Assembly: GCA_963773065.1 (NCBI GenBank)
Contig: CAVYZN010000005.1
Span: forward strand, 64,001 to 128,000
Direction: 5' to 3'
From: an uncultured Gammaproteobacteria bacterium
Lineage (GTDB): Bacteria; Pseudomonadota; Gammaproteobacteria; UBA9214
DNA length: 64,000 nucleotides
This document shows positions 1 through 64,000 of this stretch, piece after piece. The position numbers and the translations under genes were made by a program. Each line of letters starts with the position of its first letter. The first letter of the stretch is position 1. The notes under the pieces are model-generated. The model saw nothing but the letters and a program-made list of their open reading frames with translations, did not search any database and was not told the DNA's origin.

Positions 1-468
1 CAACATGCCGGCCCCATAGTGATCCAGCAAGGCTCCGAGTCCCGCGACCGTCAGGATGAAACCGACGGAACCCCATAATCGAATGCGGCTGTAACGCCTG
101 GTCTCACTGCCCAGGTGATTCATCGTCGTGGCCTCGAACTGTGGCAGCGAGGCATTCCAGAAAAAACTGAACACCGACATGACCAGGGCCAGCCACCAAT
201 AGCCGGTGCCGGCAAAAACCCCGGCAAAGGTCACCGCAGCCAGCAAGCAGGCCACGCGCACAATGGCGATGCGTCGACCGGTGTGGTCGGCGATCCAGCC
301 CCAGACGTTGGGCGCGACGATCTTGGTTGCCATCAGGATGGCGGTCAGTTGCCCGATCTCGGTGACGCTGAAATCCAGCGACTTGAGGTAGAGGTTCCAG
401 TAGGGAACCAGTGCCCCGAGGGCAGCGAAATAAAACAAATAGAAGCCGGACAGCCGCCAGTAGTTCAT
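1..468 (-). CDS. MFS transporter (partial, runs off window start)
   Basis: Manual translation from ATG at 468: MNYWRLSGFYLFYFAALGALVPYW...WGWIADHTGRR (MFS motif A)...YSRIRLWGSVGF; directly downstream of aroC. Confidence 0.85.
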   Translation of the reverse strand, partial: MNYWRLSGFYLFYFAALGALVPYWNLYLKSLDFSVTEIGQLTAILMATKIVAPNVWGWIADHTGRRIAIVRVACLLAAVTFAGVFAGTGYWWLALVMSVFSFFWNASLPQFEATTMNHLGSETRRYSRIRLWGSVGFILTVAGLGALLDHYGAGML

Positions 469-520
469 GCCGGGGTAAAATCGGTGAGCGGGTGGAGGAT
501 TCTGTGCCGGCCCGGCAGAG

Positions 521-1624
521 TTATTCCCGCGCCCTTGCGGGTATGACCGGCGTATCCGATACGACATGCTGGTTCTGGGCGCGGTGCCGCAGCAGGTGAT
601 CCATCAGCACTATCGCCAGCATGGCTTCGGCTATCGGCGTGGCGCGGATGCCGACACACGGGTCGTGCCGTCCAGTGGTAATGATTTTGACGGGCTCGCC
701 CTTGATATTCACGGTTTGGGCCGGCAGGCGGATACTCGAGGTGGGTTTCAGCGCAATACTGACGACGATATCCTGCCCGCTGGAAATGCCGCCCAGCACG
801 CCGCCCGCGTTATTGCCAAGGAAGCCCTGCGGGGTGATCTCGTCACGGTGTTCGCTGCCCTTCTGTGCAATGCAGGTGAAACCGGCGCCAATTTCAACAC
901 CCTTCACGGCATTGATGCTCATCAGAGCGTGGGCGATATCGGCATCCAGCCGGTCGAAAACCGGCTCCCCCAATCCGGGCGGAACACCGCTGGCAACTAC
1001 GTTGATCCGGGCGCCGATCGAGTCGCCTTCCTTGCGTAGCGCATCCATGTAGTGCTCCAACTCCGCCACACGGGAAGGATCGGGACAGAAGAACGGGTTG
1101 GCATCTATCGCGTCCCAGTCTTTGATATCGAGCTGGATCGGCCCGAGTTGGGCAAGATAGCCGCGTATGCGGACACCGCAGCGTTCGCGCAGGTATTTCC
1201 TGGCGATGGCGCCGGCGGCCACGCGCATCGCGGTTTCCCTAGCCGATGAACGCCCGCCGCCGCGGTAGTCACGAAAGCCGTATTTTTGCTGGTAGGTGTA
1301 ATCCGCATGGCCGGGACGGAACCGGTCCATGATCCTGGCATAGTCCTTTGAGCGTTGATCGGTGTTCAGTATCAGCAAACCGATCGGGGTGCCCGTCGTC
1401 CTGCCATCGAAAACACCGGAGAGTATCTGCACCTCGTCCGCCTCCCGCCGTTGGGTGGTATGCCGCGATTTGCCGGGTCTGCGGCGGTCCAGATCGTGCT
1501 GCAGGTCCTGCCCGGTGAGTTCCATACCCGGCGGGCAGCCATCGACGATACAACCCAGTGCCGGGCCGTGACTCTCCCCGAAGCTGGTCACCGTGAACAG
1601 TTTTCCGAAGCTGTTTCCTGACAT
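521..1624 (-). CDS. aroC: Chorismate synthase
   Basis: [25 protein letters not shown] motifs; 367 aa. Confidence 0.98.
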
Positions 1625-1682
1625 GCGCCTATTGTAACGGGTTACTAAACAAGCGTCCCCTGTTTCCTGATGGCGCTGGTGT

Positions 1683-1709
1683 TAAAGGCCCAACCGTTTC
1701 GTCCGATAT
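1683..1709 (+). promoter_or_regulatory. Sigma28 (FliA)-type promoter
   Basis: TAAA-N15-TCCGATAT, exact spacing versus consensus TAAA-N15-GCCGATAA, about 40 bp before ORF 1751. Confidence 0.65.
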
Positions 1710-1750
1710 GAGCTATGCGGTAAACGCATATCGGACACCAGGAGACAGAC

Positions 1751-1948
1751 ATGGCGCAATCTGCAACCCAATCCACCCGGATCGGCAAGTACCTCGGTCA
1801 ACCCATCTACAAGACCATCCAGTCACACAATGGAACCTATGTGTTCGACCGGATCGCCAGGAATATCGATGGCGAATTTCCTCTCGACCAGTTGAACAAG
1901 GATGAGCTATTGATAAAGCCCGGACTCATTTACCGCGCCATGCGTTAG
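1751..1948 (+). CDS. Small hypothetical protein (65 aa)
   Basis: AGGAGA RBS, intergenic placement, upstream promoter. Confidence 0.75.
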   Translation: MAQSATQSTRIGKYLGQPIYKTIQSHNGTYVFDRIARNIDGEFPLDQLNKDELLIKPGLIYRAMR

Positions 1949-2001
1949 CGCTACACACACCGGTCTGCTGGCCGGACAGAATAGGGTCGTAGGAGGTCAG
2001 G

Positions 2002-2319
2002 TCAGTCCTCAGGAAGGTCGAGTCCCTGCTTGTGCGTCTGGTTGATCCGGTAAAACAGCCTGATAAACGGCAGCGCTTTCTCGTTGCTTCTCCTCACCAG
2101 GCGCATGAACGGCAGGTCCTCCCGACCGAACAGATAGCTGCCGTCCGCCAACGATACACGCAGTTCCCGAACCTCCTTCAGCAGAACATCCAGGTAGGCC
2201 GGATTGCCCTCGACGTCATCGATATCGAAGGCCGTCGACGCCTGCAGTTCTTCGAGATCAAATATCACCTGATCGACCAGATCTACGTATTCCTGCGCCG
2301 TCTTTGCCCTTTCAGCCAT
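2002..2319 (-). CDS. Conserved hypothetical helical protein
   Basis: MAERAKTAQEY... overlaps the prmB stop; acidic, globular composition. Confidence 0.75.
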   Translation of the reverse strand: MAERAKTAQEYVDLVDQVIFDLEELQASTAFDIDDVEGNPAYLDVLLKEVRELRVSLADGSYLFGREDLPFMRLVRRSNEKALPFIRLFYRINQTHKQGLDLPED

Positions 2320-3268
2320 TGTCAGTAGACCTCGCATTCCTACCCGTCAGGCCGAGGCGCTCTGCCGCCACGCGATCAAAGTCCTGCTGATGCCGCTTCA
2401 ACTGAGTCTGTTCCAGCAAGAACACCCCCTCCCCGCCATGTTCGAAATCAAGCCAGAGAAACGGGATATCGGGGTACTGCCCGACCAGTGCCTGCTGGCT
2501 GCAGCCCACCTCCACGACGAGTATCCCGTAATCCCTAAGATGCCGGGAGGCATGTTTAAGTATCTGCACCACAACATCGAGTCCATCCTCCCCCGCCGAT
2601 AGGCCAAGCAGCGGCTCATGGTGAAACTCGTGTGGCAATTGTTGCACTTCCTCATGTGATACATAAGGGGGATTAGAGACTATCAGGTCAAATCGCCGTT
2701 CACCAATGCGCTCGAAAAGACTGCTTTCCAGCAGTTGCACGCGCTGCGTAAGCCCATGGCGGTTGATATTTTCCCTGGCAACGGCCAGGGCATCGGCGGA
2801 TATATCCGTTGCGAGCACGCGAGCATCCGGGAATGCATAGGCGCAGGCGATGGCGATACAGCCGCTGCCGGTACACAGGTCGAGTACGCTGCCGATCCGC
2901 TCCGGCACCACCCAGGGCGAAAACCGGTTTGCAATCAGTTCGGCTATCGGGGAACGCGGCACCAGCACGCGCTCATCCACGTAAAAGGGCAATCCGGCAA
3001 ACCAGGCTTCATGGATGAGATAGGCGGCGGGTTTGCGGGTGGAAACGCGGGACTCGATGAGATGCATAACCTGTTGGCGCTCGGTTTCATTCAGCACGGC
3101 ATCGAGGTAGTCATCGGGCAGGTCCCTACCGAGATGCAGCGCATGCATCACCAATGCCGCCGACTCATCCAAGGCATTATCCGTGCCGTGGCCGAATACC
3201 AGACCGGCCTCTCCAAACCGGCTGGCTCCCCAGCGTATGAAATCCCGTACGGTAGTGAGTGATTTCAT
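2312..3268 (-). CDS. prmB: Ribosomal protein L3 N5-glutamine methyltransferase
   Basis: FGHGTDNA, VLVPRSPIAE, LDLCTGSGCIA, NPPY motifs; upstream of aroC. Confidence 0.95.
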   Translation of the reverse strand: MKSLTTVRDFIRWGASRFGEAGLVFGHGTDNALDESAALVMHALHLGRDLPDDYLDAVLNETERQQVMHLIESRVSTRKPAAYLIHEAWFAGLPFYVDERVLVPRSPIAELIANRFSPWVVPERIGSVLDLCTGSGCIAIACAYAFPDARVLATDISADALAVARENINRHGLTQRVQLLESSLFERIGERRFDLIVSNPPYVSHEEVQQLPHEFHHEPLLGLSAGEDGLDVVVQILKHASRHLRDYGILVVEVGCSQQALVGQYPDIPFLWLDFEHGGEGVFLLEQTQLKRHQQDFDRVAAERLGLTGRNARSTDNG

Positions 3269-3383
3269 GCGGCTCCTTGGCGCATGGGACTGCGGCGATG
3301 CACAGCGTCGATCATGCCAGATACTTTTCTTTTCAATCGCATAATGATGAAGCCGGGGCGGCTATGTGGAATAATGTGCCACC

Positions 3384-4031
3384 ATGTCCGCATCCGGCAA
3401 ATCATCAACACTACGCCATGGCGTCATTTTGCTGGCCGTCTCCGCCTTCGCCCTCTCCGCCGGGTACTGGGTAGCCGATAGCTTCCTGGTCACACCACCG
3501 GACCTGTCCGGTCTGCACGGCACGGTATTCGGCAAACCGCGCGACATCGGATCTTTTAAGCTCGCCGATCATACAGGAAAGACCTTTGACAACCGCGCCC
3601 TGCAGGGCCGCTGGTCGTTTGTCTTCTTTGGATATACCCATTGTCCCGACGTCTGTCCGACAACCCTGTCCGTGCTGAACAGCGTCGCCCGCAAGCTGAA
3701 AGATCATGAAAATGACGTGCAATTCGTATTCATCACCGTCGATCCCGAGCGGGATACGCCTGAGAAACTGGGCCAATTCGTTTCCTACTTCAACGGTGCA
3801 TTTATCGGCGTCACCGGCAGCAACGCGGCGATCAGCGAACTCACCCGGCAACTGGGTGTCATCTTCGCGCGCGTCACCGACAATGCCGGAGCGGACAATT
3901 ACCTGATGGACCATACTGCCAGTGTATTGCTGTTCGACCCCGCCGGCCGGTTCCATGCCGTATTCTCACCGCCCCTCAATGCGGCCGACATCACGGATGA
4001 CTTCGGCAGAATCTCACAGGCTTACCGATAA
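3384..4031 (+). CDS. SCO1/SenC copper chaperone
   Basis: N-terminal TM, FGYTHCPDVCP, DPERDT, conserved His in MDHTA. Confidence 0.93.
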   Translation: MSASGKSSTLRHGVILLAVSAFALSAGYWVADSFLVTPPDLSGLHGTVFGKPRDIGSFKLADHTGKTFDNRALQGRWSFVFFGYTHCPDVCPTTLSVLNSVARKLKDHENDVQFVFITVDPERDTPEKLGQFVSYFNGAFIGVTGSNAAISELTRQLGVIFARVTDNAGADNYLMDHTASVLLFDPAGRFHAVFSPPLNAADITDDFGRISQAYR

Positions 4032-4034
4032 TCC

Positions 4035-4493
4035 ATGAGACCCTTGGTTGCCGCCCTCCCCGCCTCCCTCGGCCTGCTGCTGTCCTTCGCGCTCGCAGCG
4101 GACGTGACGCTGGAAGTGCGGGAACCCTGGATCAGGGAGGCGCCGCCGGCGACCAGTGTACTGGCTGCCTATATGATCATCCACAACGAGGGTGACTCCC
4201 CGGCCGAAATCACGTCCATCACGAGTCCTGAATTTGACCACACCGAGCTGCACCGCACGATGGTCGAATCCGGTGTCGCGAGGATGATCCCTGTGGAGAA
4301 GCTCCAGATTCCCGCCGGAAGCGAGATCTCCCTGGAGCCTGGCGGTATGCATCTGATGCTGTTCAACCCGCGGCGCTTGCTCCGTGAAGGCGATAGCGTG
4401 ACCCTTGTCATCCATCGCGCCGACGGGTTTTGTAACACCTATACGATACCCGTGATACGCGCGGCCGCTGATGCCGGCCATCAACACCAGTAG
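4035..4493 (+). CDS. Periplasmic copper chaperone PCu(A)C
   Basis: Signal peptide, ELH..M..RM, LEPGGMHLML. Confidence 0.92.
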   Translation: MRPLVAALPASLGLLLSFALAADVTLEVREPWIREAPPATSVLAAYMIIHNEGDSPAEITSITSPEFDHTELHRTMVESGVARMIPVEKLQIPAGSEISLEPGGMHLMLFNPRRLLREGDSVTLVIHRADGFCNTYTIPVIRAAADAGHQHQ

Positions 4494-4516
4494 ACCCGTC
4501 AGCCATCCTCGAACCG

Positions 4517-5398
4517 ATGCCCTTTTGCAACCTCAGCGATTGGCTGAAATCCTGGCCGCTGGCCGTCCTTCCGCATCATCTGCTTTCCCGGCTGGTGCGC
4601 TCCGCCACGCGCTGGCGGGTACGCTGGTGGAAAAATCTGCTCATCAACCGGTTCATCCGGCATTTCGACGTGGACATGTCGGAGGCGGCGGAAACATCCC
4701 CCGCGCACTATCCGGATTTCAACAGCTTCTTTACGCGGGCCCTGAAACCCGGCGTCCGTCCGCAACCCGGGCAACTCCGGGCTATCGCCAGCCCGGTGGA
4801 TGGCCGTATCAGCCAGATCGGGCGCATCTCTGACGGGCGCCTGTTTCAGGCGAAGGGCCGGGACTTTTCCCTGGTTGATCTGCTGGGTGGAGACACCGGC
4901 CGGTCTGCCGGCTTCCAGGAGGGGGAGTTTGCGACGCTGTACCTTGCACCGCGCGATTACCATCGCGTTCACATGCCGTGCGATGCGCGGCTGACCGAGA
5001 CCGTCTATATTCCCGGCCGCCTCTTCAGCGTCGCGCCCCATACCACGCGGACCATTCCCGGACTATTCACCCGGAATGAACGCCTGGCCGCGCTGTTCGA
5101 AACCCCTGCGGGGCCGATGGCCATGGTGCTGGTCGGCGCCATTTTCGTGGCTTGCATGGAAACCGTCTGGGAAGGCGTCATTCGACCTGCCGGCAGAGGG
5201 ATCCGGGTCCGGAGATTTCCCGGCGAGGGCGGCCTGCAGCGGCGGTTCACCCGCGGCGATGAGATCGGCCGGTTCAACATGGGCTCGACCGTCATTCTGC
5301 TGTACGGACCGGGCCAGGCGCAATGGAACCCGGACCTATCAGCCGACCAGTCGGTACGAATTGGCCAGACTCTGGGGAGTATTTCCTCGGGTCCCTGA
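4517..5398 (+). CDS. psd: Phosphatidylserine decarboxylase proenzyme
   Basis: FNSFFTRAL, SPVDG, YLAPRDYHRVH, FNMGST cleavage motif. Confidence 0.95.
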   Translation: MPFCNLSDWLKSWPLAVLPHHLLSRLVRSATRWRVRWWKNLLINRFIRHFDVDMSEAAETSPAHYPDFNSFFTRALKPGVRPQPGQLRAIASPVDGRISQIGRISDGRLFQAKGRDFSLVDLLGGDTGRSAGFQEGEFATLYLAPRDYHRVHMPCDARLTETVYIPGRLFSVAPHTTRTIPGLFTRNERLAALFETPAGPMAMVLVGAIFVACMETVWEGVIRPAGRGIRVRRFPGEGGLQRRFTRGDEIGRFNMGSTVILLYGPGQAQWNPDLSADQSVRIGQTLGSISSGP

Positions 5399-5471
5399 CC
5401 CTCCGCCTTTCCTGTTAACCTTTTTTCCGGTTCCGCGTTAGCAATATATGCATCACCAAGGAACTGCGACC

Positions 5472-5825
5472 ATGCTTCTTCGAAGCTCAATTCTCACCGC
5501 TCTGCAGGCCTCAGGCTTGTCGTTCAAACATTCCCCTCCGGCCGCGGCAGGCGATGACTACTTCCCGTACTCCTACCAGGGAAGAGACTGGGGACACGAA
5601 TACCACCGCAAGCATTACTGCGCATGGTCAAGTTGCCGTCACTACCCTGACGGCCGTCGCCAGTACTACGGGCATCGAAATGGGCATGATTACGGCCTTT
5701 ACAAACAGCGGGGTTATTACGGTTATCCGGTACTCCCTGACAGAAACAGACATGACTATGGCAGGCATGATGATGACAATCAGGCAAAATCCCCTAACGG
5801 AATTGGTTATACTGGGCATCGGTAA
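5472..5825 (+). CDS. His/Tyr/Arg/Gly-rich small hypothetical protein
   Basis: Biased composition (YYGHRNGHDYG...); start uncertain (5448 or 5472). Confidence 0.45.
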   Translation: MLLRSSILTALQASGLSFKHSPPAAAGDDYFPYSYQGRDWGHEYHRKHYCAWSSCRHYPDGRRQYYGHRNGHDYGLYKQRGYYGYPVLPDRNRHDYGRHDDDNQAKSPNGIGYTGHR

Positions 5826-5931
5826 TGCCTCGGCTCGCCAATCTGCAGGGCAGATCGCTCTGGCGGGGCCTGCCCGCGGCGCGCTGACGGGCAGCGTCAC
5901 TATGATGCTTGCCGTGTCAGCCATTGACGTA

Positions 5932-6549
5932 ATGGATGCCATAACGAACACGGGATTCGCCTTGCAGGCCAACAGTCAGAGCAATCAGGAATTGGATAAA
6001 TTCTTCGCCAGTCACGGGGATAATGCCTACTATGTTGCCTATGCGGCGTTGTGGCACCATGAAACCGCCATGGATGTGGTTCAGGACAGCATGCTGCGGC
6101 TGGTCGAATATTACCGGGACAAGCCCCCCGGACAATGGCCTGCGCTGTTCCGAACCATCCTGAACAGCCGGATAAACGACGTCAGGCGCAGGCGTCTCAT
6201 CGAACAGGGAAAACACAAGCTGGTTTCGTTCACCGGCCTGTTTCGCAAGGACCATGAAGACCCCAACAGCATGGAAGAGGCCGATCTTCCGGCCGACGAA
6301 CGGGACGATGACATAACGGCGCCCGAAGTCGAGATGGTCGCCGCCCAACTGCGGCAAAAGGTGTCCGAAGCCTTACAATATCTGTCGGAGCGGCAACGGC
6401 AGGTCTTCGTGCTCAGGGAATGGCGCGGCATGACGACCCAGGAAACGGCCTTGACGCTCGGCTGCTCGGAAAACAGCGTGAAACAGCATCACTTTCGCGC
6501 ACTGCGCGAACTACGCAAACTTCTGGCGGAGGTATGGGACTATGCATGA
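5932..6549 (+). CDS. ECF sigma-70 factor
   Basis: Region 2 (AMDVVQDSMLRL...FRTILNSRIND) and region 4 (LSERQRQVFVLREWRGMT..ETA..LGCS..SVKQH..RA); true start is downstream of the ORF-track start 5554. Confidence 0.92.
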   Translation: MDAITNTGFALQANSQSNQELDKFFASHGDNAYYVAYAALWHHETAMDVVQDSMLRLVEYYRDKPPGQWPALFRTILNSRINDVRRRRLIEQGKHKLVSFTGLFRKDHEDPNSMEEADLPADERDDDITAPEVEMVAAQLRQKVSEALQYLSERQRQVFVLREWRGMTTQETALTLGCSENSVKQHHFRALRELRKLLAEVWDYA

Positions 6550-7159
6550 ACAAGCACATCCTGATACAGAATTGCTTGACCGCTTGCGTGCCGGCCTGCT
6601 GGATGACAACATCGACGCCAAGGCGCGGCTGGAAAACCACCTTGCCGCCTGTCCGCGATGCCGCGGCCAGTTGCACGCCTGGGAGCATCTGGGCCTGGAT
6701 GCGCTGGGAGCATGGCCGGTACCGGAGGGCAAACTCTCCGCCGGCCTGAAACAGGCCCGCCAGCGCGCCATGACAGCCGGCCGGCATCGCCGTATCCTCG
6801 GATACCCGGTGCTCGCGACTGCCGCCATGCTGCTCATCGCCGTGTCGGCCGGACTCTGGACGCTGCGCCATGAGTTCATGGACACGCCGCAAATGGCGGC
6901 CCGGACCACCGAGGAAGTCCCGGATCTCTATGAAGACCTCGATTTCTATCTGTGGATGGCCAACCAAGGCGACGACAAGATGCATGAAGAGAACGGCAAC
7001 GGCGATTCCAAGGCGGAACAGAACCTGAGCCATGAAACCGAAATTTCCCGCCATTGCCATCCTGCTGTTCGGGGTCTTGACCACCGTGTTGGTTCCGAGC
7101 GTGGGGCTGTCCAGGGATCGCGGCAATGGCGACGATCAACAGGCGCAATCGACCCGTGA
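6542..7159 (+). CDS. Zinc-binding (zf-HC2/ZAS) transmembrane anti-sigma factor
   Basis: HLAACPRC motif, single TM, EDLDFYLWM tail; overlap with the next gene suggests the real end is near 7030. Confidence 0.85.
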   Translation: MHEQAHPDTELLDRLRAGLLDDNIDAKARLENHLAACPRCRGQLHAWEHLGLDALGAWPVPEGKLSAGLKQARQRAMTAGRHRRILGYPVLATAAMLLIAVSAGLWTLRHEFMDTPQMAARTTEEVPDLYEDLDFYLWMANQGDDKMHEENGNGDSKAEQNLSHETEISRHCHPAVRGLDHRVGSERGAVQGSRQWRRSTGAIDP

Positions 7160-7400
7160 GGGGGGTGTACCTTGGGGCGCCCTGTCCGGTGATGAACAGA
7201 CAACATTGAAGGATCATCACCGCAACTGGACGGGTTATTCGCCGGCGGAGCAGAAAAAACTGCGCCAGGGCGCCCGCCGCTACCTCGAACTTCCCCCCGG
7301 GGAACGCGACGCCGTCAAACGCAAGCAGCAGCAGTACCAGAACATGTCGCCCCAGGAACGCCAGCAGTTGCGCGAGAAATACCGCAAGCAACGGGACTGA
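7032..7400 (+). CDS. Exported DUF3106-like protein
   Basis: Signal peptide plus repeated W/Y..LSP.EQ/R..LR helices; third gene of the ECF cassette. Confidence 0.8.
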   Translation: MKPKFPAIAILLFGVLTTVLVPSVGLSRDRGNGDDQQAQSTREGGVPWGALSGDEQTTLKDHHRNWTGYSPAEQKKLRQGARRYLELPPGERDAVKRKQQQYQNMSPQERQQLREKYRKQRD

Positions 7401-7512
7401 TACGGATACGCTTCCGGGTTGTCCGGCCACCGGTGCATACCGCCAGGGTGGCTACTCTGCTATTCTTTGCGGCCTTTCATTAGCAGGCTCGCCTTCATCG
7501 GGTCAGAACACC

Positions 7513-8326
7513 ATGCAGCCCATGCTGAATATCGCGGTCCGCGCGGCCCGCAGCGCCGGCAATATCATCATCCGGAACCTGGACCGGGTGGATCAGTTGT
7601 CGGTCCAGGCCAAGGAGTGCAATGACTTCGTCAGCGAGGTCGACCGCCAGGCCGAGCAGGAAATTATCCATATCCTGCGTAAGGCGTACCCTGGCCACGG
7701 GATCCTCGCCGAAGAAAGCGGTGCACGACCAGGCGACGGGTATGAATGGGTCATCGACCCACTGGATGGCACCACCAACTACCTGCACGGCTTCCCGCAG
7801 TTTGCGGTTTCCATCGCCCTGCGGCACAAGGGCCGTCTCGAACAGGCCGTGATCTACGACCCGCTCAGGCAGGAACTGTTTACCGCCTCGCGCGGCGCCG
7901 GCTCACATCTGAATGACCGCCGCATCCGCGTCGCCTCACGGCGCACGCTCGATGGCGCATTGCTGGGGACCGGTTTCCCCATCAAGCAACAGCAGCATCT
8001 GGAAGCCTACCTCGGGATGTTCAGGGCATTGTTCCCGCAGACGGCGGGTATCCGCAGGGCCGGTTCGGCCGCACTGGACCTTGCCTATGTCGCGTGCGGA
8101 CGCCTGGATGGTTTCTGGGAAATCGGCCTGAGCGTCTGGGACACGGCGGCCGGTGTGCTGCTGATACAGGAGGCCGGCGGCCTGTCGGGTGATTTGTCCG
8201 GCGGGCACGAGCATCTCGAAAAAGGCAATATCGTCGCCGCGAATCCAAAGCTCTTTCCCGCTGATTCTCAAAGCCATACGCCCCTACGTAAGCGGCACAC
8301 TTGCCGGCGATTCACGTACGGAATAA
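7513..8326 (+). CDS. suhB: Inositol-1-monophosphatase SuhB (C-terminal frameshift near 8255)
   Basis: WVIDPLDGTTN, RRAGSAALDL, WD.AAG; alternate frame ends ...SRTE* at 8326. Confidence 0.93.
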
Positions 8327-8421
8327 TCAACCAGAGCGGCAGGGAAAATACGCGGGAAATACGCCATGCGGCCGGGTTTACAGCCGCAGGGTCGATACCA
8401 CTCCCGCTCAGGGAATGGCGG

Positions 8422-9358
8422 TTACGGCAGGTTGTCGAGCTGCGCGCCTTCCTTCTTAGCCGGCATCATGTCTTTGCGCGATATGCCGAGCCACATGACT
8501 ATCGGGCTTGCCACCAGCACCGAGGAATAAATGCCGAACAGGATGCCGATGGTCAGGGCCAGCGCAAAGTAATGCAGCGTCTCGCCACCGAAGACCAGCA
8601 TGGATAACACGGCAAGCTGCGTGCAGCCGTGCGTAATAACGGTGCGCGACATCGTTCGGGTAATCGCGTTATCGATGATCTGCGGTATGCTGGCCGCGCG
8701 CATCTTGCGGAAATTCTCCCGGATCCGGTCGAACACCACCACCGATTCGTTCACCGAGTAGCCGAGAATGGCGAGTACCGCCGCCAGCACCGTGAGCGAG
8801 AAATCCCACTGAAAAAAAGCGAAGACAACCGAGGATGATGACCACGTCATGCAGGTTGGCAATGATCGCCGCAATACCGAACTTCCACTCGAAGCGGAAC
8901 CAGAGATACACCACGATGCCGATGGACACGAACAGCAGCGCCAGGCCGCCATTCTCGACCAGCTCGCGGCCGACCTGCGGCCCGATAAACTCGGTACGCC
9001 GCAGCTGCGCCGCGGTGTCGGCGCGGTGCAGGACCTCCATCACCGCTTCGGCCAGCTTGGCGCCGCCCGCATCCGCCTTGGCCGGCAGGCGGATCAGCAC
9101 GTCGCGCGAGCCGCCGAAGTTCTGCACCGTGACGTCGGCGTAGCCGCTCTGCTCCACCAGCGAGCGGATCTTCTGCAGATCGGCGGTCTGCGGGTAACTC
9201 ACCTCCATCACCGTGCCTCCGGTGAAGTCCACGCCGAAGTTGAGCCCCTTGGTCACCAGAAAAAATACCGCGAGCAGAAACGTGATCATGGAGATCACGT
9301 TGAACACCAGCGCATGGCGCATGAACGGGATGTCTTTTCGTATCTTGAAGAATTCCAT
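8422..9358 (-). CDS. secF: Protein translocase subunit SecF (frameshift near 8825)
   Basis: NFGVDFTGG, GPQVG.EL, GYSVNESVVVFDRIREN spread over two frames. Confidence 0.93.
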
Positions 9359-9390
9359 GGCGTGCTTATCTCAGCGTCGGATTTTTAAGT

Positions 9391-11289
9391 TCATGTCGCA
9401 CTGCGGCTCGAATGCCATTGGGTGTTGCCGATGGCAAGCCGCTCGAGCTTACGACGGCCTCCGTAGATCAGATTCACCATGGCGCGCGACACCATGACCC
9501 CGCTGAACATGGAGGTAACGATGCCCAGGCACAGCACGACGGCAAAACCGCGCACCGCTCCGCTGCCGAACATGAGCAGCGCGAGCCCCGCGATCAGCAT
9601 GGTGATATTCGAGTCGAGAATAGTGCCGAAGGCACGTTCATACCCGGCTTGGATGCTCGCCTGCGGCGTGTTGCCGTTGCGCAGTTCCTCGCGGATACGC
9701 TCGTTGATCAGCACGTTGACATCGATCGCCATGCCCACGGTAAGCGCGATGGCGGCCATGCCGGGCAGCGTCAGGGTCGCCTGCAGCATCGACAGCAGCG
9801 CGATCAGCAGAACCACGTTGATGCCCAGCGCGATAACCGCAGTCACACCGAAGACCAGATAGTAAATGATCATGAACACGGCGATCGCCGCGAAACCGAT
9901 CCATGTGGAATGAAAGCCGCGCTGGATGTTCTCGGCGCCGAGGCTCGGGCCGACGGTGCGTTCCTCGATAATCTGGATCGGGGCCGCCAGAGCGCCGGAA
10001 CGCAGGATCAGCGCCAGATCATGCGCCTCCTGCGGGCTGTCGAGACCGGTGGTCTGGAAGCGCTTGCTGAAGACGTCTCTGATGGTTGCCACACTGACCA
10101 CCTCTTCCACCTTCTTCGTGGACCTGACCGGCTGCCCGTCGACCAGGTTGGTTTCCGTCTTGTTTTCGATGAACACCACCGCCATGGGCTTGCCAACATT
10201 TTCCTTGGTAAACGCCAGCATCTTGCGCGCACCCTTGGCATCGAGCATGACGGTGACATTCGGGGTACCCGTTTGCGAGTCGAATCCGGAGCTGGCGTTG
10301 ACGATCTGATCGCCGGTCACGATCACCGACTTTTTCAGCAGGACCGGCTTCCCGTCTCGATGATGATAAATCTGCGAACCCGCCGGCACCTGCCCGGCCA
10401 GTGCGCGCTCCAGATCATGCTCGACGTCGACGGCGCGATATTCGAGCGTTGCCGTGGCGCCAAGTATGCGTTTGGCCCGGGCGGTATCCTGCACGCCGGG
10501 CAATTGGACCACCACACGCGAAGACCCCTGCTGCTGAATGATGGGTTCGGCCACACCCAGTTCGTTGACGCGGTTACGCAGTGTCAGGATATTCTGCTGC
10601 AGGGCAAACGTGCGGATCTCCTTGATCTCGCGTTCACTCGGCTTGACGAACAAGCCGTAGTTGCCGTTTTCCACCGCCAGTTCATCGCGCACCAGGTCCG
10701 GTAACTCCTTGCGGATCAGTGAAACGACGCTGTCCCGGTCTTCGGCGCTGCGGAACATGACGCGCACGCCAGCGTTCTCCGTGCGGATCTGGGTATAGTG
10801 TATCTTTTGCTCGCGCAGCAGCGAGCGTAAATCCCCGGCATAGCGCTCGATGGCCTGTTTGACCGCGGCGTCCATATCCACTTCCATCAGGAAATACACG
10901 CCACCGCGCAGATCCAGACCGAGATACATGGGCAGGGCGTTCAGCGACTGCAGCCATTGCGGCGTAGAGGGCGCGAGGTTCAGCGCCACCACGAACTGCG
11001 TACCCAGATCGGCCTTGATGAAATCCACCGCCTTCAACTGCACCTCGGTGGAGTTTAAGCGCACCAGAATCTGCTGATCGTCCGATTCGATACTCTTGTA
11101 GGCGATTCCGGCCGCTTTCAGCGTATTCACCACCCGCTCAGGGACTCCCGCCTCCAGCTTGCCGGCGCGTGCATTGGTTATCTGCAGCGACGGATCCTCG
11201 CCGTAGAGATTGGGCAGTGCATAAACGATACTGATGAGAAGAATGGCGATGATCAGGAGGTTCTTCCACAGAGGGTACTGATTAATCAT
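9391..11289 (-). CDS. secD: Protein translocase subunit SecD
   Basis: LGLDLRGGV, RNRVNELGVAEP, ERTVGPSLG. Confidence 0.97.
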   Translation of the reverse strand: MINQYPLWKNLLIIAILLISIVYALPNLYGEDPSLQITNARAGKLEAGVPERVVNTLKAAGIAYKSIESDDQQILVRLNSTEVQLKAVDFIKADLGTQFVVALNLAPSTPQWLQSLNALPMYLGLDLRGGVYFLMEVDMDAAVKQAIERYAGDLRSLLREQKIHYTQIRTENAGVRVMFRSAEDRDSVVSLIRKELPDLVRDELAVENGNYGLFVKPSEREIKEIRTFALQQNILTLRNRVNELGVAEPIIQQQGSSRVVVQLPGVQDTARAKRILGATATLEYRAVDVEHDLERALAGQVPAGSQIYHHRDGKPVLLKKSVIVTGDQIVNASSGFDSQTGTPNVTVMLDAKGARKMLAFTKENVGKPMAVVFIENKTETNLVDGQPVRSTKKVEEVVSVATIRDVFSKRFQTTGLDSPQEAHDLALILRSGALAAPIQIIEERTVGPSLGAENIQRGFHSTWIGFAAIAVFMIIYYLVFGVTAVIALGINVVLLIALLSMLQATLTLPGMAAIALTVGMAIDVNVLINERIREELRNGNTPQASIQAGYERAFGTILDSNITMLIAGLALLMFGSGAVRGFAVVLCLGIVTSMFSGVMVSRAMVNLIYGGRRKLERLAIGNTQWHSSRSAT

Positions 11290-11314
11290 GTTGTGATTTC
11301 CTTGTTACGGGATA

Positions 11315-11644
11315 TTACGATTCCTTGATCGTACCCTTGGGCATCAGGTTGGCGATGGCCTGGCGCTGTACCTTGACCTTCATACCCTCGCCGAGTTCCA
11401 GCTCCACGAAATTATCACCGACACCGGTGATGCGCCCGAGCAAGCCGCCATTGGTAACGACTTCATCACCCTTGGCCAGCGTCTCGACCAACTTTTTATG
11501 TTCCTTGGCCTTTTTGCTCTGCGGCCGGATCAGCAGGAAATAAAACACCACGAAGATGAAGATCAGCGGTAGAAAACTGACCAGCGGATCCGCCTGTCCC
11601 TGGGGGGCAGCCTGCGCCCAGGCATCAGCAATGGAAAAACTCAT
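11315..11644 (-). CDS. yajC: Preprotein translocase subunit YajC
   Basis: FYFLLIRPQ.K, GDEVVTNGG; synteny with tgt and secD. Confidence 0.96.
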   Translation of the reverse strand: MSFSIADAWAQAAPQGQADPLVSFLPLIFIFVVFYFLLIRPQSKKAKEHKKLVETLAKGDEVVTNGGLLGRITGVGDNFVELELGEGMKVKVQRQAIANLMPKGTIKES

Positions 11645-11740
11645 GACCGTTGTTTAACTCCCGTGAATAGTCTTGATTGGGTTTCTGGAAATAGCCTGCC
11701 GGACAGTAACACAGGCCGGGCCATGGCCAGCGGCCGGTTA

Positions 11741-13907
<2,167 letters not shown>

Positions 13908-13982
13908 GGCGCGCGATGTTATCACACAGACCAAACAGACGGCTTGCCCGCAAGCGGGGATTGCTTATACTAGCGTCCTCAT

Positions 13983-14069
13983 GCCGGGATGGCGGAACTG
14001 GTAGACGCGCCAGACTCAAAATCTGGTGGGGGTAACCTCGTGCGAGTTCGATTCTCGCTCTCGGCACCA
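13983..14069 (+). tRNA. tRNA-Leu(CAA)
   Basis: GCCGGGA/TCTCGGC acceptor stem, anticodon loop CT-CAA-AA, long variable arm, GTTCGA, 3' CCA. Confidence 0.95.
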
Positions 14070-14206
14070 CGATCGAGTCTGACGGGAATATTTCTTCATT
14101 GACAAGCGGTTCGAGAACAACAATGACAGGTTCCATTCCATCGCCGGCCTTTATTCCTGGCACACTTTGCCGCGCCTCTGGCACGATTTGCTAGCAAGGA
14201 TCATCC

Positions 14207-16765
14207 ATGTCAGGAACACGCTTCACTCTGGAAGTTCAACCCCGTATCCCGAAACCACTGAGACGTCTGGATGAACTTGCCAATAATCTCCTGTACAGCT
14301 GGGACCGGCAGGTACGCAGGCTGTTCACGCGGCTAGACCAGGATCTGTGGGGTTCCTGCGGCCATAACCCAAAAACATTCCTGCGCCGCGTCTCCCAGAA
14401 ACGCCTGGAAGAAGCCGCCGATGACCGGGTATTCATGGAGGATTTCAACCGCGTCCTTTCCGCCTACGATAGCTACCTGGGCCAGGGAACCCATCCCCTC
14501 ATCCAGGGCTATCTCGATCCCGAGCAGGACCTGATCGCCTATTTTTGCGCTGAATTCGGCTTTCATGAAAGCCTGCCCATCTATTCCGGCGGTCTGGGCA
14601 TCCTGGCAGGCGATTACTGCAAGGCCGCCAGCGATCTCGGCATTCCGTTTGTCGCGGTCGGCATACTTTACCGGCAGGGTTATTTCACCCAAACCATCGA
14701 TGCGCATGGCAATCAGCTCGCCCATTATCAGCCCACCGACTTCAGCGCACTCCCGCTTACCCAGGTCAACGATGGCAGCGGCAAGCCCCTGCGCGTGGCC
14801 GTCGATCTGAGCGGGCGCAAGGTGTATCTGAATGTCTGGCAGGCAAGGGCCGGTCATATCACCCTGTACCTGCTCGACAGCGATCTGGAGGAAAACCACG
14901 AGCATGACCGCATCATCACCCACCAGCTCTACGGTGGCGACAAGAACACGCGCATACAGCAGGAAATCGTCCTGGGTATCGGTGGCGTGCGGGCATTGCG
15001 GGCGATCGGCGTGCAACCGACGGTCTGGCACATCAACGAGGGACACTCCGCCTTCCAGATACTCGAGCGCTGCCGCGAGTGCGTACAGCAGGGACAGGAT
15101 TTTTCCACGGCGCTTGAAGTCGTCGCCGCCGGCACGGTATTCACCACGCACACGCCCGTCGCCGCCGGCCACGATATCTTCGATCACGGCCTGGTAAGCC
15201 ATTATTTCAGGGATTACATCCCGGAACTGGGTGTCGAGATGTATCGTCTGCTGGAGCTGGGCGCCACCCCCGGCAACCCGGGCAGTTTCAACCAGACCGC
15301 CTTCGCGCTGCGCGGTTCCAGGTACCATAACGGGGTAAGCCGCGTCCATGGCGGCGTCGCCTCCGAGATGGAGGGCTACATCTGGCCGCAGGTGCCGCAT
15401 GCGGAGAACCCGATCGGTTATGTCACCAATGGCGTTCATCTGCCCACGTTTCTGTCGCACGAATGGTCCAACCTTTACGACATGCGCTTTGGGCGCGCCT
15501 GGCGTGATGAACTGCTCAACGGCGAGTACTGGGATCTGGTCGATGAAATTCCCGACCACAGCTACTGGAGCCTGCGCCAGTCGCTGAAAAGCGACCTGCA
15601 CGAGAACATCCTGCGGCGCGCCCTGCGGCAATTCAGGCGCAATGGTTGCAGTGAGGCGCTGATGGAACGCCTGACGCGTTTGCTGCTCCCGGGGGAATCC
15701 GATATCCTGACGATCGGATTTGCCAGGCGCTTTGCCACCTACAAGCGGGCAACCCTGCTGTTTTCGGATCCCCCCAGGCTGAAACGGCTGCTCAACAACC
15801 CGGAACAGCCGGTACTGCTGCTGTTCGCCGGCAAGGCGCACCCGCATGACGTGCCCGGTCAGGAACTGATACGCAAGATACACGAGTTTTCACTCGACCC
15901 CGACTTCATCGGCAGAATCATCCTGCTGGAAGGCTATGACATGGCACTGGCGCGCAAACTCGTCACGGGTGTCGATGTCTGGCTGAACACGCCGGAATAT
16001 CCGCTGGAAGCCAGCGGCACGTCGGGACAGAAAGCGGCGATGAATGGCGTCATCAACCTCAGCGTGCTGGATGGCTGGTGGGCCGAGGGCTACAACGGTG
16101 AAAACGGCTGGGCCATCACACCGCACGCCCCCAATTTCGACGCCGTCTATCGCAACCACGAGGAGGCAAACGACCTGCTGGACCTGCTCGATAAACAGGT
16201 CATACCGATGTACTACGACCGTAATAGCCAGGGCTACTCGGAAAACTGGGTCAGGATGTCCAAGGCCTCGATGAAATCGTGCATTCCTAGGTTCAACGCA
16301 CAACGTATGGTTCGCGACTACATACACAAGTACTACGCGCCCGCCAGCCGTCAGAGCAGGCTCTACTGCGCCGACAATTACAAGGGCGCCAGCGAACTCG
16401 CGCAATGGAAGGCGCGTGTCAACCGTTCCTGGCCCGCCGTCTCCCTGCGGCGTATCGATGACGCGGCTAACTCCATCATGTCAGGTGACAGCCTCAACAT
16501 CCGGGTGGCTGCGGTATTGGGCGAATTAACCGCGGGAGATGTCATCATCGAATGCGTTATCGGAACCGAGAACGAACACGGCCTCTTCATGGAGCGCGAA
16601 CGCATCCCCTTCGAATCCGCCGGGAACAATGACAGGGGCGAAGCACTATTCGAACTCAACCTCATCCCGCCGCTTTCCGGATTGCAGTTCTACAAGTTGC
16701 GCATCTATCCGTACCACCGGCTGCTGTGCCACCGCTTCGAGACCGGACGTATCATCTGGCTGTAA
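14207..16765 (+). CDS. glgP: Alpha-glucan (glycogen) phosphorylase
   Basis: YSGGLGILAGD, HINEGH, ARRFATYKR, EASGTSGQK PLP site. Confidence 0.96.
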   Translation: MSGTRFTLEVQPRIPKPLRRLDELANNLLYSWDRQVRRLFTRLDQDLWGSCGHNPKTFLRRVSQKRLEEAADDRVFMEDFNRVLSAYDSYLGQGTHPLIQGYLDPEQDLIAYFCAEFGFHESLPIYSGGLGILAGDYCKAASDLGIPFVAVGILYRQGYFTQTIDAHGNQLAHYQPTDFSALPLTQVNDGSGKPLRVAVDLSGRKVYLNVWQARAGHITLYLLDSDLEENHEHDRIITHQLYGGDKNTRIQQEIVLGIGGVRALRAIGVQPTVWHINEGHSAFQILERCRECVQQGQDFSTALEVVAAGTVFTTHTPVAAGHDIFDHGLVSHYFRDYIPELGVEMYRLLELGATPGNPGSFNQTAFALRGSRYHNGVSRVHGGVASEMEGYIWPQVPHAENPIGYVTNGVHLPTFLSHEWSNLYDMRFGRAWRDELLNGEYWDLVDEIPDHSYWSLRQSLKSDLHENILRRALRQFRRNGCSEALMERLTRLLLPGESDILTIGFARRFATYKRATLLFSDPPRLKRLLNNPEQPVLLLFAGKAHPHDVPGQELIRKIHEFSLDPDFIGRIILLEGYDMALARKLVTGVDVWLNTPEYPLEASGTSGQKAAMNGVINLSVLDGWWAEGYNGENGWAITPHAPNFDAVYRNHEEANDLLDLLDKQVIPMYYDRNSQGYSENWVRMSKASMKSCIPRFNAQRMVRDYIHKYYAPASRQSRLYCADNYKGASELAQWKARVNRSWPAVSLRRIDDAANSIMSGDSLNIRVAAVLGELTAGDVIIECVIGTENEHGLFMERERIPFESAGNNDRGEALFELNLIPPLSGLQFYKLRIYPYHRLLCHRFETGRIIWL

Positions 16766-16790
16766 TGGCCGGCAGGGGCAGGCGACGGCT

Positions 16791-18302
16791 TTAGTTACGG
16801 GTGCGGCCGTAAAGCCGGACTAGCTGGCGCAGGCGCCCGGTGAGATCATCCGGCACCTGTTCCCAATCGAATCGCCAGTTCCAGTTGTTCCCGATCGTGC
16901 CGGGCGTGTTCATGCGGTGCTCGCTTCCCAGTTCCAGGATATCCTGCATCGGCAGGATCGCCAACTTGGCAACGGAGGCCAGCGCTGCACGTATCAGAGG
17001 CCACGGCATCCGCTCCGAGGGATCGCCCAGATACTCATTAACCGCTCGCCGTTGCGCATCGTCACACTTCAGGTACCAGCCCAGCGTGGTGTCGTTATCA
17101 TGCGTCCCGGTATAGACAACCGACTGTTGCACGTGATTGTGCGGCAGGTAGGGATTGTCCGCCCCCCCGCTGAAGGCAAACTGGAGTATCTTCATCCCCG
17201 GTAATGCGAACCTGGCGCGCAGCGCATCGACTTCGGGGGTTATGACACCCAGGTCCTCCGCGACCAGGGGGAGTTGTCCGAATTCCTGTTGCAACCGCGC
17301 GAACAATGCCTCACCGGGCGCCGCCACCCATCGGCCATGAATGGCCGTTTCCGCCGCGGCGGGGATCTCCCAGTATTTTTCAAACCCACGGAAGTGATCC
17401 AACCGGATAATATCGAACAATTCCAGTTGTGAGCGCAATCGCTCCAGCCACCAGCGATAATCATCCGCCATGATCCGCTCCCACCGATAGAGCGGATTCC
17501 CCCAGCGCTGCCCCGTCGCGGAGAAATAGTCGGGCGGCACGCCGGCCACGACATCGGGTTTTCCCGTCGCGTCCAGTGAAAAGAGGTCGCGATGGGCCCA
17601 GATATCGGCGCTGTCATGGGCGACAAAAATCGGTATATCGCCGAATAACGCGATGCCGTGTTGATGCGCATAATCGCGCACCGCACGCCATTGCGAGAAA
17701 AATACGAACTGTTCAAAACAGACCTGTTGCAGGGCCTCTCCCTGCGTGTCGCGGAACGCCAGCAACGCGGTGGCATCCCGGTCGCGCAGCGGTGCTGGCC
17801 AATCAATCCAGGAGGCCTCACCCTGTGACTGCCTGATGGACTGGAACAGGGCGTAATCATCCAGCCAGGCGGCATGTTGCCGCTTGAATTCGGCGAACGT
17901 CTTGCGGTCCCCTTCGTGCGCATGGCGTTCAAAACCCTTCCTGGCCTGCTCGAGGGCGGTATGCGAACGTTTCTCGCCCTGCTCCAGCCAGCCACGGGCG
18001 ACCAGTTCATCGGTACAGATCAGTTCGACATTGCCGGCGTGTACGGACATGCACTGATAGGGCGAACGGCCGTTGTGTGTCGGACCCAGCGGCAGGGTCT
18101 GCCACACGCTGAAGCCGCACTGTGTAAGAAAGTCGATAAAACGCAATGCCTTTGCCCCCAGGCAGCCGCCGGAGTGGCTGTCGGGCAATGAGGTGGGGTG
18201 CAAAAGCAGCCCCGCACGGCGCTCTTTCAATGGATAGGCCAAGGGAGGGGATCGGGTCTGTTCAGCTTGGTTGATCTTCCACAGTGTATTGCATGCCGCC
18301 AT
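16791..18302 (-). CDS. malQ: 4-alpha-glucanotransferase (GH77)
   Basis: GLLLHPTSLP, GVPPDYFS.TGQ.WGNP, RLDHFRG, AEDLG, YTGTHDNDT; start may lie near 18240. Confidence 0.95.
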   Translation of the reverse strand: MAACNTLWKINQAEQTRSPPLAYPLKERRAGLLLHPTSLPDSHSGGCLGAKALRFIDFLTQCGFSVWQTLPLGPTHNGRSPYQCMSVHAGNVELICTDELVARGWLEQGEKRSHTALEQARKGFERHAHEGDRKTFAEFKRQHAAWLDDYALFQSIRQSQGEASWIDWPAPLRDRDATALLAFRDTQGEALQQVCFEQFVFFSQWRAVRDYAHQHGIALFGDIPIFVAHDSADIWAHRDLFSLDATGKPDVVAGVPPDYFSATGQRWGNPLYRWERIMADDYRWWLERLRSQLELFDIIRLDHFRGFEKYWEIPAAAETAIHGRWVAAPGEALFARLQQEFGQLPLVAEDLGVITPEVDALRARFALPGMKILQFAFSGGADNPYLPHNHVQQSVVYTGTHDNDTTLGWYLKCDDAQRRAVNEYLGDPSERMPWPLIRAALASVAKLAILPMQDILELGSEHRMNTPGTIGNNWNWRFDWEQVPDDLTGRLRQLVRLYGRTRN

Positions 18303-18440
18303 CGCAGGGCGTTTTCCGGCCCGGGTGGCTGCCGGAATCCGCGTCTTCAGGCGGCATATCGACAGCGGCGCATCATGCTACCCGGCGTTAGGTTCCGCGG
18401 CTGGCGCATCTGCCGGCAAATACCGGCGTTCAGGCGTCTG

Positions 18441-19703
18441 TCAGCGGACAAAGTGGAATTCCTGGCCGAGCATTTCCGGCGTCACCAGCACCACGCCGTT
18501 GGGGGTGAGGTAAAAACGGGCTTCATCCTCTTTGTGATTCTCACCGATCACCATGCCGTCCGGTATCTCGCAGCCCTTGTCGATCACGGCGCGCTTGATG
18601 CGACAGTTGCGACCGATGCGGACGTTGGGGAGCGCGACGACATCCTGGAGCACGGTATACGACTTGACCCGGACATTGGAAAAAAGCAAGGAGTGGCGCA
18701 CCGTGGCGCCTGAAATCAGGCAACCGCCGGATACCATGGAGTCCACCGCCATCCCCCGCCGGTCATCATCGTTAAATACAAATTTCGCCGGCGGCAACTG
18801 CTCCTGGTAGGTCCAGATGGGCCATTCTTCATCGTACAGGTTGAGTTCCGGCAGTACCCCGATCAATTCCAGGTTGGCTTCCCAAAAGGCATCGACCGTA
18901 CCGACATCCCGCCAGTACGCGCTCTGTCCACTCTGCGACTCCCTGTAGGGGTAACTGAAAACGCGGTATTTCTTGATCATGCTGGGGATAATGTCATGGC
19001 CGAAGTCATGCGTGGAATAGGTCTCGTCGGCGTCCTTGATCAACTGTTCGAACAGGAAATGTGTGTTGAAGATATATATTCCCATGGAAGCCAGCGCCAT
19101 GTCGGATGATCCTGGCATCGGGTGTGGTGCGGCCGGCTTCTCGTTGAATTCAATAACACGGCCGCCTTCCTCTATCGACATGACGCCGAAGGACTTGGCC
19201 TGTTCGAGCGGGACCTCGATACAGCCTACGGTCATATCCGCTCCCCGTTCGACGTGGTGTGCGATCATGGGCCCGTAATCCATCTTGTAGACGTGGTCAC
19301 CCGCCAGGATCAGGACATATTCAGGCTTGTGTGTGCGGATGATATCCAGGTTCTGGTAAACGGCATCCGCCGTGCCGGCATACCACGAGGGCTCAATGCG
19401 CTGCTGCGCGGGCAGCAGCTCGATGAACTCGCCGAATTCGCCACGCAGAAATCCCCAGCCCTGCTGAATATGCTGGATGAGGGAATGCGCCTTGTATTGG
19501 GTGATCACGCCGATCATGCGTATACCCGAGTTCATGCAGTTGGAAAGCGGGAAATCAATGATGCGAAATTTGCCACCAAAAGGAACCGCCGGTTTGGCGC
19601 GCCACTGGGTCAGTTGCCGCAAGCGGGAACCGCGTCCTCCGGCCAGTACCAGCGCCAGTGTATTGCGTGTCAAACGGCTGACAAATCGATGAGTCTGCTT
19701 CAT
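18441..19703 (-). CDS. glgC: Glucose-1-phosphate adenylyltransferase
   Basis: [35 protein letters not shown]. Confidence 0.98.
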
Positions 19704-19880
19704 TGCTTGTGCGTAATTGTTTTGATCGGCGGTTTGAAATCAAACCTTCCGGGGTTGATGATTCGACAAAGCCGATATTGTATGGTTAAGCACATTGCCT
19801 GTATAGTTGCACGGCATTCTTTGTAAGCATTAATTCTGGTCGTACGACCTCTATACTCCGTGGCCTCGCACAGTTGACCG

Positions 19881-22112
19881 ATGGTGCAATCAGATTCGGA
19901 AGTTCACCCCTATCCCAAACTCTCCGCGGAGCTTCAACGCCTGCTGGATGCACGTCACCACGACCCCTTCAGTGTTCTGGGTCGCCACTACTCCAAAGGT
20001 CAGGATATCATCCGTGTGTTCATCCCGTATGCCGCCTGGGTACGCACCGTGGAAACCGGGGCGTCCCTGGAACGTATCGCCAATACGGACCTGTTCGAAT
20101 GGCAAGGGCAAGCCGGCAGCCTGCCTGAACGCTATCGGCTGATATGGCAGGACCGCTACGGGGTGGAGCATGTCGCCTATGACCCCTACTGCTTTCCCCC
20201 GCAGATTTCGGACTTCGACATCCACCTGTTCGGAGAAGGCAAACACTGGCACATCTACCGCATCCTGGGGGCTCACCGTAAACAGGCGGACGGCATCCAT
20301 GGCGTGCTGTTCGCCGTCTGGGCCCCATCGGCGGAGCGCGTCAGCGTCGTCGGTGATTTCAACGGCTGGGACGGGCGCGCGCACCCGATGCGTGCGCGTG
20401 GCGGCAGCGGCATCTGGGAGCTGTTTATACCCGGGCTGGACAGCGGCCAACCCTATAAATACGAAATACGCTGCCGGGATGATGGGAAACTCTTATTGAA
20501 AACAGATCCCTATGGACAACAATTTGAGCGGCGCCCAGCCACGGCCTCGCTCATACCCAAAGACGTCAGCTATGAGTGGCATGACAAACCTTGGCTGGAA
20601 AACAGGAGCCGGAGTGACTGGCGCCACAATCCCATCTGCATCTACGAAGTGCACCTGGGATCCTGGAAACGCGATGAACACGGTCATTTCCTGAATTACC
20701 GGACCCTGGCGCGGGAACTTGTCGAATATGTCGGGCTAACCGGGTTTACCCATATTGAACTGCTGCCCATCACGGAGCATCCCCTGGATGCTTCCTGGGG
20801 TTACCAGACGACGGGTTATTTCGCGCCGACCAGCCGGTTCGGCAGCCCGGACGATTTCCGCTACTTCGTCGATCTCTGCCATCAGAACAACATCGGCGTC
20901 CTGCTGGATTGGGTCCCGGCCCACTTCCCCAGGGACAGCTTCGGTCTGGCCCGATTCGATGGCAGCGCCCTGTATGAGCATCAGGACCCGCGCCGCGGTG
21001 AACATGCCGACTGGGGCACGCTGATCTACAACTACGGCCGCAATGAAGTCAGGAACTTTCTGCTGTCGAGCGCCATCTACTGGCTGGAGGAATTCCATCT
21101 CGACGGCTTACGGGTCGACGCGGTGGCCTCCATGCTGTATCACGACTATTCACGTGATAACGATCAATGGCTGCCAAACATCTATGGGGGACGGGAGAAT
21201 CTCGAGGCCGTCACTTTCCTGCGCGAACTGAACACGGTCACCCACAGCGCCTATCCGGGCACGATCGTGATAGCCGAGGAATCAACCGCATGGCCCGGCG
21301 TCAGCCGTCCGGTGAACTTGGGCGGCCTGGGTTTCAGCATGAAATGGAACCTCGGCTGGATGCATGATTCGCTGAACTACATGCAACATGACCCGGTGCA
21401 CCGGAAATATCACCACAACGACCTGACCTTCGGTCTGCTGTACGCCTTCACGGAAAACTTTGTCCTGCCCTTCTCGCACGATGAAGTGGTGCATGGCAAA
21501 CAGTCCATGCTCTACAAGCAATCGGGCGACGATTGGCAGCAGTTCGCCAACCTGCGCCTGCTGTACACCTACATGTACACCTCCCCAGGCAAGAAACTGC
21601 TGTTCATGGGCAATGAAATAGCCCAGGGACGGGAGTGGAATTTTGATGCAAGCATCGAGTGGCATCTGCTCGATTACGAATACCACCGCGGCGTACAGAA
21701 ACTGGTCAGCGACCTGAACCGGCTCTACAGGGAGATCCCGGCGTTGCACCGCTACGACTTCGTGTCGGAGGGTTTCGACTGGATCGACTGCAATGCGGCC
21801 GAACAGTCCACGCTCAGTTACATCCGCAGGGATGGCGAGGATGTCATCGTAGTCACGCTCAATTTCACGCCCATACCGCGTCATCAATACCGCATCGGCG
21901 TACCGGCGGCGGGCAATTACCAGGAACGTTTCAATTCGGACTCGGGTTACTATGGTGGTTCAGACCTTGGCAACCGCGGCCAGGTACATGCGGAACCCGT
22001 GCCCTGGGATGGTTATCCCTATTCCATCGCCCTGACTCTTCCACCCCTGGCAGGCATCGTTCTTCAGTACAGCAAGTACGCGCCTGACCCCAGGCCCAGC
22101 GCCCCCGCCTGA
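19881..22112 (+). CDS. glgB: 1,4-alpha-glucan branching enzyme
   Basis: [38 protein letters not shown]. Confidence 0.98.
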
Positions 22113-22172
22113 TCCGAACGGGAAACACCGGGGTGCTGCCTATCCTGGTCAATCAGGCTAAAATGTTTATTT

Positions 22173-22958
22173 ATGGGCACGACGCGTCAACCCGCCGTAG
22201 CAGGCTCCTTCTATCCCGCCGATCCGCGCAGGCTGCGCGCCATGCTGGAGGACTTGCTGAGGGAGGCCCGTACTGACCAGCCGGCGCCCAAGGCCATGAT
22301 CGTGCCGCATGCCGGCTACATCTATTCAGGCCCGGTTGCCGCGACCGGCTATGCACGCCTGCTCAATTCAGCGGACAACTATACGCGCGTCGTGCTGCTC
22401 GGGCCGGCCCACCGCGTGGCATTCCCGGGCCTGTCAGTCACCAGTGACACCTCCTTCGCCACGCCACTCGGCGAGGTGCCTGTCGATGAGGAGGCAATCT
22501 GCAAGCTTACTGGCCTGCCACAGGTAAAAATTCATAACGAGGCACAACGCCTCGAACACAGCCTGGAAGTACACCTGCCGTTTCTACAGGTCACGCTTGA
22601 AAACTTTACGCTGGTTCCACTCCTCGTCGGCGATGCCACCGCCGAGGAGGTATGCGAGGTGCTGGAACTGACGGCGTCTGATCCCTACAGCCTGGTAATC
22701 GTCAGTTCGGACCTCAGTCATTACCACGATTACCAGACGGCCATGCGCCTGGATAAAAACACATCACGCCACATCGAAGCGCTGGATTACGCGGACATCG
22801 GGTATGGACATGCCTGCGGGCGTAACCCTGTCAGCGGTCTGCTGCTCTACGCGAAACATCACGGACTGAAGGCCGAGACCCTCGATCTACGCAACTCGGG
22901 AGACACCGCGGGTCCGCGTGACCAGGTGGTGGGATATGGCACTTATGTTTTTGACTGA
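22173..22958 (+). CDS. amrB: AmmeMemoRadiSam system protein B (MEMO1 family)
   Basis: PAVAGSFYP, PHAGYIYSG, EHSLEV.LPF, SSDLSHY, ACG, VVGY. Confidence 0.93.
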   Translation: MGTTRQPAVAGSFYPADPRRLRAMLEDLLREARTDQPAPKAMIVPHAGYIYSGPVAATGYARLLNSADNYTRVVLLGPAHRVAFPGLSVTSDTSFATPLGEVPVDEEAICKLTGLPQVKIHNEAQRLEHSLEVHLPFLQVTLENFTLVPLLVGDATAEEVCEVLELTASDPYSLVIVSSDLSHYHDYQTAMRLDKNTSRHIEALDYADIGYGHACGRNPVSGLLLYAKHHGLKAETLDLRNSGDTAGPRDQVVGYGTYVFD

Positions 22959-23553
22959 GGATCGGCGGGAGTTCTCGTCGACAGTACAGGATCTACTCCT
23001 GCGCATTGCACTTGCATCCATCCAGTCCGGGCTCGAAACCAGACGGCCGGTGGCCATGAGGAACGAGGATTATCCTGGCATATTGTCAGACAGACGTTCA
23101 AGTTTTGTCACGCTGCAGGTGGGGGATAGGCTGCGCGGCTGCATCGGCTCGCTTGAGCCCTGGACGACCCTTGCCGAGGATGTCAGTCGCAATGCCTTTG
23201 CGGCAGCTTTCAGGGACACGCGCTTCCGGCCCTTGCAGGCAGAGGAGCTTTCCACACTGTCCGTACAGGTTTCCATCTTAAGCAAACCGGAGATACTTAA
23301 CGTCGACTCTGAAGCGTCATTGCTGGTGAAGGTCAGACCGGGAATCGACGGCCTCATACTGCAGGAACATGCCCGAAGGGGTACTTTTCTGCCCTCCGTA
23401 TGGAATTCATTACCGGAACCGGCCCAGTTTCTCGATCACCTCAAACTCAAGGCAGGTCTTCCCATTGACTATTGGTCGGAATCGATCAAGGTTTGGCGAT
23501 ATACCACCGAGTCATTCGCCGCGACCGTACCCTCGATAAGGGAAAAAGATTGA
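22945..23553 (+). CDS. amrA: AmmeMemoRadiSam system protein A (AMMECR1 family)
   Basis: FVTL, LRGCIG, AAFRD.RF, TFLPSVW, LKLKAG. Confidence 0.92.
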   Translation: MFLTEDRREFSSTVQDLLLRIALASIQSGLETRRPVAMRNEDYPGILSDRRSSFVTLQVGDRLRGCIGSLEPWTTLAEDVSRNAFAAAFRDTRFRPLQAEELSTLSVQVSILSKPEILNVDSEASLLVKVRPGIDGLILQEHARRGTFLPSVWNSLPEPAQFLDHLKLKAGLPIDYWSESIKVWRYTTESFAATVPSIREKD

Positions 23554-23555
23554 GA

Positions 23556-24059
23556 TTATCTGGCGGAAATACCGAAGTAGGCAAATACCAGCGTCACCAC
23601 CAGCATCGCCAGAAGAAATATGCGCAGCGGCTGTCTTGGTTTATTGTCCGTACCAAGTCGGTTATGGGGTAGGTAATTCAACAGATTATATTTGAAGAAT
23701 TCGGCGTTGCTGTCCAAGCGACGTCGATCCGGTGAATTGCGCCTTTCTTCGGGGGGTGCTTGCAGGCATTTCCCCTGCCGCCCCCGGCGTTCCTCCAGAC
23801 GTTCGTCCACCTTCATGCGCGCCACCACCAGTGCCTGGTAATCCTCCCAACTGGACAGTTGCAGCAGTTCCTCAGGGAACAGGTCCGGGTAATCTCCAAC
23901 CGGTCGCCACCTTATACGGTCCTGACTCAGTTCATCCTTCAGCCCGATGCGCCCGAGCAGGATATAGCGCGCGACGTTTTCATCCGTGAAGGGGCCCCGA
24001 ACGGTACCATTACGGCGAGCATACCACCGGTTGCCGTTATTCGAATGCGCCATGGCCAT
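23556..24059 (-). CDS. Membrane-anchored protein with GYF_2/DUF4339-like N-terminus and ERR/DRR motifs
   Basis: WYARRNG..RGPF...W.P..; DER..ERR...EERR..PDRR; C-terminal TM. Confidence 0.7.
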   Translation of the reverse strand: MAMAHSNNGNRWYARRNGTVRGPFTDENVARYILLGRIGLKDELSQDRIRWRPVGDYPDLFPEELLQLSSWEDYQALVVARMKVDERLEERRGRQGKCLQAPPEERRNSPDRRRLDSNAEFFKYNLLNYLPHNRLGTDNKPRQPLRIFLLAMLVVTLVFAYFGISAR

Positions 24060-24089
24060 AGCGACAGTCTGCCTTGTTACCGTTCGATG

Positions 24090-24820
24090 TCAGTCCTTGA
24101 GCCACTCTTCCATGCGTGCCCGCAGACGAATCAGCGCCTGGCCATGAATCTGGCATACCCGTGACTCACTTACACCTAGAATCTCGCCGATTTCACGCAG
24201 ATTGAGTTCTTCGTCGTAGTAGAGCGCCATGACCAGCCGTTCGCGTTCCGGCAGTCCCTTGATCGCCTTGGCCAGGCCCTGCTTGAAATCATCATTCTGC
24301 AGATTATCGAGAGGCTGGTTCAACTGGCGGTCGGAGCCACGAAACCCTCCTCGCCCAAGGTCCCGGGATCATCAAAACTGAAGATGCGGCAGCCGGTCGC
24401 ATCCTGGAGAATCTTGTGGTACTCGTCCAGGCCGATTCCCATCGCTTCCGCTACTTCAACATCACGCGCATCGCGGCCTTTCTCATTCTCTATTTTGCGC
24501 ACCGCCTCGGCGACCTCGCGCGCCTTCCGATGCACGGACCGGGGGGTCCAATCGGTTCGACGGATTTCATCAAGCATGGCTCCGCGTATCCTGATGCCCG
24601 CGTAGGTCTCGAAACTGGCCCCCTGTTCCGGGTCAAAGTTCCTGGATGCTTCAATCAAGCCGATCATACCGGCCTGAATCAGATCGTCAGCCTGGACACT
24701 CGGAGGCAAGCGGCTCAGCAGGTGAAACGCAATGCGTTTGACCAGCGGTTCGTGCGACGTGATCAGATCGTTTTTATTGCGATGCAGTTTCACTTCAGCG
24801 GTGACTGTATTACCCTTCAT
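24090..24820 (-). CDS. fliA: RNA polymerase sigma-28 factor FliA (frameshift near 24322)
   Basis: LVKRIA.HL..RLP..V..DDLIQAG, RIRGAMLDE.R..DW.PRS, LYYDEELNLREIG..LGVSESRVCQ across two ORFs. Confidence 0.93.
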
Positions 24821-24956
24821 GACCTTACCTCCATCTCGACGTTGTTTCGGTGAAGCAAGCGTTCGATGAAAAATTCAAGGTGGCCCCGCAGGCTATGCTG
24901 GCGTGGCCAGTTAGCCACCCGCCTCGACTTACATCTTATGTAGTCCTAATTAACAG

Positions 24957-24972
24957 GCAACAAATGTACCAA
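24957..24972 (-). promoter_or_regulatory. Sigma54 -24/-12 promoter upstream of fliA
   Basis: Minus strand reads TTGGTACATTTGTTGC. Confidence 0.7.
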
Positions 24973-25074
24973 TACTGGAATTGTTCCTGCTTGGACATCA
25001 AAAGGCATCATAACGTACTGTATTTAAAGAGCTATGAACTACATTGAAGGCTCATTCAAAGAACCATGTACTGC

Positions 25075-25088
25075 GTCATATTTCTGAC
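25075..25088. promoter_or_regulatory. FleQ-like enhancer box
   Basis: GTCATATTTCTGAC (GTCA-N6-TGAC) about 100 bp upstream of the sigma54 site. Confidence 0.55.
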
Positions 25089-25323
25089 TTCATGAGGATG
25101 AGTCGTGCGTTTGTGCCATGAAATTTTTGTACCATGAAATTAATGAGCAGATTTCATGAATTGCCTTTGAACCATTACACGCGACTGACGCCGAGAAGAA
25201 AGTGGGCTGTAGCTGAAGGCTGTCAGATATCAAGAGCAGGAAAGGCTGTGCCCTGTGAACTGAACGTATGCTGCCGTGGTTATAGGTTTTCGATACCGCG
25301 AACGGCAATCGAATGCAGGCCCG

Positions 25324-27588
25324 TTACGCCAGGGGGGAGGATGATGCCTTTGCCAGCCAGCTGGCGAAGTGTTCTTTGGGTAGCGGATGACTGACATGGA
25401 AACCCTGTGCTGAATCACAGCCTAGATTATTCAGCATGTCCCAGGCCAAGACGCTTTCAACACCTTCGGCCACAACCTTGTAGCCAAGGTTGTGGCCCAG
25501 ATCGATGATCGAGCGCACAATGGCGATATCCTGGTTGTCGAAGGCAACATCGATGATGAATGACTGATCAATCTTGAGTGTGTGGATAGGCAGCCGTTTC
25601 AGGTAGGACAGGGATGAATAGCCGGTACCGAAATCGTCAATCGCAGTACTCACACCGAAATCGGATAACCTGGCCAGTACATCTGCAGCCCGCTCCAGGT
25701 CGAGCATCAAGGTTGCTTCGGTAATCTCGATCTCGAGATTCTCCCCGCTGATCCCCGCTTCCTGCAGAGCCCATTTGATCTTGTCCACCAGTCGCGGGCT
25801 CTGAAAGGATCGTGCAGAGACATTCACGGAGACCGGGACCGTGGTCCCGTTGTATGCCCATTGTTTGCACTGCTGCAGTGCCGTAACCAGAACCCAGTCA
25901 GTTATCGGGGATATCATCCCCAGCTGTTCGGCAACGGGGATGATGCGCTTGGGAAACACGGTTCCTTCCAGGGGGTGCTGCCAGCGCAGTAATGCCTCGG
26001 CGCCGGTAATCAGCGATGTCCGCAGATCCACCTGTGGCTGGTAGTGCAGCACAAATTCATTGTTATCGAGCGCACTCTGGATCTGGCCCGAATAGCGCAG
26101 CTGTTCGGCCGGACTGACATCGCTTACCGGGTCGAAATACTGATAGGGCAAACTGTTTCGCTTGGCGCGATACATCGCGCTCTCTGCGTTGGTAAGCAAC
26201 GCCTCCTCGTTCGCGCCATGGTCGGGGAAACAGGCCACACCTATTGTTATGCTGACACACAGCTGTTTGTCCGAACAGGAGAATGGCATATCGAAACAAT
26301 CAAGCACCTGGGTGATCACGCGTTCCGAGGCGGTTCTGGCGTCATTAACGGGTGAGAGGAGAATACCGAACTGATCGCCACCGAGGCGGGCCAGGGAGTC
26401 CGATTCGCGCACGACAGATCTGAGACGATCGGCAATCTCCTGCAGCAGCAGATCGCCGATATCGCGTCCCAGTGTATCGTTGTACATCTTGAAATGGTTG
26501 ATATCGAGGGAAATCACCGCGACCTGTGATCCAGGCACTCGTCGTGAGGACGCCAATGCCAAATTCAAGTGATCGGCCCACAGCGTCCGATTCGGCAAAT
26601 GCGTCAAGCTGTCTGTCGTGCTCAACTGCTCAAGCCGTTTGCGTTCACTGATGGCATGATTGATATCTTCAAGCAGACAGTGGATCTTAACCGGGCGGCC
26701 ACGCTGATTCAGGGACGGATACAGCGACAATCGATACCAGTGTTCAAATGCATCATCCAGGGATATCCGTATTTCACTGGCAGAGGTATTGCCGTTGACC
26801 GCTTCCTGCCATGCCGTCAGCAGCAACTGCTGGTCCTCGGCATGCGTGTTTTGCAAAAATGGAAATGGTGCCTCTATCCCTTCTGGATAAAGTGCGTGTA
26901 ATGGATAATTGGCATACTGAACCCGGTTACTCTTGATATCCACACTCCAGAGCAATTGCGGCAGTTCTGACAGGAGGTTCTCGATACTCGCATGCTGTTG
27001 GCATACGTGGGCCAATTCTCCACGCGCCTCGTCCAGCGAGGCGTTCCAATACCCCTCGGATATCAGGCCGATATCACGCAACGACAGTTTCACAATGACG
27101 GATTCCAGCCGGTTTCGATCCGCAGTGCTAATATCCTGTTCAGCCACTAGATTACGAAGGAAATCCATTAACAGTAGGTATGCGCCCGTGACCCAGACCG
27201 GCTTGATCCCTCTTGCGTAGCGTGTCTCGCCCTCGCGAATCAGTTCCATTTCACGTTTCCCATCCTCCTGGACAGAAAAGAGTTTGAGCATGAAAGTGAG
27301 TTCTTCACGAATCGTGTCGCTGACATCGCCACCCTCACGCTCATCCGCATAGAGAACATCAGCGATATCGGGATTATCGAAGAGGTAGTTGTAATAGACC
27401 TCGGCAAATCGTGCTGTGCCCGCAGCAACAATTTCCCGGTATTGACTCAGAAATGCCAGATCATCATTAGAAATATGAAGAACATATTTATATTCCTTCA
27501 CATGAAGGTCTGGTCTGGATTGCTGATCAGGATCACCAGCACATCCACTTCCGCTCCCCCGTCGACTATTCTTGTTTTTCTCTGCCAT
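25324..27588 (-). CDS. Globin-sensor/PAS/GGDEF/EAL c-di-GMP enzyme
   Basis: Protoglobin-like N-terminus, PAS, GGDQF, EALLRW, DDFGTGYSSL, EGVE. Confidence 0.9.
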   Translation of the reverse strand: MAEKNKNSRRGSGSGCAGDPDQQSRPDLHVKEYKYVLHISNDDLAFLSQYREIVAAGTARFAEVYYNYLFDNPDIADVLYADEREGGDVSDTIREELTFMLKLFSVQEDGKREMELIREGETRYARGIKPVWVTGAYLLLMDFLRNLVAEQDISTADRNRLESVIVKLSLRDIGLISEGYWNASLDEARGELAHVCQQHASIENLLSELPQLLWSVDIKSNRVQYANYPLHALYPEGIEAPFPFLQNTHAEDQQLLLTAWQEAVNGNTSASEIRISLDDAFEHWYRLSLYPSLNQRGRPVKIHCLLEDINHAISERKRLEQLSTTDSLTHLPNRTLWADHLNLALASSRRVPGSQVAVISLDINHFKMYNDTLGRDIGDLLLQEIADRLRSVVRESDSLARLGGDQFGILLSPVNDARTASERVITQVLDCFDMPFSCSDKQLCVSITIGVACFPDHGANEEALLTNAESAMYRAKRNSLPYQYFDPVSDVSPAEQLRYSGQIQSALDNNEFVLHYQPQVDLRTSLITGAEALLRWQHPLEGTVFPKRIIPVAEQLGMISPITDWVLVTALQQCKQWAYNGTTVPVSVNVSARSFQSPRLVDKIKWALQEAGISGENLEIEITEATLMLDLERAADVLARLSDFGVSTAIDDFGTGYSSLSYLKRLPIHTLKIDQSFIIDVAFDNQDIAIVRSIIDLGHNLGYKVVAEGVESVLAWDMLNNLGCDSAQGFHVSHPLPKEHFASWLAKASSSPLA

Positions 27589-27900
27589 CTGGTTTGTTGC
27601 TTTATTATTTAGTGCCAATTAATTGGCATATGTATTTGAAGGCACATGCGGACTGGCAGGACACGTGCCCAAATATTGTTTAATAAATACATGCCAACCC
27701 GCTATCTCACAGAAAGCTGTTGCGGGTGTATTTCTGTATAGAAATGTGCAATGGAATAGATAGCCCCATTGATTATTATTCTATTAAGCGGAATCTATCA
27801 CAGTCGAAGGTACGTATAAAGACTGATTGGGCATAATACATGGGGAAAGGAATCCATAGATCAGAAATTCTGCATGCAAAACCGCAAAATGATCCCGGAG

Positions 27901-29331
27901 TTATGACATGGCGGCGACTCTTTGCAATCCATATTTCCGCAATTTCTCTACCAGAGTGGTACGACGCATGCCCAAACGTTTTGCCGCATGGGCGACCACG
28001 CCGCCGGTATCATTCAATGCTTGCTTGATGTAATTAATCTCCAGGGTACTGAGGTGTTCCTTCAGATTCAAACCGTCGCGAGGCAGGCGTGGATCGAGAT
28101 CGTCAGAAGTAACTGGAGTACCGACTAGCGCCTCTCCAATCAGTTCCATATCAATTTCTTCATCAAGTTTGAACTTTTCGGGTAAGTCACCGGCTTCCAC
28201 GACCCCGTAGGGATGCAGGATGGCCAGGCGTTCTATCAGGTTTGCAAGTTCACGGACATTTCCTGGCCACGTGTACTGACAGAGGGTATAGATTGCACCG
28301 GGTGATAATCTGACCGAACCACGTCTTTCATGCTCGATGCGTCGTACCAACTCATTGACGAGAAGAGGGATATCCTCTAGCCGCACACGTAATGGCGGCA
28401 TTTCTATCGGAAAAACGTTTAGTCGATAGTACAGGTCTTCACGAAATCCACCGTCTCTGATTGCCGATTCGAGATCCCGATGCGTTGCCGCAATTATTCT
28501 CACATTTGTTGTAAGGCTTGTATTGGACCCAACCCGTTCGAATGTTCTTTCCTGCAACACCCTCAATATCTTGACCTGCATAGCAAGGCTCATGTCACCG
28601 ATTTCATCAAGAAACAGCGTGCCACCCTCGGCCATTCCAAAGCGTCCTTCGCGCGCGGTGATAGCTCCGGTGAAAGCGCCCTTTTCGTGACCGAATAGCT
28701 CGGATTCCAGCAAATCAGCAGGAATTGCCCCACAATTCACTGGTACAAACGGTTTGCCACGACGCGCGGAGTGGTAATGAAGATTTCTTGCAACAACTTC
28801 CTTGCCTGTCCCCGACTCACCGAGGATAAGTACATTCGCCTCACTGTCAGCAACCTGTTCAATCATTTTTCTGACGTGCTGAATTGCACGGCTGCTCCCT
28901 ACCAGGCTGCGAAAGAGATCAACCGGCCGATGAGTTGTTTCGGACAGGCGATGCGATTCGGCATAAACCTCCGCCCGATGGATCGCACTCGTCAATTGTG
29001 CGTAATTGGGAGGAATATCGAGACGACCGAGAATGCAGGATCCTGAATCGATTGTGACGGTTGGCTCTCTACCCTTCTGACTCAGCAGATAGATGGGAAG
29101 ATTCTCATTGAACTGATGGATCTCGTTAAGCAACATGCCAAGCCTGTTGTCTGCATGACACGATCCCACCATCACGGCCAGGATATCGGGAGCATCCTGT
29201 ACCGACTGTTCCCATAGCAAACAATCATGTACAACAATCGGTGAATAGTTGATGAACTTGAGAATTGCACACAGTTCCTTTGCATTCTCCGGATCAGCCT
29301 CAATTATCAGAACCTTGGGATCATTTAGCAT
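27901..29331 (-). CDS. fleQ: Sigma54-dependent activator, FleQ/FlrA family
   Basis: Pseudo-receiver N-terminus, [45 protein letters not shown]. Confidence 0.92.
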
Positions 29332-29938
29332 TTGTTTTACCTAAGGAATTATCTGGCCTGCCGATTATTCTAAATTCTTGACGATATTTAAAGTTTTTTT
29401 CACTTTCTCTCAATCGAGCTACCTAGCGGTTTAAAATAAAGTCAAATTACCGTCATATCCACACCGGAAATCGGTAATGATTTAAAATCAACAGATGTAC
29501 AGGATCCACTGATTGCGTTCATATTTACATTTACGCATGATGAGCATTATATCAGCCCCGAAAAAAAATACTCCCTCGCCTGAATCATTTATTCAGGTTA
29601 CGTCATTGTGTCGGGCACCCCCTGAAAGGCTGACTTCTACACGCCGACTTTCATCTGCCCTCAACCCTCATACTCCTCCGGGATTGCAAATACTGACCGG
29701 ACCATCACTTCATCTAGACACCCAGTACGCGCAAATTACCCTTGAGTCCAAAATTCACAATGGAAACCATACAGCACAAACCTAGGTCGGTCACTTGAAA
29801 AAAGTCGAGGGTACTTACCATGTTGATCTGCCACATGCGGCAGTCCATAAATAGCGAGCGAATAAACATTGGTGTGATCGCGACCGACTGAGTCAACTTC
29901 GAAACCTGAAACTCTGGAATGCCGAAGCGTTTTTGGAT

Positions 29939-29998
29939 TGGCACTTTGTGCGCATAGCCACAAAAATTCGTTAAACTACGAAAATCAACAGACGATAA
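29939..29998 (+). promoter_or_regulatory. Tandem sigma54-like and sigma28 promoters
   Basis: TGGCAC-N7-GC (29939-29953) and TAAA-N15-GACGATAA (29972-29998) upstream of the flgM-like ORF. Confidence 0.65.
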
Positions 29999-30077
29999 CC
30001 TAGCATGTGTCATGGATGAACAAACAAAGACTTGGAACCAAATTCGAAAAGCCCACGAAAGATAACCTGGACACAAT

Positions 30078-30245
30078 ATGTTCAATAAGTTGCCTAATTC
30101 TCCTGAAATTGATGATCGCCGAATCAATATCATTCGCACACAACTTGATGAAGATATCTATGTCGTGAATAGCCGTCAGATTGCGGACAAAATAATTGAC
30201 ATCGAGCTTGCACTTTCAAATTCAAAGAAACCATCCAATTGCTGA
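30078..30245 (+). CDS. flgM: FlgM-like anti-sigma28 factor (not in ORF track)
   Basis: Manual translation MFNKLPNSPEIDDRRINIIRTQLDEDIYVVNSRQIADKIIDIELALSNSKKPSNC matches the FlgM C-terminal pattern; a longer N-terminus from near 30016 is possible with a frameshift. Confidence 0.75.
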   Translation: MFNKLPNSPEIDDRRINIIRTQLDEDIYVVNSRQIADKIIDIELALSNSKKPSNC

Positions 30246-30403
30246 TATGCACCATGGTCCCGATTGCCCTGACCTGTGATAGTACTCCGAATTAACCATC
30301 ATATTTCGCATCGACCTTGCCGTACGTATGGAAGTAATATCCGTGTCGATGCTAGAATCTATCGTTCTATTGATTCCTTAGCCAGTATTATTTACGAATC
30401 ACC

Positions 30404-30479
<76 letters not shown>

Positions 30480-30484
30480 AAATT

Positions 30485-30510
30485 AATGGCCAGACTGAAT
30501 CTGGCCATTT
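30485..30510 (+). terminator. Hairpin between tRNAs
   Basis: AATGGCCAGA-ctgaa-TCTGGCCATT. Confidence 0.55.
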
Positions 30511-30528
30511 GATTTATACGGAGCCACT

Positions 30529-30604
30529 GTCCCGGTAGCTCAGTGGATAGAGCAAGCGCCTCCTAAGCGCTAGGTCGGAGGTTCGATTCCTCTCCGGGAC
30601 GCCA
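30529..30604 (+). tRNA. tRNA-Arg(CCT)
   Basis: GTCCCGG/CCGGGAC acceptor, anticodon loop CT-CCT-AA, 3' CCA. Confidence 0.95.
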
Positions 30605-30978
30605 TATATACGGGGTTTCAACGCACGGATATCCATTACACAGTTACGTTTCCATTGACTAGGTGATGCAGGGGTAGTAAAGAACTAGGCAAGAGTGCTT
30701 TCACCATCGGCCGGTTTCGTCAGGCTGAACATCCATAACAGCAAACTCGATAATATCCTTACACCATGATGAGGTTACACCATCCCATGGCTGTCAGGCA
30801 GTCTCTCGACTCACAGTATCGACCTATACGGACACAACCGGCACCTAATGTGCAATGGGGTTTTAGTGCTGCACCATACCCACGCAAGCAATAGCCAAAA
30901 AGTATTTCACTTGTTATCGTTTTAGCCATATCCGTCTTATATAACCTGTCTTAATATAACCTGATCAGATTTGCCATC

Positions 30979-32076
30979 ATGCTGACTTGTAGATATCGAT
31001 CCATAGTCTTCTTTCTCTTCCATGTACTGATCGCCAGTATCTCCGGTTGCGGGATTCTAGGAGACACACATGTCGTGAACGCTGATGCCGCCTCGTCCCC
31101 ACACCAGGTCGATGTCTACTTCGTAACTGACCGCACACCAGATGCCGACAGCCGCACGTATTTCGGGGTTGAACGGGGTGAGATCAGCTACGGAATAACT
31201 CACGTTGGCATACCCCCCGGCCATCTGATGGGCCGGCAGGAAGAGCCGTCTCTATTCAAGTTCGAGTCCTCGGCCGATGAACATAAACACATCAAGGTTC
31301 GCGACGTCATGACGCTGACCAGGGATGACTTCCTCCGGCGCCTCACCCTGGCCGTTGCCGGGTCACCCGGTGGCAAGATCATGATTTTTGTCCATGGCTA
31401 CAATGTTGAGTTTCCCGAGGCTAGTCGTGTTGTGGCGCAATTTGCCAATGACCTCAAGTTCACTGGTCCCGTCATACTGTTCAGTTGGCCATCGCAAGGC
31501 AGTCTGACCGGCTACACCGTGGACGAAACCAACGCGGAATGGGCACAGGCCGACTTTGTCCAGTTGCTTACTACGCTGCTCGATACCATTCCGGCACAGA
31601 ACATTTATCTGGTCGGCCACAGCATGGGCAACCGGGTCATTGGACGAGCCATGACATCCCTTGCAAGCGACCGCCCGGATGGTGATCTCATCGTATTCCG
31701 CGAAATTGTCATGATCGCGCCCGACATCGATACCGATGTTTTCCGTCTGGATATGGCGCCGCGCCTTGCGCGTACTGGGATCCACGTGACGGTCTATGCC
31801 TCGTCCAACGATCGTGCGCTGATGGCTTCAAAGGCATTCCACGGCTATCCGCGTGCCGGTGAAACCGGGGAGGGACTGGTCGTGGTGAACGGGGTGGAAA
31901 CGGTGGATGCCAGTGATGTCTACGGTGGACTGTTGGGGCATTCCTACTTTGCCGAAGACCGGCGCATCATGGAAGATATCTTTGCACTTCTGCAAACCGG
32001 CCAGCATGCCGATAATCGTTTCGGTCTAAAAGCCGTGGACACCAATGGCTTACGCTACTGGACCTTCCGAAAATAG
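30979..32076 (+). CDS. DUF900-family alpha/beta hydrolase, putative lipoprotein
   Basis: ISGC lipobox-like, VYFVTDR, FVHGYN, FSWPS, GHSMG, APDID, GHSYF. Confidence 0.88.
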   Translation: MLTCRYRSIVFFLFHVLIASISGCGILGDTHVVNADAASSPHQVDVYFVTDRTPDADSRTYFGVERGEISYGITHVGIPPGHLMGRQEEPSLFKFESSADEHKHIKVRDVMTLTRDDFLRRLTLAVAGSPGGKIMIFVHGYNVEFPEASRVVAQFANDLKFTGPVILFSWPSQGSLTGYTVDETNAEWAQADFVQLLTTLLDTIPAQNIYLVGHSMGNRVIGRAMTSLASDRPDGDLIVFREIVMIAPDIDTDVFRLDMAPRLARTGIHVTVYASSNDRALMASKAFHGYPRAGETGEGLVVVNGVETVDASDVYGGLLGHSYFAEDRRIMEDIFALLQTGQHADNRFGLKAVDTNGLRYWTFRK

Positions 32077-32233
32077 CCATGTCATTCACTGATTGACACA
32101 TTGATTACAGTGAGGGTGTGTACTGGAGGTACGTGGACATGAGAGAAGAGCAAAGGCATGGCATGACATTTATGCAAGAGTGCGTGCAATTACAATCATC
32201 CGGTTAAATCCTTTCAGATAAGGCGATTATCTC

Positions 32234-32668
32234 ATGCGAATACCTCCCTTTCACCTGGCCATCAAGGTAAGCGATATCGCCGAAGCACGTGATTTCTACG
32301 GGGGATTGCTGGGTTGCGAGGAAGGACGCAGCGCAGACACCTGGGTTGATTTCAATTTTTACGGACATCAACTGGTCTGCCATCTTTGCACACCTGTGCT
32401 GACCGAGGATAGCGACAGAATACACTTCAACCCGGTAGACGGGCATACTGTTCCAGTTCCACATTTTGGTGTCGTGCTGGATATGGCACAATGGAACCAA
32501 CTGGCCGAAAGACTCAAAGAAAACGGCATGCATTTCGTCATAGAACCGTACCTAAGATTCAAGGGTCTTCCGGGCGAACAAGCCACGATGTTTTTCCTGG
32601 ATCCAAGCGGCAACGCATTAGAATTCAAGGCGTTTAAAGATATCGATTCCCAGTTGTTCAATAAATAA
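32234..32668 (+). CDS. VOC/glyoxalase family protein
   Basis: [36 protein letters not shown]. Confidence 0.92.
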
Positions 32669-32938
32669 TGAGGATGCTGTAAGAAATCGTGGACCCTTAT
32701 CGGTATCCCTCTGTTCCTGCCGCTTTCCCATCCCTGATCCCCTGAAAATCGTTGCGTCAAAAACCGACTGACACGTACTTGCAACTGTTTCACACCATAT
32801 CGCTTCTCCATAAACAAGGGTCTATAGTGAAATTGTCGATTCAATTCATGGTGTCTGTCATGTTCTACTAACATTTTCGATCTGCAACCCGTCATCAATC
32901 GGAGATATCGGGAAACCGGTGATTGCAGGTGTAACACT

Positions 32939-33604
32939 ATGCGCTATGCGATTTATCTACTGATCGTCATGAACTGTGTCTATTTCACCTGGCATGTCTT
33001 CCAGGATGTACCGGAAAACAGAGTCATCCGTGTTCCATCCCCCTCGCCACCGGATATCAGGCAGCTGGTGACCATTCAGGAAAAAAATGCGCGACAGTCA
33101 TCTGAAGTAACCAGGCGCATCGAAGAGATAACCGTAACGCAACCGCCTGGCGCGGAAATGCCGCTGTTCTGTCAAGCCCTCGGCCCGTTTGCAACGGAGT
33201 CGGAACTGAAGGTAATCGAAAATCGCCTTAACAAGCTTGGGTTGGCAACCAAGCCGCGTACCCGATACAGTCAGGAACGGATTGGTTACACCGTCTTGTT
33301 GCCGGCCATGGAATATGAAGAGGCATTGCAGATCAAGCGCAGGCTGGATCAGGAAAATATCACGCCCAATTTTATCGACAAGCATAATGTGATCTCTCTC
33401 GGGAGCTTCAGGGAGAAGTCACAAGCAGAAAAAAGGTTCATGAGTGCTCTTGCGCTCGGGCTGGATCCACACCTTGAACCAAGCTATGCCAAGCGCAGCA
33501 CCTACTGGCTGGAGTTCCAGGAGCAAAATAACAAGAAAGCCGGTTTAGAAGGATACATGAGCAAGCACCCCGATCTGCGATTGGAAGAAATTGCCTGTGA
33601 GTAA
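32939..33604 (+). CDS. SPOR-like domain membrane-anchored protein
   Basis: N-terminal TM, C..LGPF, ISLGSF..K..AE. Confidence 0.7.
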   Translation: MRYAIYLLIVMNCVYFTWHVFQDVPENRVIRVPSPSPPDIRQLVTIQEKNARQSSEVTRRIEEITVTQPPGAEMPLFCQALGPFATESELKVIENRLNKLGLATKPRTRYSQERIGYTVLLPAMEYEEALQIKRRLDQENITPNFIDKHNVISLGSFREKSQAEKRFMSALALGLDPHLEPSYAKRSTYWLEFQEQNNKKAGLEGYMSKHPDLRLEEIACE

Positions 33605-33736
33605 GAGAAGATGTGTCATCTCTTGCCGTCAGGACATCACTGTTTCCATGTCTTCTATATTCCCTTCGACACGGCCTTATTTGTTTGATTGGAACGACAA
33701 GAAGATTGGCGTGATTAGATGCATACATCAGTCCGG

Positions 33737-35962
33737 TTAAACCTTTCGCCGCGCTTCCACCACGTTGGGCAATTGTCCGATTTGCGTGAGTACACGGCTC
33801 AACTGATTTATGTTCGCAATCTCCATCGTCAGATTCATACGTGCAATACCATCACGCTTGTCAGTCAATGTGTTCACGCCGGTTAGATTGATCTTTTCAT
33901 TGGCCAGCACGGCTGTTATGTCGCGCAGCAGCCCTGAACGGTCATAGGCTTGCACGAAGAGTTCCACGGTGTAACCTGCCTCCGACGGTACACCCCATTC
34001 CACCTCGATAAGGCGCTTCAGGTCCTCGCCATCCATGCGCAGGATATTGCTACAGTCCCGGCGGTGGATCGTGACTCCGCGCCCGCGGGTGATGTAGCCC
34101 ACGATGGGATCATTGGGTACCGGGTGGCAGCACCTGGCAGTGCTGGTCAACAGGTTGCCGACCCCCAGAATCCTGAAACCTTCAGGCACGGAAGGCGGTT
34201 TCCGGGTTTTGACCCGTGCCTTCTCGGCGGTAGCAGGTTCCGGCCTTGGCACCAGTTCATTGACCGCGTTGGCCAGTTGACTGGTGTTGATGTCACCGCG
34301 GCCAAGCGCATCCAGAAAATCGTCCACCTGCTTGTGCTTGAACCATCCGGCGAGCTTCTCGACCGGCAGGCCGGTAATGCCAAGACGATGCAATTCACGG
34401 TCAAGCAGGCTACGCCCGGCGCTGATGTTGTGCTCGACGTCCTGACGCTTGAACCATTGGCGCACGCGCGATCTGGCGCGCGATGTCTTCAGGTAACCCT
34501 GGTGCGGATTCATCCAATCGCGACTGGGCATCCCCTGCTTGGTCGTCAGCACCTCGACCTGCTCGCCATTCTGTAGCTGGTAGGTCAGCGGGACGATGCG
34601 TCCGTTGACCTTGGCGCCCCGGCAGCGGTGTCCGATCTCCGTATGTACGGCGTAGGCGAAATCGAGCGGTGTTGATCCCTGGGGCAGATCGATGATCCTG
34701 CCTTGCGGTGTCAGCACATAGATCCGTTCCTGGAATGCCTCGGATTTGAAGCGGTCGACGAAATCATTGGCGGTACTCTCCTCATCACGCCACTCCAGCA
34801 ACTGCCGCAGCCAGGCAATCTTTTCCTCATAACCGGGATCGAAACTGCCGCCTTCCTTGTAACGCCAGTGGGCCGCCACACCGAGTTCCGCGTGGCGGTG
34901 CATTTTCTCGGTGCGGATCTGCACTTCCAGGGTGCGTCCTTCCGGTCCAATCACGGCGGTATGCAGGGAGCGGTACAGATTCTCCTTGGGATTGGCGATG
35001 TAATCGTCGAATTCCCTGGCGATATGACGCCAGAGACCATGGACGACACCAAGGGCGCCGTAACAGTCGCGTTCTTCTTTCACCAGGATACGCACCGCCC
35101 GCATGTCGAAGATCTGGTCGAAATCGAGATGCTTGCGTTGCATCTTGCGCCAGATACTGTAAAGATGTTTCGGCCGGCCGCTGACCACAGCCTCGATACC
35201 GGCTTGTTTCAGCTCTGTGGTCAGGCGCTCGATGACGCGCTTGATATAGTCCTCTCGATTGGTGCGTTTCTCATCGAGCTGCGTAGCCAGTTCCTTGTAT
35301 ACCTCGGGTTCGAGGTAACGCAGTGACAGGTCCTCGAGTTCCCACTTGATCTGCCAGATGCCCAGACGATTGGCGAGTGGCGCATAGATATCCAGGGTCT
35401 CCCGGGCGATGCGGCGCCGGCGATCTTCGTCCAGGTGTCTCAAGGTGCGCATGTTGTGCAGACGGTCCGCCAGCTTGATCAGCACCACCCGCACATCCTC
35501 GGCCATGGCCAGCAGCAACTTGCGCAGGCTCTCGGCCTGTGAATGCTCCTTGCCCCCTTCCTGACCAAGTTCCCGGAATTCGCCGATCCGCTCCATCTTG
35601 GTGACACCATCCACCAGGCGGGCGATCACCGGACCAAACTCCCTCTCGACATCATCCAGCGTGATATCCGTATCCTCGATCACGTCATGCAGCATGGCCG
35701 CGGCGATGGTTTCGTAGTCCAGCTTGAGGTCGTTGAGAATTTCGGCCACGGCCAGCGCGTGGTGGTAATAGGGTTCCCCGGAGGCGCGTTGCTGTCCCTG
35801 GTGCGCCTCGATGGCCCATTGCGCCGCGTTCAAAAGCACTTGCCTTTCAACCGCTGGATGACGATCCAGCAGGGCAAGCAACCTTGGGTCCGACTCCGCG
35901 CTCACTGCCGCAGATTTGTCACCCTCTGGTTTCCTCGACACTTTCATAACGTTGCCCATCAC
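33737..35962 (-). CDS. relA: (p)ppGpp synthetase, RelA-type long RSH
   Basis: HD, synthetase (GRPKH.YSI, EFDDYIANPK, EVQIRT), TGS, zinc-binding and ACT domains. Confidence 0.93.
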   Translation of the reverse strand: MMGNVMKVSRKPEGDKSAAVSAESDPRLLALLDRHPAVERQVLLNAAQWAIEAHQGQQRASGEPYYHHALAVAEILNDLKLDYETIAAAMLHDVIEDTDITLDDVEREFGPVIARLVDGVTKMERIGEFRELGQEGGKEHSQAESLRKLLLAMAEDVRVVLIKLADRLHNMRTLRHLDEDRRRRIARETLDIYAPLANRLGIWQIKWELEDLSLRYLEPEVYKELATQLDEKRTNREDYIKRVIERLTTELKQAGIEAVVSGRPKHLYSIWRKMQRKHLDFDQIFDMRAVRILVKEERDCYGALGVVHGLWRHIAREFDDYIANPKENLYRSLHTAVIGPEGRTLEVQIRTEKMHRHAELGVAAHWRYKEGGSFDPGYEEKIAWLRQLLEWRDEESTANDFVDRFKSEAFQERIYVLTPQGRIIDLPQGSTPLDFAYAVHTEIGHRCRGAKVNGRIVPLTYQLQNGEQVEVLTTKQGMPSRDWMNPHQGYLKTSRARSRVRQWFKRQDVEHNISAGRSLLDRELHRLGITGLPVEKLAGWFKHKQVDDFLDALGRGDINTSQLANAVNELVPRPEPATAEKARVKTRKPPSVPEGFRILGVGNLLTSTARCCHPVPNDPIVGYITRGRGVTIHRRDCSNILRMDGEDLKRLIEVEWGVPSEAGYTVELFVQAYDRSGLLRDITAVLANEKINLTGVNTLTDKRDGIARMNLTMEIANINQLSRVLTQIGQLPNVVEARRKV

Positions 35963-36004
35963 GCGGATAAATTTGTTAATGCATTTAGCTATAAAATATC
36001 ACTA

Positions 36005-36477
36005 ACGCCTGGAACAAGTGGATAAAACTCCGACTTGCGCCTTCGCAGTCGTGCACTGATCACGATTTTCCACAGAACACAGAGTAAATCCAAACGTCAG
36101 TGCCATGAGTCTCATAGGGTGATGATTTTTCAATTCAGGTATCAGGCAGTATAACGTCAGCGACTTGCGATAGTGTCGAAATCATTTACATGATTGATTA
36201 CCTAAGTAACCGAAGTTATGTATCTGTAATACCTATATAAAATAGTATTTCTGAGCAATTGATAATGTCGAATTTCCTTTCAGATCGATACTAGGTATTA
36301 TTACGTATACGTTGATAAGTTATTGTTTTCACGTATGTATAAATATTGGCGTGGGTATTGCTTAAGTTAAGTGGCAAAACTACGTCGTCAGTGGTTGCAA
36401 GCCAATAATCAAGCCACTGACGAATTAGTACAAAAGAATTAATTAATAATTGTTGAATTTACGGAGACTACATAATG
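36005..36477 (+). repeat. Duplicated upstream regulatory cassette, copy 1
   Basis: Colinear with 41933-42397, from ACGCCTGGAACAAG to ACGGAG...ACATAATG. Confidence 0.9.
36174..36361 (+). promoter_or_regulatory. Enhancer box plus sigma54 promoter of VPLPA-CTERM gene 1
   Basis: TGTCGAAATCATTTACA (36174-36190; TGT-N11-ACA) and TGGCGTGGGTATTGC (36347-36361). Confidence 0.8.
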
Positions 36478-37206
36478 AGACCAACTACGCCAGTAAAGGC
36501 GGCGACAGCCGTGCTGTTGGCAGCGGGAATATTCGGTGCATCAGCCGCGAACGCTGCCTCTGTTAGTTATTTTCTGGATCAGACAAATACCGACCCGCCA
36601 TTCAGTGATGGTACCAATTACCTGATTGTCACCATTGACGATAATCAGGCTGGTGGACTAATTAGATTTACCGTTGATGCGATTGACGCTCAGTTTAATA
36701 AACTTACAAGTTTTGGTATTCAGAACTTCGCATTCAACATCACGGTGATTCGACCGTTTTACCCGATGGCCCCAATGCCGCATGGATCCTGCCGGCCAAT
36801 TGGAGCGCACACGGTAGCACCGCCACCCCAAACGGCTGACGGTTTCGGCCAATTTGAAGTGGAATTGAGTACCTCTGGTGCGGCTGACCGTCAGGACCCT
36901 CTGGTCTTTTCGATCGATGTGGCCGGCGACACTATCAATTCTTATTTTGCACCGTCTACGGGGGGTGCCGTTCAAGGTAACGCTTGGTTTGCGGCCCATG
37001 TGGCGGGTTTCACGACAGGCCTTGGAGAAGGTGGTTGTACACCAATCAACGGTACCACTTGCAAGGAAGTTACCAGTGCCTGGTTTGGTGGGGGTAATGG
37101 TGAATAATTCCCACCAAATGCAGTTCCCCTCCCGGCAGCCGTCTGGCTGTTCGGTTCCGGTTTGGTTGGTATGATCGGTATCGCGCGCAGGAGAAAGACT
37201 GGCTAA
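36475..37206 (+). CDS. VPLPA-CTERM (PEP-CTERM-like) exported protein, frameshifted
   Basis: Signal peptide; AVPLPAAVWLFGSGLVGMIGIARRRKTG* in a shifted frame ending at 37206. Confidence 0.9.
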
Positions 37207-37246
37207 ATCCGGTCAATCCATTCCAATAACCAATAACAATTAATTC

Positions 37247-37278
37247 AAAGGGGATGCCTCGGCATCCCTTTATTTTTT
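37247..37278 (+). terminator. Rho-independent terminator
   Basis: GGGATGCC-tc-GGCATCCC followed by a T-run. Confidence 0.8.
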
Positions 37279-37455
37279 CTCCAAAATTTGACGAAAAGAT
37301 ATTAAGAGACATCACCACCCCCTGAACAGGGATGATCGACAGCACGGTCTATGTCGTGGAATCCGGAAACTTCGAATTCATCCACAACCATTTGGCCTAT
37401 GCCTTGATCGAAGATATCAAGAAAGACACTTGAGCCGGGCGCCTTCCGGCGCTAA

Positions 37456-39462
37456 CCAACTTAGCGGATTCGCCCTAGATTTTCGTGATTTTTCGCGTAC
37501 CGCTTCGCACAAGTGATTGATCGGTATGTAGGCTCTTGGGAGGGATCGCCCGAAAACCGCTGTAGTGCAGACCTGGCTTGTTCCCCGCGGCAAAACGGTG
37601 TGGATAATGGGGTGCCATGTTTCTGCGTGCGAGCACCGCAAGAAGGATGGCAAGACGCACCGCTACTGGAGCGTCGTCGAGAATCGACGCCTCGCCAATG
37701 GGCGCGTGCTGCAACGGCACGTGCTGTACCTGGGCGAGATCACCGATTCCCAGGAGCGTGCGTGGCGCCGTTCGATCGAGGTGTTGGACGAGCGTGAGGG
37801 CACAGCGCGCACGCTCGCACTGCTTCCCGAGGATCGCTGTGAGGGGCTGAGCGAGGATGCCGCGGTGGTGCGGCTGTGCCTGTCGCAACTGCGATTGTGC
37901 CGGCCGCGGCAGTGGGGCGCGGTGTGGTTGGCGTGGCGGCTTTGGCAGCAGTTGGGGCTCGATGCGTTCTGGGGGGTGCGGTTGAGCAAGAGCCGCAAGG
38001 GGACGCGCTGGGATCAGGTGCTGTTCGTGCTGGTCGCCTATCGGCTGCTCGCCCCGGGCAGCGAGTGGCGACTGCACCGGGAGTGGTTGAGCGTAGCGCG
38101 CTCGCCGATTTGCTCGGAGCCGACGCGAGGCTTGCCGACATCCACACGCTCTATGCGTGTCACGACCGCTTGCTCGCGCACAAGACGGCGGTGTTTGATC
38201 ATCTGGTGCGCCGCTGGCGCGATCTGTTCAACGTCGAATTCGACGTGCTGCTCTATGACCTGACCAGCACCTACTTCGAAGCCAATCCGCCGTTCGATGA
38301 CGACGACAAGCGCAGATTCGGCTACTCGCGCGACAAGCGCTCGGACTGCGTGCAGGTTGTCATCGCGCTGGTGGTGACGCCCGAAGGCCTGCCGCTGGCC
38401 TACGAGGTGCTACCGGGCAACACTGCCGACAAAACCACCTTGCGCGACTTTCTCGATCGCATCGAACGCCAGTACGGCAAGGCGCGACGCGTGTGGGTGA
38501 TGGATCGCGGCATCCCGACGGAGGAGACGCTCGCACAGATGCGCCACTGCGATCCGCCGGTGTACTACCTGGTCGGCACGCCCAAGGGCCGCTTGTCGAA
38601 GCTGGAGAAGGAGCTGCTCTTCAAACCTGGCACGAGGCGCGGCCCGGCGTGCAGGTGAAGCTCCTCGCACAGGAGGGCGAGATGTACGTCTTCGCCCAAA
38701 GCCATGACCGGATCGCGAAAGAGCGCGCGATGCGCACCCGCCAGCTCAAGCGCTTGTGGGCGCGACTGAAGCAGCTCTCGACGATGAAGCTCAGCCGCGA
38801 GGCGCTGCTGATGAAACTGGGCGCGGCACGCAGCCAGTCGCCCTCGGCGTGGCGCCTGGTTGAGGTGCAGGTTCACGAACACGAGGGCGCCTTCACCTAC
38901 GCGCTGCGCCGCGACAAGCTGCGCGCACGGCGTCGCCGCGAAGGCCGCTATCTGCTGCGCACCAATCTCACCGGGAGCGACCCTGCCGAACTGTGGCGTT
39001 ACTACATCCAGCTCGTGCAGGTCGAAGAGGCGTTCAAGACTCTCAAGGGCGATCTCGCCATCCGCCCGATCTTCCATCAGCAGGAGAGCCGCATCGAGGC
39101 GCACGTCTTTATCGCCTTCCTGGCCTACTGCCTGCACGCGACATTGACGCAGCAGCTACGCCCGCACGCGCGCGGACTGACCGCGCGCAGCGTGCTCGAG
39201 AAGTTTGCCGCTGTGCAGATGATCGATGTGCGCATCCCCACGACCGATGGACGCGAAGTCGTGCTGACGCGCTACACCGAGCCCGAGCGTGATCTGAAGC
39301 TGCTGCTCGATCGCCTGCGCATCGAACTGCCGGCCCAACCACCGCCCCGGATCACCACGGCTCAGGCCGAGACAGCCGTCCGCGTGTAGTGCAGACTTTC
39401 GAGGGTCCGTTCATATGGATCAATGAGTTGGCGCGCCCGACACGCTGAATCCGCTAAGTTGG
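37456..39462 (+). mobile_element. IS1634-family insertion sequence
   Basis: Perfect 16-bp terminal IRs CCAACTTAGCGGATTC / GAATCCGCTAAGTTGG flanked by 5-bp direct repeat GCTAA (37451-55, 39463-67). Confidence 0.93.
37617..39389 (+). CDS. IS1634 DDE transposase (about 3 frameshifts)
   Basis: RKKDGK.HRYWSVVE, YDLTSTYFE, GYSRDKR.D, VMDRG, VEEAFK.LK.DL.IRPIFH. Confidence 0.9.
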
Positions 39463-39666
39463 GCTAATCCCCACCAAAGACCTGAACCACCCGCATAGCA
39501 TCCCTGCGGGTCCGTGTTTTGTGCTGTTGTTTACAGTATTGCATGCGTCTCCGTCGTTTTGTGACGCAGTACTCAGTTTTGAATCAACCTTCCAGGCAAG
39601 TTAACGATATAGATGGAGTAGGGACTCCATATTCTTTCCCTGTAGCAACCTCAAGGAGTAATCAGC

Positions 39667-41442
39667 ATGCGCTACAAACACCTTCTCCGGCTGGCGGTTG
39701 GGACACTGATCACCTGTATCCTACTTGCTTTCGGTGCCGCGGCAGTGGCGCGCAACAACCAATGGGCCGAGGGCCACATCCTGGTTAAACCCAGAGCGCA
39801 TGTCAGCGCCGGACAGTTTTCAGAAATGCTTGGCCGTTTTGGCGCCCAAAGTGTGGGCAAAATTCGTGCGCTTGAAGTCCATGTGGTAAAGGTCCCACCT
39901 CAGGCCGAACAGGCAATGGTAGAAGCCCTGTCACATAATCCCAATGTCGAGTTCGCCGAGGTGGACGCCCTGCATACCCCTGGTGAAACGACGGCAAATG
40001 ACACGTATTTCGGAAACGCCTGGCATCTCGATACCATGAATGCCCCCTTGGCCTGGGATCAATCTAAGGGCGACGGCATCGTGGTCGCCGTGCTGGATAG
40101 CGGCGTCGATCCGAATCATCCGGACCTGCAGGGACAGTTGGTGCCGGGCAGAAACATCTACGACGGCAATGATAACACCGCAGATGTCTATGGACATGGC
40201 ACAAACGTTGCCGGTGTCATCGCCGCCGACAGCAATAATGGCATCGGAGTCACATCACTGGCTTGGAATGCCAAGATCATGCCGGTGCGCATTAGCCAGT
40301 TAAACGGCTCAGCCTATTCCAGCACCATCGCCAGTGGACTGACTTGGGCCGCCGACCATGGCGCCAAAGTCGCCAACATCAGCTATGCGATTTCAGGCAG
40401 CAGTACCGTCATTACCGCCGCGCAATACATGCGCGGCAAGGGTGGAGTTGTCTGCTCTTCCGCCGGCAATGACGGAACCAATCTTTCAACTTTACCCACG
40501 GATGCCATCATCACCGTCTCGGCAACGGATTCGGGCGACAACCTCGCCAGTTGGTCGAGCTATGGTAATGTTGTCGATGTGGCTGCTCCCGGTGTCAACA
40601 TCTGGACTACCCTTAACGGCGGCGGTTACGGACCGGTCAGCGGCACATCGTTTTCAAGCCCCGCCACAGCGGCCGTCGTGGCGCTCGTCATGGCCCGTAA
40701 CCCCGCTCTCAGCCCTGCCCAAGTGGATGGCATCATTATGAATGCCAGCCTTGATCTGGGCACACCCGGCAAGGATGTCTATTTCGGGTATGGACGGGTA
40801 GATGCGGCGGCGGCTGTCTCAGCAGGCGGATCGAGTCCAGCACCCGATACCGAGCCACCGACGGTATCGATCACCAACCCGACCGGTGGTGGCTACGTTT
40901 CAGGAACTGTCCCTATCGCGGCGGTCGCTGCGGATAATAAGGGAGTAACCAGAGTCGATTTCTATATCGATGGCACCCGGGTCAGCAGTGATACATCTGC
41001 CCCCTACTCACTTAACTGGAACTCAACTGGTCATGCGAATGGCACGGCACAACTGCTTGCACGCGCCTACGACAGCGCCAACAATGAGGGTGTGTCACAG
41101 ACCGTGTCTATCATCGTGGACAATCAGGCTACTGTTACGGACACCGTGCCACCAACGGTTACCATTCTGAGCCCTAATACAACCACCGTGTCGGGCACCG
41201 TGCAGATCAGTGTTGCCGCATCCGACAACGTGGCTGTGGCACTGCTCCAATGCTATGTGGACAACAAGCTCATGGGGACAACAAATGCATCCAGCCTCAG
41301 CTGCAGTTGGAGCACGCGTAAGGTCGCGCCAGGATTACATACCATCAGCGCCAAGGCGGTAGATACATCAGCCAATGCAGCCACGACCGCAATCCAAGTG
41401 AATGTTGGCACGTCATCTAAGGGCGGATCGGGCAGACACTGA
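39667..41442 (+). CDS. Secreted S8 subtilase with two C-terminal Ig-like domains
   Basis: Signal peptide and propeptide; VAVLDSG, HGT.VAG, GTSFSSP triad; two DT.PPTV.I..P repeats. Confidence 0.93.
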   Translation: MRYKHLLRLAVGTLITCILLAFGAAAVARNNQWAEGHILVKPRAHVSAGQFSEMLGRFGAQSVGKIRALEVHVVKVPPQAEQAMVEALSHNPNVEFAEVDALHTPGETTANDTYFGNAWHLDTMNAPLAWDQSKGDGIVVAVLDSGVDPNHPDLQGQLVPGRNIYDGNDNTADVYGHGTNVAGVIAADSNNGIGVTSLAWNAKIMPVRISQLNGSAYSSTIASGLTWAADHGAKVANISYAISGSSTVITAAQYMRGKGGVVCSSAGNDGTNLSTLPTDAIITVSATDSGDNLASWSSYGNVVDVAAPGVNIWTTLNGGGYGPVSGTSFSSPATAAVVALVMARNPALSPAQVDGIIMNASLDLGTPGKDVYFGYGRVDAAAAVSAGGSSPAPDTEPPTVSITNPTGGGYVSGTVPIAAVAADNKGVTRVDFYIDGTRVSSDTSAPYSLNWNSTGHANGTAQLLARAYDSANNEGVSQTVSIIVDNQATVTDTVPPTVTILSPNTTTVSGTVQISVAASDNVAVALLQCYVDNKLMGTTNASSLSCSWSTRKVAPGLHTISAKAVDTSANAATTAIQVNVGTSSKGGSGRH

Positions 41443-41518
41443 CCGAGTTCCGGTGTTGTTAAGGGTTGTCAGATGACTGCCCCCAGCAGCAGGTATATCA
41501 GCGTACGCGAGCAGTTAA

Positions 41519-41682
41519 ATGACCCCCGGCAAAGCCCGGGGTTTATTGGGTGAGCGCCTCAAAGGCGCTGATAACCCCGTGAGCCGCCTGAAGGCGGCAA
41601 ACTACTCCACCCAACTTCATCTGATCGTATCGTTCATCTTCGGCTTCCTGATAGCGAATGTACGCCCGCACCATCGCCGCAG
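41519..41682 (-). mobile_element. IS200/IS605 remnant: tnpA C-terminus plus end hairpins
   Basis: Minus-strand AMVRAYIRYQEAEDERYDQMKL (YIxxQ catalytic Tyr helix), then hairpins GCCGCC/GGCGGC, AGCGCC/GGCGCT, CCCCGG/CCGGGG. Confidence 0.75.
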
Positions 41683-41734
41683 ATGGACGACTGCATTGAT
41701 GCAGGCGGTAGGTCGACGCAGTAAGCCAAAGCCG

Positions 41735-41932
41735 AGGGCTTCGCGGTCACGTGCCCGCTCGCCCCGGATGCATCACGACTCCTATCCGGTTTTTATTCAT
41801 CGCCCCGCCGCTTCGGATTGGGCTTCCTCCAGACCCTGTCTCGCGGCGACGCCCTTGCCCTTCTCCTTCAGCTCTGCGTATACCTGGTCATAGGACTTAC
41901 ACCTATGAAGTAACACACCATGCGAGGCGCAC
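41735..41932 (-). mobile_element. Group II intron 5' fragment (domain I), no RT gene
   Basis: Begins GTGCGCCTCGCATGG...AGGTGTAAGTCCTATGACCAGGT...GCAAGGGCGTCGCCGCGAG...GGAAGCCC, resembling bacterial class C intron 5' ends; GTGCG boundary sits exactly at the edge of the duplicated cassette. Confidence 0.7.
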
Positions 41933-42397
41933 ACGCTTGGAACAAGCGGATAAAACTTCGAATTGCGCTTTCGCAGCCGTGCAATGATCACGATCTTTCC
42001 AGAGAACACAGGGTAAATACTAACGTCAGTGCCATGACTCTACATGGGTAATGATTTTTCAATTCAGTCATCAGGCAGTATAACGTCAGCGATTTGTGAT
42101 AGTGTCGAAATCATTTACATGATTGATTACTTAAGTAACAGAAGTTATGTATCTGTAATACCTATATAAATAGAATCCTCGGCAATTGATCATGTCGAAT
42201 TTCCTTTCAGATCGCTACTAGGTATCTTTACGTATGCATTGATAAGTTATTGTTTTTCATATGGAGATAATTACTGGCATGGGTATTGCCTAATATATTT
42301 AGGAAAACTACGTAATTAGTGGTCGCAAACCAATATTCAAACCACTGATGAACTAGAGAAAAGAAAAAAATGGTGTTTTTACGGAGTTCACATAATG
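41933..42397 (+). repeat. Duplicated upstream regulatory cassette, copy 2
   Basis: Same TGTCGAAATCATTTACA box (42103-42119) and sigma54 TGGCATGGGTATTGC (42275-42289). Confidence 0.9.
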
Positions 42398-43072
42398 CGT
42401 ATACCACGTCTGCTCGGTGCGGCAAGCGCCTGTGCAATTAGTTTAGCTGTCGTTACATCTATCAATGCGGCTCCGGTTTATACCGGCACCTACGTTGATA
42501 TGTATCTGAAGCAAAATACCTTTCCGCCCGATCTATCGGAGGATAAGGTTTATCTCGATGCGGATACAGCGACCACAATTACCGGTCACGTTGGCTCCCA
42601 GACTGGGACACCACTGGTCAGCTTTTCATCAACGACCGACACACTTGTTGCGAACAACGGGTTTTCGAGCATTAAATCGGTTAATGGGAATATTAACAAC
42701 ATTACGATTACTGCCCCAGGATATTGGTTTGAAGACCTGATTTTCAGCGTGATGTTGTCGAATGGTAATTCTGATCTATCTGTTACGGCCGAAAACAATT
42801 CAGGGGGAACTGATGTCAATACTGCCTGGACATTAGGAAATGGCGAAAATCGTATTTTAGTGCTCGCTAAAGGTGACAATTTGATGCAATCAGTTACAGT
42901 TGACTCTTTATCCGGTTTTAACGCGCTTGGTGGTCTAAATCAGTTCAAGCAAACTGAAATTTCCGGATTGACAGTTGTCCCAGCGGCTGTCCCAGTGCCT
43001 AACGCCATCTGGTTGTTCGGTTCAGGACTGCTTGGCATGGCCGCGGTAGCGCGCAGGAAAATGCCCGGCTAA
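42395..43072 (+). CDS. VPLPA-CTERM-type exported protein
   Basis: Signal peptide; C-terminal AVPVPNAIWLFGSGLLGMAAVARRK. Confidence 0.92.
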   Translation: MRIPRLLGAASACAISLAVVTSINAAPVYTGTYVDMYLKQNTFPPDLSEDKVYLDADTATTITGHVGSQTGTPLVSFSSTTDTLVANNGFSSIKSVNGNINNITITAPGYWFEDLIFSVMLSNGNSDLSVTAENNSGGTDVNTAWTLGNGENRILVLAKGDNLMQSVTVDSLSGFNALGGLNQFKQTEISGLTVVPAAVPVPNAIWLFGSGLLGMAAVARRKMPG

Positions 43073-43124
43073 AAAACCCTGTTTCTCTGATTCAGCAACA
43101 ACAAGAAAACAATTTTCGTTGTTT

Positions 43125-43400
<276 letters not shown>

Positions 43401-43449
43401 TGGTGTAATGTGTTGGTTAGAATAAAAAATTAAAAAAAAAAAAAAACTC

Positions 43450-43481
43450 AAAGAGGATGCAACTGCATCCTCTTTCTTTTT
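43450..43481 (+). terminator. Rho-independent terminator (paralog of 37247)
   Basis: AAAGAGGATGCA-ac-TGCATCCTCTTT followed by a T-run. Confidence 0.8.
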
Positions 43482-43836
43482 CCAGCGGTCCCGACAATGC
43501 TATTGTCTGGGATCCCCCCACTTCGTGACAATTCCCAGAAGAACGGAACACCTGTGGTACTTGCCAACTGTCAAGGAAAATCCTCTTTAGATATCCCGAT
43601 TGGTACGCATGCACGTCCCGCATTTTGGCGGGATGAGGGGAAGCCGAGAGCAACTAGATACGGACAATCACTGCTGAAGTCGCTTATGACACCTTTCTGA
43701 TTCCGTGTTCTTCCGCGTGTTCCGTGGCGATTACGAGTTTAGTTATAGCCAATCTGAATACCCCTTCACATATCACGCTTCACCTTAACCAAATATCCCG
43801 CTCAATCGTCATGGTTCACGGGGTGCCTGAGGCAAA

Positions 43837-45639
43837 TCAGGCCGAGTGCGGGTTCAACTCGGGGAGTTCCGTCTTTGCACGGTGTGGATTGCGCCGGCGA
43901 TGCGAGAACAACCGCGGACGCAACTGGTTCCTGAAATCGCTCTTCCAGGCATTGAAGTCCAGTGGCCGTGCACCGTAGATCGCGCTATCCAATGATTGGA
44001 CCAGGGCACGGAGTTTGGCCGGTTCGGCCTGCGGGTTGACCTCGATGAGTTTCTCCACGATTTGCGGCAATGGCGTATATGGCGCGATCTTGAGATGCTG
44101 GCAGATGCGGTTCTTGAACTGCACGCACCATTCCCGGGGACTGTCCTCCTGTTCGATACAGCGTGTGCACATCCAAAGCTTGATCGGTAGGGGCATGAAT
44201 AGCACGAGACCCATGCGCAGTTTTCGCAGGTACTTAATAACATTCAATCGCTGCATGGCGGCATGTGATGCGGCCATCGTCCGCCCCTTCACCGTAACCA
44301 ACGCGGTCACAGTTGCCGCCACGGCGGTTTTGAGAATCGGGCGTGTGCGCGCCCAGTTACCCAACCAGTAACCCACGATCATCCCCAGGGTAATCAGCAA
44401 GGGAAACCAGAAGAAGATGGAGTATCCACTGCCGCTGACTGCGCGTGCGGCATTTGCACTAATCCCGCTGCTCGGCAAGGCTTCAGGCTGATCGGACTGG
44501 CCGGCGATTTCGACGGTGTTCGAATCGACGTCCCACCACGCAACCCCGAGTTGGGGTAACCGTATCCAGCCATCCTTGAGGGGTATCAGGGTGTAGGTTT
44601 CCTTGCGGCTACCGATCAGGTAGGCCCCGTCATTTGAAATGCCATTTTTGGTCGTGGTCGATTCGCGATATACGCGGAAATCGTCGCTCACAAGTTGCTG
44701 TTCGAGCGTGGGCAGTTGGTCGCCGAGAGCCCCCTTGGCTTCCAGCTCAAGGGTCAGGGTTACCGGGGTGCCCTCCTTGACGCGTTGTTCATTCGACAAC
44801 TGCGCTTTCAATTTCAAATCATTCAACGGCAGCCAGGGTTTCACGGTCGGCTCTGCCGGCTGCACCCGGAGGGTAATAGGTTTGATGGAGGCTATCGTGA
44901 ACGCCTCGTCGACACCTGCAGCCGGTGGCATACCCGGCATGACATTCCATTGCGTGTTACTGGCCGCTTGTGTTCCCTTGAAGCTGATGACAGGTATCAC
45001 GATTTCACCCGAGCGCAGTGGTGTCAGCTTGAAATGGTAGGTATTGACGATTTCTCGGTTAGCGCTGTATTTGTCCGTGCGCATACTCGCAACAGGGCCA
45101 TCCACTTTCTGCAGCACGGCTCCTTCTATGTACGGCAGGATCGGGTTCAGCGTCATGAGATTATCACTGCTGACCACGCGCACGGCGTAAACGATATTCT
45201 GCTGTTCAAAAGGCGAAGTCTCGCTGACTTCTACCTCGACATTCGGTTGGCCGGCCGCGGCGGTCGCGGGTGTTTGTCCGGCGTATGGTGCATAGGCCTG
45301 CGGTGGCAGCATCGGGTTAAGCGCGCCTGGCCAACCGGTGTTGGGCGCTCCGCCGAGATAATATCCGCTGTCGGCACCGTTATTCATGGTCTGGTAACTG
45401 TAGCTGTAACTGTAGCCATTGCTGCCGCTGGCGGAGTTGTTCTCGACCTGAAGGCCGGGCTTGTATGCTCCGATATTGCCCCATGGACGATTTGTGGTGG
45501 TGCGAGAAGACTTTCCGCCGCCTTGATTACCGCTAGTGCTGAAACTGAAGGAGAAACTACTGGCCGTCTGGGTGACGCCGGAGAGGAAACTTGTCAGCAG
45601 ACAGATGAGACAGAATCGGGACATTTTCATACGATACAT
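43837..45639 (-). CDS. BatD-like exported protein with low-complexity N-terminal extension
   Basis: Signal peptide, PFEQQNIVY.V, LTPLRSG.I.IP, WLPL..L.L, G.R.ETYTLIP...G...LP.....WWD, TM. Confidence 0.8.
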   Translation of the reverse strand: MYRMKMSRFCLICLLTSFLSGVTQTASSFSFSFSTSGNQGGGKSSRTTTNRPWGNIGAYKPGLQVENNSASGSNGYSYSYSYQTMNNGADSGYYLGGAPNTGWPGALNPMLPPQAYAPYAGQTPATAAAGQPNVEVEVSETSPFEQQNIVYAVRVVSSDNLMTLNPILPYIEGAVLQKVDGPVASMRTDKYSANREIVNTYHFKLTPLRSGEIVIPVISFKGTQAASNTQWNVMPGMPPAAGVDEAFTIASIKPITLRVQPAEPTVKPWLPLNDLKLKAQLSNEQRVKEGTPVTLTLELEAKGALGDQLPTLEQQLVSDDFRVYRESTTTKNGISNDGAYLIGSRKETYTLIPLKDGWIRLPQLGVAWWDVDSNTVEIAGQSDQPEALPSSGISANAARAVSGSGYSIFFWFPLLITLGMIVGYWLGNWARTRPILKTAVAATVTALVTVKGRTMAASHAAMQRLNVIKYLRKLRMGLVLFMPLPIKLWMCTRCIEQEDSPREWCVQFKNRICQHLKIAPYTPLPQIVEKLIEVNPQAEPAKLRALVQSLDSAIYGARPLDFNAWKSDFRNQLRPRLFSHRRRNPHRAKTELPELNPHSA

Positions 45640-45742
45640 AATATTACCCTGTTGCCGTGATTGTGCATGTCGGATCAGGCATTAACATGCGCGGAATTAT
45701 TAGAATGCCCCACGTAGCATGATATAGCACAGAACACTACTT

Positions 45743-47515
45743 TTACCATGGTCTCGTTTCCATCACCATTCGTCCACGGCGATCCAATTCCTGCCGTTCC
45801 TCGATCATGAACTGGTTTTTCAACAAATAGGTCGGATCACCTTCAATCTGCTCCAGCAATTGATCCATCATGATCATTGAGATATCGGACCCTGGTTTGC
45901 CGTTTTCATCGGGTATGCCGGCAGGCTTTTCCGCATTCTTTCCACCAGGACCGGTCCCCAACTGGTCAAATCGGTCCACGGCCTGGCTTGCCTTGGTATC
46001 CTTTTCAGTGATTTCGCCGGGAGACCTGCCTGAGCCGGCTGACTGCTCGGACCCGCTACCCGCTTCCTGCTGGTCGCGTTTCTTATCGCCTCCCGCAGCA
46101 TCTTTATCTTCGTCCTTCCCACCGCCGCCCATCTCCAGCCCGACATCCCCTAGACTACCATTCTTTTCATCGGGTTTCACACCGCCATCACCCGAGTCCT
46201 TTTGTTTATCCTGGCCACCCGCCTTGGACTCCAGTTGCTGTTTTTCACCTCCGGACTCTCCCTCGGGTTTCTCCTCTTTACCCGCCTGACTTTCTGGCTT
46301 TGATTTTTCAGCGGATTGGCCCTTGGATTCCTGCTCCGGGTTAGCCGATTCCTCCTTGGCATCCTCCTCCTTTCCCTTGTTTCCCTTTAATTTCTGGTCC
46401 TTTTCGCTGGATTCACCCATGGATTCTTGCTTGCCGGCGTTGCCACTGGTTTCCTCGCCCTTGTCTCCGGATTTGCCTTGAGTGTCCTTTTTGTCCGACG
46501 CACCCTTTGATTCCTTGTCCTGCTTACCCGATGCTCCCTCGGAATCCTGTTTGTCAGACTGGCCTTTTGACTCCTGATCCTGTTTCCCGGATTCACCCTT
46601 CGATTCCTGGTCACCGGACTGTTGTTTGGATTCCTTCTGCTGGTCGCCGGACTTCTGTTCCTTGGACTCCTGCTGCTGGTCGCCGGATTTCTGTTCCTTG
46701 GATTCCTGCTGCTGGTCGCCGGACTTCTGTTCCTTGGACTCCTTCTGCTGGTCGCCGGACTTCTGTTCCTTGGACTCCTTCTGCTGGTCGCCGGACTTCT
46801 GTTCCTTGGACTCCTTCTGCTGGTCGCCGGACTTCTGTTCCTTGGATTCCTTCTGCTGGTCGCCGGATTTCTGTTCCTTGGACTCCTTCTGCTGGTCGCC
46901 GGATTTCTGCTCCTTGGATTCCTTCTGCTGGTCGCCGGACTTCTGTTCCTTGGATTCCTTCTGCTGGTCGCCGGACTTCTGCTCCTTAGATTTCTGTTCC
47001 TCGGACTTCTTTTCTTCAGATTTCTGCTTATCTTCTGGCTGGTCCTTTTTTTCCTCAACCATCTCCTCGGTCTTGGTCTCCTCGACCATTTTCTTCGCTA
47101 GCCCCAGATTGTGCAGCGTGTCTTCATCATTGGCGCGCAACGTCAGCGACTGTTCGTAGGCTTCGATCGCGCCAGGGTAATCACTTTGCTTGAAACGGGT
47201 ATTGCCGAGGTTGTAGAGGGCATCCGCCTTGACATCCTCACGCTTGACGCTGGCAAATGCTTCACCGGCATCCTTATAACGGCCTGCACGGTAAAGTGCG
47301 ACGCCGCGCCGGTAAGCATCGGAAAAACCGCTCGCCGCAGCCGCGTAGTCACCCTCTTCATAGTTTTTGGCAGCTTCCTGCTCGGGGGTTTTGAACAGGG
47401 CGGCACCGGCCGTCATTGGTACGCCCAGCGCTGCCAGCAGGAGCCACACTGTACCGCCCCGCAACAGCTTCCAACGGTAGGCCATGTGCTGATCGGATCC
47501 TGGTCTTCGCATCAT
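45743..47515 (-). CDS. BatC-like TPR protein with K/E/Q/S-rich linker
   Basis: Signal peptide, TPRs (RRGVALYRAG.Y, ALYNLGN..F, AI.AY..SL), tail LEQIEGDP..LLKNQF...RPW. Confidence 0.85.
   Translation of the reverse strand: MMRRPGSDQHMAYRWKLLRGGTVWLLLAALGVPMTAGAALFKTPEQEAAKNYEEGDYAAAASGFSDAYRRGVALYRAGRYKDAGEAFASVKREDVKADALYNLGNTRFKQSDYPGAIEAYEQSLTLRANDEDTLHNLGLAKKMVEETKTEEMVEEKKDQPEDKQKSEEKKSEEQKSKEQKSGDQQKESKEQKSGDQQKESKEQKSGDQQKESKEQKSGDQQKESKEQKSGDQQKESKEQKSGDQQKESKEQKSGDQQKESKEQKSGDQQQESKEQKSGDQQQESKEQKSGDQQKESKQQSGDQESKGESGKQDQESKGQSDKQDSEGASGKQDKESKGASDKKDTQGKSGDKGEETSGNAGKQESMGESSEKDQKLKGNKGKEEDAKEESANPEQESKGQSAEKSKPESQAGKEEKPEGESGGEKQQLESKAGGQDKQKDSGDGGVKPDEKNGSLGDVGLEMGGGGKDEDKDAAGGDKKRDQQEAGSGSEQSAGSGRSPGEITEKDTKASQAVDRFDQLGTGPGGKNAEKPAGIPDENGKPGSDISMIMMDQLLEQIEGDPTYLLKNQFMIEERQELDRRGRMVMETRPW
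46626..46985 (-). repeat. 36-bp tandem repeat x10 (KEQKSGDQQ[K/Q]ES)
   Basis: Ten in-frame units counted in the translation. Confidence 0.95.
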
Positions 47516-48548
47516 TTTGTTCGCCGGTAACTTGGAAGCGTCCGCCGGAACTGCGGCAACAGCAACAGCACTGCCAGTCCGGCCAGGAGGTAGAAACGTT
47601 CATTCCAGACCCGGGTGCGTTCGTCCCGTTCCGTGTTGGGCAAGCGCCGCCGCCTTCACCTGGGCGAGGATATCGCGGGTATCACTATCCCGGTAATCCG
47701 CCCTCTCGTATATCCCGCCACCGGCCGATGCGAGTGCTTTCAGTTCCGGTTCGTTCAGTGCGGATATTACCGGTTGACCGTTTCCTGGCCGTTAGCCAGG
47801 GATTATCGTTAGCCGGGACGGCACCGCCTTCCGGGGTACCGACACCCAACACATGCACGCGCACCCCGGCGTCAGCGAAGGATCGCACCCGTTCTTCCAG
47901 TCCCGCTTCATCAAAATCCCCATCGGTGATGATCAGCAGCGAGTTGACACTTTCCGCCGGCTGGCCGGCAATAAGTTCCTTCGCCCGGTCAAGTGCAAAC
48001 GAAAGCCGGCTTCCCTGGAGCTGCACCAGCCGGGTATCGAGCGCGGACAATACCCGGCGTATGCCATTCATGTCTTCCGTGATCGGTGATACCACATGCG
48101 CAACCGATGCGAAGGCAATCAATCCCACACGTATGCCCCGGTTCTGGTTAAGGATGTCTTCGAGTTCCTGACGTGCACGCGCCAGCCGCGTGGGCTTAAC
48201 ATCCGTCACGTTCCATGGAACGCGAAATATCGAACAACACCAGAAGATTGGTGCCCGGCTTGAACAACTGCACATCCGTGAAATCCCAGCGTGGACCCGC
48301 CATGGCCAGCACCATCAAGGTCCAAATACCCGTCCAGCGTGCAAAACGTTTCCAGCGCGTCCGTGGTGAGGTCTCCGTGCGACCGAGGAGATAGGGCATC
48401 AGATGGGCATCGGCATAGTTGCGTATCCGTTCATTCCTGCCAAGGCCGGGAAGAATCAGCAGCCAGAGGGCAACCGGGATGCAGAGCAGCAGGGCCCATA
48501 GCCAGGCGGGCTCCGAGAAATGGAAGGATGCGAGAAAGCCTCATCCAT
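47512..48548 (-). CDS. BatB-like VWA protein (several frameshifts)
   Basis: AMAGPRW, DISRSM MIDAS, DVKPTRL.RAR, VGLIAFA, TDGD, LGVGTPEG across several frames. Confidence 0.85.
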
Positions 48549-49579
48549 GCGCGCGTGCCCTGAACCAGGTCCTGGGTATGCCATCCGGGAACAGGCCAAG
48601 CACCAGCAGGACAAACAGCGCCACGCCCAGTGGCCAGCGATAGAGCGGGCTGGGAATCATGACGCTGCGCGATTCTGCCTTGGTTTTTTCCAGCGTATCG
48701 ATGCGTTGATAAATCTTTCTCCAGCGCATCGGTATCCGTGGCTCGGAAGTAGGCGCCGCCGGTCATGTCCGCAAGTTCAGTCAACAATTCCTCGTCGATT
48801 TCCATCTTTTGCTCGGTCATCCGGCCGTCTTCGATGAATGGCACCAGTCCCTTGCTGCCCACGCCTATCGTGTAGATACGGATTCCTTCCTTGGCGGCCA
48901 GTTGCCCGGCCAAGCGGGGCGGTAGGCTGCCCGCGGTGTTTTCACCATCGGTAAGCAGGATCATGACTCTCGATCCCTCCGGGCGTTCCCGCAATTTTTT
49001 TACAGCCAGGCCAACGCCATCACCGATTGCCGTGGCGTCGCCGGCCATGCCTGAGACGATGCTGTCTACCAGTGCATGCACTGCACTGACGTCCAGTGTC
49101 ATCGGTGAGAACACAAATGCCTGACCGCCGAAAACTACCATCCCGATGCGATCCCCCTGCCGGGCCTGTATAAAACGTCCGATCACGCCCTTGACCACCG
49201 CCATGCGTGTGACCTGCCGGCCATTGACGCTAAAATCCAGGGCCTCCATGGACCGCGAGGTATCGATAACCAGCATCAGGTCATAGCCTTCGGTACGCAC
49301 CTCTGAATAGGGTTCCAGCCACTCCGGGCGCATCAGGGCGAGGATCAAGGCGACCCATAGCAGGGCCAGCATGATGGTCTTCTGCAAGCTGCCCGTATGG
49401 GTAAGGGATCGGGCCGACAAAAAAGTTGACGCCAACCGGCCAAGCGCCGGGTGCAGCAAGGTAGTGCCCTCACCCTGGCTGTAGTAATCGGATGGCTTGT
49501 GACGGCGCGGCCAGAACTTCCAGACGAGCAGCGGGAGCGGCAATAACAGGGCAAGCCACGGCCAATGAAAACTAAACAT
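48541..49579 (-). CDS. BatA-like VWA protein (frameshift near 48715)
   Basis: FHWPW.., ALMRP.W, DTSRSM, GDRIG..VFG, TAIGDG, LLTDGEN, YTIGVG, YFRATD. Confidence 0.9.
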
Positions 49580-50141
49580 GGCCAGACCCGGTTTTGCCAA
49601 GTATGCCGACCCGGACCGTCCGGATACGAGTCCGCACACCCATGCCCTTGCGCGTCGGTTGTGTAGCATCAATCCAGCGCGTTGCCGCGCGTATCAGCAA
49701 CGCCAGCTCCTTGCGTTCAACCTCCATGGACGGCGGCATGTATGGCGCCTTCAGCAGCACCTGGCCGCGTTCTTCCCAGTCAAAGCCGCTGGTATCCTTC
49801 TCCGCAAGCCAGTGCAGCCAGGTTTCCCCCGTCAATCCGGCGGCAACGCGGCGGCCACTGCGCGCCATCGCGATGCGCCGCAGAAGTTCCGATAACCGTC
49901 CCGCCACTTCCCGGGGATTTTCCCTCAGCAATGCCTTGCGCAAAGCATTGAGTTTGCGACGGGCATCGCTGCGCCAGCCCAACCACGGTCCATGGCGTAC
50001 CAGCCAGTATCCAATGACGATAACCACCGGGACAAGAGCGAGAGCGGCAATGACGTACCACCAACCCGGAGCCGGTGGCCACCAAGGAACCCCATCAAGG
50101 CCATGGATATCACGCAGGGTTCCCGAAAATGATTTCATCAT
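49572..50141 (-). CDS. DUF4381 membrane protein
   Basis: LRDIH....WWPPAPGWW, LLRR.A, LTG..WL.WL. Confidence 0.88.
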   Translation of the reverse strand: MMKSFSGTLRDIHGLDGVPWWPPAPGWWYVIAALALVPVVIVIGYWLVRHGPWLGWRSDARRKLNALRKALLRENPREVAGRLSELLRRIAMARSGRRVAAGLTGETWLHWLAEKDTSGFDWEERGQVLLKAPYMPPSMEVERKELALLIRAATRWIDATQPTRKGMGVRTRIRTVRVGILGKTGSGHV

Positions 50142-50143
50142 GT

Positions 50144-51059
50144 CTACACCCTGCCTCCCGCGTAACGCCGCAAGCCTTCAGTCAATACATAATGCACATC
50201 GGCGTCTGTGCTGACGGGAATAAAACCGATCCCGAGCCGGTAAGCCATCTGTTGGACCTCATTGCGACGCAATTCCCAATCGTCGCGAAATGCCTGCCGG
50301 CCCCGTTCATTATCCGTATCCACTTCCAGCAACTCGCCAACGGCATTGGAGAAAATGACGGATCCCATGGCGGGAAGGTCGCTATCGGCAGGATCATCGA
50401 TTGGCAGTAACAGTACATCATGGCGCTGACGCAGACTTCCCAGTGTGCGTTCCAGGCCGATCGAGACCTGGTTGATGGCGGCAATGACAAAGATCAACGA
50501 CCCGGTCGTGCTGCCGGAATCCAGATGCTGCAGCGCGGCAATTATTCGGGTGTCATCGATCTCGCCATGCTCGGCCGGTTTTGTCAGTGCTCGTAACAGA
50601 CGCCACAGACCGCGCCGCCCCGGGGTCGCCCGGAAATACTGGGTACCCATGGCCGGATTACCGAAGAGCACGCCACCAACCCGATCCTGCTGTTTGCTCG
50701 CGGCCCAGCCAATCAGCGCTGCGGTGCGCGCCGCCTGGATGGATTTGAAGGTGCCGCGGGTGCCAAAACTCATGTGCGGTCCGGTGTCGACGCACAGCAT
50801 GACGTTGCGCTGCCGTTCTTCGCGAAACACCTTGAGATGCGGCCTGCCGGTGCGGGCCGTGACCAGCCAGTCCATGTTGCGGATATCGTCACCTTCCCGA
50901 TACTCGCGCACTTCCTCGAAGTCCAGCCCGGTACCGCGGAAAACCGAAGAATAAAGGCCGGCGAAGGTCGAATTGACAAGATGATGCGCGGCGACACCCA
51001 GCGTCACGCGCCTGATGGCGAAGTTCTAGCAGGTCATCGAGCCGTGGATAGAGAATCAT
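50144..51059 (-). CDS. DUF58 protein (N-terminal frameshift near 51005)
   Basis: G.GLDFEEVREY..GDDIR.MDW.VTAR, K.F.EERQR, M.FGT; start MILYPRLDDLL at 51059. Confidence 0.9.
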
Positions 51060-51133
51060 TATTGGTCACAGGCCCGGATTAAGCGGAAAAGGTACAACAA
51101 TAGACACACCCGAACGGGCTACTGCTGAATGCA

Positions 51134-52126
51134 TCACGGAATTGCAACGACCTCCAGCAGTCGTCTGATGAAATCGCTGGTTGTTACCCCTTCCGCCTCG
51201 CCTTCAAAGGTCAACAGTATGCGGTGTCGCAGGACATCAGGCGCCACTGACTGGATATGATGGGGGGCAACGAATTCGTCGCCATCGAGCCATGCCCTGG
51301 CGCGCGCGCAACGCGCCAGAGCAATGGTTGCACGCGGTGAAGCGCCAAAGCGGCACCAGCGTTTGAGATCGGCATCGTAGGCACCCGGCTTACGGCTGGC
51401 TTGCACGAGATCCACGATGTAATTGTTCAACTTGGGATCGAGGTAGAGTTTTGTGGCATCCTCCCGCACTTTGAAGAGCTCCTCCTGGGATAATACCCTG
51501 GCAGGTGGTTCAGGCGATTTCAGCAGTTGTTTACTGTCGAGTTCGAGGATGGCCAGTTCTTCATCCCGATTCGGGTAATCCACCCAGACGTGCATCAGGA
51601 AGCGGTCCAGTTGGGCTTCCGGCAAGTGATAAGTGCCTTCCTGCTCGATCGGATTCTGTGTTGCCAGCACCATAAACAGTCTGGGCATGGTATAGGTATG
51701 CAGGCCCACAGTTACCTGATATTCACCCATGGCCTCAAGCAGCGCCGACTGTACCTTCGCCGGTGCCCGGTTCACTTCATCGGCAAGCAGGATATTGTGA
51801 AAAAGCGGCCCGGGACGAAACTCGAATTCACCCTTTTCATGACGGTAGATATCGGTTCCTATCAGGTCGGATGGTAACAGATCCGGTGTGAACTGAATGC
51901 GGTGAAAATTGCCTTCGATGGCTTCCGCCAATGATTTTACCGCTGTCGTCTTCGCCAGACCGGGCATGCCCTCCACCAGAAGATGTCCCTGGCTCAACAG
52001 GCAGATGAGCATGCTGTCAACGAGATCGCGCTGTCCGATAACCCGTGAGGCGAGGTGGGCACGGACACTGTCTAGTACCGAGGGATCGATGTGGCGGTTA
52101 ATCGCCTGGCTGCTGACGTTCAACAA
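51134..52126 (-). CDS. MoxR-family AAA+ ATPase
   Basis: EGMPGLAKT, RIQFTPDLLPSD, LADEVNRAPAKVQSALLEAM, ATQNPIEQEGTY.LPEAQLDRF. Confidence 0.96.
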   Translation of the reverse strand: MLNVSSQAINRHIDPSVLDSVRAHLASRVIGQRDLVDSMLICLLSQGHLLVEGMPGLAKTTAVKSLAEAIEGNFHRIQFTPDLLPSDLIGTDIYRHEKGEFEFRPGPLFHNILLADEVNRAPAKVQSALLEAMGEYQVTVGLHTYTMPRLFMVLATQNPIEQEGTYHLPEAQLDRFLMHVWVDYPNRDEELAILELDSKQLLKSPEPPARVLSQEELFKVREDATKLYLDPKLNNYIVDLVQASRKPGAYDADLKRWCRFGASPRATIALARCARARAWLDGDEFVAPHHIQSVAPDVLRHRILLTFEGEAEGVTTSDFIRRLLEVVAIP

Positions 52127-52315
52127 TGCACTGGTCTCCTGGACACTTCGGTATTCAATCCCGAAGATAATCAGTTTATAACCCGCCTTATGTTATCCCG
52201 ATTTACAGATGATGTTTACGGATTTCAAACTGAATGGGGTACAGTCGGACTGTCGATTTAATTGATAATGATACATTTATAAACTTAATATTCATTTATT
52301 ACAAGCGATGTCCGA

Positions 52316-52329
52316 TTGATCTGAATCAA
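52316..52329. promoter_or_regulatory. FNR/Dnr box
   Basis: Perfect TTGAT-CTGA-ATCAA in an AT-rich region about 190 bp upstream of moxR. Confidence 0.75.
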
Positions 52330-52463
52330 TATTCCCAGACGTTTCTGACAATCTTGTCATGCTGAGAGTGTCGGATGGGAATGCGGACCTGGCCTTGTTC
52401 GCAGGCCTATTGACAGCTTTATCGATGCCTCGAAACGAAGGGGAGTTTCTGACTTATTCAGGT

Positions 52464-53997
52464 TTACTCTGTTTTTCCGGGGGTTGGGTATGCCCCAGAG
52501 GTATCGCCAGATACACCGACGATTTCTGAACTGAAACCGCGTATCGGCTTTGTTTGCCTGCCTGAAGGGTCAGTAAAGGTGTCGTTCAGCTTCTGTATGT
52601 AATCGTTGGCCTCGGCGATGACGCGATGCAGGCGTTTACGGGTGGACTTGCCCCAGCCAACGGGATTGGTGGCAAAGATACTGTGCCATCCCCGCGTATT
52701 GTAGTGAAACGCAGTCCTCAGCCGTTCGTATTCCAGACCCGGTGCAAATTCTGTCGCAATGAATCTTAAAACCCTACGCGCCGCCAGTTTCCGGATCTTG
52801 AAATGCAGGTAGACCAGCACCATGGCGATCATGGCCAGCGCGAACCTGCTCCAGACCATGGTACCGGTCGAACCATGCCATTCGGCCGGGCACGGACCAG
52901 CGCCAGCCATCGCGCAAACCAAGCCAGCGGGTTGACAACACGGCAACCACCAGAAATGCCCCGAGAAGGACGCCGTCACCCCACAGGACCAGTCGCCGCC
53001 AGCGCGCTTTGTAGTCCCGCAGCCATGGTATGACCTTTTCTTCGATATGGTGCGCCATTTTTTCAAGCGAGCCGATGATCCGGTAGGCGCGTTCGACGCC
53101 GACACGCTGGATCCTGTCATGGATTTCGACGAGATCATGATCACGCTTGGACTCGTAGCGCTTGCGGATCGCCTCATCCGCGATGGTTACGGCGACATCG
53201 GGATTGTAGATACTGTAAAAGCGTCCTGCCGTCAGGCCCTCCTGGGCCAGGGCGCGTTGCCAGGCACCGATAACCTCTTCCGGGTTGTCCTCGCGTGCGG
53301 TGGTATCCATCTGATTCAGGATATAGACGAACTTGGTCGCGTCCGGACGATGTATGGTGTTGCCCACCAGATGCGCCAGGGTGTCACGCATCGCCCCCGG
53401 TTCAGGATGACGCGCATCGAAAAACACCAGTACCAGATCCGAGAGGTCGACAATGTGATCGGTAAGTCGCAGTGTTGCCGTACGCTGGGAATCGGCATCG
53501 AAGCCCGGTGAGTCAATGATGATCCTGCCCCGCAATCTCTCACTCGGACATGTCTTTAGCTGAAGATAGCTGTCCACGCGACGCCCTTCACCGATCGCGA
53601 CTTTTTCGAGTTCGTTACTGATCTGGTAGAAAGGAAAACGCGGATCCGCATCCAACGCCACACCGGGCAGTGACTGTGACGGGTGTTCACCCCCGAAACA
53701 GATCACCGTAAATTTGTCATCTACAGCCTGATTCCCAGTCTGCTGTAATCTGGCGCCAAGAAAGTGATTGATAAAAGTTGATTTGCCTGCCGAGAAGGTC
53801 CCCAGCACCGAGATCATGGGCCACCAGGAAATCTGGGTAGCGAAGGACTGTTCGGTGTCCAGCATGCCGAGTGTATGTCCCGCCTGGTCGAGGTGGCGAT
53901 AGCTCTCGACGGCCGAGACCAGCACCGGATTCTCCTTCTTCAGGTGCTGTTCCAGGCTTTTCAGCCGTTGCTTGATGGTCTTACCTGCGCCGGTCAT
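52464..53997 (-). CDS. Dynamin-superfamily (EHD-like) NTPase with C-terminal TM helices (frameshift near 52860)
   Basis: G1 GTFSAGKS, LPGVALDADPRFPF, G3 DSPG, G4-like NQMD, two hydrophobic segments. Confidence 0.85.
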
Positions 53998-54096
53998 TGA
54001 CGGTTCCTGCAGCTAACCATCGGCGTGATTCGGGGAGTCGGCAAAGGCGGAAACGAAAACCGATAGAAGAAAATCGTGGCAGAGTTATCTGCAAGG

Positions 54097-54634
54097 CTAG
54101 GGTAGTATGCTGCTCATCACGTTCATGGGACCTGTCGCCGTGTGTACGTTACGGCTCATGTTGCCGAGGTCATTACGCATCTGGTACATGGGCACCGTCA
54201 TGACGGTCATGGACCTGTTGATGCTGTCCATCGTTTTCACCATGTTGTTCATGGTTACGGACTCGGTACCCCACATCCGTCGCGATGGCATCCAGATTGT
54301 CCGAAATGACGGCCACATTACCGGAGACGACATTCATTTTGTCGGCAACGTTTTCCAGTGAAACAACCACGGTCTCCATGCTCCTCGCCAGCCGGCCAAC
54401 GTCATTGGTTAACGTGTAGATGAGATAAAAGCCATAGGAAGCCAGCACGATGAAGGCCAGCAGCGAGGGATAGACCACCAGTTCCCAACGACGTGCACTG
54501 GCTTCAAAGTTGCGCGCAAACTTGTCGATACAGACGGCCAGATCCTGAGGAATGGCGTTATTGCCAGCGCTGGCAGCCGTTATACCCGATAGCCTGCTTT
54601 TCCTGCATTTCCCGTCCCTCGCTTTAGTAATCAA
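54097..54634 (-). CDS. Single-TM Met-rich coiled-coil protein (frameshift near 54270)
   Basis: FEASARRWELVVYPSLLAFIVLASYGFYLIY followed by heptad repeats rich in M/V/N. Confidence 0.75.
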
Positions 54635-54705
54635 TGCCGCTTGCGAGGCAGTATAAAGGAAACAAGGGGCGATGGCGCTCTTGACATTTGCCAGAGAGAT
54701 CGGCT

Positions 54706-55296
54706 CTAGAATGCCCCCGTGGCGCCCCGATTCATGATATCCAGTATGCTGTCCTTGATCGCAATGGCTTCTTCCTGCAACCCCTTCGGCATGACCTTAC
54801 CACCGTGGATCATCATGTCCATATTGAGTGTATAGAGCCAGAGTTTGCCTTGCTTATCTTCGATTAACGATATCCGGCAAGGCAAATAGGCCGAGAAGGC
54901 GACCGAATAATCAATCATGTGGGCAGCCGTCAAGGGATTGCAGAACATGTAAATCTTGAGAAAATGCTGCGGTTGACCCGTCATGGCCTCCACCTGTTCT
55001 GAAAGTGGCAGTTCACCGACATTTTTTAGATTGTGTTCATTGGCGACAAAATGCAAGGTCTGTTCGACATCCTTCCAACTTAGACCCTCCTTGACCGGAA
55101 CCTTCCAGATGGTTGCTTCAGCGGCGTTAGCGGTCTCGATCAGCTTCTTGGCCATATCGAGATAGACCGCCGGTGCTTTTTCATCAAACGAACGGAGATT
55201 AACCAGGCCATCGCCCAGCTGTGTTGCCATGTATATCATGCCGGTGACCAGCAGCAGTCCAATCAAGGCAAGCAGGTTCCAAATAAATCTGAACAT
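54706..55296 (-). CDS. DUF302 protein
   Basis: N-terminal anchor, KIYMFCNP.TA, AYLPCRI.L.ED..GK.W. Confidence 0.88.
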   Translation of the reverse strand: MFRFIWNLLALIGLLLVTGMIYMATQLGDGLVNLRSFDEKAPAVYLDMAKKLIETANAAEATIWKVPVKEGLSWKDVEQTLHFVANEHNLKNVGELPLSEQVEAMTGQPQHFLKIYMFCNPLTAAHMIDYSVAFSAYLPCRISLIEDKQGKLWLYTLNMDMMIHGGKVMPKGLQEEAIAIKDSILDIMNRGATGAF

Positions 55297-55324
55297 TTCT
55301 TTCTCTTGAAAATATAACCGAGTA

Positions 55325-56387
55325 TCAGCGATTCTCAGAGGTCGTCGCCGACGTAATGAGCTTTTCCAGTTCCTCGGCCTGCGATCCATTCAGCCCGCGG
55401 ATCACATTAACCAAGTCACGCGCCGGCTGAATACGTCCTTCCCTGACGAGCCGGATTCCGGCCTCGTAATACGCCGCAGCCGCCTCTTCCCAACGCCCCT
55501 GTGTAAAAAACATATTTCCCAGTTCTCCATACCCATCCGGATTCTGAGGTTCGAGTTCCGCCAGATTACGGTAGTTTTTCTCGGCAGCGTCATAGTTGTG
55601 CAACCAGAATGCCTCACGTGCGGCGGCCAGAATTTCATAGGGTTTTACCGGTGTGGCGCTGCTCTGGGTCGATTGTTCAGCGGTCGTATCGGTAGCCCGC
55701 GCTCCAGCGGTTGAAGCGGCGGCTGCTTCCTCCGTGTTCGTAGCGGATTCTTGAGGGAGCGGTGCGCCGGGGTATGGTTCTGGCGTGCCGGTGGGAGCTT
55801 GCGTCCCGGTTTGCGGCGCCGTCACTCCCGGATGCCTCGGGTTCAGAGACTGTATCCGCACCCGCGGATGCCGGTTCTGCACCAGGACCGGGGCCTGCGA
55901 CTCCGGCCTTTGGCCCAGCCGGCGTTTCGGAAGATGGAACGGGGACGGGTACGACTTCTGTACCAGTGGCCCCGCTGGCCTCACCACGGCTTGCGGTTAC
56001 CCTCTCGCCCGGCATGGGCTCTTCTGCGGCGGGGGGAGGCGCAATCCCTGCAACCGGTTGCTGACTTTCAACACCGGCTTTGGATGCCCCCGCCGTCGCT
56101 TCCACGGCAGGAGCCGCCGGAACTGCAGCCACGGATTCATCAACGGGCGCCGTCGATGCCGTTCCAACCGGTTCGCCAGGAGCCGTTTCCTGTGTTGGTG
56201 CCATATCACCTTTAACGTTACCCTGCGTATCACCGGCGCCCGCGACTCTCTCGGATTCCGGCACCAGAAAATCGGGAAGCTCAAGGTCAGGGAACAGTTC
56301 ACCGCGATAGATAAATCCGATGCCCAGTAATAGGACGACGACAATCGCAAAACCGTGACTCACAATGCGCGCAAGGTTGTTCATCAT
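55325..56387 (-). CDS. Membrane-anchored Pro/Ala/Glu-rich protein with C-terminal TPR (frameshifted)
   Basis: N-terminal TM (ORF 55677-56387) joined to TPR domain AREAFW...PDGYGELGN..F.QG (ORF 55325-55987). Confidence 0.75.
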
Positions 56388-56412
56388 GCTTACTCCTGCT
56401 CAATAACTCTGA

Positions 56413-57072
56413 TTATGATTGCCCGGCCATGTCGGGATACAGCGCTTTTGCCAACGTCCTGAACTCCTGCGCCGCCTTGCTCCGCGGCCACATCTCGAAC
56501 ACTGTCAGCCCTTCACTCAGTGAACGGCGAAATCCTGTTCTCAGGCGCAGTCGTTGTGGCAGAACGACATCAATCCCCGGCAACATGCGCAAAGCCGCTT
56601 CTGTTTCGTGCGTTTCACGGATGGATTTGTTTGTGTCAGCCCGGTTGACGAACGCCATCGTTCGCTGCGTACCGCTGGCCTTCATGGCCTCGAGGTCAGG
56701 TCCAATGATATGCAGGAAGCGCTGGGTTGCCCAGACGTCGGCCTGACTCGGGGGGACCGGTATCAGAATACGGTCCGCTGCGGTCAGGGCTTCTTTCATG
56801 GCCGCCAGATTTGCCGCGCCGACATCGATGAGAACCTCATAGCCGGCATGGGATAGCAGTTGCTCCTTGAGCACGGCCCGCACGGAGTGGATCGTCAGAT
56901 CGGGTTTGTATTCCATCTCTCTGCGCAGCATCGCCAGATCACTGAAGGTGCACTGTGGGTCGAGATCGTAACCGATGACTGAACGGTTATTTTTTTCCAG
57001 CCAGACTGCCAGGTTGAAGGCCACCGTACTCTTGCCGGAGCCGCCTTTAAGATTCGCAATAATAGTAATCAT
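56413..57072 (-). CDS. ParA/MinD-family ATPase (short, no HTH)
   Basis: Deviant Walker A KGGSGKST, DLDPQ, LIDVG, ADRILIPV.PS..D. Confidence 0.92.
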   Translation of the reverse strand: MITIIANLKGGSGKSTVAFNLAVWLEKNNRSVIGYDLDPQCTFSDLAMLRREMEYKPDLTIHSVRAVLKEQLLSHAGYEVLIDVGAANLAAMKEALTAADRILIPVPPSQADVWATQRFLHIIGPDLEAMKASGTQRTMAFVNRADTNKSIRETHETEAALRMLPGIDVVLPQRLRLRTGFRRSLSEGLTVFEMWPRSKAAQEFRTLAKALYPDMAGQS

Positions 57073-57149
57073 GCACTCGCTCTTGATCCCCGCGACGGGG
57101 TAGACCGTAAATCGAGCAACGGGACTAGATAACGACTAAATTTCATTCG

Positions 57150-57953
57150 TCAAGACTGTATGACGCGGATCAACGGTTGTTTCCCTGCCCTCTGCTCCGG
57201 AGCACCACCTTGCGGGATGCTCATTTCCTTGTAGCCAGGCGGCACGCTAAACAAATCTGCCGGTTGCTTGCCAATCCTGATATTGCGTAATTCGCTGACA
57301 AACCCTCCCGGCCGCTCTTCGCGGATATTTATCTTCAGCTCGGGATCAAACCACTGGTAGGCGACACTGCTCTGGTCACCGGGACGTGTGGCTGTCATTT
57401 CCCATTTCTCGGTATTGCGGCCGTTCAGTGTTTCCCTGCCTACCAGACGCATTTCCATGGTTGCTCCGTCCGGAAAGGTTTGACGAACCGGGATATGACG
57501 CTCCTGATCCAACCAGATAAGCATCTGGCTGGATTGCTCCTGGGCCGTACTCTTCAACTCCCATTTTTCCGCTGGCCGTCCATTGATGGCCTCGACGCCG
57601 ATCTTGTTACAGCTAAGGTTCTGCATACCCGCGCATGGGTTTGCATCCTTCGCGGCAGTTTCCGGCATCATTTCTCCCGGACCCGCCTTGTGTTCCATAT
57701 AGGTTTGTTGCTCGGGATCGAGCATATAGGCCGCCTGTTGCTTCATGTCGATAATCTGGACCATCGCCTCGTCGCTAACGGTGACCTCGGTGCGCACTTG
57801 TTCGTTGCCTATGTAAATCTTCCCCTGCTGGGATTCTTGCTGCGGCATTGATTGAATAAAATCAGCGGAGAATTCGACCTGATTCTGTCCGGCAACGGCC
57901 GAGGCGGATGTAAACAGCAACAATAGCAATGAAGAGAGAATCTGGAATCGCAT
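57150..57953 (-). CDS. Exported DUF4412-like protein
   Basis: Signal peptide; duplicated G.E..NGR..EKWE...W.D module; P...F..PPGY. Confidence 0.75.
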   Translation of the reverse strand: MRFQILSSLLLLLFTSASAVAGQNQVEFSADFIQSMPQQESQQGKIYIGNEQVRTEVTVSDEAMVQIIDMKQQAAYMLDPEQQTYMEHKAGPGEMMPETAAKDANPCAGMQNLSCNKIGVEAINGRPAEKWELKSTAQEQSSQMLIWLDQERHIPVRQTFPDGATMEMRLVGRETLNGRNTEKWEMTATRPGDQSSVAYQWFDPELKINIREERPGGFVSELRNIRIGKQPADLFSVPPGYKEMSIPQGGAPEQRAGKQPLIRVIQS

Positions 57954-58000
57954 TTTTCAAACGTGACCTTGATGAATTAACTTATGGAAACAGATTGATC

Positions 58001-58040
58001 AAATAAAAAACGAGCCAACACATCCCTGTGGAGGCTCGTC
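58001..58040 (-). terminator. Terminator after sgp
   Basis: Minus strand GACGAGCC...GGCTCGTT followed by TTTTATTT. Confidence 0.7.
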
Positions 58041-58056
58041 GGAATTACCTACGGGG

Positions 58057-58487
58057 TTATTGGCTGGCACCCGATGTTGCTGGTTGGGCGGGTGCGGGTG
58101 CAGCCGCCGGGGCACCGTAACCATACGGAGCACCATAGGCACCGGGATAACCGCCATAGCCGCCATAGCCAGGCCACCCCAGCCACCACCATAACCCGGA
58201 TAGCCACCATAGCCATAGCCGGGATAACCGTAGCCGCCATAGCCATAGCCATAGCCATTACCATAACCACGCCCACGCCCATAACCACTACCATGGCCGC
58301 CACCGCTCATGCTGAAGTCGAAATCACCGGAGCCGTCACCCCAGCCGTCACCCGAGCCGTCATTACCCCAGCCATTACTCCAGGGACCACCACCGCCCCA
58401 TGGACCCCAGGCCTGAGCTGCCGTGAAAGGAATCGCCATGGCGCCGGCAATGGCGGTGGCACACAACGTTTTGGTCAGTTTATTCAT
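58057..58487 (-). CDS. Sulfur globule envelope protein, SgpA/SgpB-like (frameshift near 58175)
   Basis: Signal peptide ending AQA, then WGPWGGG..GDGSGDFDFSMSGGG.G.GYGRGRGYGNGYGYG; shifted frame GAYGAPYGYGAPAAAPAPAQPATSGASQ*; resembles Allochromatium vinosum SgpA as recalled. Confidence 0.85.
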
Positions 58488-58690
58488 ATCTACTACCTCA
58501 TCATGTTGTTTTGTTTGCAATGTATATTACAAACTTGGCTCCCTAGTGTCCTGCAATCATCAACGGAGGGAGACTCCCGTAGCTGATTCAACAATCAACC
58601 GACTTCCGCCGGTTGAAATGAAGACGTTACTTCAGATACCTGTCGGTGACTTGTATTAGACCCCGTTAGAGCCGGATAGGAGCATTACCC

Positions 58691-59320
58691 TTACCAACCA
58701 TAAACCGGCGGGATCATTTCCGGGTAAACGTTATATATTCCGCCGCCCCCACCCGGAACCCCCAGCGATGGGTCAACTAGGCCATAACCATAACCACCAT
58801 AACCGCCATAACCGCCATAACCGCCATAGCCTGGCCATCCTCCGTAGGGGATTGTAGCAGGTCGTTGTTCCTGAGGTGTCGCGCTTTTTTGCTTTTTTTC
58901 CGGGGTCGGGAATGCACCCCAGGGACGTTGTTGGTATTGATACTGTGGCTCAGTCTGATAGGGCTGAGACGGGTTTTGCGACTGGCCAGGCTGGGACCAG
59001 GGCGACGGTTCCTGGGATGAGTGCTGTGTCATTTGCGGTTGTTGATAAATACCAGTGTAATACGGTTGTTGCGATTGCCCCGCCGGTTGTGGCGACGGTA
59101 CCGGCACAGGGACATAGACCGTCTGCGGCGGCAGGTATTTTGAACGCGGATACCACTCCTTGACGATCGGTTGCTGGGCCTGTGGTTCCTTTCCCACGCC
59201 GCTCGCAGTCGCATCCTCCCTCTCTTGATCATCACCGCAGGAGGCGACTAGGTAACAAATACATATCATTGCAATCCATATGACCAGGGTTTTTGAGCGT
59301 GGGTGACTCTGCATCCCCAT
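58691..59320 (-). CDS. Pro/Gln/Tyr/Gly-rich putative lipoprotein
   Basis: Lipobox-like LVASC, RPWG motif, (GYG)n tail. Confidence 0.7.
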   Translation of the reverse strand: MGMQSHPRSKTLVIWIAMICICYLVASCGDDQEREDATASGVGKEPQAQQPIVKEWYPRSKYLPPQTVYVPVPVPSPQPAGQSQQPYYTGIYQQPQMTQHSSQEPSPWSQPGQSQNPSQPYQTEPQYQYQQRPWGAFPTPEKKQKSATPQEQRPATIPYGGWPGYGGYGGYGGYGGYGYGLVDPSLGVPGGGGGIYNVYPEMIPPVYGW

Positions 59321-59337
59321 GGCGATTATGTGTGCGT

Positions 59338-59964
59338 TTACTGTGCACCGCTGCCACGACGATAAAGCTGGTCAGGTGACGGCGGTACTATCCTGCCGTT
59401 ATATAAAGGCGGTGGTGGGACTTCATCTTCACTGCGCTGCCCGGGTGAGTTATACCAGGGTGAGGGCGCATAGCCATTAACGCGAATCGCCTGAGGGCGG
59501 GTAACCATATGAACCCGTATAATCCTGGACCGGTGCGGCCCAGCTCTGGTTATAGCCTTGCGATCGGTAGTACCCGGGGGAGATTTATCGCCAGAGGGCT
59601 CGTTTCCGGTATACGCGCCGGGTGCCATTGGTCGTGCCGGTGTACCAGCAGACGGTGGGGCGCCCATGAAATCACCCGGCAGTTCCTCACTCTGGGCCCG
59701 GGGTGTATCAAGGCCGCTCCCAAATGGGATCCTCAGATCCTCTTGACCCGGTATCCGGGGATCGACGTTGACGGACTGATAAGGGCCGGGCGGCGGCGGC
59801 GCGGATACAATGGCCCAGTCATTACTGTAGCTATAGGAGGATGATTGTGTTCCCGTATCACCCGGCGGCTGATCTTCAGCAACGACATCGGTTAACACCA
59901 AGCTGCCTGCGATTGCCAGAAACACACCAAGACAGTGAATTGAGATAGCACCATGGTGTTTCAT
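59338..59964 (-). CDS. Pro-rich exported hypothetical protein
   Basis: Signal peptide, SYSYS, PPPPGPYQS; probable compensating frameshifts around 59480-59580. Confidence 0.65.
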   Translation of the reverse strand: MKHHGAISIHCLGVFLAIAGSLVLTDVVAEDQPPGDTGTQSSSYSYSNDWAIVSAPPPPGPYQSVNVDPRIPGQEDLRIPFGSGLDTPRAQSEELPGDFMGAPPSAGTPARPMAPGAYTGNEPSGDKSPPGTTDRKAITRAGPHRSRIIRVHMVTRPQAIRVNGYAPSPWYNSPGQRSEDEVPPPPLYNGRIVPPSPDQLYRRGSGAQ

Positions 59965-60044
59965 TGTTAATTCCTTTCAGTTATCTGCTGTATCCAGTAT
60001 GGATCCGAGTATGTATCCGGTGATCTTCAGCCCAAACCGAATAT

Positions 60045-63000
60045 TTACTTGAGATCTTGTTTGAGACGAATACCACGACGTTTCCGCACAATACCCTCAC
60101 CTTCCGTGTCATCCGCTATTTCAGATGAGGTCATGGCACTTTCATCAGCCTCCTCGCCTGAATGGTCAACATCATCGGCGAACACCGCCTCAGGAGCGGA
60201 GCCGCTTCCAGCCACAGTCTCAGCCACAACAGGATCGGATGTGGGAACTGGTGCGCCCCTCCCGTGCGGTGCCGGCGCTTTTTCACCTGCAGGCTGCAGT
60301 GATGCAGCCGTGCTCGTCGCGGCATCCGCCGCACCGGCGGCTGGGGCGGGTCGCGGCGGCGGTGGTTGGCGCGGGGGCGGGGGCGTTCCCCCGCGTGGCG
60401 GCGGAGGCGTGCCACCCGCACCCGGTGAAGGTTGCCGCGGTGGCGGAGGCGCTGCACCACGACGGTGACCAGACTTGCCCAGGATCGCCTTGAAACCCAT
60501 GCCGAGCATGGTGAAGATGGCCCGGATGATGTAGAACAGCCAGGTAAAGACCGAGATGATCCCACCGTACAGGCGCATCCACAGCGGCGTACCAGCCGGG
60601 GCGGCCGTTTCATTCGAAACCTGTTCGATGCGTTGGTATGCTGGACTGATGCCGATCGTTCCGTCATCGGCGGTTTCGATATAGAACTGCTTGCGGGCGC
60701 TGATACAACCAAGCGGGACAACCAGCACGGCCATACAGGTGGCCACGCCGGCGCCAAACAGCGTACTGATTGCAAGGCCACTGAAGATCGGATCATGTAA
60801 TATCGCGAATGCGCCGACCATCACGGTCAGGGTGGTGATAAGGATGGGCCGCATGCGGACTTCCGCACCGTGGATGGCCGCTTCCCTGACATCTTTTCCT
60901 TTGGCCACCTCGATCTTGACGAATTCCACAATCAGGATCGATTGCCGCACGATGATGCCGCCCAAGGCGATCATGCCGATCATCGATGTTGCCGTGAATT
61001 CCGCGCCCATGATCCAGTGCCCTGGTATGATACCGAGCAGGGTCAACGGGATCGGCGACATGATCAAACCGGCGAGGGTGAAATTCTTGAACTCCCAGAC
61101 TATCAGGGCATAAATCAGCACCAGGGCCGCCATGAATGCACCGCCCATGTCGCGGAAGGTTTCGTACGTCACCGTCCACTCCCCGCTCCACTCATAGCCG
61201 GAGTGGTTATCATCCTTGGGAGCGCCAAACAGGTTCCACGGCATGGTCACCATTTTCACGCCATCCGGTGCGGTGTAGTCCTTGACGAGATCCTCGATGC
61301 CGAGCATGCCGTAAATCGGCGCGCCCAGACGGCCCTCCATCTCGCCTATCACGTACTCGACCCCGCGCAGGTCCTTGGAGTAGATGATGGGGTCTTCAGG
61401 CTGCTTGATGAACTGGCCCAGCTCGGAGAGGGGCAACGTCTTGCCGTCGTTTGTCGGTACCGGCAGATCTCCCAAACGCGTTATTTGTGACCGGATGGAA
61501 AGCGGAACCTGGATCACGATATAGGTCGGTTCCAGCACCGTTTCGCGTTTAACATCCCCCAACTTGAAGTTGCCCATGGCCATGGTAAGCGTATTGTTGA
61601 TGGTGTCGACCGAGATACCGCGGCGCACGGCCTTTTCGGTATCGACCTCGAAGCGCCAGTATTCGTAGGGTTCAGCCATGTAGTTGTCGACATCGACGAC
61701 ATTCTCGACCTTCCCGAACATGGCCGTCATGTCGGCGGCCACCTTGCGCCGTGTTTCAGCATCCGGCCCATGGACTTCGGCAACCACCGTCTGCAGCACC
61801 GGCGGCCCCGGCGGCATCTCGACCACCGCGATACGCGCTCCCATCGATTCCGCCAAGGGAGTCAAGCGGTGGCGCGCGTCCACGGCAAGTTGATGACTGG
61901 TACGCTCGCGTTCATTCTTGTTCTTGATCATGACCAGCAAATCACCATCCCAGGAACGTTGGCGCAAGTAGTAATGACGCACCATGCCGTTGAAATTGAA
62001 CGGCTGGGCGGTCCCGGCATACGTCTGCACCGCAGTGACTTCCGGTATGTTGCGCACCTCCTCGGCCAGCGCCCTGACGACATTGGCGGTTACCGGCATC
62101 GCCGTTCCTTCCGGCATGTTGACGATCACGGAAAATTCCGGCTTGTTATCAAACGGCAGCATCTTTACGACAACGGTCTGGGTATAAAAGAGCACGCACA
62201 ACCCGGCCGTTAGTCCGATGATGCTGAACAGAAACGCGAAGCCCAGAAAGCGGTTTTCAATCAGTGGGGTGATGATGGGGCGGTAAAATCGCCTGATTTT
62301 TGCGTGCGTCTTCTGTTCCTTTTTCATCGCCTTTTCCAGAGACGCCATCCGGGGTGCGACCTTGACCGCCAACCAGGGCGTAAAGATAAAGGCCGCGAGC
62401 AGCGAGAAGAACATGGCAGAGGAACCCAGCACCGGAATGGGCCGCATATAGGGTCCCATGAGACCACTCACCCAACCCATGGGTAAGAGCGCCGAGATAA
62501 TGGTAAAGGTGGCCAGGATGGTCGGATTGCCGACTTCCCGGACCGCATCGACGGCGATGGCGACGCTGGTCTTGCCCCTCTCCAGCCAGTGACGAAAGAT
62601 ATTCTCGATGACCACGGCAGCATCATCCACCAGGATGCCAATCGAGAAGATCAGGGCAAAAAGGCTGACGCGATCGATGGTGTAATCCACCATCATTGCC
62701 CACCAGATCGTGACCAGGATGACAACGGGAATCACGGTAATGACAACGAAAGCGGCACGAAAACCCAAGCCGTACAGACACAACAGTGAGACGAAAACCG
62801 CCGCCTCGAGCATGGCCTCCAGCAGTTCGTTGACCTTGTCATTGGCTGTCTTGCCGTAATTTCGGGTAATCTCCACATGAACGTTCGCGGGAATCAGATC
62901 CCCCTTGAGATCCTCGATCTTCTCCAGCAGCCGATTGGCCACCACCACGCCATTGGTTTTTTCCTTCTTGGCGATGGCGATGGTAACGGCCGGGGCGCCA

Positions 63001-63914
63001 TCGGCCGCGGGGTTCTCTCCCGCGTAGGCCGGTCCTGTGTAGTGCGCAACCATCTGGGTCGGATCCGCCGGTTCGTGTGCTACCCGAGCCACATCGCGAA
63101 CGTAAACCGGTGCGCCATTGCGCACGCCCACGACCAGACGCTCGATATCGGAAGCCGTCTTCAGGAAGGCCCCGGTGCGCACCGCCAAGGCGGTACCACC
63201 GGTTTCGACACCGCCCGCTGTCTTCTCCGCATTGGCCGTGCGTATGGTTTCGGCGACCTGCGGCAGACTAATGCCAAAGCCGGAAAGACGCTCAGGCAAT
63301 ACCTCTACCTTGAGCTGATCCTCGCGCCCTCCAACAACAAAGCCCTTGCCGGCATCCGGTACCTCGCCAAGGCGTTGCAGCAAATCCAGGGCCAGTGTTC
63401 GCAATGAACCGTCATCGAGATCCTCGGACCACAGGGTGAGCGCTACGACAGGTACATCATCAACCGCGACCGGCTTGACCAGCGGCATGGAGACATCAGG
63501 TGGAATCTTGTCTAGATTGGATTGCAGCTTGTCATGCACCTTGACAATCGATTTCCCCATGTCCTCGTTGACATAGAAGCGCACGGTTACCATGGCGCGG
63601 CCGCGTTCGGTCGCCGTGTAGGTATGCTCAACGCCGGGGATTTCTTTCATGATCCGTTCCAGCGGTTCGGTAACCAGGCTGGCGACCTGTTGGGCCGAGG
63701 CCCCGGGATACTGGACGAAGACATCCACCATCGGGACGGATATTTGAGGATCTTCCTGGCGGGGAGTGAAAAACAAACCCATCAAACCAACAAGCAACGC
63801 GGCAATCAGCAACATCGGCGTGACAGGGGACGTAATAAAGAGACGTGCTGTTCTGCCGGCGATACCCAGTGATTTGGCATCATGCGGTTTGGAGATTTCT
63901 TGTTGTTCAGCCAT
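60045..63914 (-). CDS. RND efflux permease (AcrB/CzcA-like) with long C-terminal Pro/Ala-rich tail
   Basis: PRQEDPQI, GILVDDA.V.IENI, GIIVRQSILIVEF, R.RPILITTL; two-half RND architecture. Confidence 0.93.
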   Translation of the reverse strand: MAEQQEISKPHDAKSLGIAGRTARLFITSPVTPMLLIAALLVGLMGLFFTPRQEDPQISVPMVDVFVQYPGASAQQVASLVTEPLERIMKEIPGVEHTYTATERGRAMVTVRFYVNEDMGKSIVKVHDKLQSNLDKIPPDVSMPLVKPVAVDDVPVVALTLWSEDLDDGSLRTLALDLLQRLGEVPDAGKGFVVGGREDQLKVEVLPERLSGFGISLPQVAETIRTANAEKTAGGVETGGTALAVRTGAFLKTASDIERLVVGVRNGAPVYVRDVARVAHEPADPTQMVAHYTGPAYAGENPAADGAPAVTIAIAKKEKTNGVVVANRLLEKIEDLKGDLIPANVHVEITRNYGKTANDKVNELLEAMLEAAVFVSLLCLYGLGFRAAFVVITVIPVVILVTIWWAMMVDYTIDRVSLFALIFSIGILVDDAAVVIENIFRHWLERGKTSVAIAVDAVREVGNPTILATFTIISALLPMGWVSGLMGPYMRPIPVLGSSAMFFSLLAAFIFTPWLAVKVAPRMASLEKAMKKEQKTHAKIRRFYRPIITPLIENRFLGFAFLFSIIGLTAGLCVLFYTQTVVVKMLPFDNKPEFSVIVNMPEGTAMPVTANVVRALAEEVRNIPEVTAVQTYAGTAQPFNFNGMVRHYYLRQRSWDGDLLVMIKNKNERERTSHQLAVDARHRLTPLAESMGARIAVVEMPPGPPVLQTVVAEVHGPDAETRRKVAADMTAMFGKVENVVDVDNYMAEPYEYWRFEVDTEKAVRRGISVDTINNTLTMAMGNFKLGDVKRETVLEPTYIVIQVPLSIRSQITRLGDLPVPTNDGKTLPLSELGQFIKQPEDPIIYSKDLRGVEYVIGEMEGRLGAPIYGMLGIEDLVKDYTAPDGVKMVTMPWNLFGAPKDDNHSGYEWSGEWTVTYETFRDMGGAFMAALVLIYALIVWEFKNFTLAGLIMSPIPLTLLGIIPGHWIMGAEFTATSMIGMIALGGIIVRQSILIVEFVKIEVAKGKDVREAAIHGAEVRMRPILITTLTVMVGAFAILHDPIFSGLAISTLFGAGVATCMAVLVVPLGCISARKQFYIETADDGTIGISPAYQRIEQVSNETAAPAGTPLWMRLYGGIISVFTWLFYIIRAIFTMLGMGFKAILGKSGHRRGAAPPPPRQPSPGAGGTPPPPRGGTPPPPRQPPPPRPAPAAGAADAATSTAASLQPAGEKAPAPHGRGAPVPTSDPVVAETVAGSGSAPEAVFADDVDHSGEEADESAMTSSEIADDTEGEGIVRKRRGIRLKQDLK

Positions 63915-64000
63915 ATATTAATCCCGCCTTTTTTATGTTTTCTCTTATGATAATAGACAAGCCTGCTGACCAGTCAATCTCCCCGCCCTTGCTCCGGTCA

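What the first reader, a model, noticed from the sequence alone, without database searches (positions are those of the whole stretch)
43837..63914. Candidate sulfur-globule biogenesis and positioning supercluster
Seen: 20 kb of co-oriented genes places an SgpA/B-like envelope protein and two further G/Y/P-rich exported proteins with an RND permease, DUF4412, an orphan ParA, a TM-TPR protein, DUF302, a TM coiled-coil, an EHD/dynamin-like NTPase and a full MoxR-DUF58-DUF4381-BatABCD set. Known: Sgp proteins coat periplasmic sulfur globules; orphan ParA/MinD ATPases position organelles (McdA, ParC); dynamins/EHDs remodel membranes; MoxR-VWA pairs chaperone complex assembly. Inference: this is an organelle toolkit for building, invaginating, loading and spacing sulfur globules. 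I know of no described machinery for this. Caveat: a terminator after sgp and a separate promoter before moxR indicate several transcription units.
Basis: partly seen in the sequence, partly recalled or inferred. Interest (0 to 1): 0.9.

Follow-up and report, generated by a model that had tools for sequence, protein, structure and literature searches.

The report
Sulfur-globule gene module with ParA-tethered pump
Half of this 20-kb stretch is a conserved gene set that travels with sulfur-globule coat genes in many sulfur-oxidising bacteria and probably builds and spaces their sulfur stores, while the other half is an ordinary, unrelated stress operon.

Summary

Unit 1 is window 52464-63914 and runs about 2 kb past the window end. 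It is a conserved module:
- membrane-fusion protein and a long RND permease;
- three exported low-complexity proteins, one a canonical Sgp, followed by a terminator;
- a LolA-fold DUF4412 protein, ParA, TM-TPR, TM-DUF302 and a small TM protein;
- an EHD/dynamin-like protein.

In 400 class-level genomes, 54 of 55 Sgp-positive genomes carry the RND ortholog, in 34 of 34 Sgp-positive families. An sgp gene lies within 3.2 kb of it in 17 genomes.

New here: the RND ends in an invariant RRGIRLK motif. The motif is present where the module has ParA and is lost with it. A complex model places it on the ParA dimer: score 0.73, best control 0.03.

Unit 2, MoxR-DUF58-DUF4381-BatABCD, is an ordinary Bat operon. 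It is adjacent to unit 1 only in close relatives.

The function is inferred from genomes and models only. Several genes carry single-base frameshifts, probably assembly errors.

The parts
60045..63914 (-). Long-form RND permease, 1289 aa: 12 TM segments, an extra hydrophobic helix at aa 1115-1133, and a Pro-rich disordered tail.
   Evidence: ACR_tran 1.7e-137. Nearest solved chain 6vej, 1.8e-62. Hydrophobic segments. Orthologs at 48% identity or more in 71 of 400 class-level genomes.
60060..60080 (-). C-terminal RRGIRLK motif of the RND tail, the predicted docking peptide for ParA.
   Evidence: R, G, I and L are invariant in 44 of 44 aligned tails, which are otherwise 23% identical. It is the only match to the back-translated pattern in the genome. 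It co-varies with ParA. It forms the modelled interface with the ParA dimer.
59338..59964 (-). Exported Pro-rich protein of 208 aa carrying a PPPGPYQS motif. It belongs to no known family.
   Evidence: No Pfam or NCBIfam hit. N-terminal hydrophobic segment. Proteins with the same motif sit in the same position in other families, for example L137, L144, L061, L023.
58691..59320 (-). Exported Q/P/Y/G-rich protein of 209 aa with a lipobox-like VASC, G-Y repeats and a C-terminal W. It is a probable lipoprotein.
   Evidence: No Pfam hit. Sequence. Hydrophobic N-terminus. Syntenic counterparts, several with a lipobox and most ending in W.
58057..58487 (-). Canonical sulfur globule protein gene (Sgp). 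Its C-terminus is shifted out of frame in the assembly.
   Evidence: PF17228 5.9e-12, above the cut-off. A second frame gives the usual G/Y/A/P-rich end and a stop at 58057-58059. It is one of four Sgp loci in the genome.
58003..58039 (-). Intrinsic-terminator-like hairpin plus T-run directly after sgp.
   Evidence: Inverted repeat of 13-nt arms, 85% complementary, 4-nt loop. A run of seven T follows on the coding strand. The consensus scan did not report it.
57150..57953 (-). Exported DUF4412 protein with a LolA-superfamily fold, a putative periplasmic carrier of a hydrophobic ligand.
   Evidence: DUF4412 1.7e-12. AlphaFold2 model: pLDDT 87.1, pTM 0.79. Foldseek hits: LolA3 9tp6 1.3e-7, NE2245 3buu, RseB, LolA, LprG; TM-scores 0.36-0.43 for the top five (LolA3, NE2245, DUF1329, 3bk5), lower for the rest (RseB and LprG about 0.2-0.27).
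56413..57072 (-). ParA/MinD-family ATPase of 219 aa with no ParB-like gene beside it.
   Evidence: CbiA 5e-13, AAA_31, MipZ. NCBIfam ParA_partition 2e-36, below its cut-off. KGGSGKST is invariant in 44 orthologs.
55325..56387 (-). Single-pass TM protein with a long A/P/E-rich linker and a C-terminal TPR domain. It reads as two overlapping frames in this assembly.
   Evidence: TPR_16 5.9e-8 on the second frame. TM segment at aa 8-26. It is one gene in relatives.
54706..55389 (-). N-terminally anchored DUF302 protein. The likely start is at 55296.
   Evidence: DUF302 1.9e-12. TM at aa 4-22 counted from the inner start. It holds the same position in relatives.
54173..54634 (-). Small single-pass TM protein of no known family. 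Orthologs align from about aa 28.
   Evidence: No Pfam hit. TM at aa 54-72. 69-75% identical counterparts in G010, G022, G014 and G007, absent in G001, G009, G024 and G017. Usually 0.5 kb upstream of the dynamin-like gene elsewhere.
52464..53997 (-). EHD/dynamin-like NTPase with a helical stalk and a TM hairpin. It is about 510 aa in relatives and is split here by a +1 indel near 52891.
   Evidence: Dynamin_N 8.6e-13. The profile hits EHD4 at 2.9e-7. Model of the 90%-identical ortholog: pLDDT 86.1, pTM 0.81. Foldseek: EHD4 6.1e-11, EHD2, bacterial dynamin pair, mitofusin, IniA, BDLP. Indel located.
43837..52126 (-). Separate MoxR-DUF58-DUF4381-BatA-BatB-BatC-BatD operon. BatA and BatB are broken by five single-base indels, and BatC carries 36-nt tandem repeats.
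   Evidence: Pfam hits. Indels. Repeats. Adjacent to the module only in G001 and G009. 0 of 80 other loci have it. BatD lies elsewhere in five same-family genomes.

Best explanation
The stretch holds two independent units.

Unit 1 spans 52464-63914 plus a membrane-fusion protein and a small SCP2-like protein just beyond the window. It is a conserved envelope module of Sgp-bearing sulfur oxidisers.

Shown by computation here:
- its gene order is conserved across many families;
- its RND permease is co-distributed with Sgp and lies next to sgp genes;
- most of its products are exported or anchored with their bulk outside the cytoplasm;
- the DUF4412 member has a LolA-like fold;
- the RND ends in an invariant basic motif that co-varies with ParA and is modelled onto the ParA dimer interface.

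Inferred mechanism:
- The fusion-protein/RND pump and the LolA-like carrier move a hydrophobic cargo from the inner membrane to the periplasmic globule. The cargo is most likely zero-valent sulfur or an acylated envelope protein.
- The globule coat is made by the co-encoded Sgp and two new low-complexity proteins.
- ATP-bound ParA on the nucleoid holds the pump by its cytoplasmic tail. It thereby spaces the export sites, and hence the globules, as McdA does for carboxysomes.
- The EHD/dynamin-like protein is a frequent but dispensable addition that remodels the membrane around the globule.

Unit 2 (43837-52126) is an ordinary MoxR-Bat operon that happens to lie downstream in this lineage.
For: Synteny:
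- The RND-to-dynamin-like order recurs in 7 of 8 same-family genomes. An eighth keeps DUF4412-ParA-TPR-DUF302-TM-dynamin-like, and another family keeps a rearranged form.
- Of 53 named loci with at least 8 kb upstream of the dynamin-like gene, 43 hold two or more module genes: RND in 41 and ParA in 35. They include Sedimenticola, Ca. Thiodiazotropha, a tubeworm symbiont, Chromatiaceae MAGs, Thiohalomonadaceae and Thiohalobacter.
- Five Sgp-positive genomes without the dynamin-like gene still keep fusion protein-RND...DUF4412-ParA-...-TM protein.

Co-distribution in 400 genomes that are at least 90% complete:
- RND ortholog against Sgp: 54 both, 17 RND only, 1 Sgp only, 328 neither.
- 34 of 34 Sgp-positive families have the ortholog.
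- Within 125 dsrA-positive genomes: 50 / 15 / 1 / 59.

Adjacency:
- A PF17228 hit lies within 3.2 kb of the long-form RND in 17 genomes. An Sgp hit lies within 5 kb of the dynamin-like gene in 11 genomes.
- Syntenic ORFs in four other families score above the Sgp cut-off.

Precedent: A. vinosum sgpD lies next to a hydrophobic/amphiphilic exporter gene (PMC10386293, introduction read).

ParA link:
- Tail motif invariant in 44 of 44 sequences.
- In 35 non-redundant loci: motif+ParA+ 26 (counting one KHRGIRLK variant), motif-ParA- 8, one discordant.
- The joint loss occurs in at least two clades.
- Complex model: score 0.73, best of 3 controls 0.03. That mark was reached by 58 of 80 solved complexes and 2 of 110 mismatched pairs. 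The runs agree in at least 38% of contacts, and the partner pLDDT is at least 47.
- Interface residues of the tail are 30-31, 33, 35-41 and 44, which is the motif itself.
- Known partners bind ParA/MinD ATPases through a positively charged disordered terminus (bioRxiv 10.1101/2022.06.09.495121, section 20).

Folds.

Bat independence.
Against: - There are no expression, localisation or genetic data. The look-up of sequencing runs could not be reached in five tries.
- Co-distribution is among related genomes and is not phylogenetically independent. The RND ortholog cut (E = 0, 48% identity or more) was set after seeing the scores, and borderline rows exist (965 and 922 bits).
- 17 RND-positive genomes have no PF17228 hit. 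PF17228 also misses some Sgp-like ORFs, so both error directions exist.
- In Sedimenticola and Thiodiazotropha-type loci the exported proteins after the RND are not PF17228 members.
- An extra hydrophobic helix after TM12 could put the tail in the periplasm, out of reach of ParA.
- The ParA/motif co-loss rests on only two independent events.
- The complex model used my own alignments and an ATP ligand, unlike its calibration. Solved ParA/MinD-peptide complexes exist, so the pass may reflect likeness only. The partner's own fold is uncertain.
- LolA-fold TM-scores are modest (about 0.4).
- RND pumps with a fusion protein normally expel substrates across the outer membrane. No outer-membrane factor was looked for genome-wide.
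- A. vinosum sgpD is a separate transcription unit. The gene that follows it (Alvin_2516) does not respond to sulfide (PMC10386293, section 3.4).
Confidence: 0.55

Rival explanations
1. The module is a general envelope or efflux system of sulfur oxidisers. It might export or detoxify polysulfides, organosulfur compounds, lipids or a lipoprotein towards the outer membrane. It sits beside sgp only because both are needed under sulfide and share regulation. It does not build or position globules.
For: - The RND and HlyD-type fusion protein are ordinary efflux families.
- 17 of 71 RND-positive genomes lack a PF17228 hit, including small genomes that keep only fusion protein and RND.
- LolA-fold proteins usually carry acyl chains.
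- sgp is followed by a terminator.
- The gene that follows A. vinosum sgpD (Alvin_2516) does not respond to sulfide (PMC10386293, section 3.4).
Against: - Within dsrA-positive genomes the RND tracks Sgp, not sulfur oxidation as such: 59 dsrA-positive genomes lack both.
- sgp and two further low-complexity exported genes are embedded between the RND and DUF4412 in the same order in several families.
- A ParA tether and a dynamin-like partner are not features of known efflux pumps.
Confidence: 0.25
2. One reading: all 20 kb, including MoxR-DUF58-DUF4381-BatABCD, form one sulfur-globule supercluster.
For: The genes are co-oriented and adjacent here, in one same-genus genome and in one genome of a second genus of the family (G001, G009).
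Against: - 0 of 80 other loci have any Bat hit. 51 of them hold at least 5 kb downstream.
- 6 of 8 same-family genomes lack the adjacency.
- BatD orthologs lie on other contigs or 29 kb to more than 300 kb away in five of them.
- A 337-nt gap separates the units.
- Bat operons are described in Bacteroidetes and spirochaetes, which store no sulfur (PMC3557215 and PMC5700661; listing and abstracts).
Confidence: 0.04
3. The ParA positions another cargo, such as the chromosome, a plasmid, carboxysomes or chemoreceptor arrays. The RRGIRLK motif serves something else, for example lipid or nucleotide binding, or another partner.
For: - ParA/MinD ATPases have many cargos, and known partners use N-terminal, not C-terminal, basic peptides.
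- The extra hydrophobic helix makes the tail's side of the membrane uncertain.
- The co-loss counts only two events.
Against: - ParA sits inside the module in 35 of 43 module loci and in five further genomes.
- No ParB-like gene is adjacent.
- The motif is unique in the genome.
- The model places exactly the motif on the dimer interface, with controls at 0.03 or below.
Confidence: 0.1
4. In this particular genome the cluster is decaying. The frameshifts in sgp, TM-TPR, the dynamin-like gene, the fusion protein, BatA and BatB are real pseudogenisation.
For: At least eight frame breaks in about 22 kb.
Against: - The breaks that could be aligned are single-base indels.
- Essential dsrA is also split.
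- The assembly contains a 227-nt poly-G artefact.
- Relatives at 85-92% identity have intact genes.
Confidence: 0.1

Closest known systems
Allochromatium vinosum sgpD locus (SgpD, Alvin_2515)
   Same: A sulfur-globule protein gene lies next to a gene for a hydrophobic/amphiphilic (RND-type) exporter. sgpD forms its own transcription unit with a terminator, as sgp does here (PMC10386293, introduction and section 3.4).
   Different: Only the neighbourhood is mentioned there, in passing, and no function is proposed. I could not test whether that exporter is an ortholog with the RRGIRLK tail, or whether ParA, DUF4412, DUF302 or dynamin-like genes accompany it. The genomes here are unnamed and the 2013/2014 A. 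vinosum papers were not held.
McdA-McdB carboxysome positioning and other ParA/MinD cargo systems (ParC-ParP, PpfA-TlpT)
   Same: A small ParA-type ATPase with the deviant Walker A is encoded beside its cargo genes. The partner offers a short, positively charged peptide on a disordered segment.
   Different: The predicted partner peptide is at the C-terminus of a 12-TM RND transporter, not the N-terminus of a soluble adaptor. The cargo would be a membrane complex serving an extracytoplasmic inclusion. Nucleoid binding and ATPase stimulation are untested.
Transporter plus LolA-fold carrier pairs (LolCDE-LolA, LprG-Rv1410; named from my own knowledge)
   Same: An inner-membrane transporter is encoded with an exported half-barrel protein of the LolA/LprG fold.
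   Different: The transporter here is an RND with a fusion protein, not an ABC or MFS type. The cargo is unknown. DUF4412 has no detectable sequence match to any solved chain.
EHD ATPases and bacterial dynamin-like proteins (BDLP, DynA/DynB, IniA, mitofusins)
   Same: G domain with a GxxxxGKS/T P-loop, DxxG and an NQxD G4-like motif. A long helical stalk and a hydrophobic hairpin. Best fold matches are EHD4 and EHD2, then the bacterial dynamin pair, MFN2, IniA and BDLP.
   Different: About 510 aa, smaller than BDLPs. No EH domain. The G4 is NQxD rather than N/TKxD, so nucleotide preference is open. The family also occurs alone in genomes without Sgp or dsrA.
Bat (Bacteroides aerotolerance) / MoxR-VWA operons
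   Same: Unit 2 has the usual order MoxR AAA+, DUF58, DUF4381, two VWA membrane proteins, a TPR protein and BatD. The operon is described in Bacteroidetes and spirochaetes (PMC3557215, PMC5700661; listing and abstracts).
   Different: BatC carries about 10 copies of a 36-nt repeat. BatA and BatB are interrupted by single-base indels in this assembly.

Membership tests
Sulfur globule protein (Pfam PF17228 SGP) | Profile score above the curated gathering cut-off | tested here: met
   46.7 bits against 26.7, E 5.9e-12. The whole-genome scan gives the same place as the best of 5 matches.
Sulfur globule protein (Pfam PF17228 SGP) | Sec signal peptide and location on the globule envelope | not testable with these tools
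   An N-terminal A-rich hydrophobic stretch ends in AQA just before the profile match. No signal-peptide predictor and no proteome were available.
RND permease, HAE-1-like tripartite pump | ACR_tran domain with 12 TM segments | tested here: met
   ACR_tran 1.7e-137. Hydrophobic segments. Solved RND chains from 1.8e-62. All NCBIfam RND models score below their cut-offs, so it is a distant member.
RND permease, HAE-1-like tripartite pump | Adjacent membrane-fusion protein and an outer-membrane factor | tested here: inconclusive
   A HlyD_D23/HlyD_3 fusion protein lies directly upstream. No outer-membrane-factor-like frame was evident among ORFs of 100 aa or more in the next 9 kb. Only three of those were scanned by Pfam, and the genome was not searched.
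ParA/MinD ATPases | Deviant Walker A KGGxxGK[ST] with the signature lysine | tested here: met
   KGGSGKST at aa 9-16, invariant in 44 orthologs. Pfam CbiA, AAA_31 and MipZ.
ParA/MinD ATPases | Partner that contacts the ATP dimer through a basic disordered peptide | tested here: inconclusive
   Predicted only. The RRGIRLK tail is modelled across the dimer interface: score 0.73, best control 0.03; 58 of 80 solved and 2 of 110 mismatched pairs reach the mark; contact agreement at least 38%; partner pLDDT at least 47. No binding was measured.
ParA/MinD ATPases | Non-specific DNA or membrane binding that provides the positioning surface | not testable with these tools
Dynamin superfamily (EHD / bacterial dynamin-like) | G domain motifs G1, G3 and G4, and the dynamin fold with a helical stalk | tested here: met
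   GTFSAGKST, DSPG and NQxD are conserved in 69 sequences. Dynamin_N 8.6e-13. Fold matches EHD4 6.1e-11, BDLP, MFN, IniA.
Dynamin superfamily (EHD / bacterial dynamin-like) | Nucleotide-dependent oligomerisation and membrane remodelling | not testable with these tools
   Not assayable here. A hydrophobic hairpin at about aa 337-395 is predicted.
LolA superfamily | Open half-barrel fold with a hydrophobic cavity | tested here: inconclusive
   The model has pLDDT 87.1. The best matches are LolA3, NE2245, DUF1329, RseB, LolA and LprG at E 1e-7 to 1e-4, but the TM-scores are only 0.36-0.43 for the top five and lower for RseB, LolA and LprG. There is no sequence match to solved chains. The cavity was not inspected.
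Bat / MoxR-VWA operon | Gene set MoxR, DUF58, DUF4381, BatA, BatB, BatC and BatD in one orientation | tested here: met
   Pfam hits for all seven. BatA and BatB reading frames are broken by five single-base indels.
Single sulfur-globule 'supercluster' of 20 kb | All parts syntenic with sgp in other lineages | tested here: not met
   The Bat half is absent from 80 of 80 other loci and from 6 of 8 same-family loci. The upstream half meets the test.

The most novel reading that the evidence does not exclude
This module is the missing machinery for periplasmic sulfur globules.
- A dedicated RND/fusion-protein pump, with a LolA-like carrier, feeds hydrophobic zero-valent sulfur from the membrane into a coat.
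- The coat is built from Sgp and two undescribed families of low-complexity proteins.
- A ParA ATPase on the nucleoid grips the pump's RRGIRLK tail and so spaces and partitions an extracytoplasmic organelle from inside the cell.
- An EHD-like protein shapes the surrounding membrane.

This would be the first ParA/MinD system whose cargo is a transporter, and the first genetic handle on globule biogenesis.
Probability: 0.3. Interest if true: 0.9.

Novelty: new variant of a known kind. Interest (0 to 1): 0.75.

Why it matters
How bacteria make, fill, place and inherit sulfur globules is an old open question. Only coat proteins (SgpA-D) are known, and no biogenesis or positioning factor has been described.

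I found none in my searches: 'sulfur globule' with dynamin; SgpD; Alvin_2515; A. vinosum with dynamin; sgp with RND, ParA or DUF4412; 'dynamin family protein' with sulfur-oxidising symbiont; sulfur globules with ParA or McdA.

A module that tracks Sgp in 34 of 34 families, in symbionts of clams and tubeworms as well as free-living sulfur oxidisers, gives concrete genes to delete and tag.

The ParA-RND tail prediction is a sharp, cheap test: a peptide-binding assay and a seven-residue truncation. If it holds, the ParA/MinD principle extends to a membrane transporter serving a periplasmic inclusion.

The work also separates an ordinary Bat operon from the interesting part, so follow-up is not misdirected.

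Tried and rejected
- **One supercluster including Bat:** rejected on synteny.
- **Dynamin-like gene as the module's marker:** rejected. It is found alone in 15 of 16 fetched loci from genomes with neither dsrA nor Sgp. No conserved neighbour emerged among 22 module-free loci. A quick tree (the careful search did not finish) shows module-linked and solitary copies in separate clades, with 5 label changes against 16.2 when shuffled.
- **Consensus promoter and terminator scan:** not above shuffles, 6 against 7.9 and 11 against 11.7. It was not used as evidence.
- **The 131-aa upstream protein:** no Pfam hit. 'SCP2-like' rests only on automatic cluster names in the ESM Atlas (score 0.99 for what may be its own cluster; a PF02036-bearing cluster at 0.93). 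It is a lead only.
- **Sequence searches against solved structures:** nothing found for DUF4412 and DUF302.
- **G/Y-rich composition filter:** it missed the exported proteins of the Sedimenticola and Thiodiazotropha-type loci. ORF listing and Pfam showed these belong to no known family.
- **Expression and read evidence:** The look-up of sequencing runs was unreachable five times, so read laying was never used.
- **A. vinosum papers:** the 2014 proteome paper is not held. Supplements are closed. The A. vinosum transcriptome and proteome tables, and symbiont proteomes, may already list these genes, and I could not see them.

Full report
**What is there.**
- Pfam confirms an AcrB-type RND permease, an Sgp (PF17228 above its cut-off), DUF4412, a ParA/MinD-type ATPase, a TPR protein and DUF302.
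- It also confirms a Dynamin_N protein, MoxR, DUF58, DUF4381, two VWA proteins (BatA and a BatB fragment), a TPR BatC and BatD.
- Two exported low-complexity proteins and a small TM protein have no family.

Several genes are broken: sgp (C-terminus), TM-TPR, the dynamin-like gene, BatA and BatB.
- Against a 90%-identical relative, the breaks that can be aligned are single-base indels.
- The upstream fusion-protein gene and dsrA elsewhere in the genome are also split.
- A 227-nt poly-G tract sits at 43135-43361.
- I read this as a noisy assembly of a 91%-complete, 6%-contaminated genome bin, not as decay.

**Two units, not one.**
I fetched the neighbourhood of the dynamin-like gene in ten relatives.
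- The order RND, exported proteins, Sgp, DUF4412, ParA, TM-TPR, DUF302, (small TM protein), dynamin-like recurs across four genera of the family. It recurs in rearranged form in another family.
- MoxR-Bat follows only in G001 and G009.

A scan of named genomes with a nine-sequence profile found at least 558 relatives of the dynamin-like protein, of which the best 80 loci were kept.
- They include Sedimenticola, Ca. Thiodiazotropha, a tubeworm symbiont, Chromatiaceae and Chromatiales bins, Thiohalomonadaceae, Thiohalobacter and Thiogranum.
- None of the 80 has a Bat hit. 51 of them hold at least 5 kb downstream.
- 43 of the 53 loci with at least 8 kb upstream hold two or more module genes. The RND is co-linear in 16 and divergent in 25.
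- BatD orthologs exist in five same-family genomes, but elsewhere.
- Bat operons are described in Bacteroidetes and spirochaetes (PMC3557215, PMC5700661; listing and abstracts).

The downstream 8.3 kb is therefore an ordinary neighbour.

**Extent of the module.**
Beyond the window end lie a frameshifted HlyD-type membrane-fusion protein and a 131-aa protein.
- Both are present in the same order in Thiodiazotropha, Sedimenticola, Chromatiaceae-bin and tubeworm-symbiont loci.
- The 131-aa protein has no Pfam hit. Automatic ESM-Atlas cluster names call it SCP-2-like, which is a lead only.

**Link to sulfur globules.**
The same evenly drawn sample of 400 class-level genomes, each at least 90% complete, was searched four times:
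- the dynamin-like profile: 83 positive;
- PF17228: 55 positive;
- dsrA (TIGR02064): 125 positive;
- the RND protein.

RND scores fall into orthologs (E = 0, 48% identity or more; 71 genomes) and paralogs at 40-45%. A few rows are borderline.

Cross-tabulation:
- RND against Sgp: 54 both, 17 RND only, 1 Sgp only, 328 neither.
- All 34 Sgp-positive families have the ortholog. Eight families have it without a PF17228 hit.
- Within the 125 dsrA-positive genomes: 50 / 15 / 1 / 59. The gene follows Sgp, not sulfur oxidation in general.
- Dynamin-like against Sgp: 49 / 34 / 6 / 311.

These genomes are related, so the Fisher values the scripts printed overstate significance, and I do not rely on them.

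Physical linkage:
- A PF17228 hit lies within 3.2 kb of the long-form RND in 17 genomes and within 5 kb of the dynamin-like gene in 11.
- Between the RND and DUF4412, several families carry the same series. First comes a Pro-rich exported protein with a PPPGPYQS motif. Next comes a Q/P/Y-rich protein, often with a lipobox and ending in W. Last comes an Sgp.
- PF17228 scores above its cut-off for 4 of 7 such Sgp-position ORFs tested and below it for one.

The Dahl laboratory noted that A. vinosum sgpD lies next to a hydrophobic/amphiphilic exporter gene (PMC10386293). That is the only printed precedent I found.

**Which genes are core.**
- Five Sgp-positive genomes without the dynamin-like gene keep fusion protein-RND...DUF4412-ParA-(TPR)-(DUF302)-TM protein.
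- Two small genomes keep only the fusion protein and the RND.
- Conversely, 25 genomes have the dynamin-like gene without the RND ortholog.
- Of the 21 genomes with the dynamin-like gene but neither dsrA nor Sgp, I fetched 16. In 15 of them the gene stands alone.
- Where both genes exist, they are within 8 kb in 31 of 58 genomes.

The dynamin-like protein is thus a widespread membrane protein that is often, but not always, recruited next to the module.
- Its model (pLDDT 86.1) matches EHD4 and EHD2 best, then bacterial dynamin pairs, mitofusins, IniA and BDLP. It has a hydrophobic hairpin.

**The ParA tether.**
Long-form RNDs carry a variable tail of 90-430 residues (Pro-rich here, Lys/Ala-rich elsewhere). 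It ends in an invariant RRGIRLK (44 sequences).
- The motif occurs once in this genome.
- Among 35 non-redundant loci with at least 6 kb downstream, 26 have both motif and ParA (one with KHRGIRLK). Eight have neither, and their tails are cut to 0-101 residues (most 0-27). One has the motif without a detected ParA.
- On an RND tree the joint absence falls in two clades, so it represents two events, not eight.

A complex model of two ParA chains, two ATP and the last 45 tail residues gave:
- score 0.73, best of 3 controls 0.03;
- a mark reached by 58 of 80 solved complexes and 2 of 110 mismatched pairs;
- agreement between runs in at least 38% of contacts, and partner pLDDT of at least 47;
- tail interface residues 35-41, the motif itself, lying across the dimer interface.

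Caveats: my own alignments and a riding ligand differ from the tool's calibration. Solved ParA/MinD-peptide complexes exist, so likeness may drive the score. A hydrophobic helix after TM12 leaves the tail's side of the membrane open. Known partners use a basic disordered N-terminus. A C-terminal one on a transporter would be new.

**Periplasmic side.**
- Sgp, the two low-complexity proteins and DUF4412 have N-terminal export signals by reading. TM-TPR, DUF302 and the small TM protein have one N-terminal anchor.
- Their orientation was judged only by flanking charges, which is my inference.
- The DUF4412 model (pLDDT 87.1) matches LolA-superfamily proteins at modest TM-scores.
- DUF302 genes also sit in sox clusters of Acidithiobacillia and Thiobacillus (PMC5037610, passages).

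**Mechanism proposed (inference).**
- The pump and carrier deliver a hydrophobic cargo to a periplasmic globule.
- The globule is coated by the co-encoded proteins.
- ParA on the nucleoid spaces the pumps.
- The dynamin-like protein remodels the membrane.

The main rival is a general efflux or envelope role under sulfide. It is not excluded.

**Transcription units.**
- A hairpin plus T-run follows sgp.
- A 337-nt AT-rich gap precedes moxR.
- The consensus scans were uninformative.

**Novelty and verdict.**
Searches of the held literature found no description of this module, of a ParA-RND link, or of any globule biogenesis or positioning factor. Subscription papers and supplements were not visible.

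I rate the finding as a new variant of known kinds: ParA/MinD cargo positioning and transporter-plus-carrier export, attached to a known organelle coat. Interest is 0.75.

Noticed in passing
window 43135-43361: A tract of about 227 nt that is 81% G, decaying into G/T, lies between a PEP-CTERM-like gene and the end of batD. It looks like a two-colour sequencing artefact or a false join. Contiguity across it is doubtful.
   Followed up: partly
window 47600-58200 and G000:C27:22982-24194: Single-base frameshifts occur in many genes: sgp, TM-TPR, dynamin-like, BatA, BatB, the fusion protein beyond the window, and dsrA on another contig. This suggests genome-wide indel errors.
   Followed up: partly
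L118:1098-2817 (window-equivalent 64098-65817, beyond the window end): The module starts outside the window with a 131-aa protein of no Pfam family (SCP-2-like by ESM Atlas names only) and a HlyD-type fusion protein.
   Followed up: partly
window 46619-46987: BatC holds 10.2 copies of a 36-nt repeat (94% matches). It encodes a 12-residue K/E/S/Q-rich repeat.
   Followed up: no
window 41664-41850 (-): Rfam match to group-II intron domains D1-D4 (RF02001, 62.1 bits, complete model) with no obvious intron-encoded protein examined.
   Followed up: no
window 24000-34000: G+C drops to 0.47-0.53 against about 0.58-0.61 around it. Two tRNA genes lie at 30404-30601. This may be an island.
   Followed up: no
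window 39667-41442 (+) and 42395-43072 (+): A 591-aa exported protein that reads like a subtilisin-type protease with C-terminal repeats (by eye, not scanned). A 225-aa protein has a weak PEP-CTERM match, E 0.0016, below the cut-off.
   Followed up: no
class-level sample, e.g. G392:C272, G033:C7, G100:C41: Many Sgp-positive genomes carry a second, short-form paralog of the RND, about 1090-1130 aa. It has no tail and so no RRGIRLK motif, at 52-63% identity. Its role and neighbourhood were not examined.
   Followed up: no
L119-L134 and L048, L074, L084, L091, L093, L095, L099, L100, L109, L116: The EHD/dynamin-like family also occurs alone, in separate clades, in genomes without dsrA, Sgp or the module. 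No conserved neighbour was found.
   Followed up: partly
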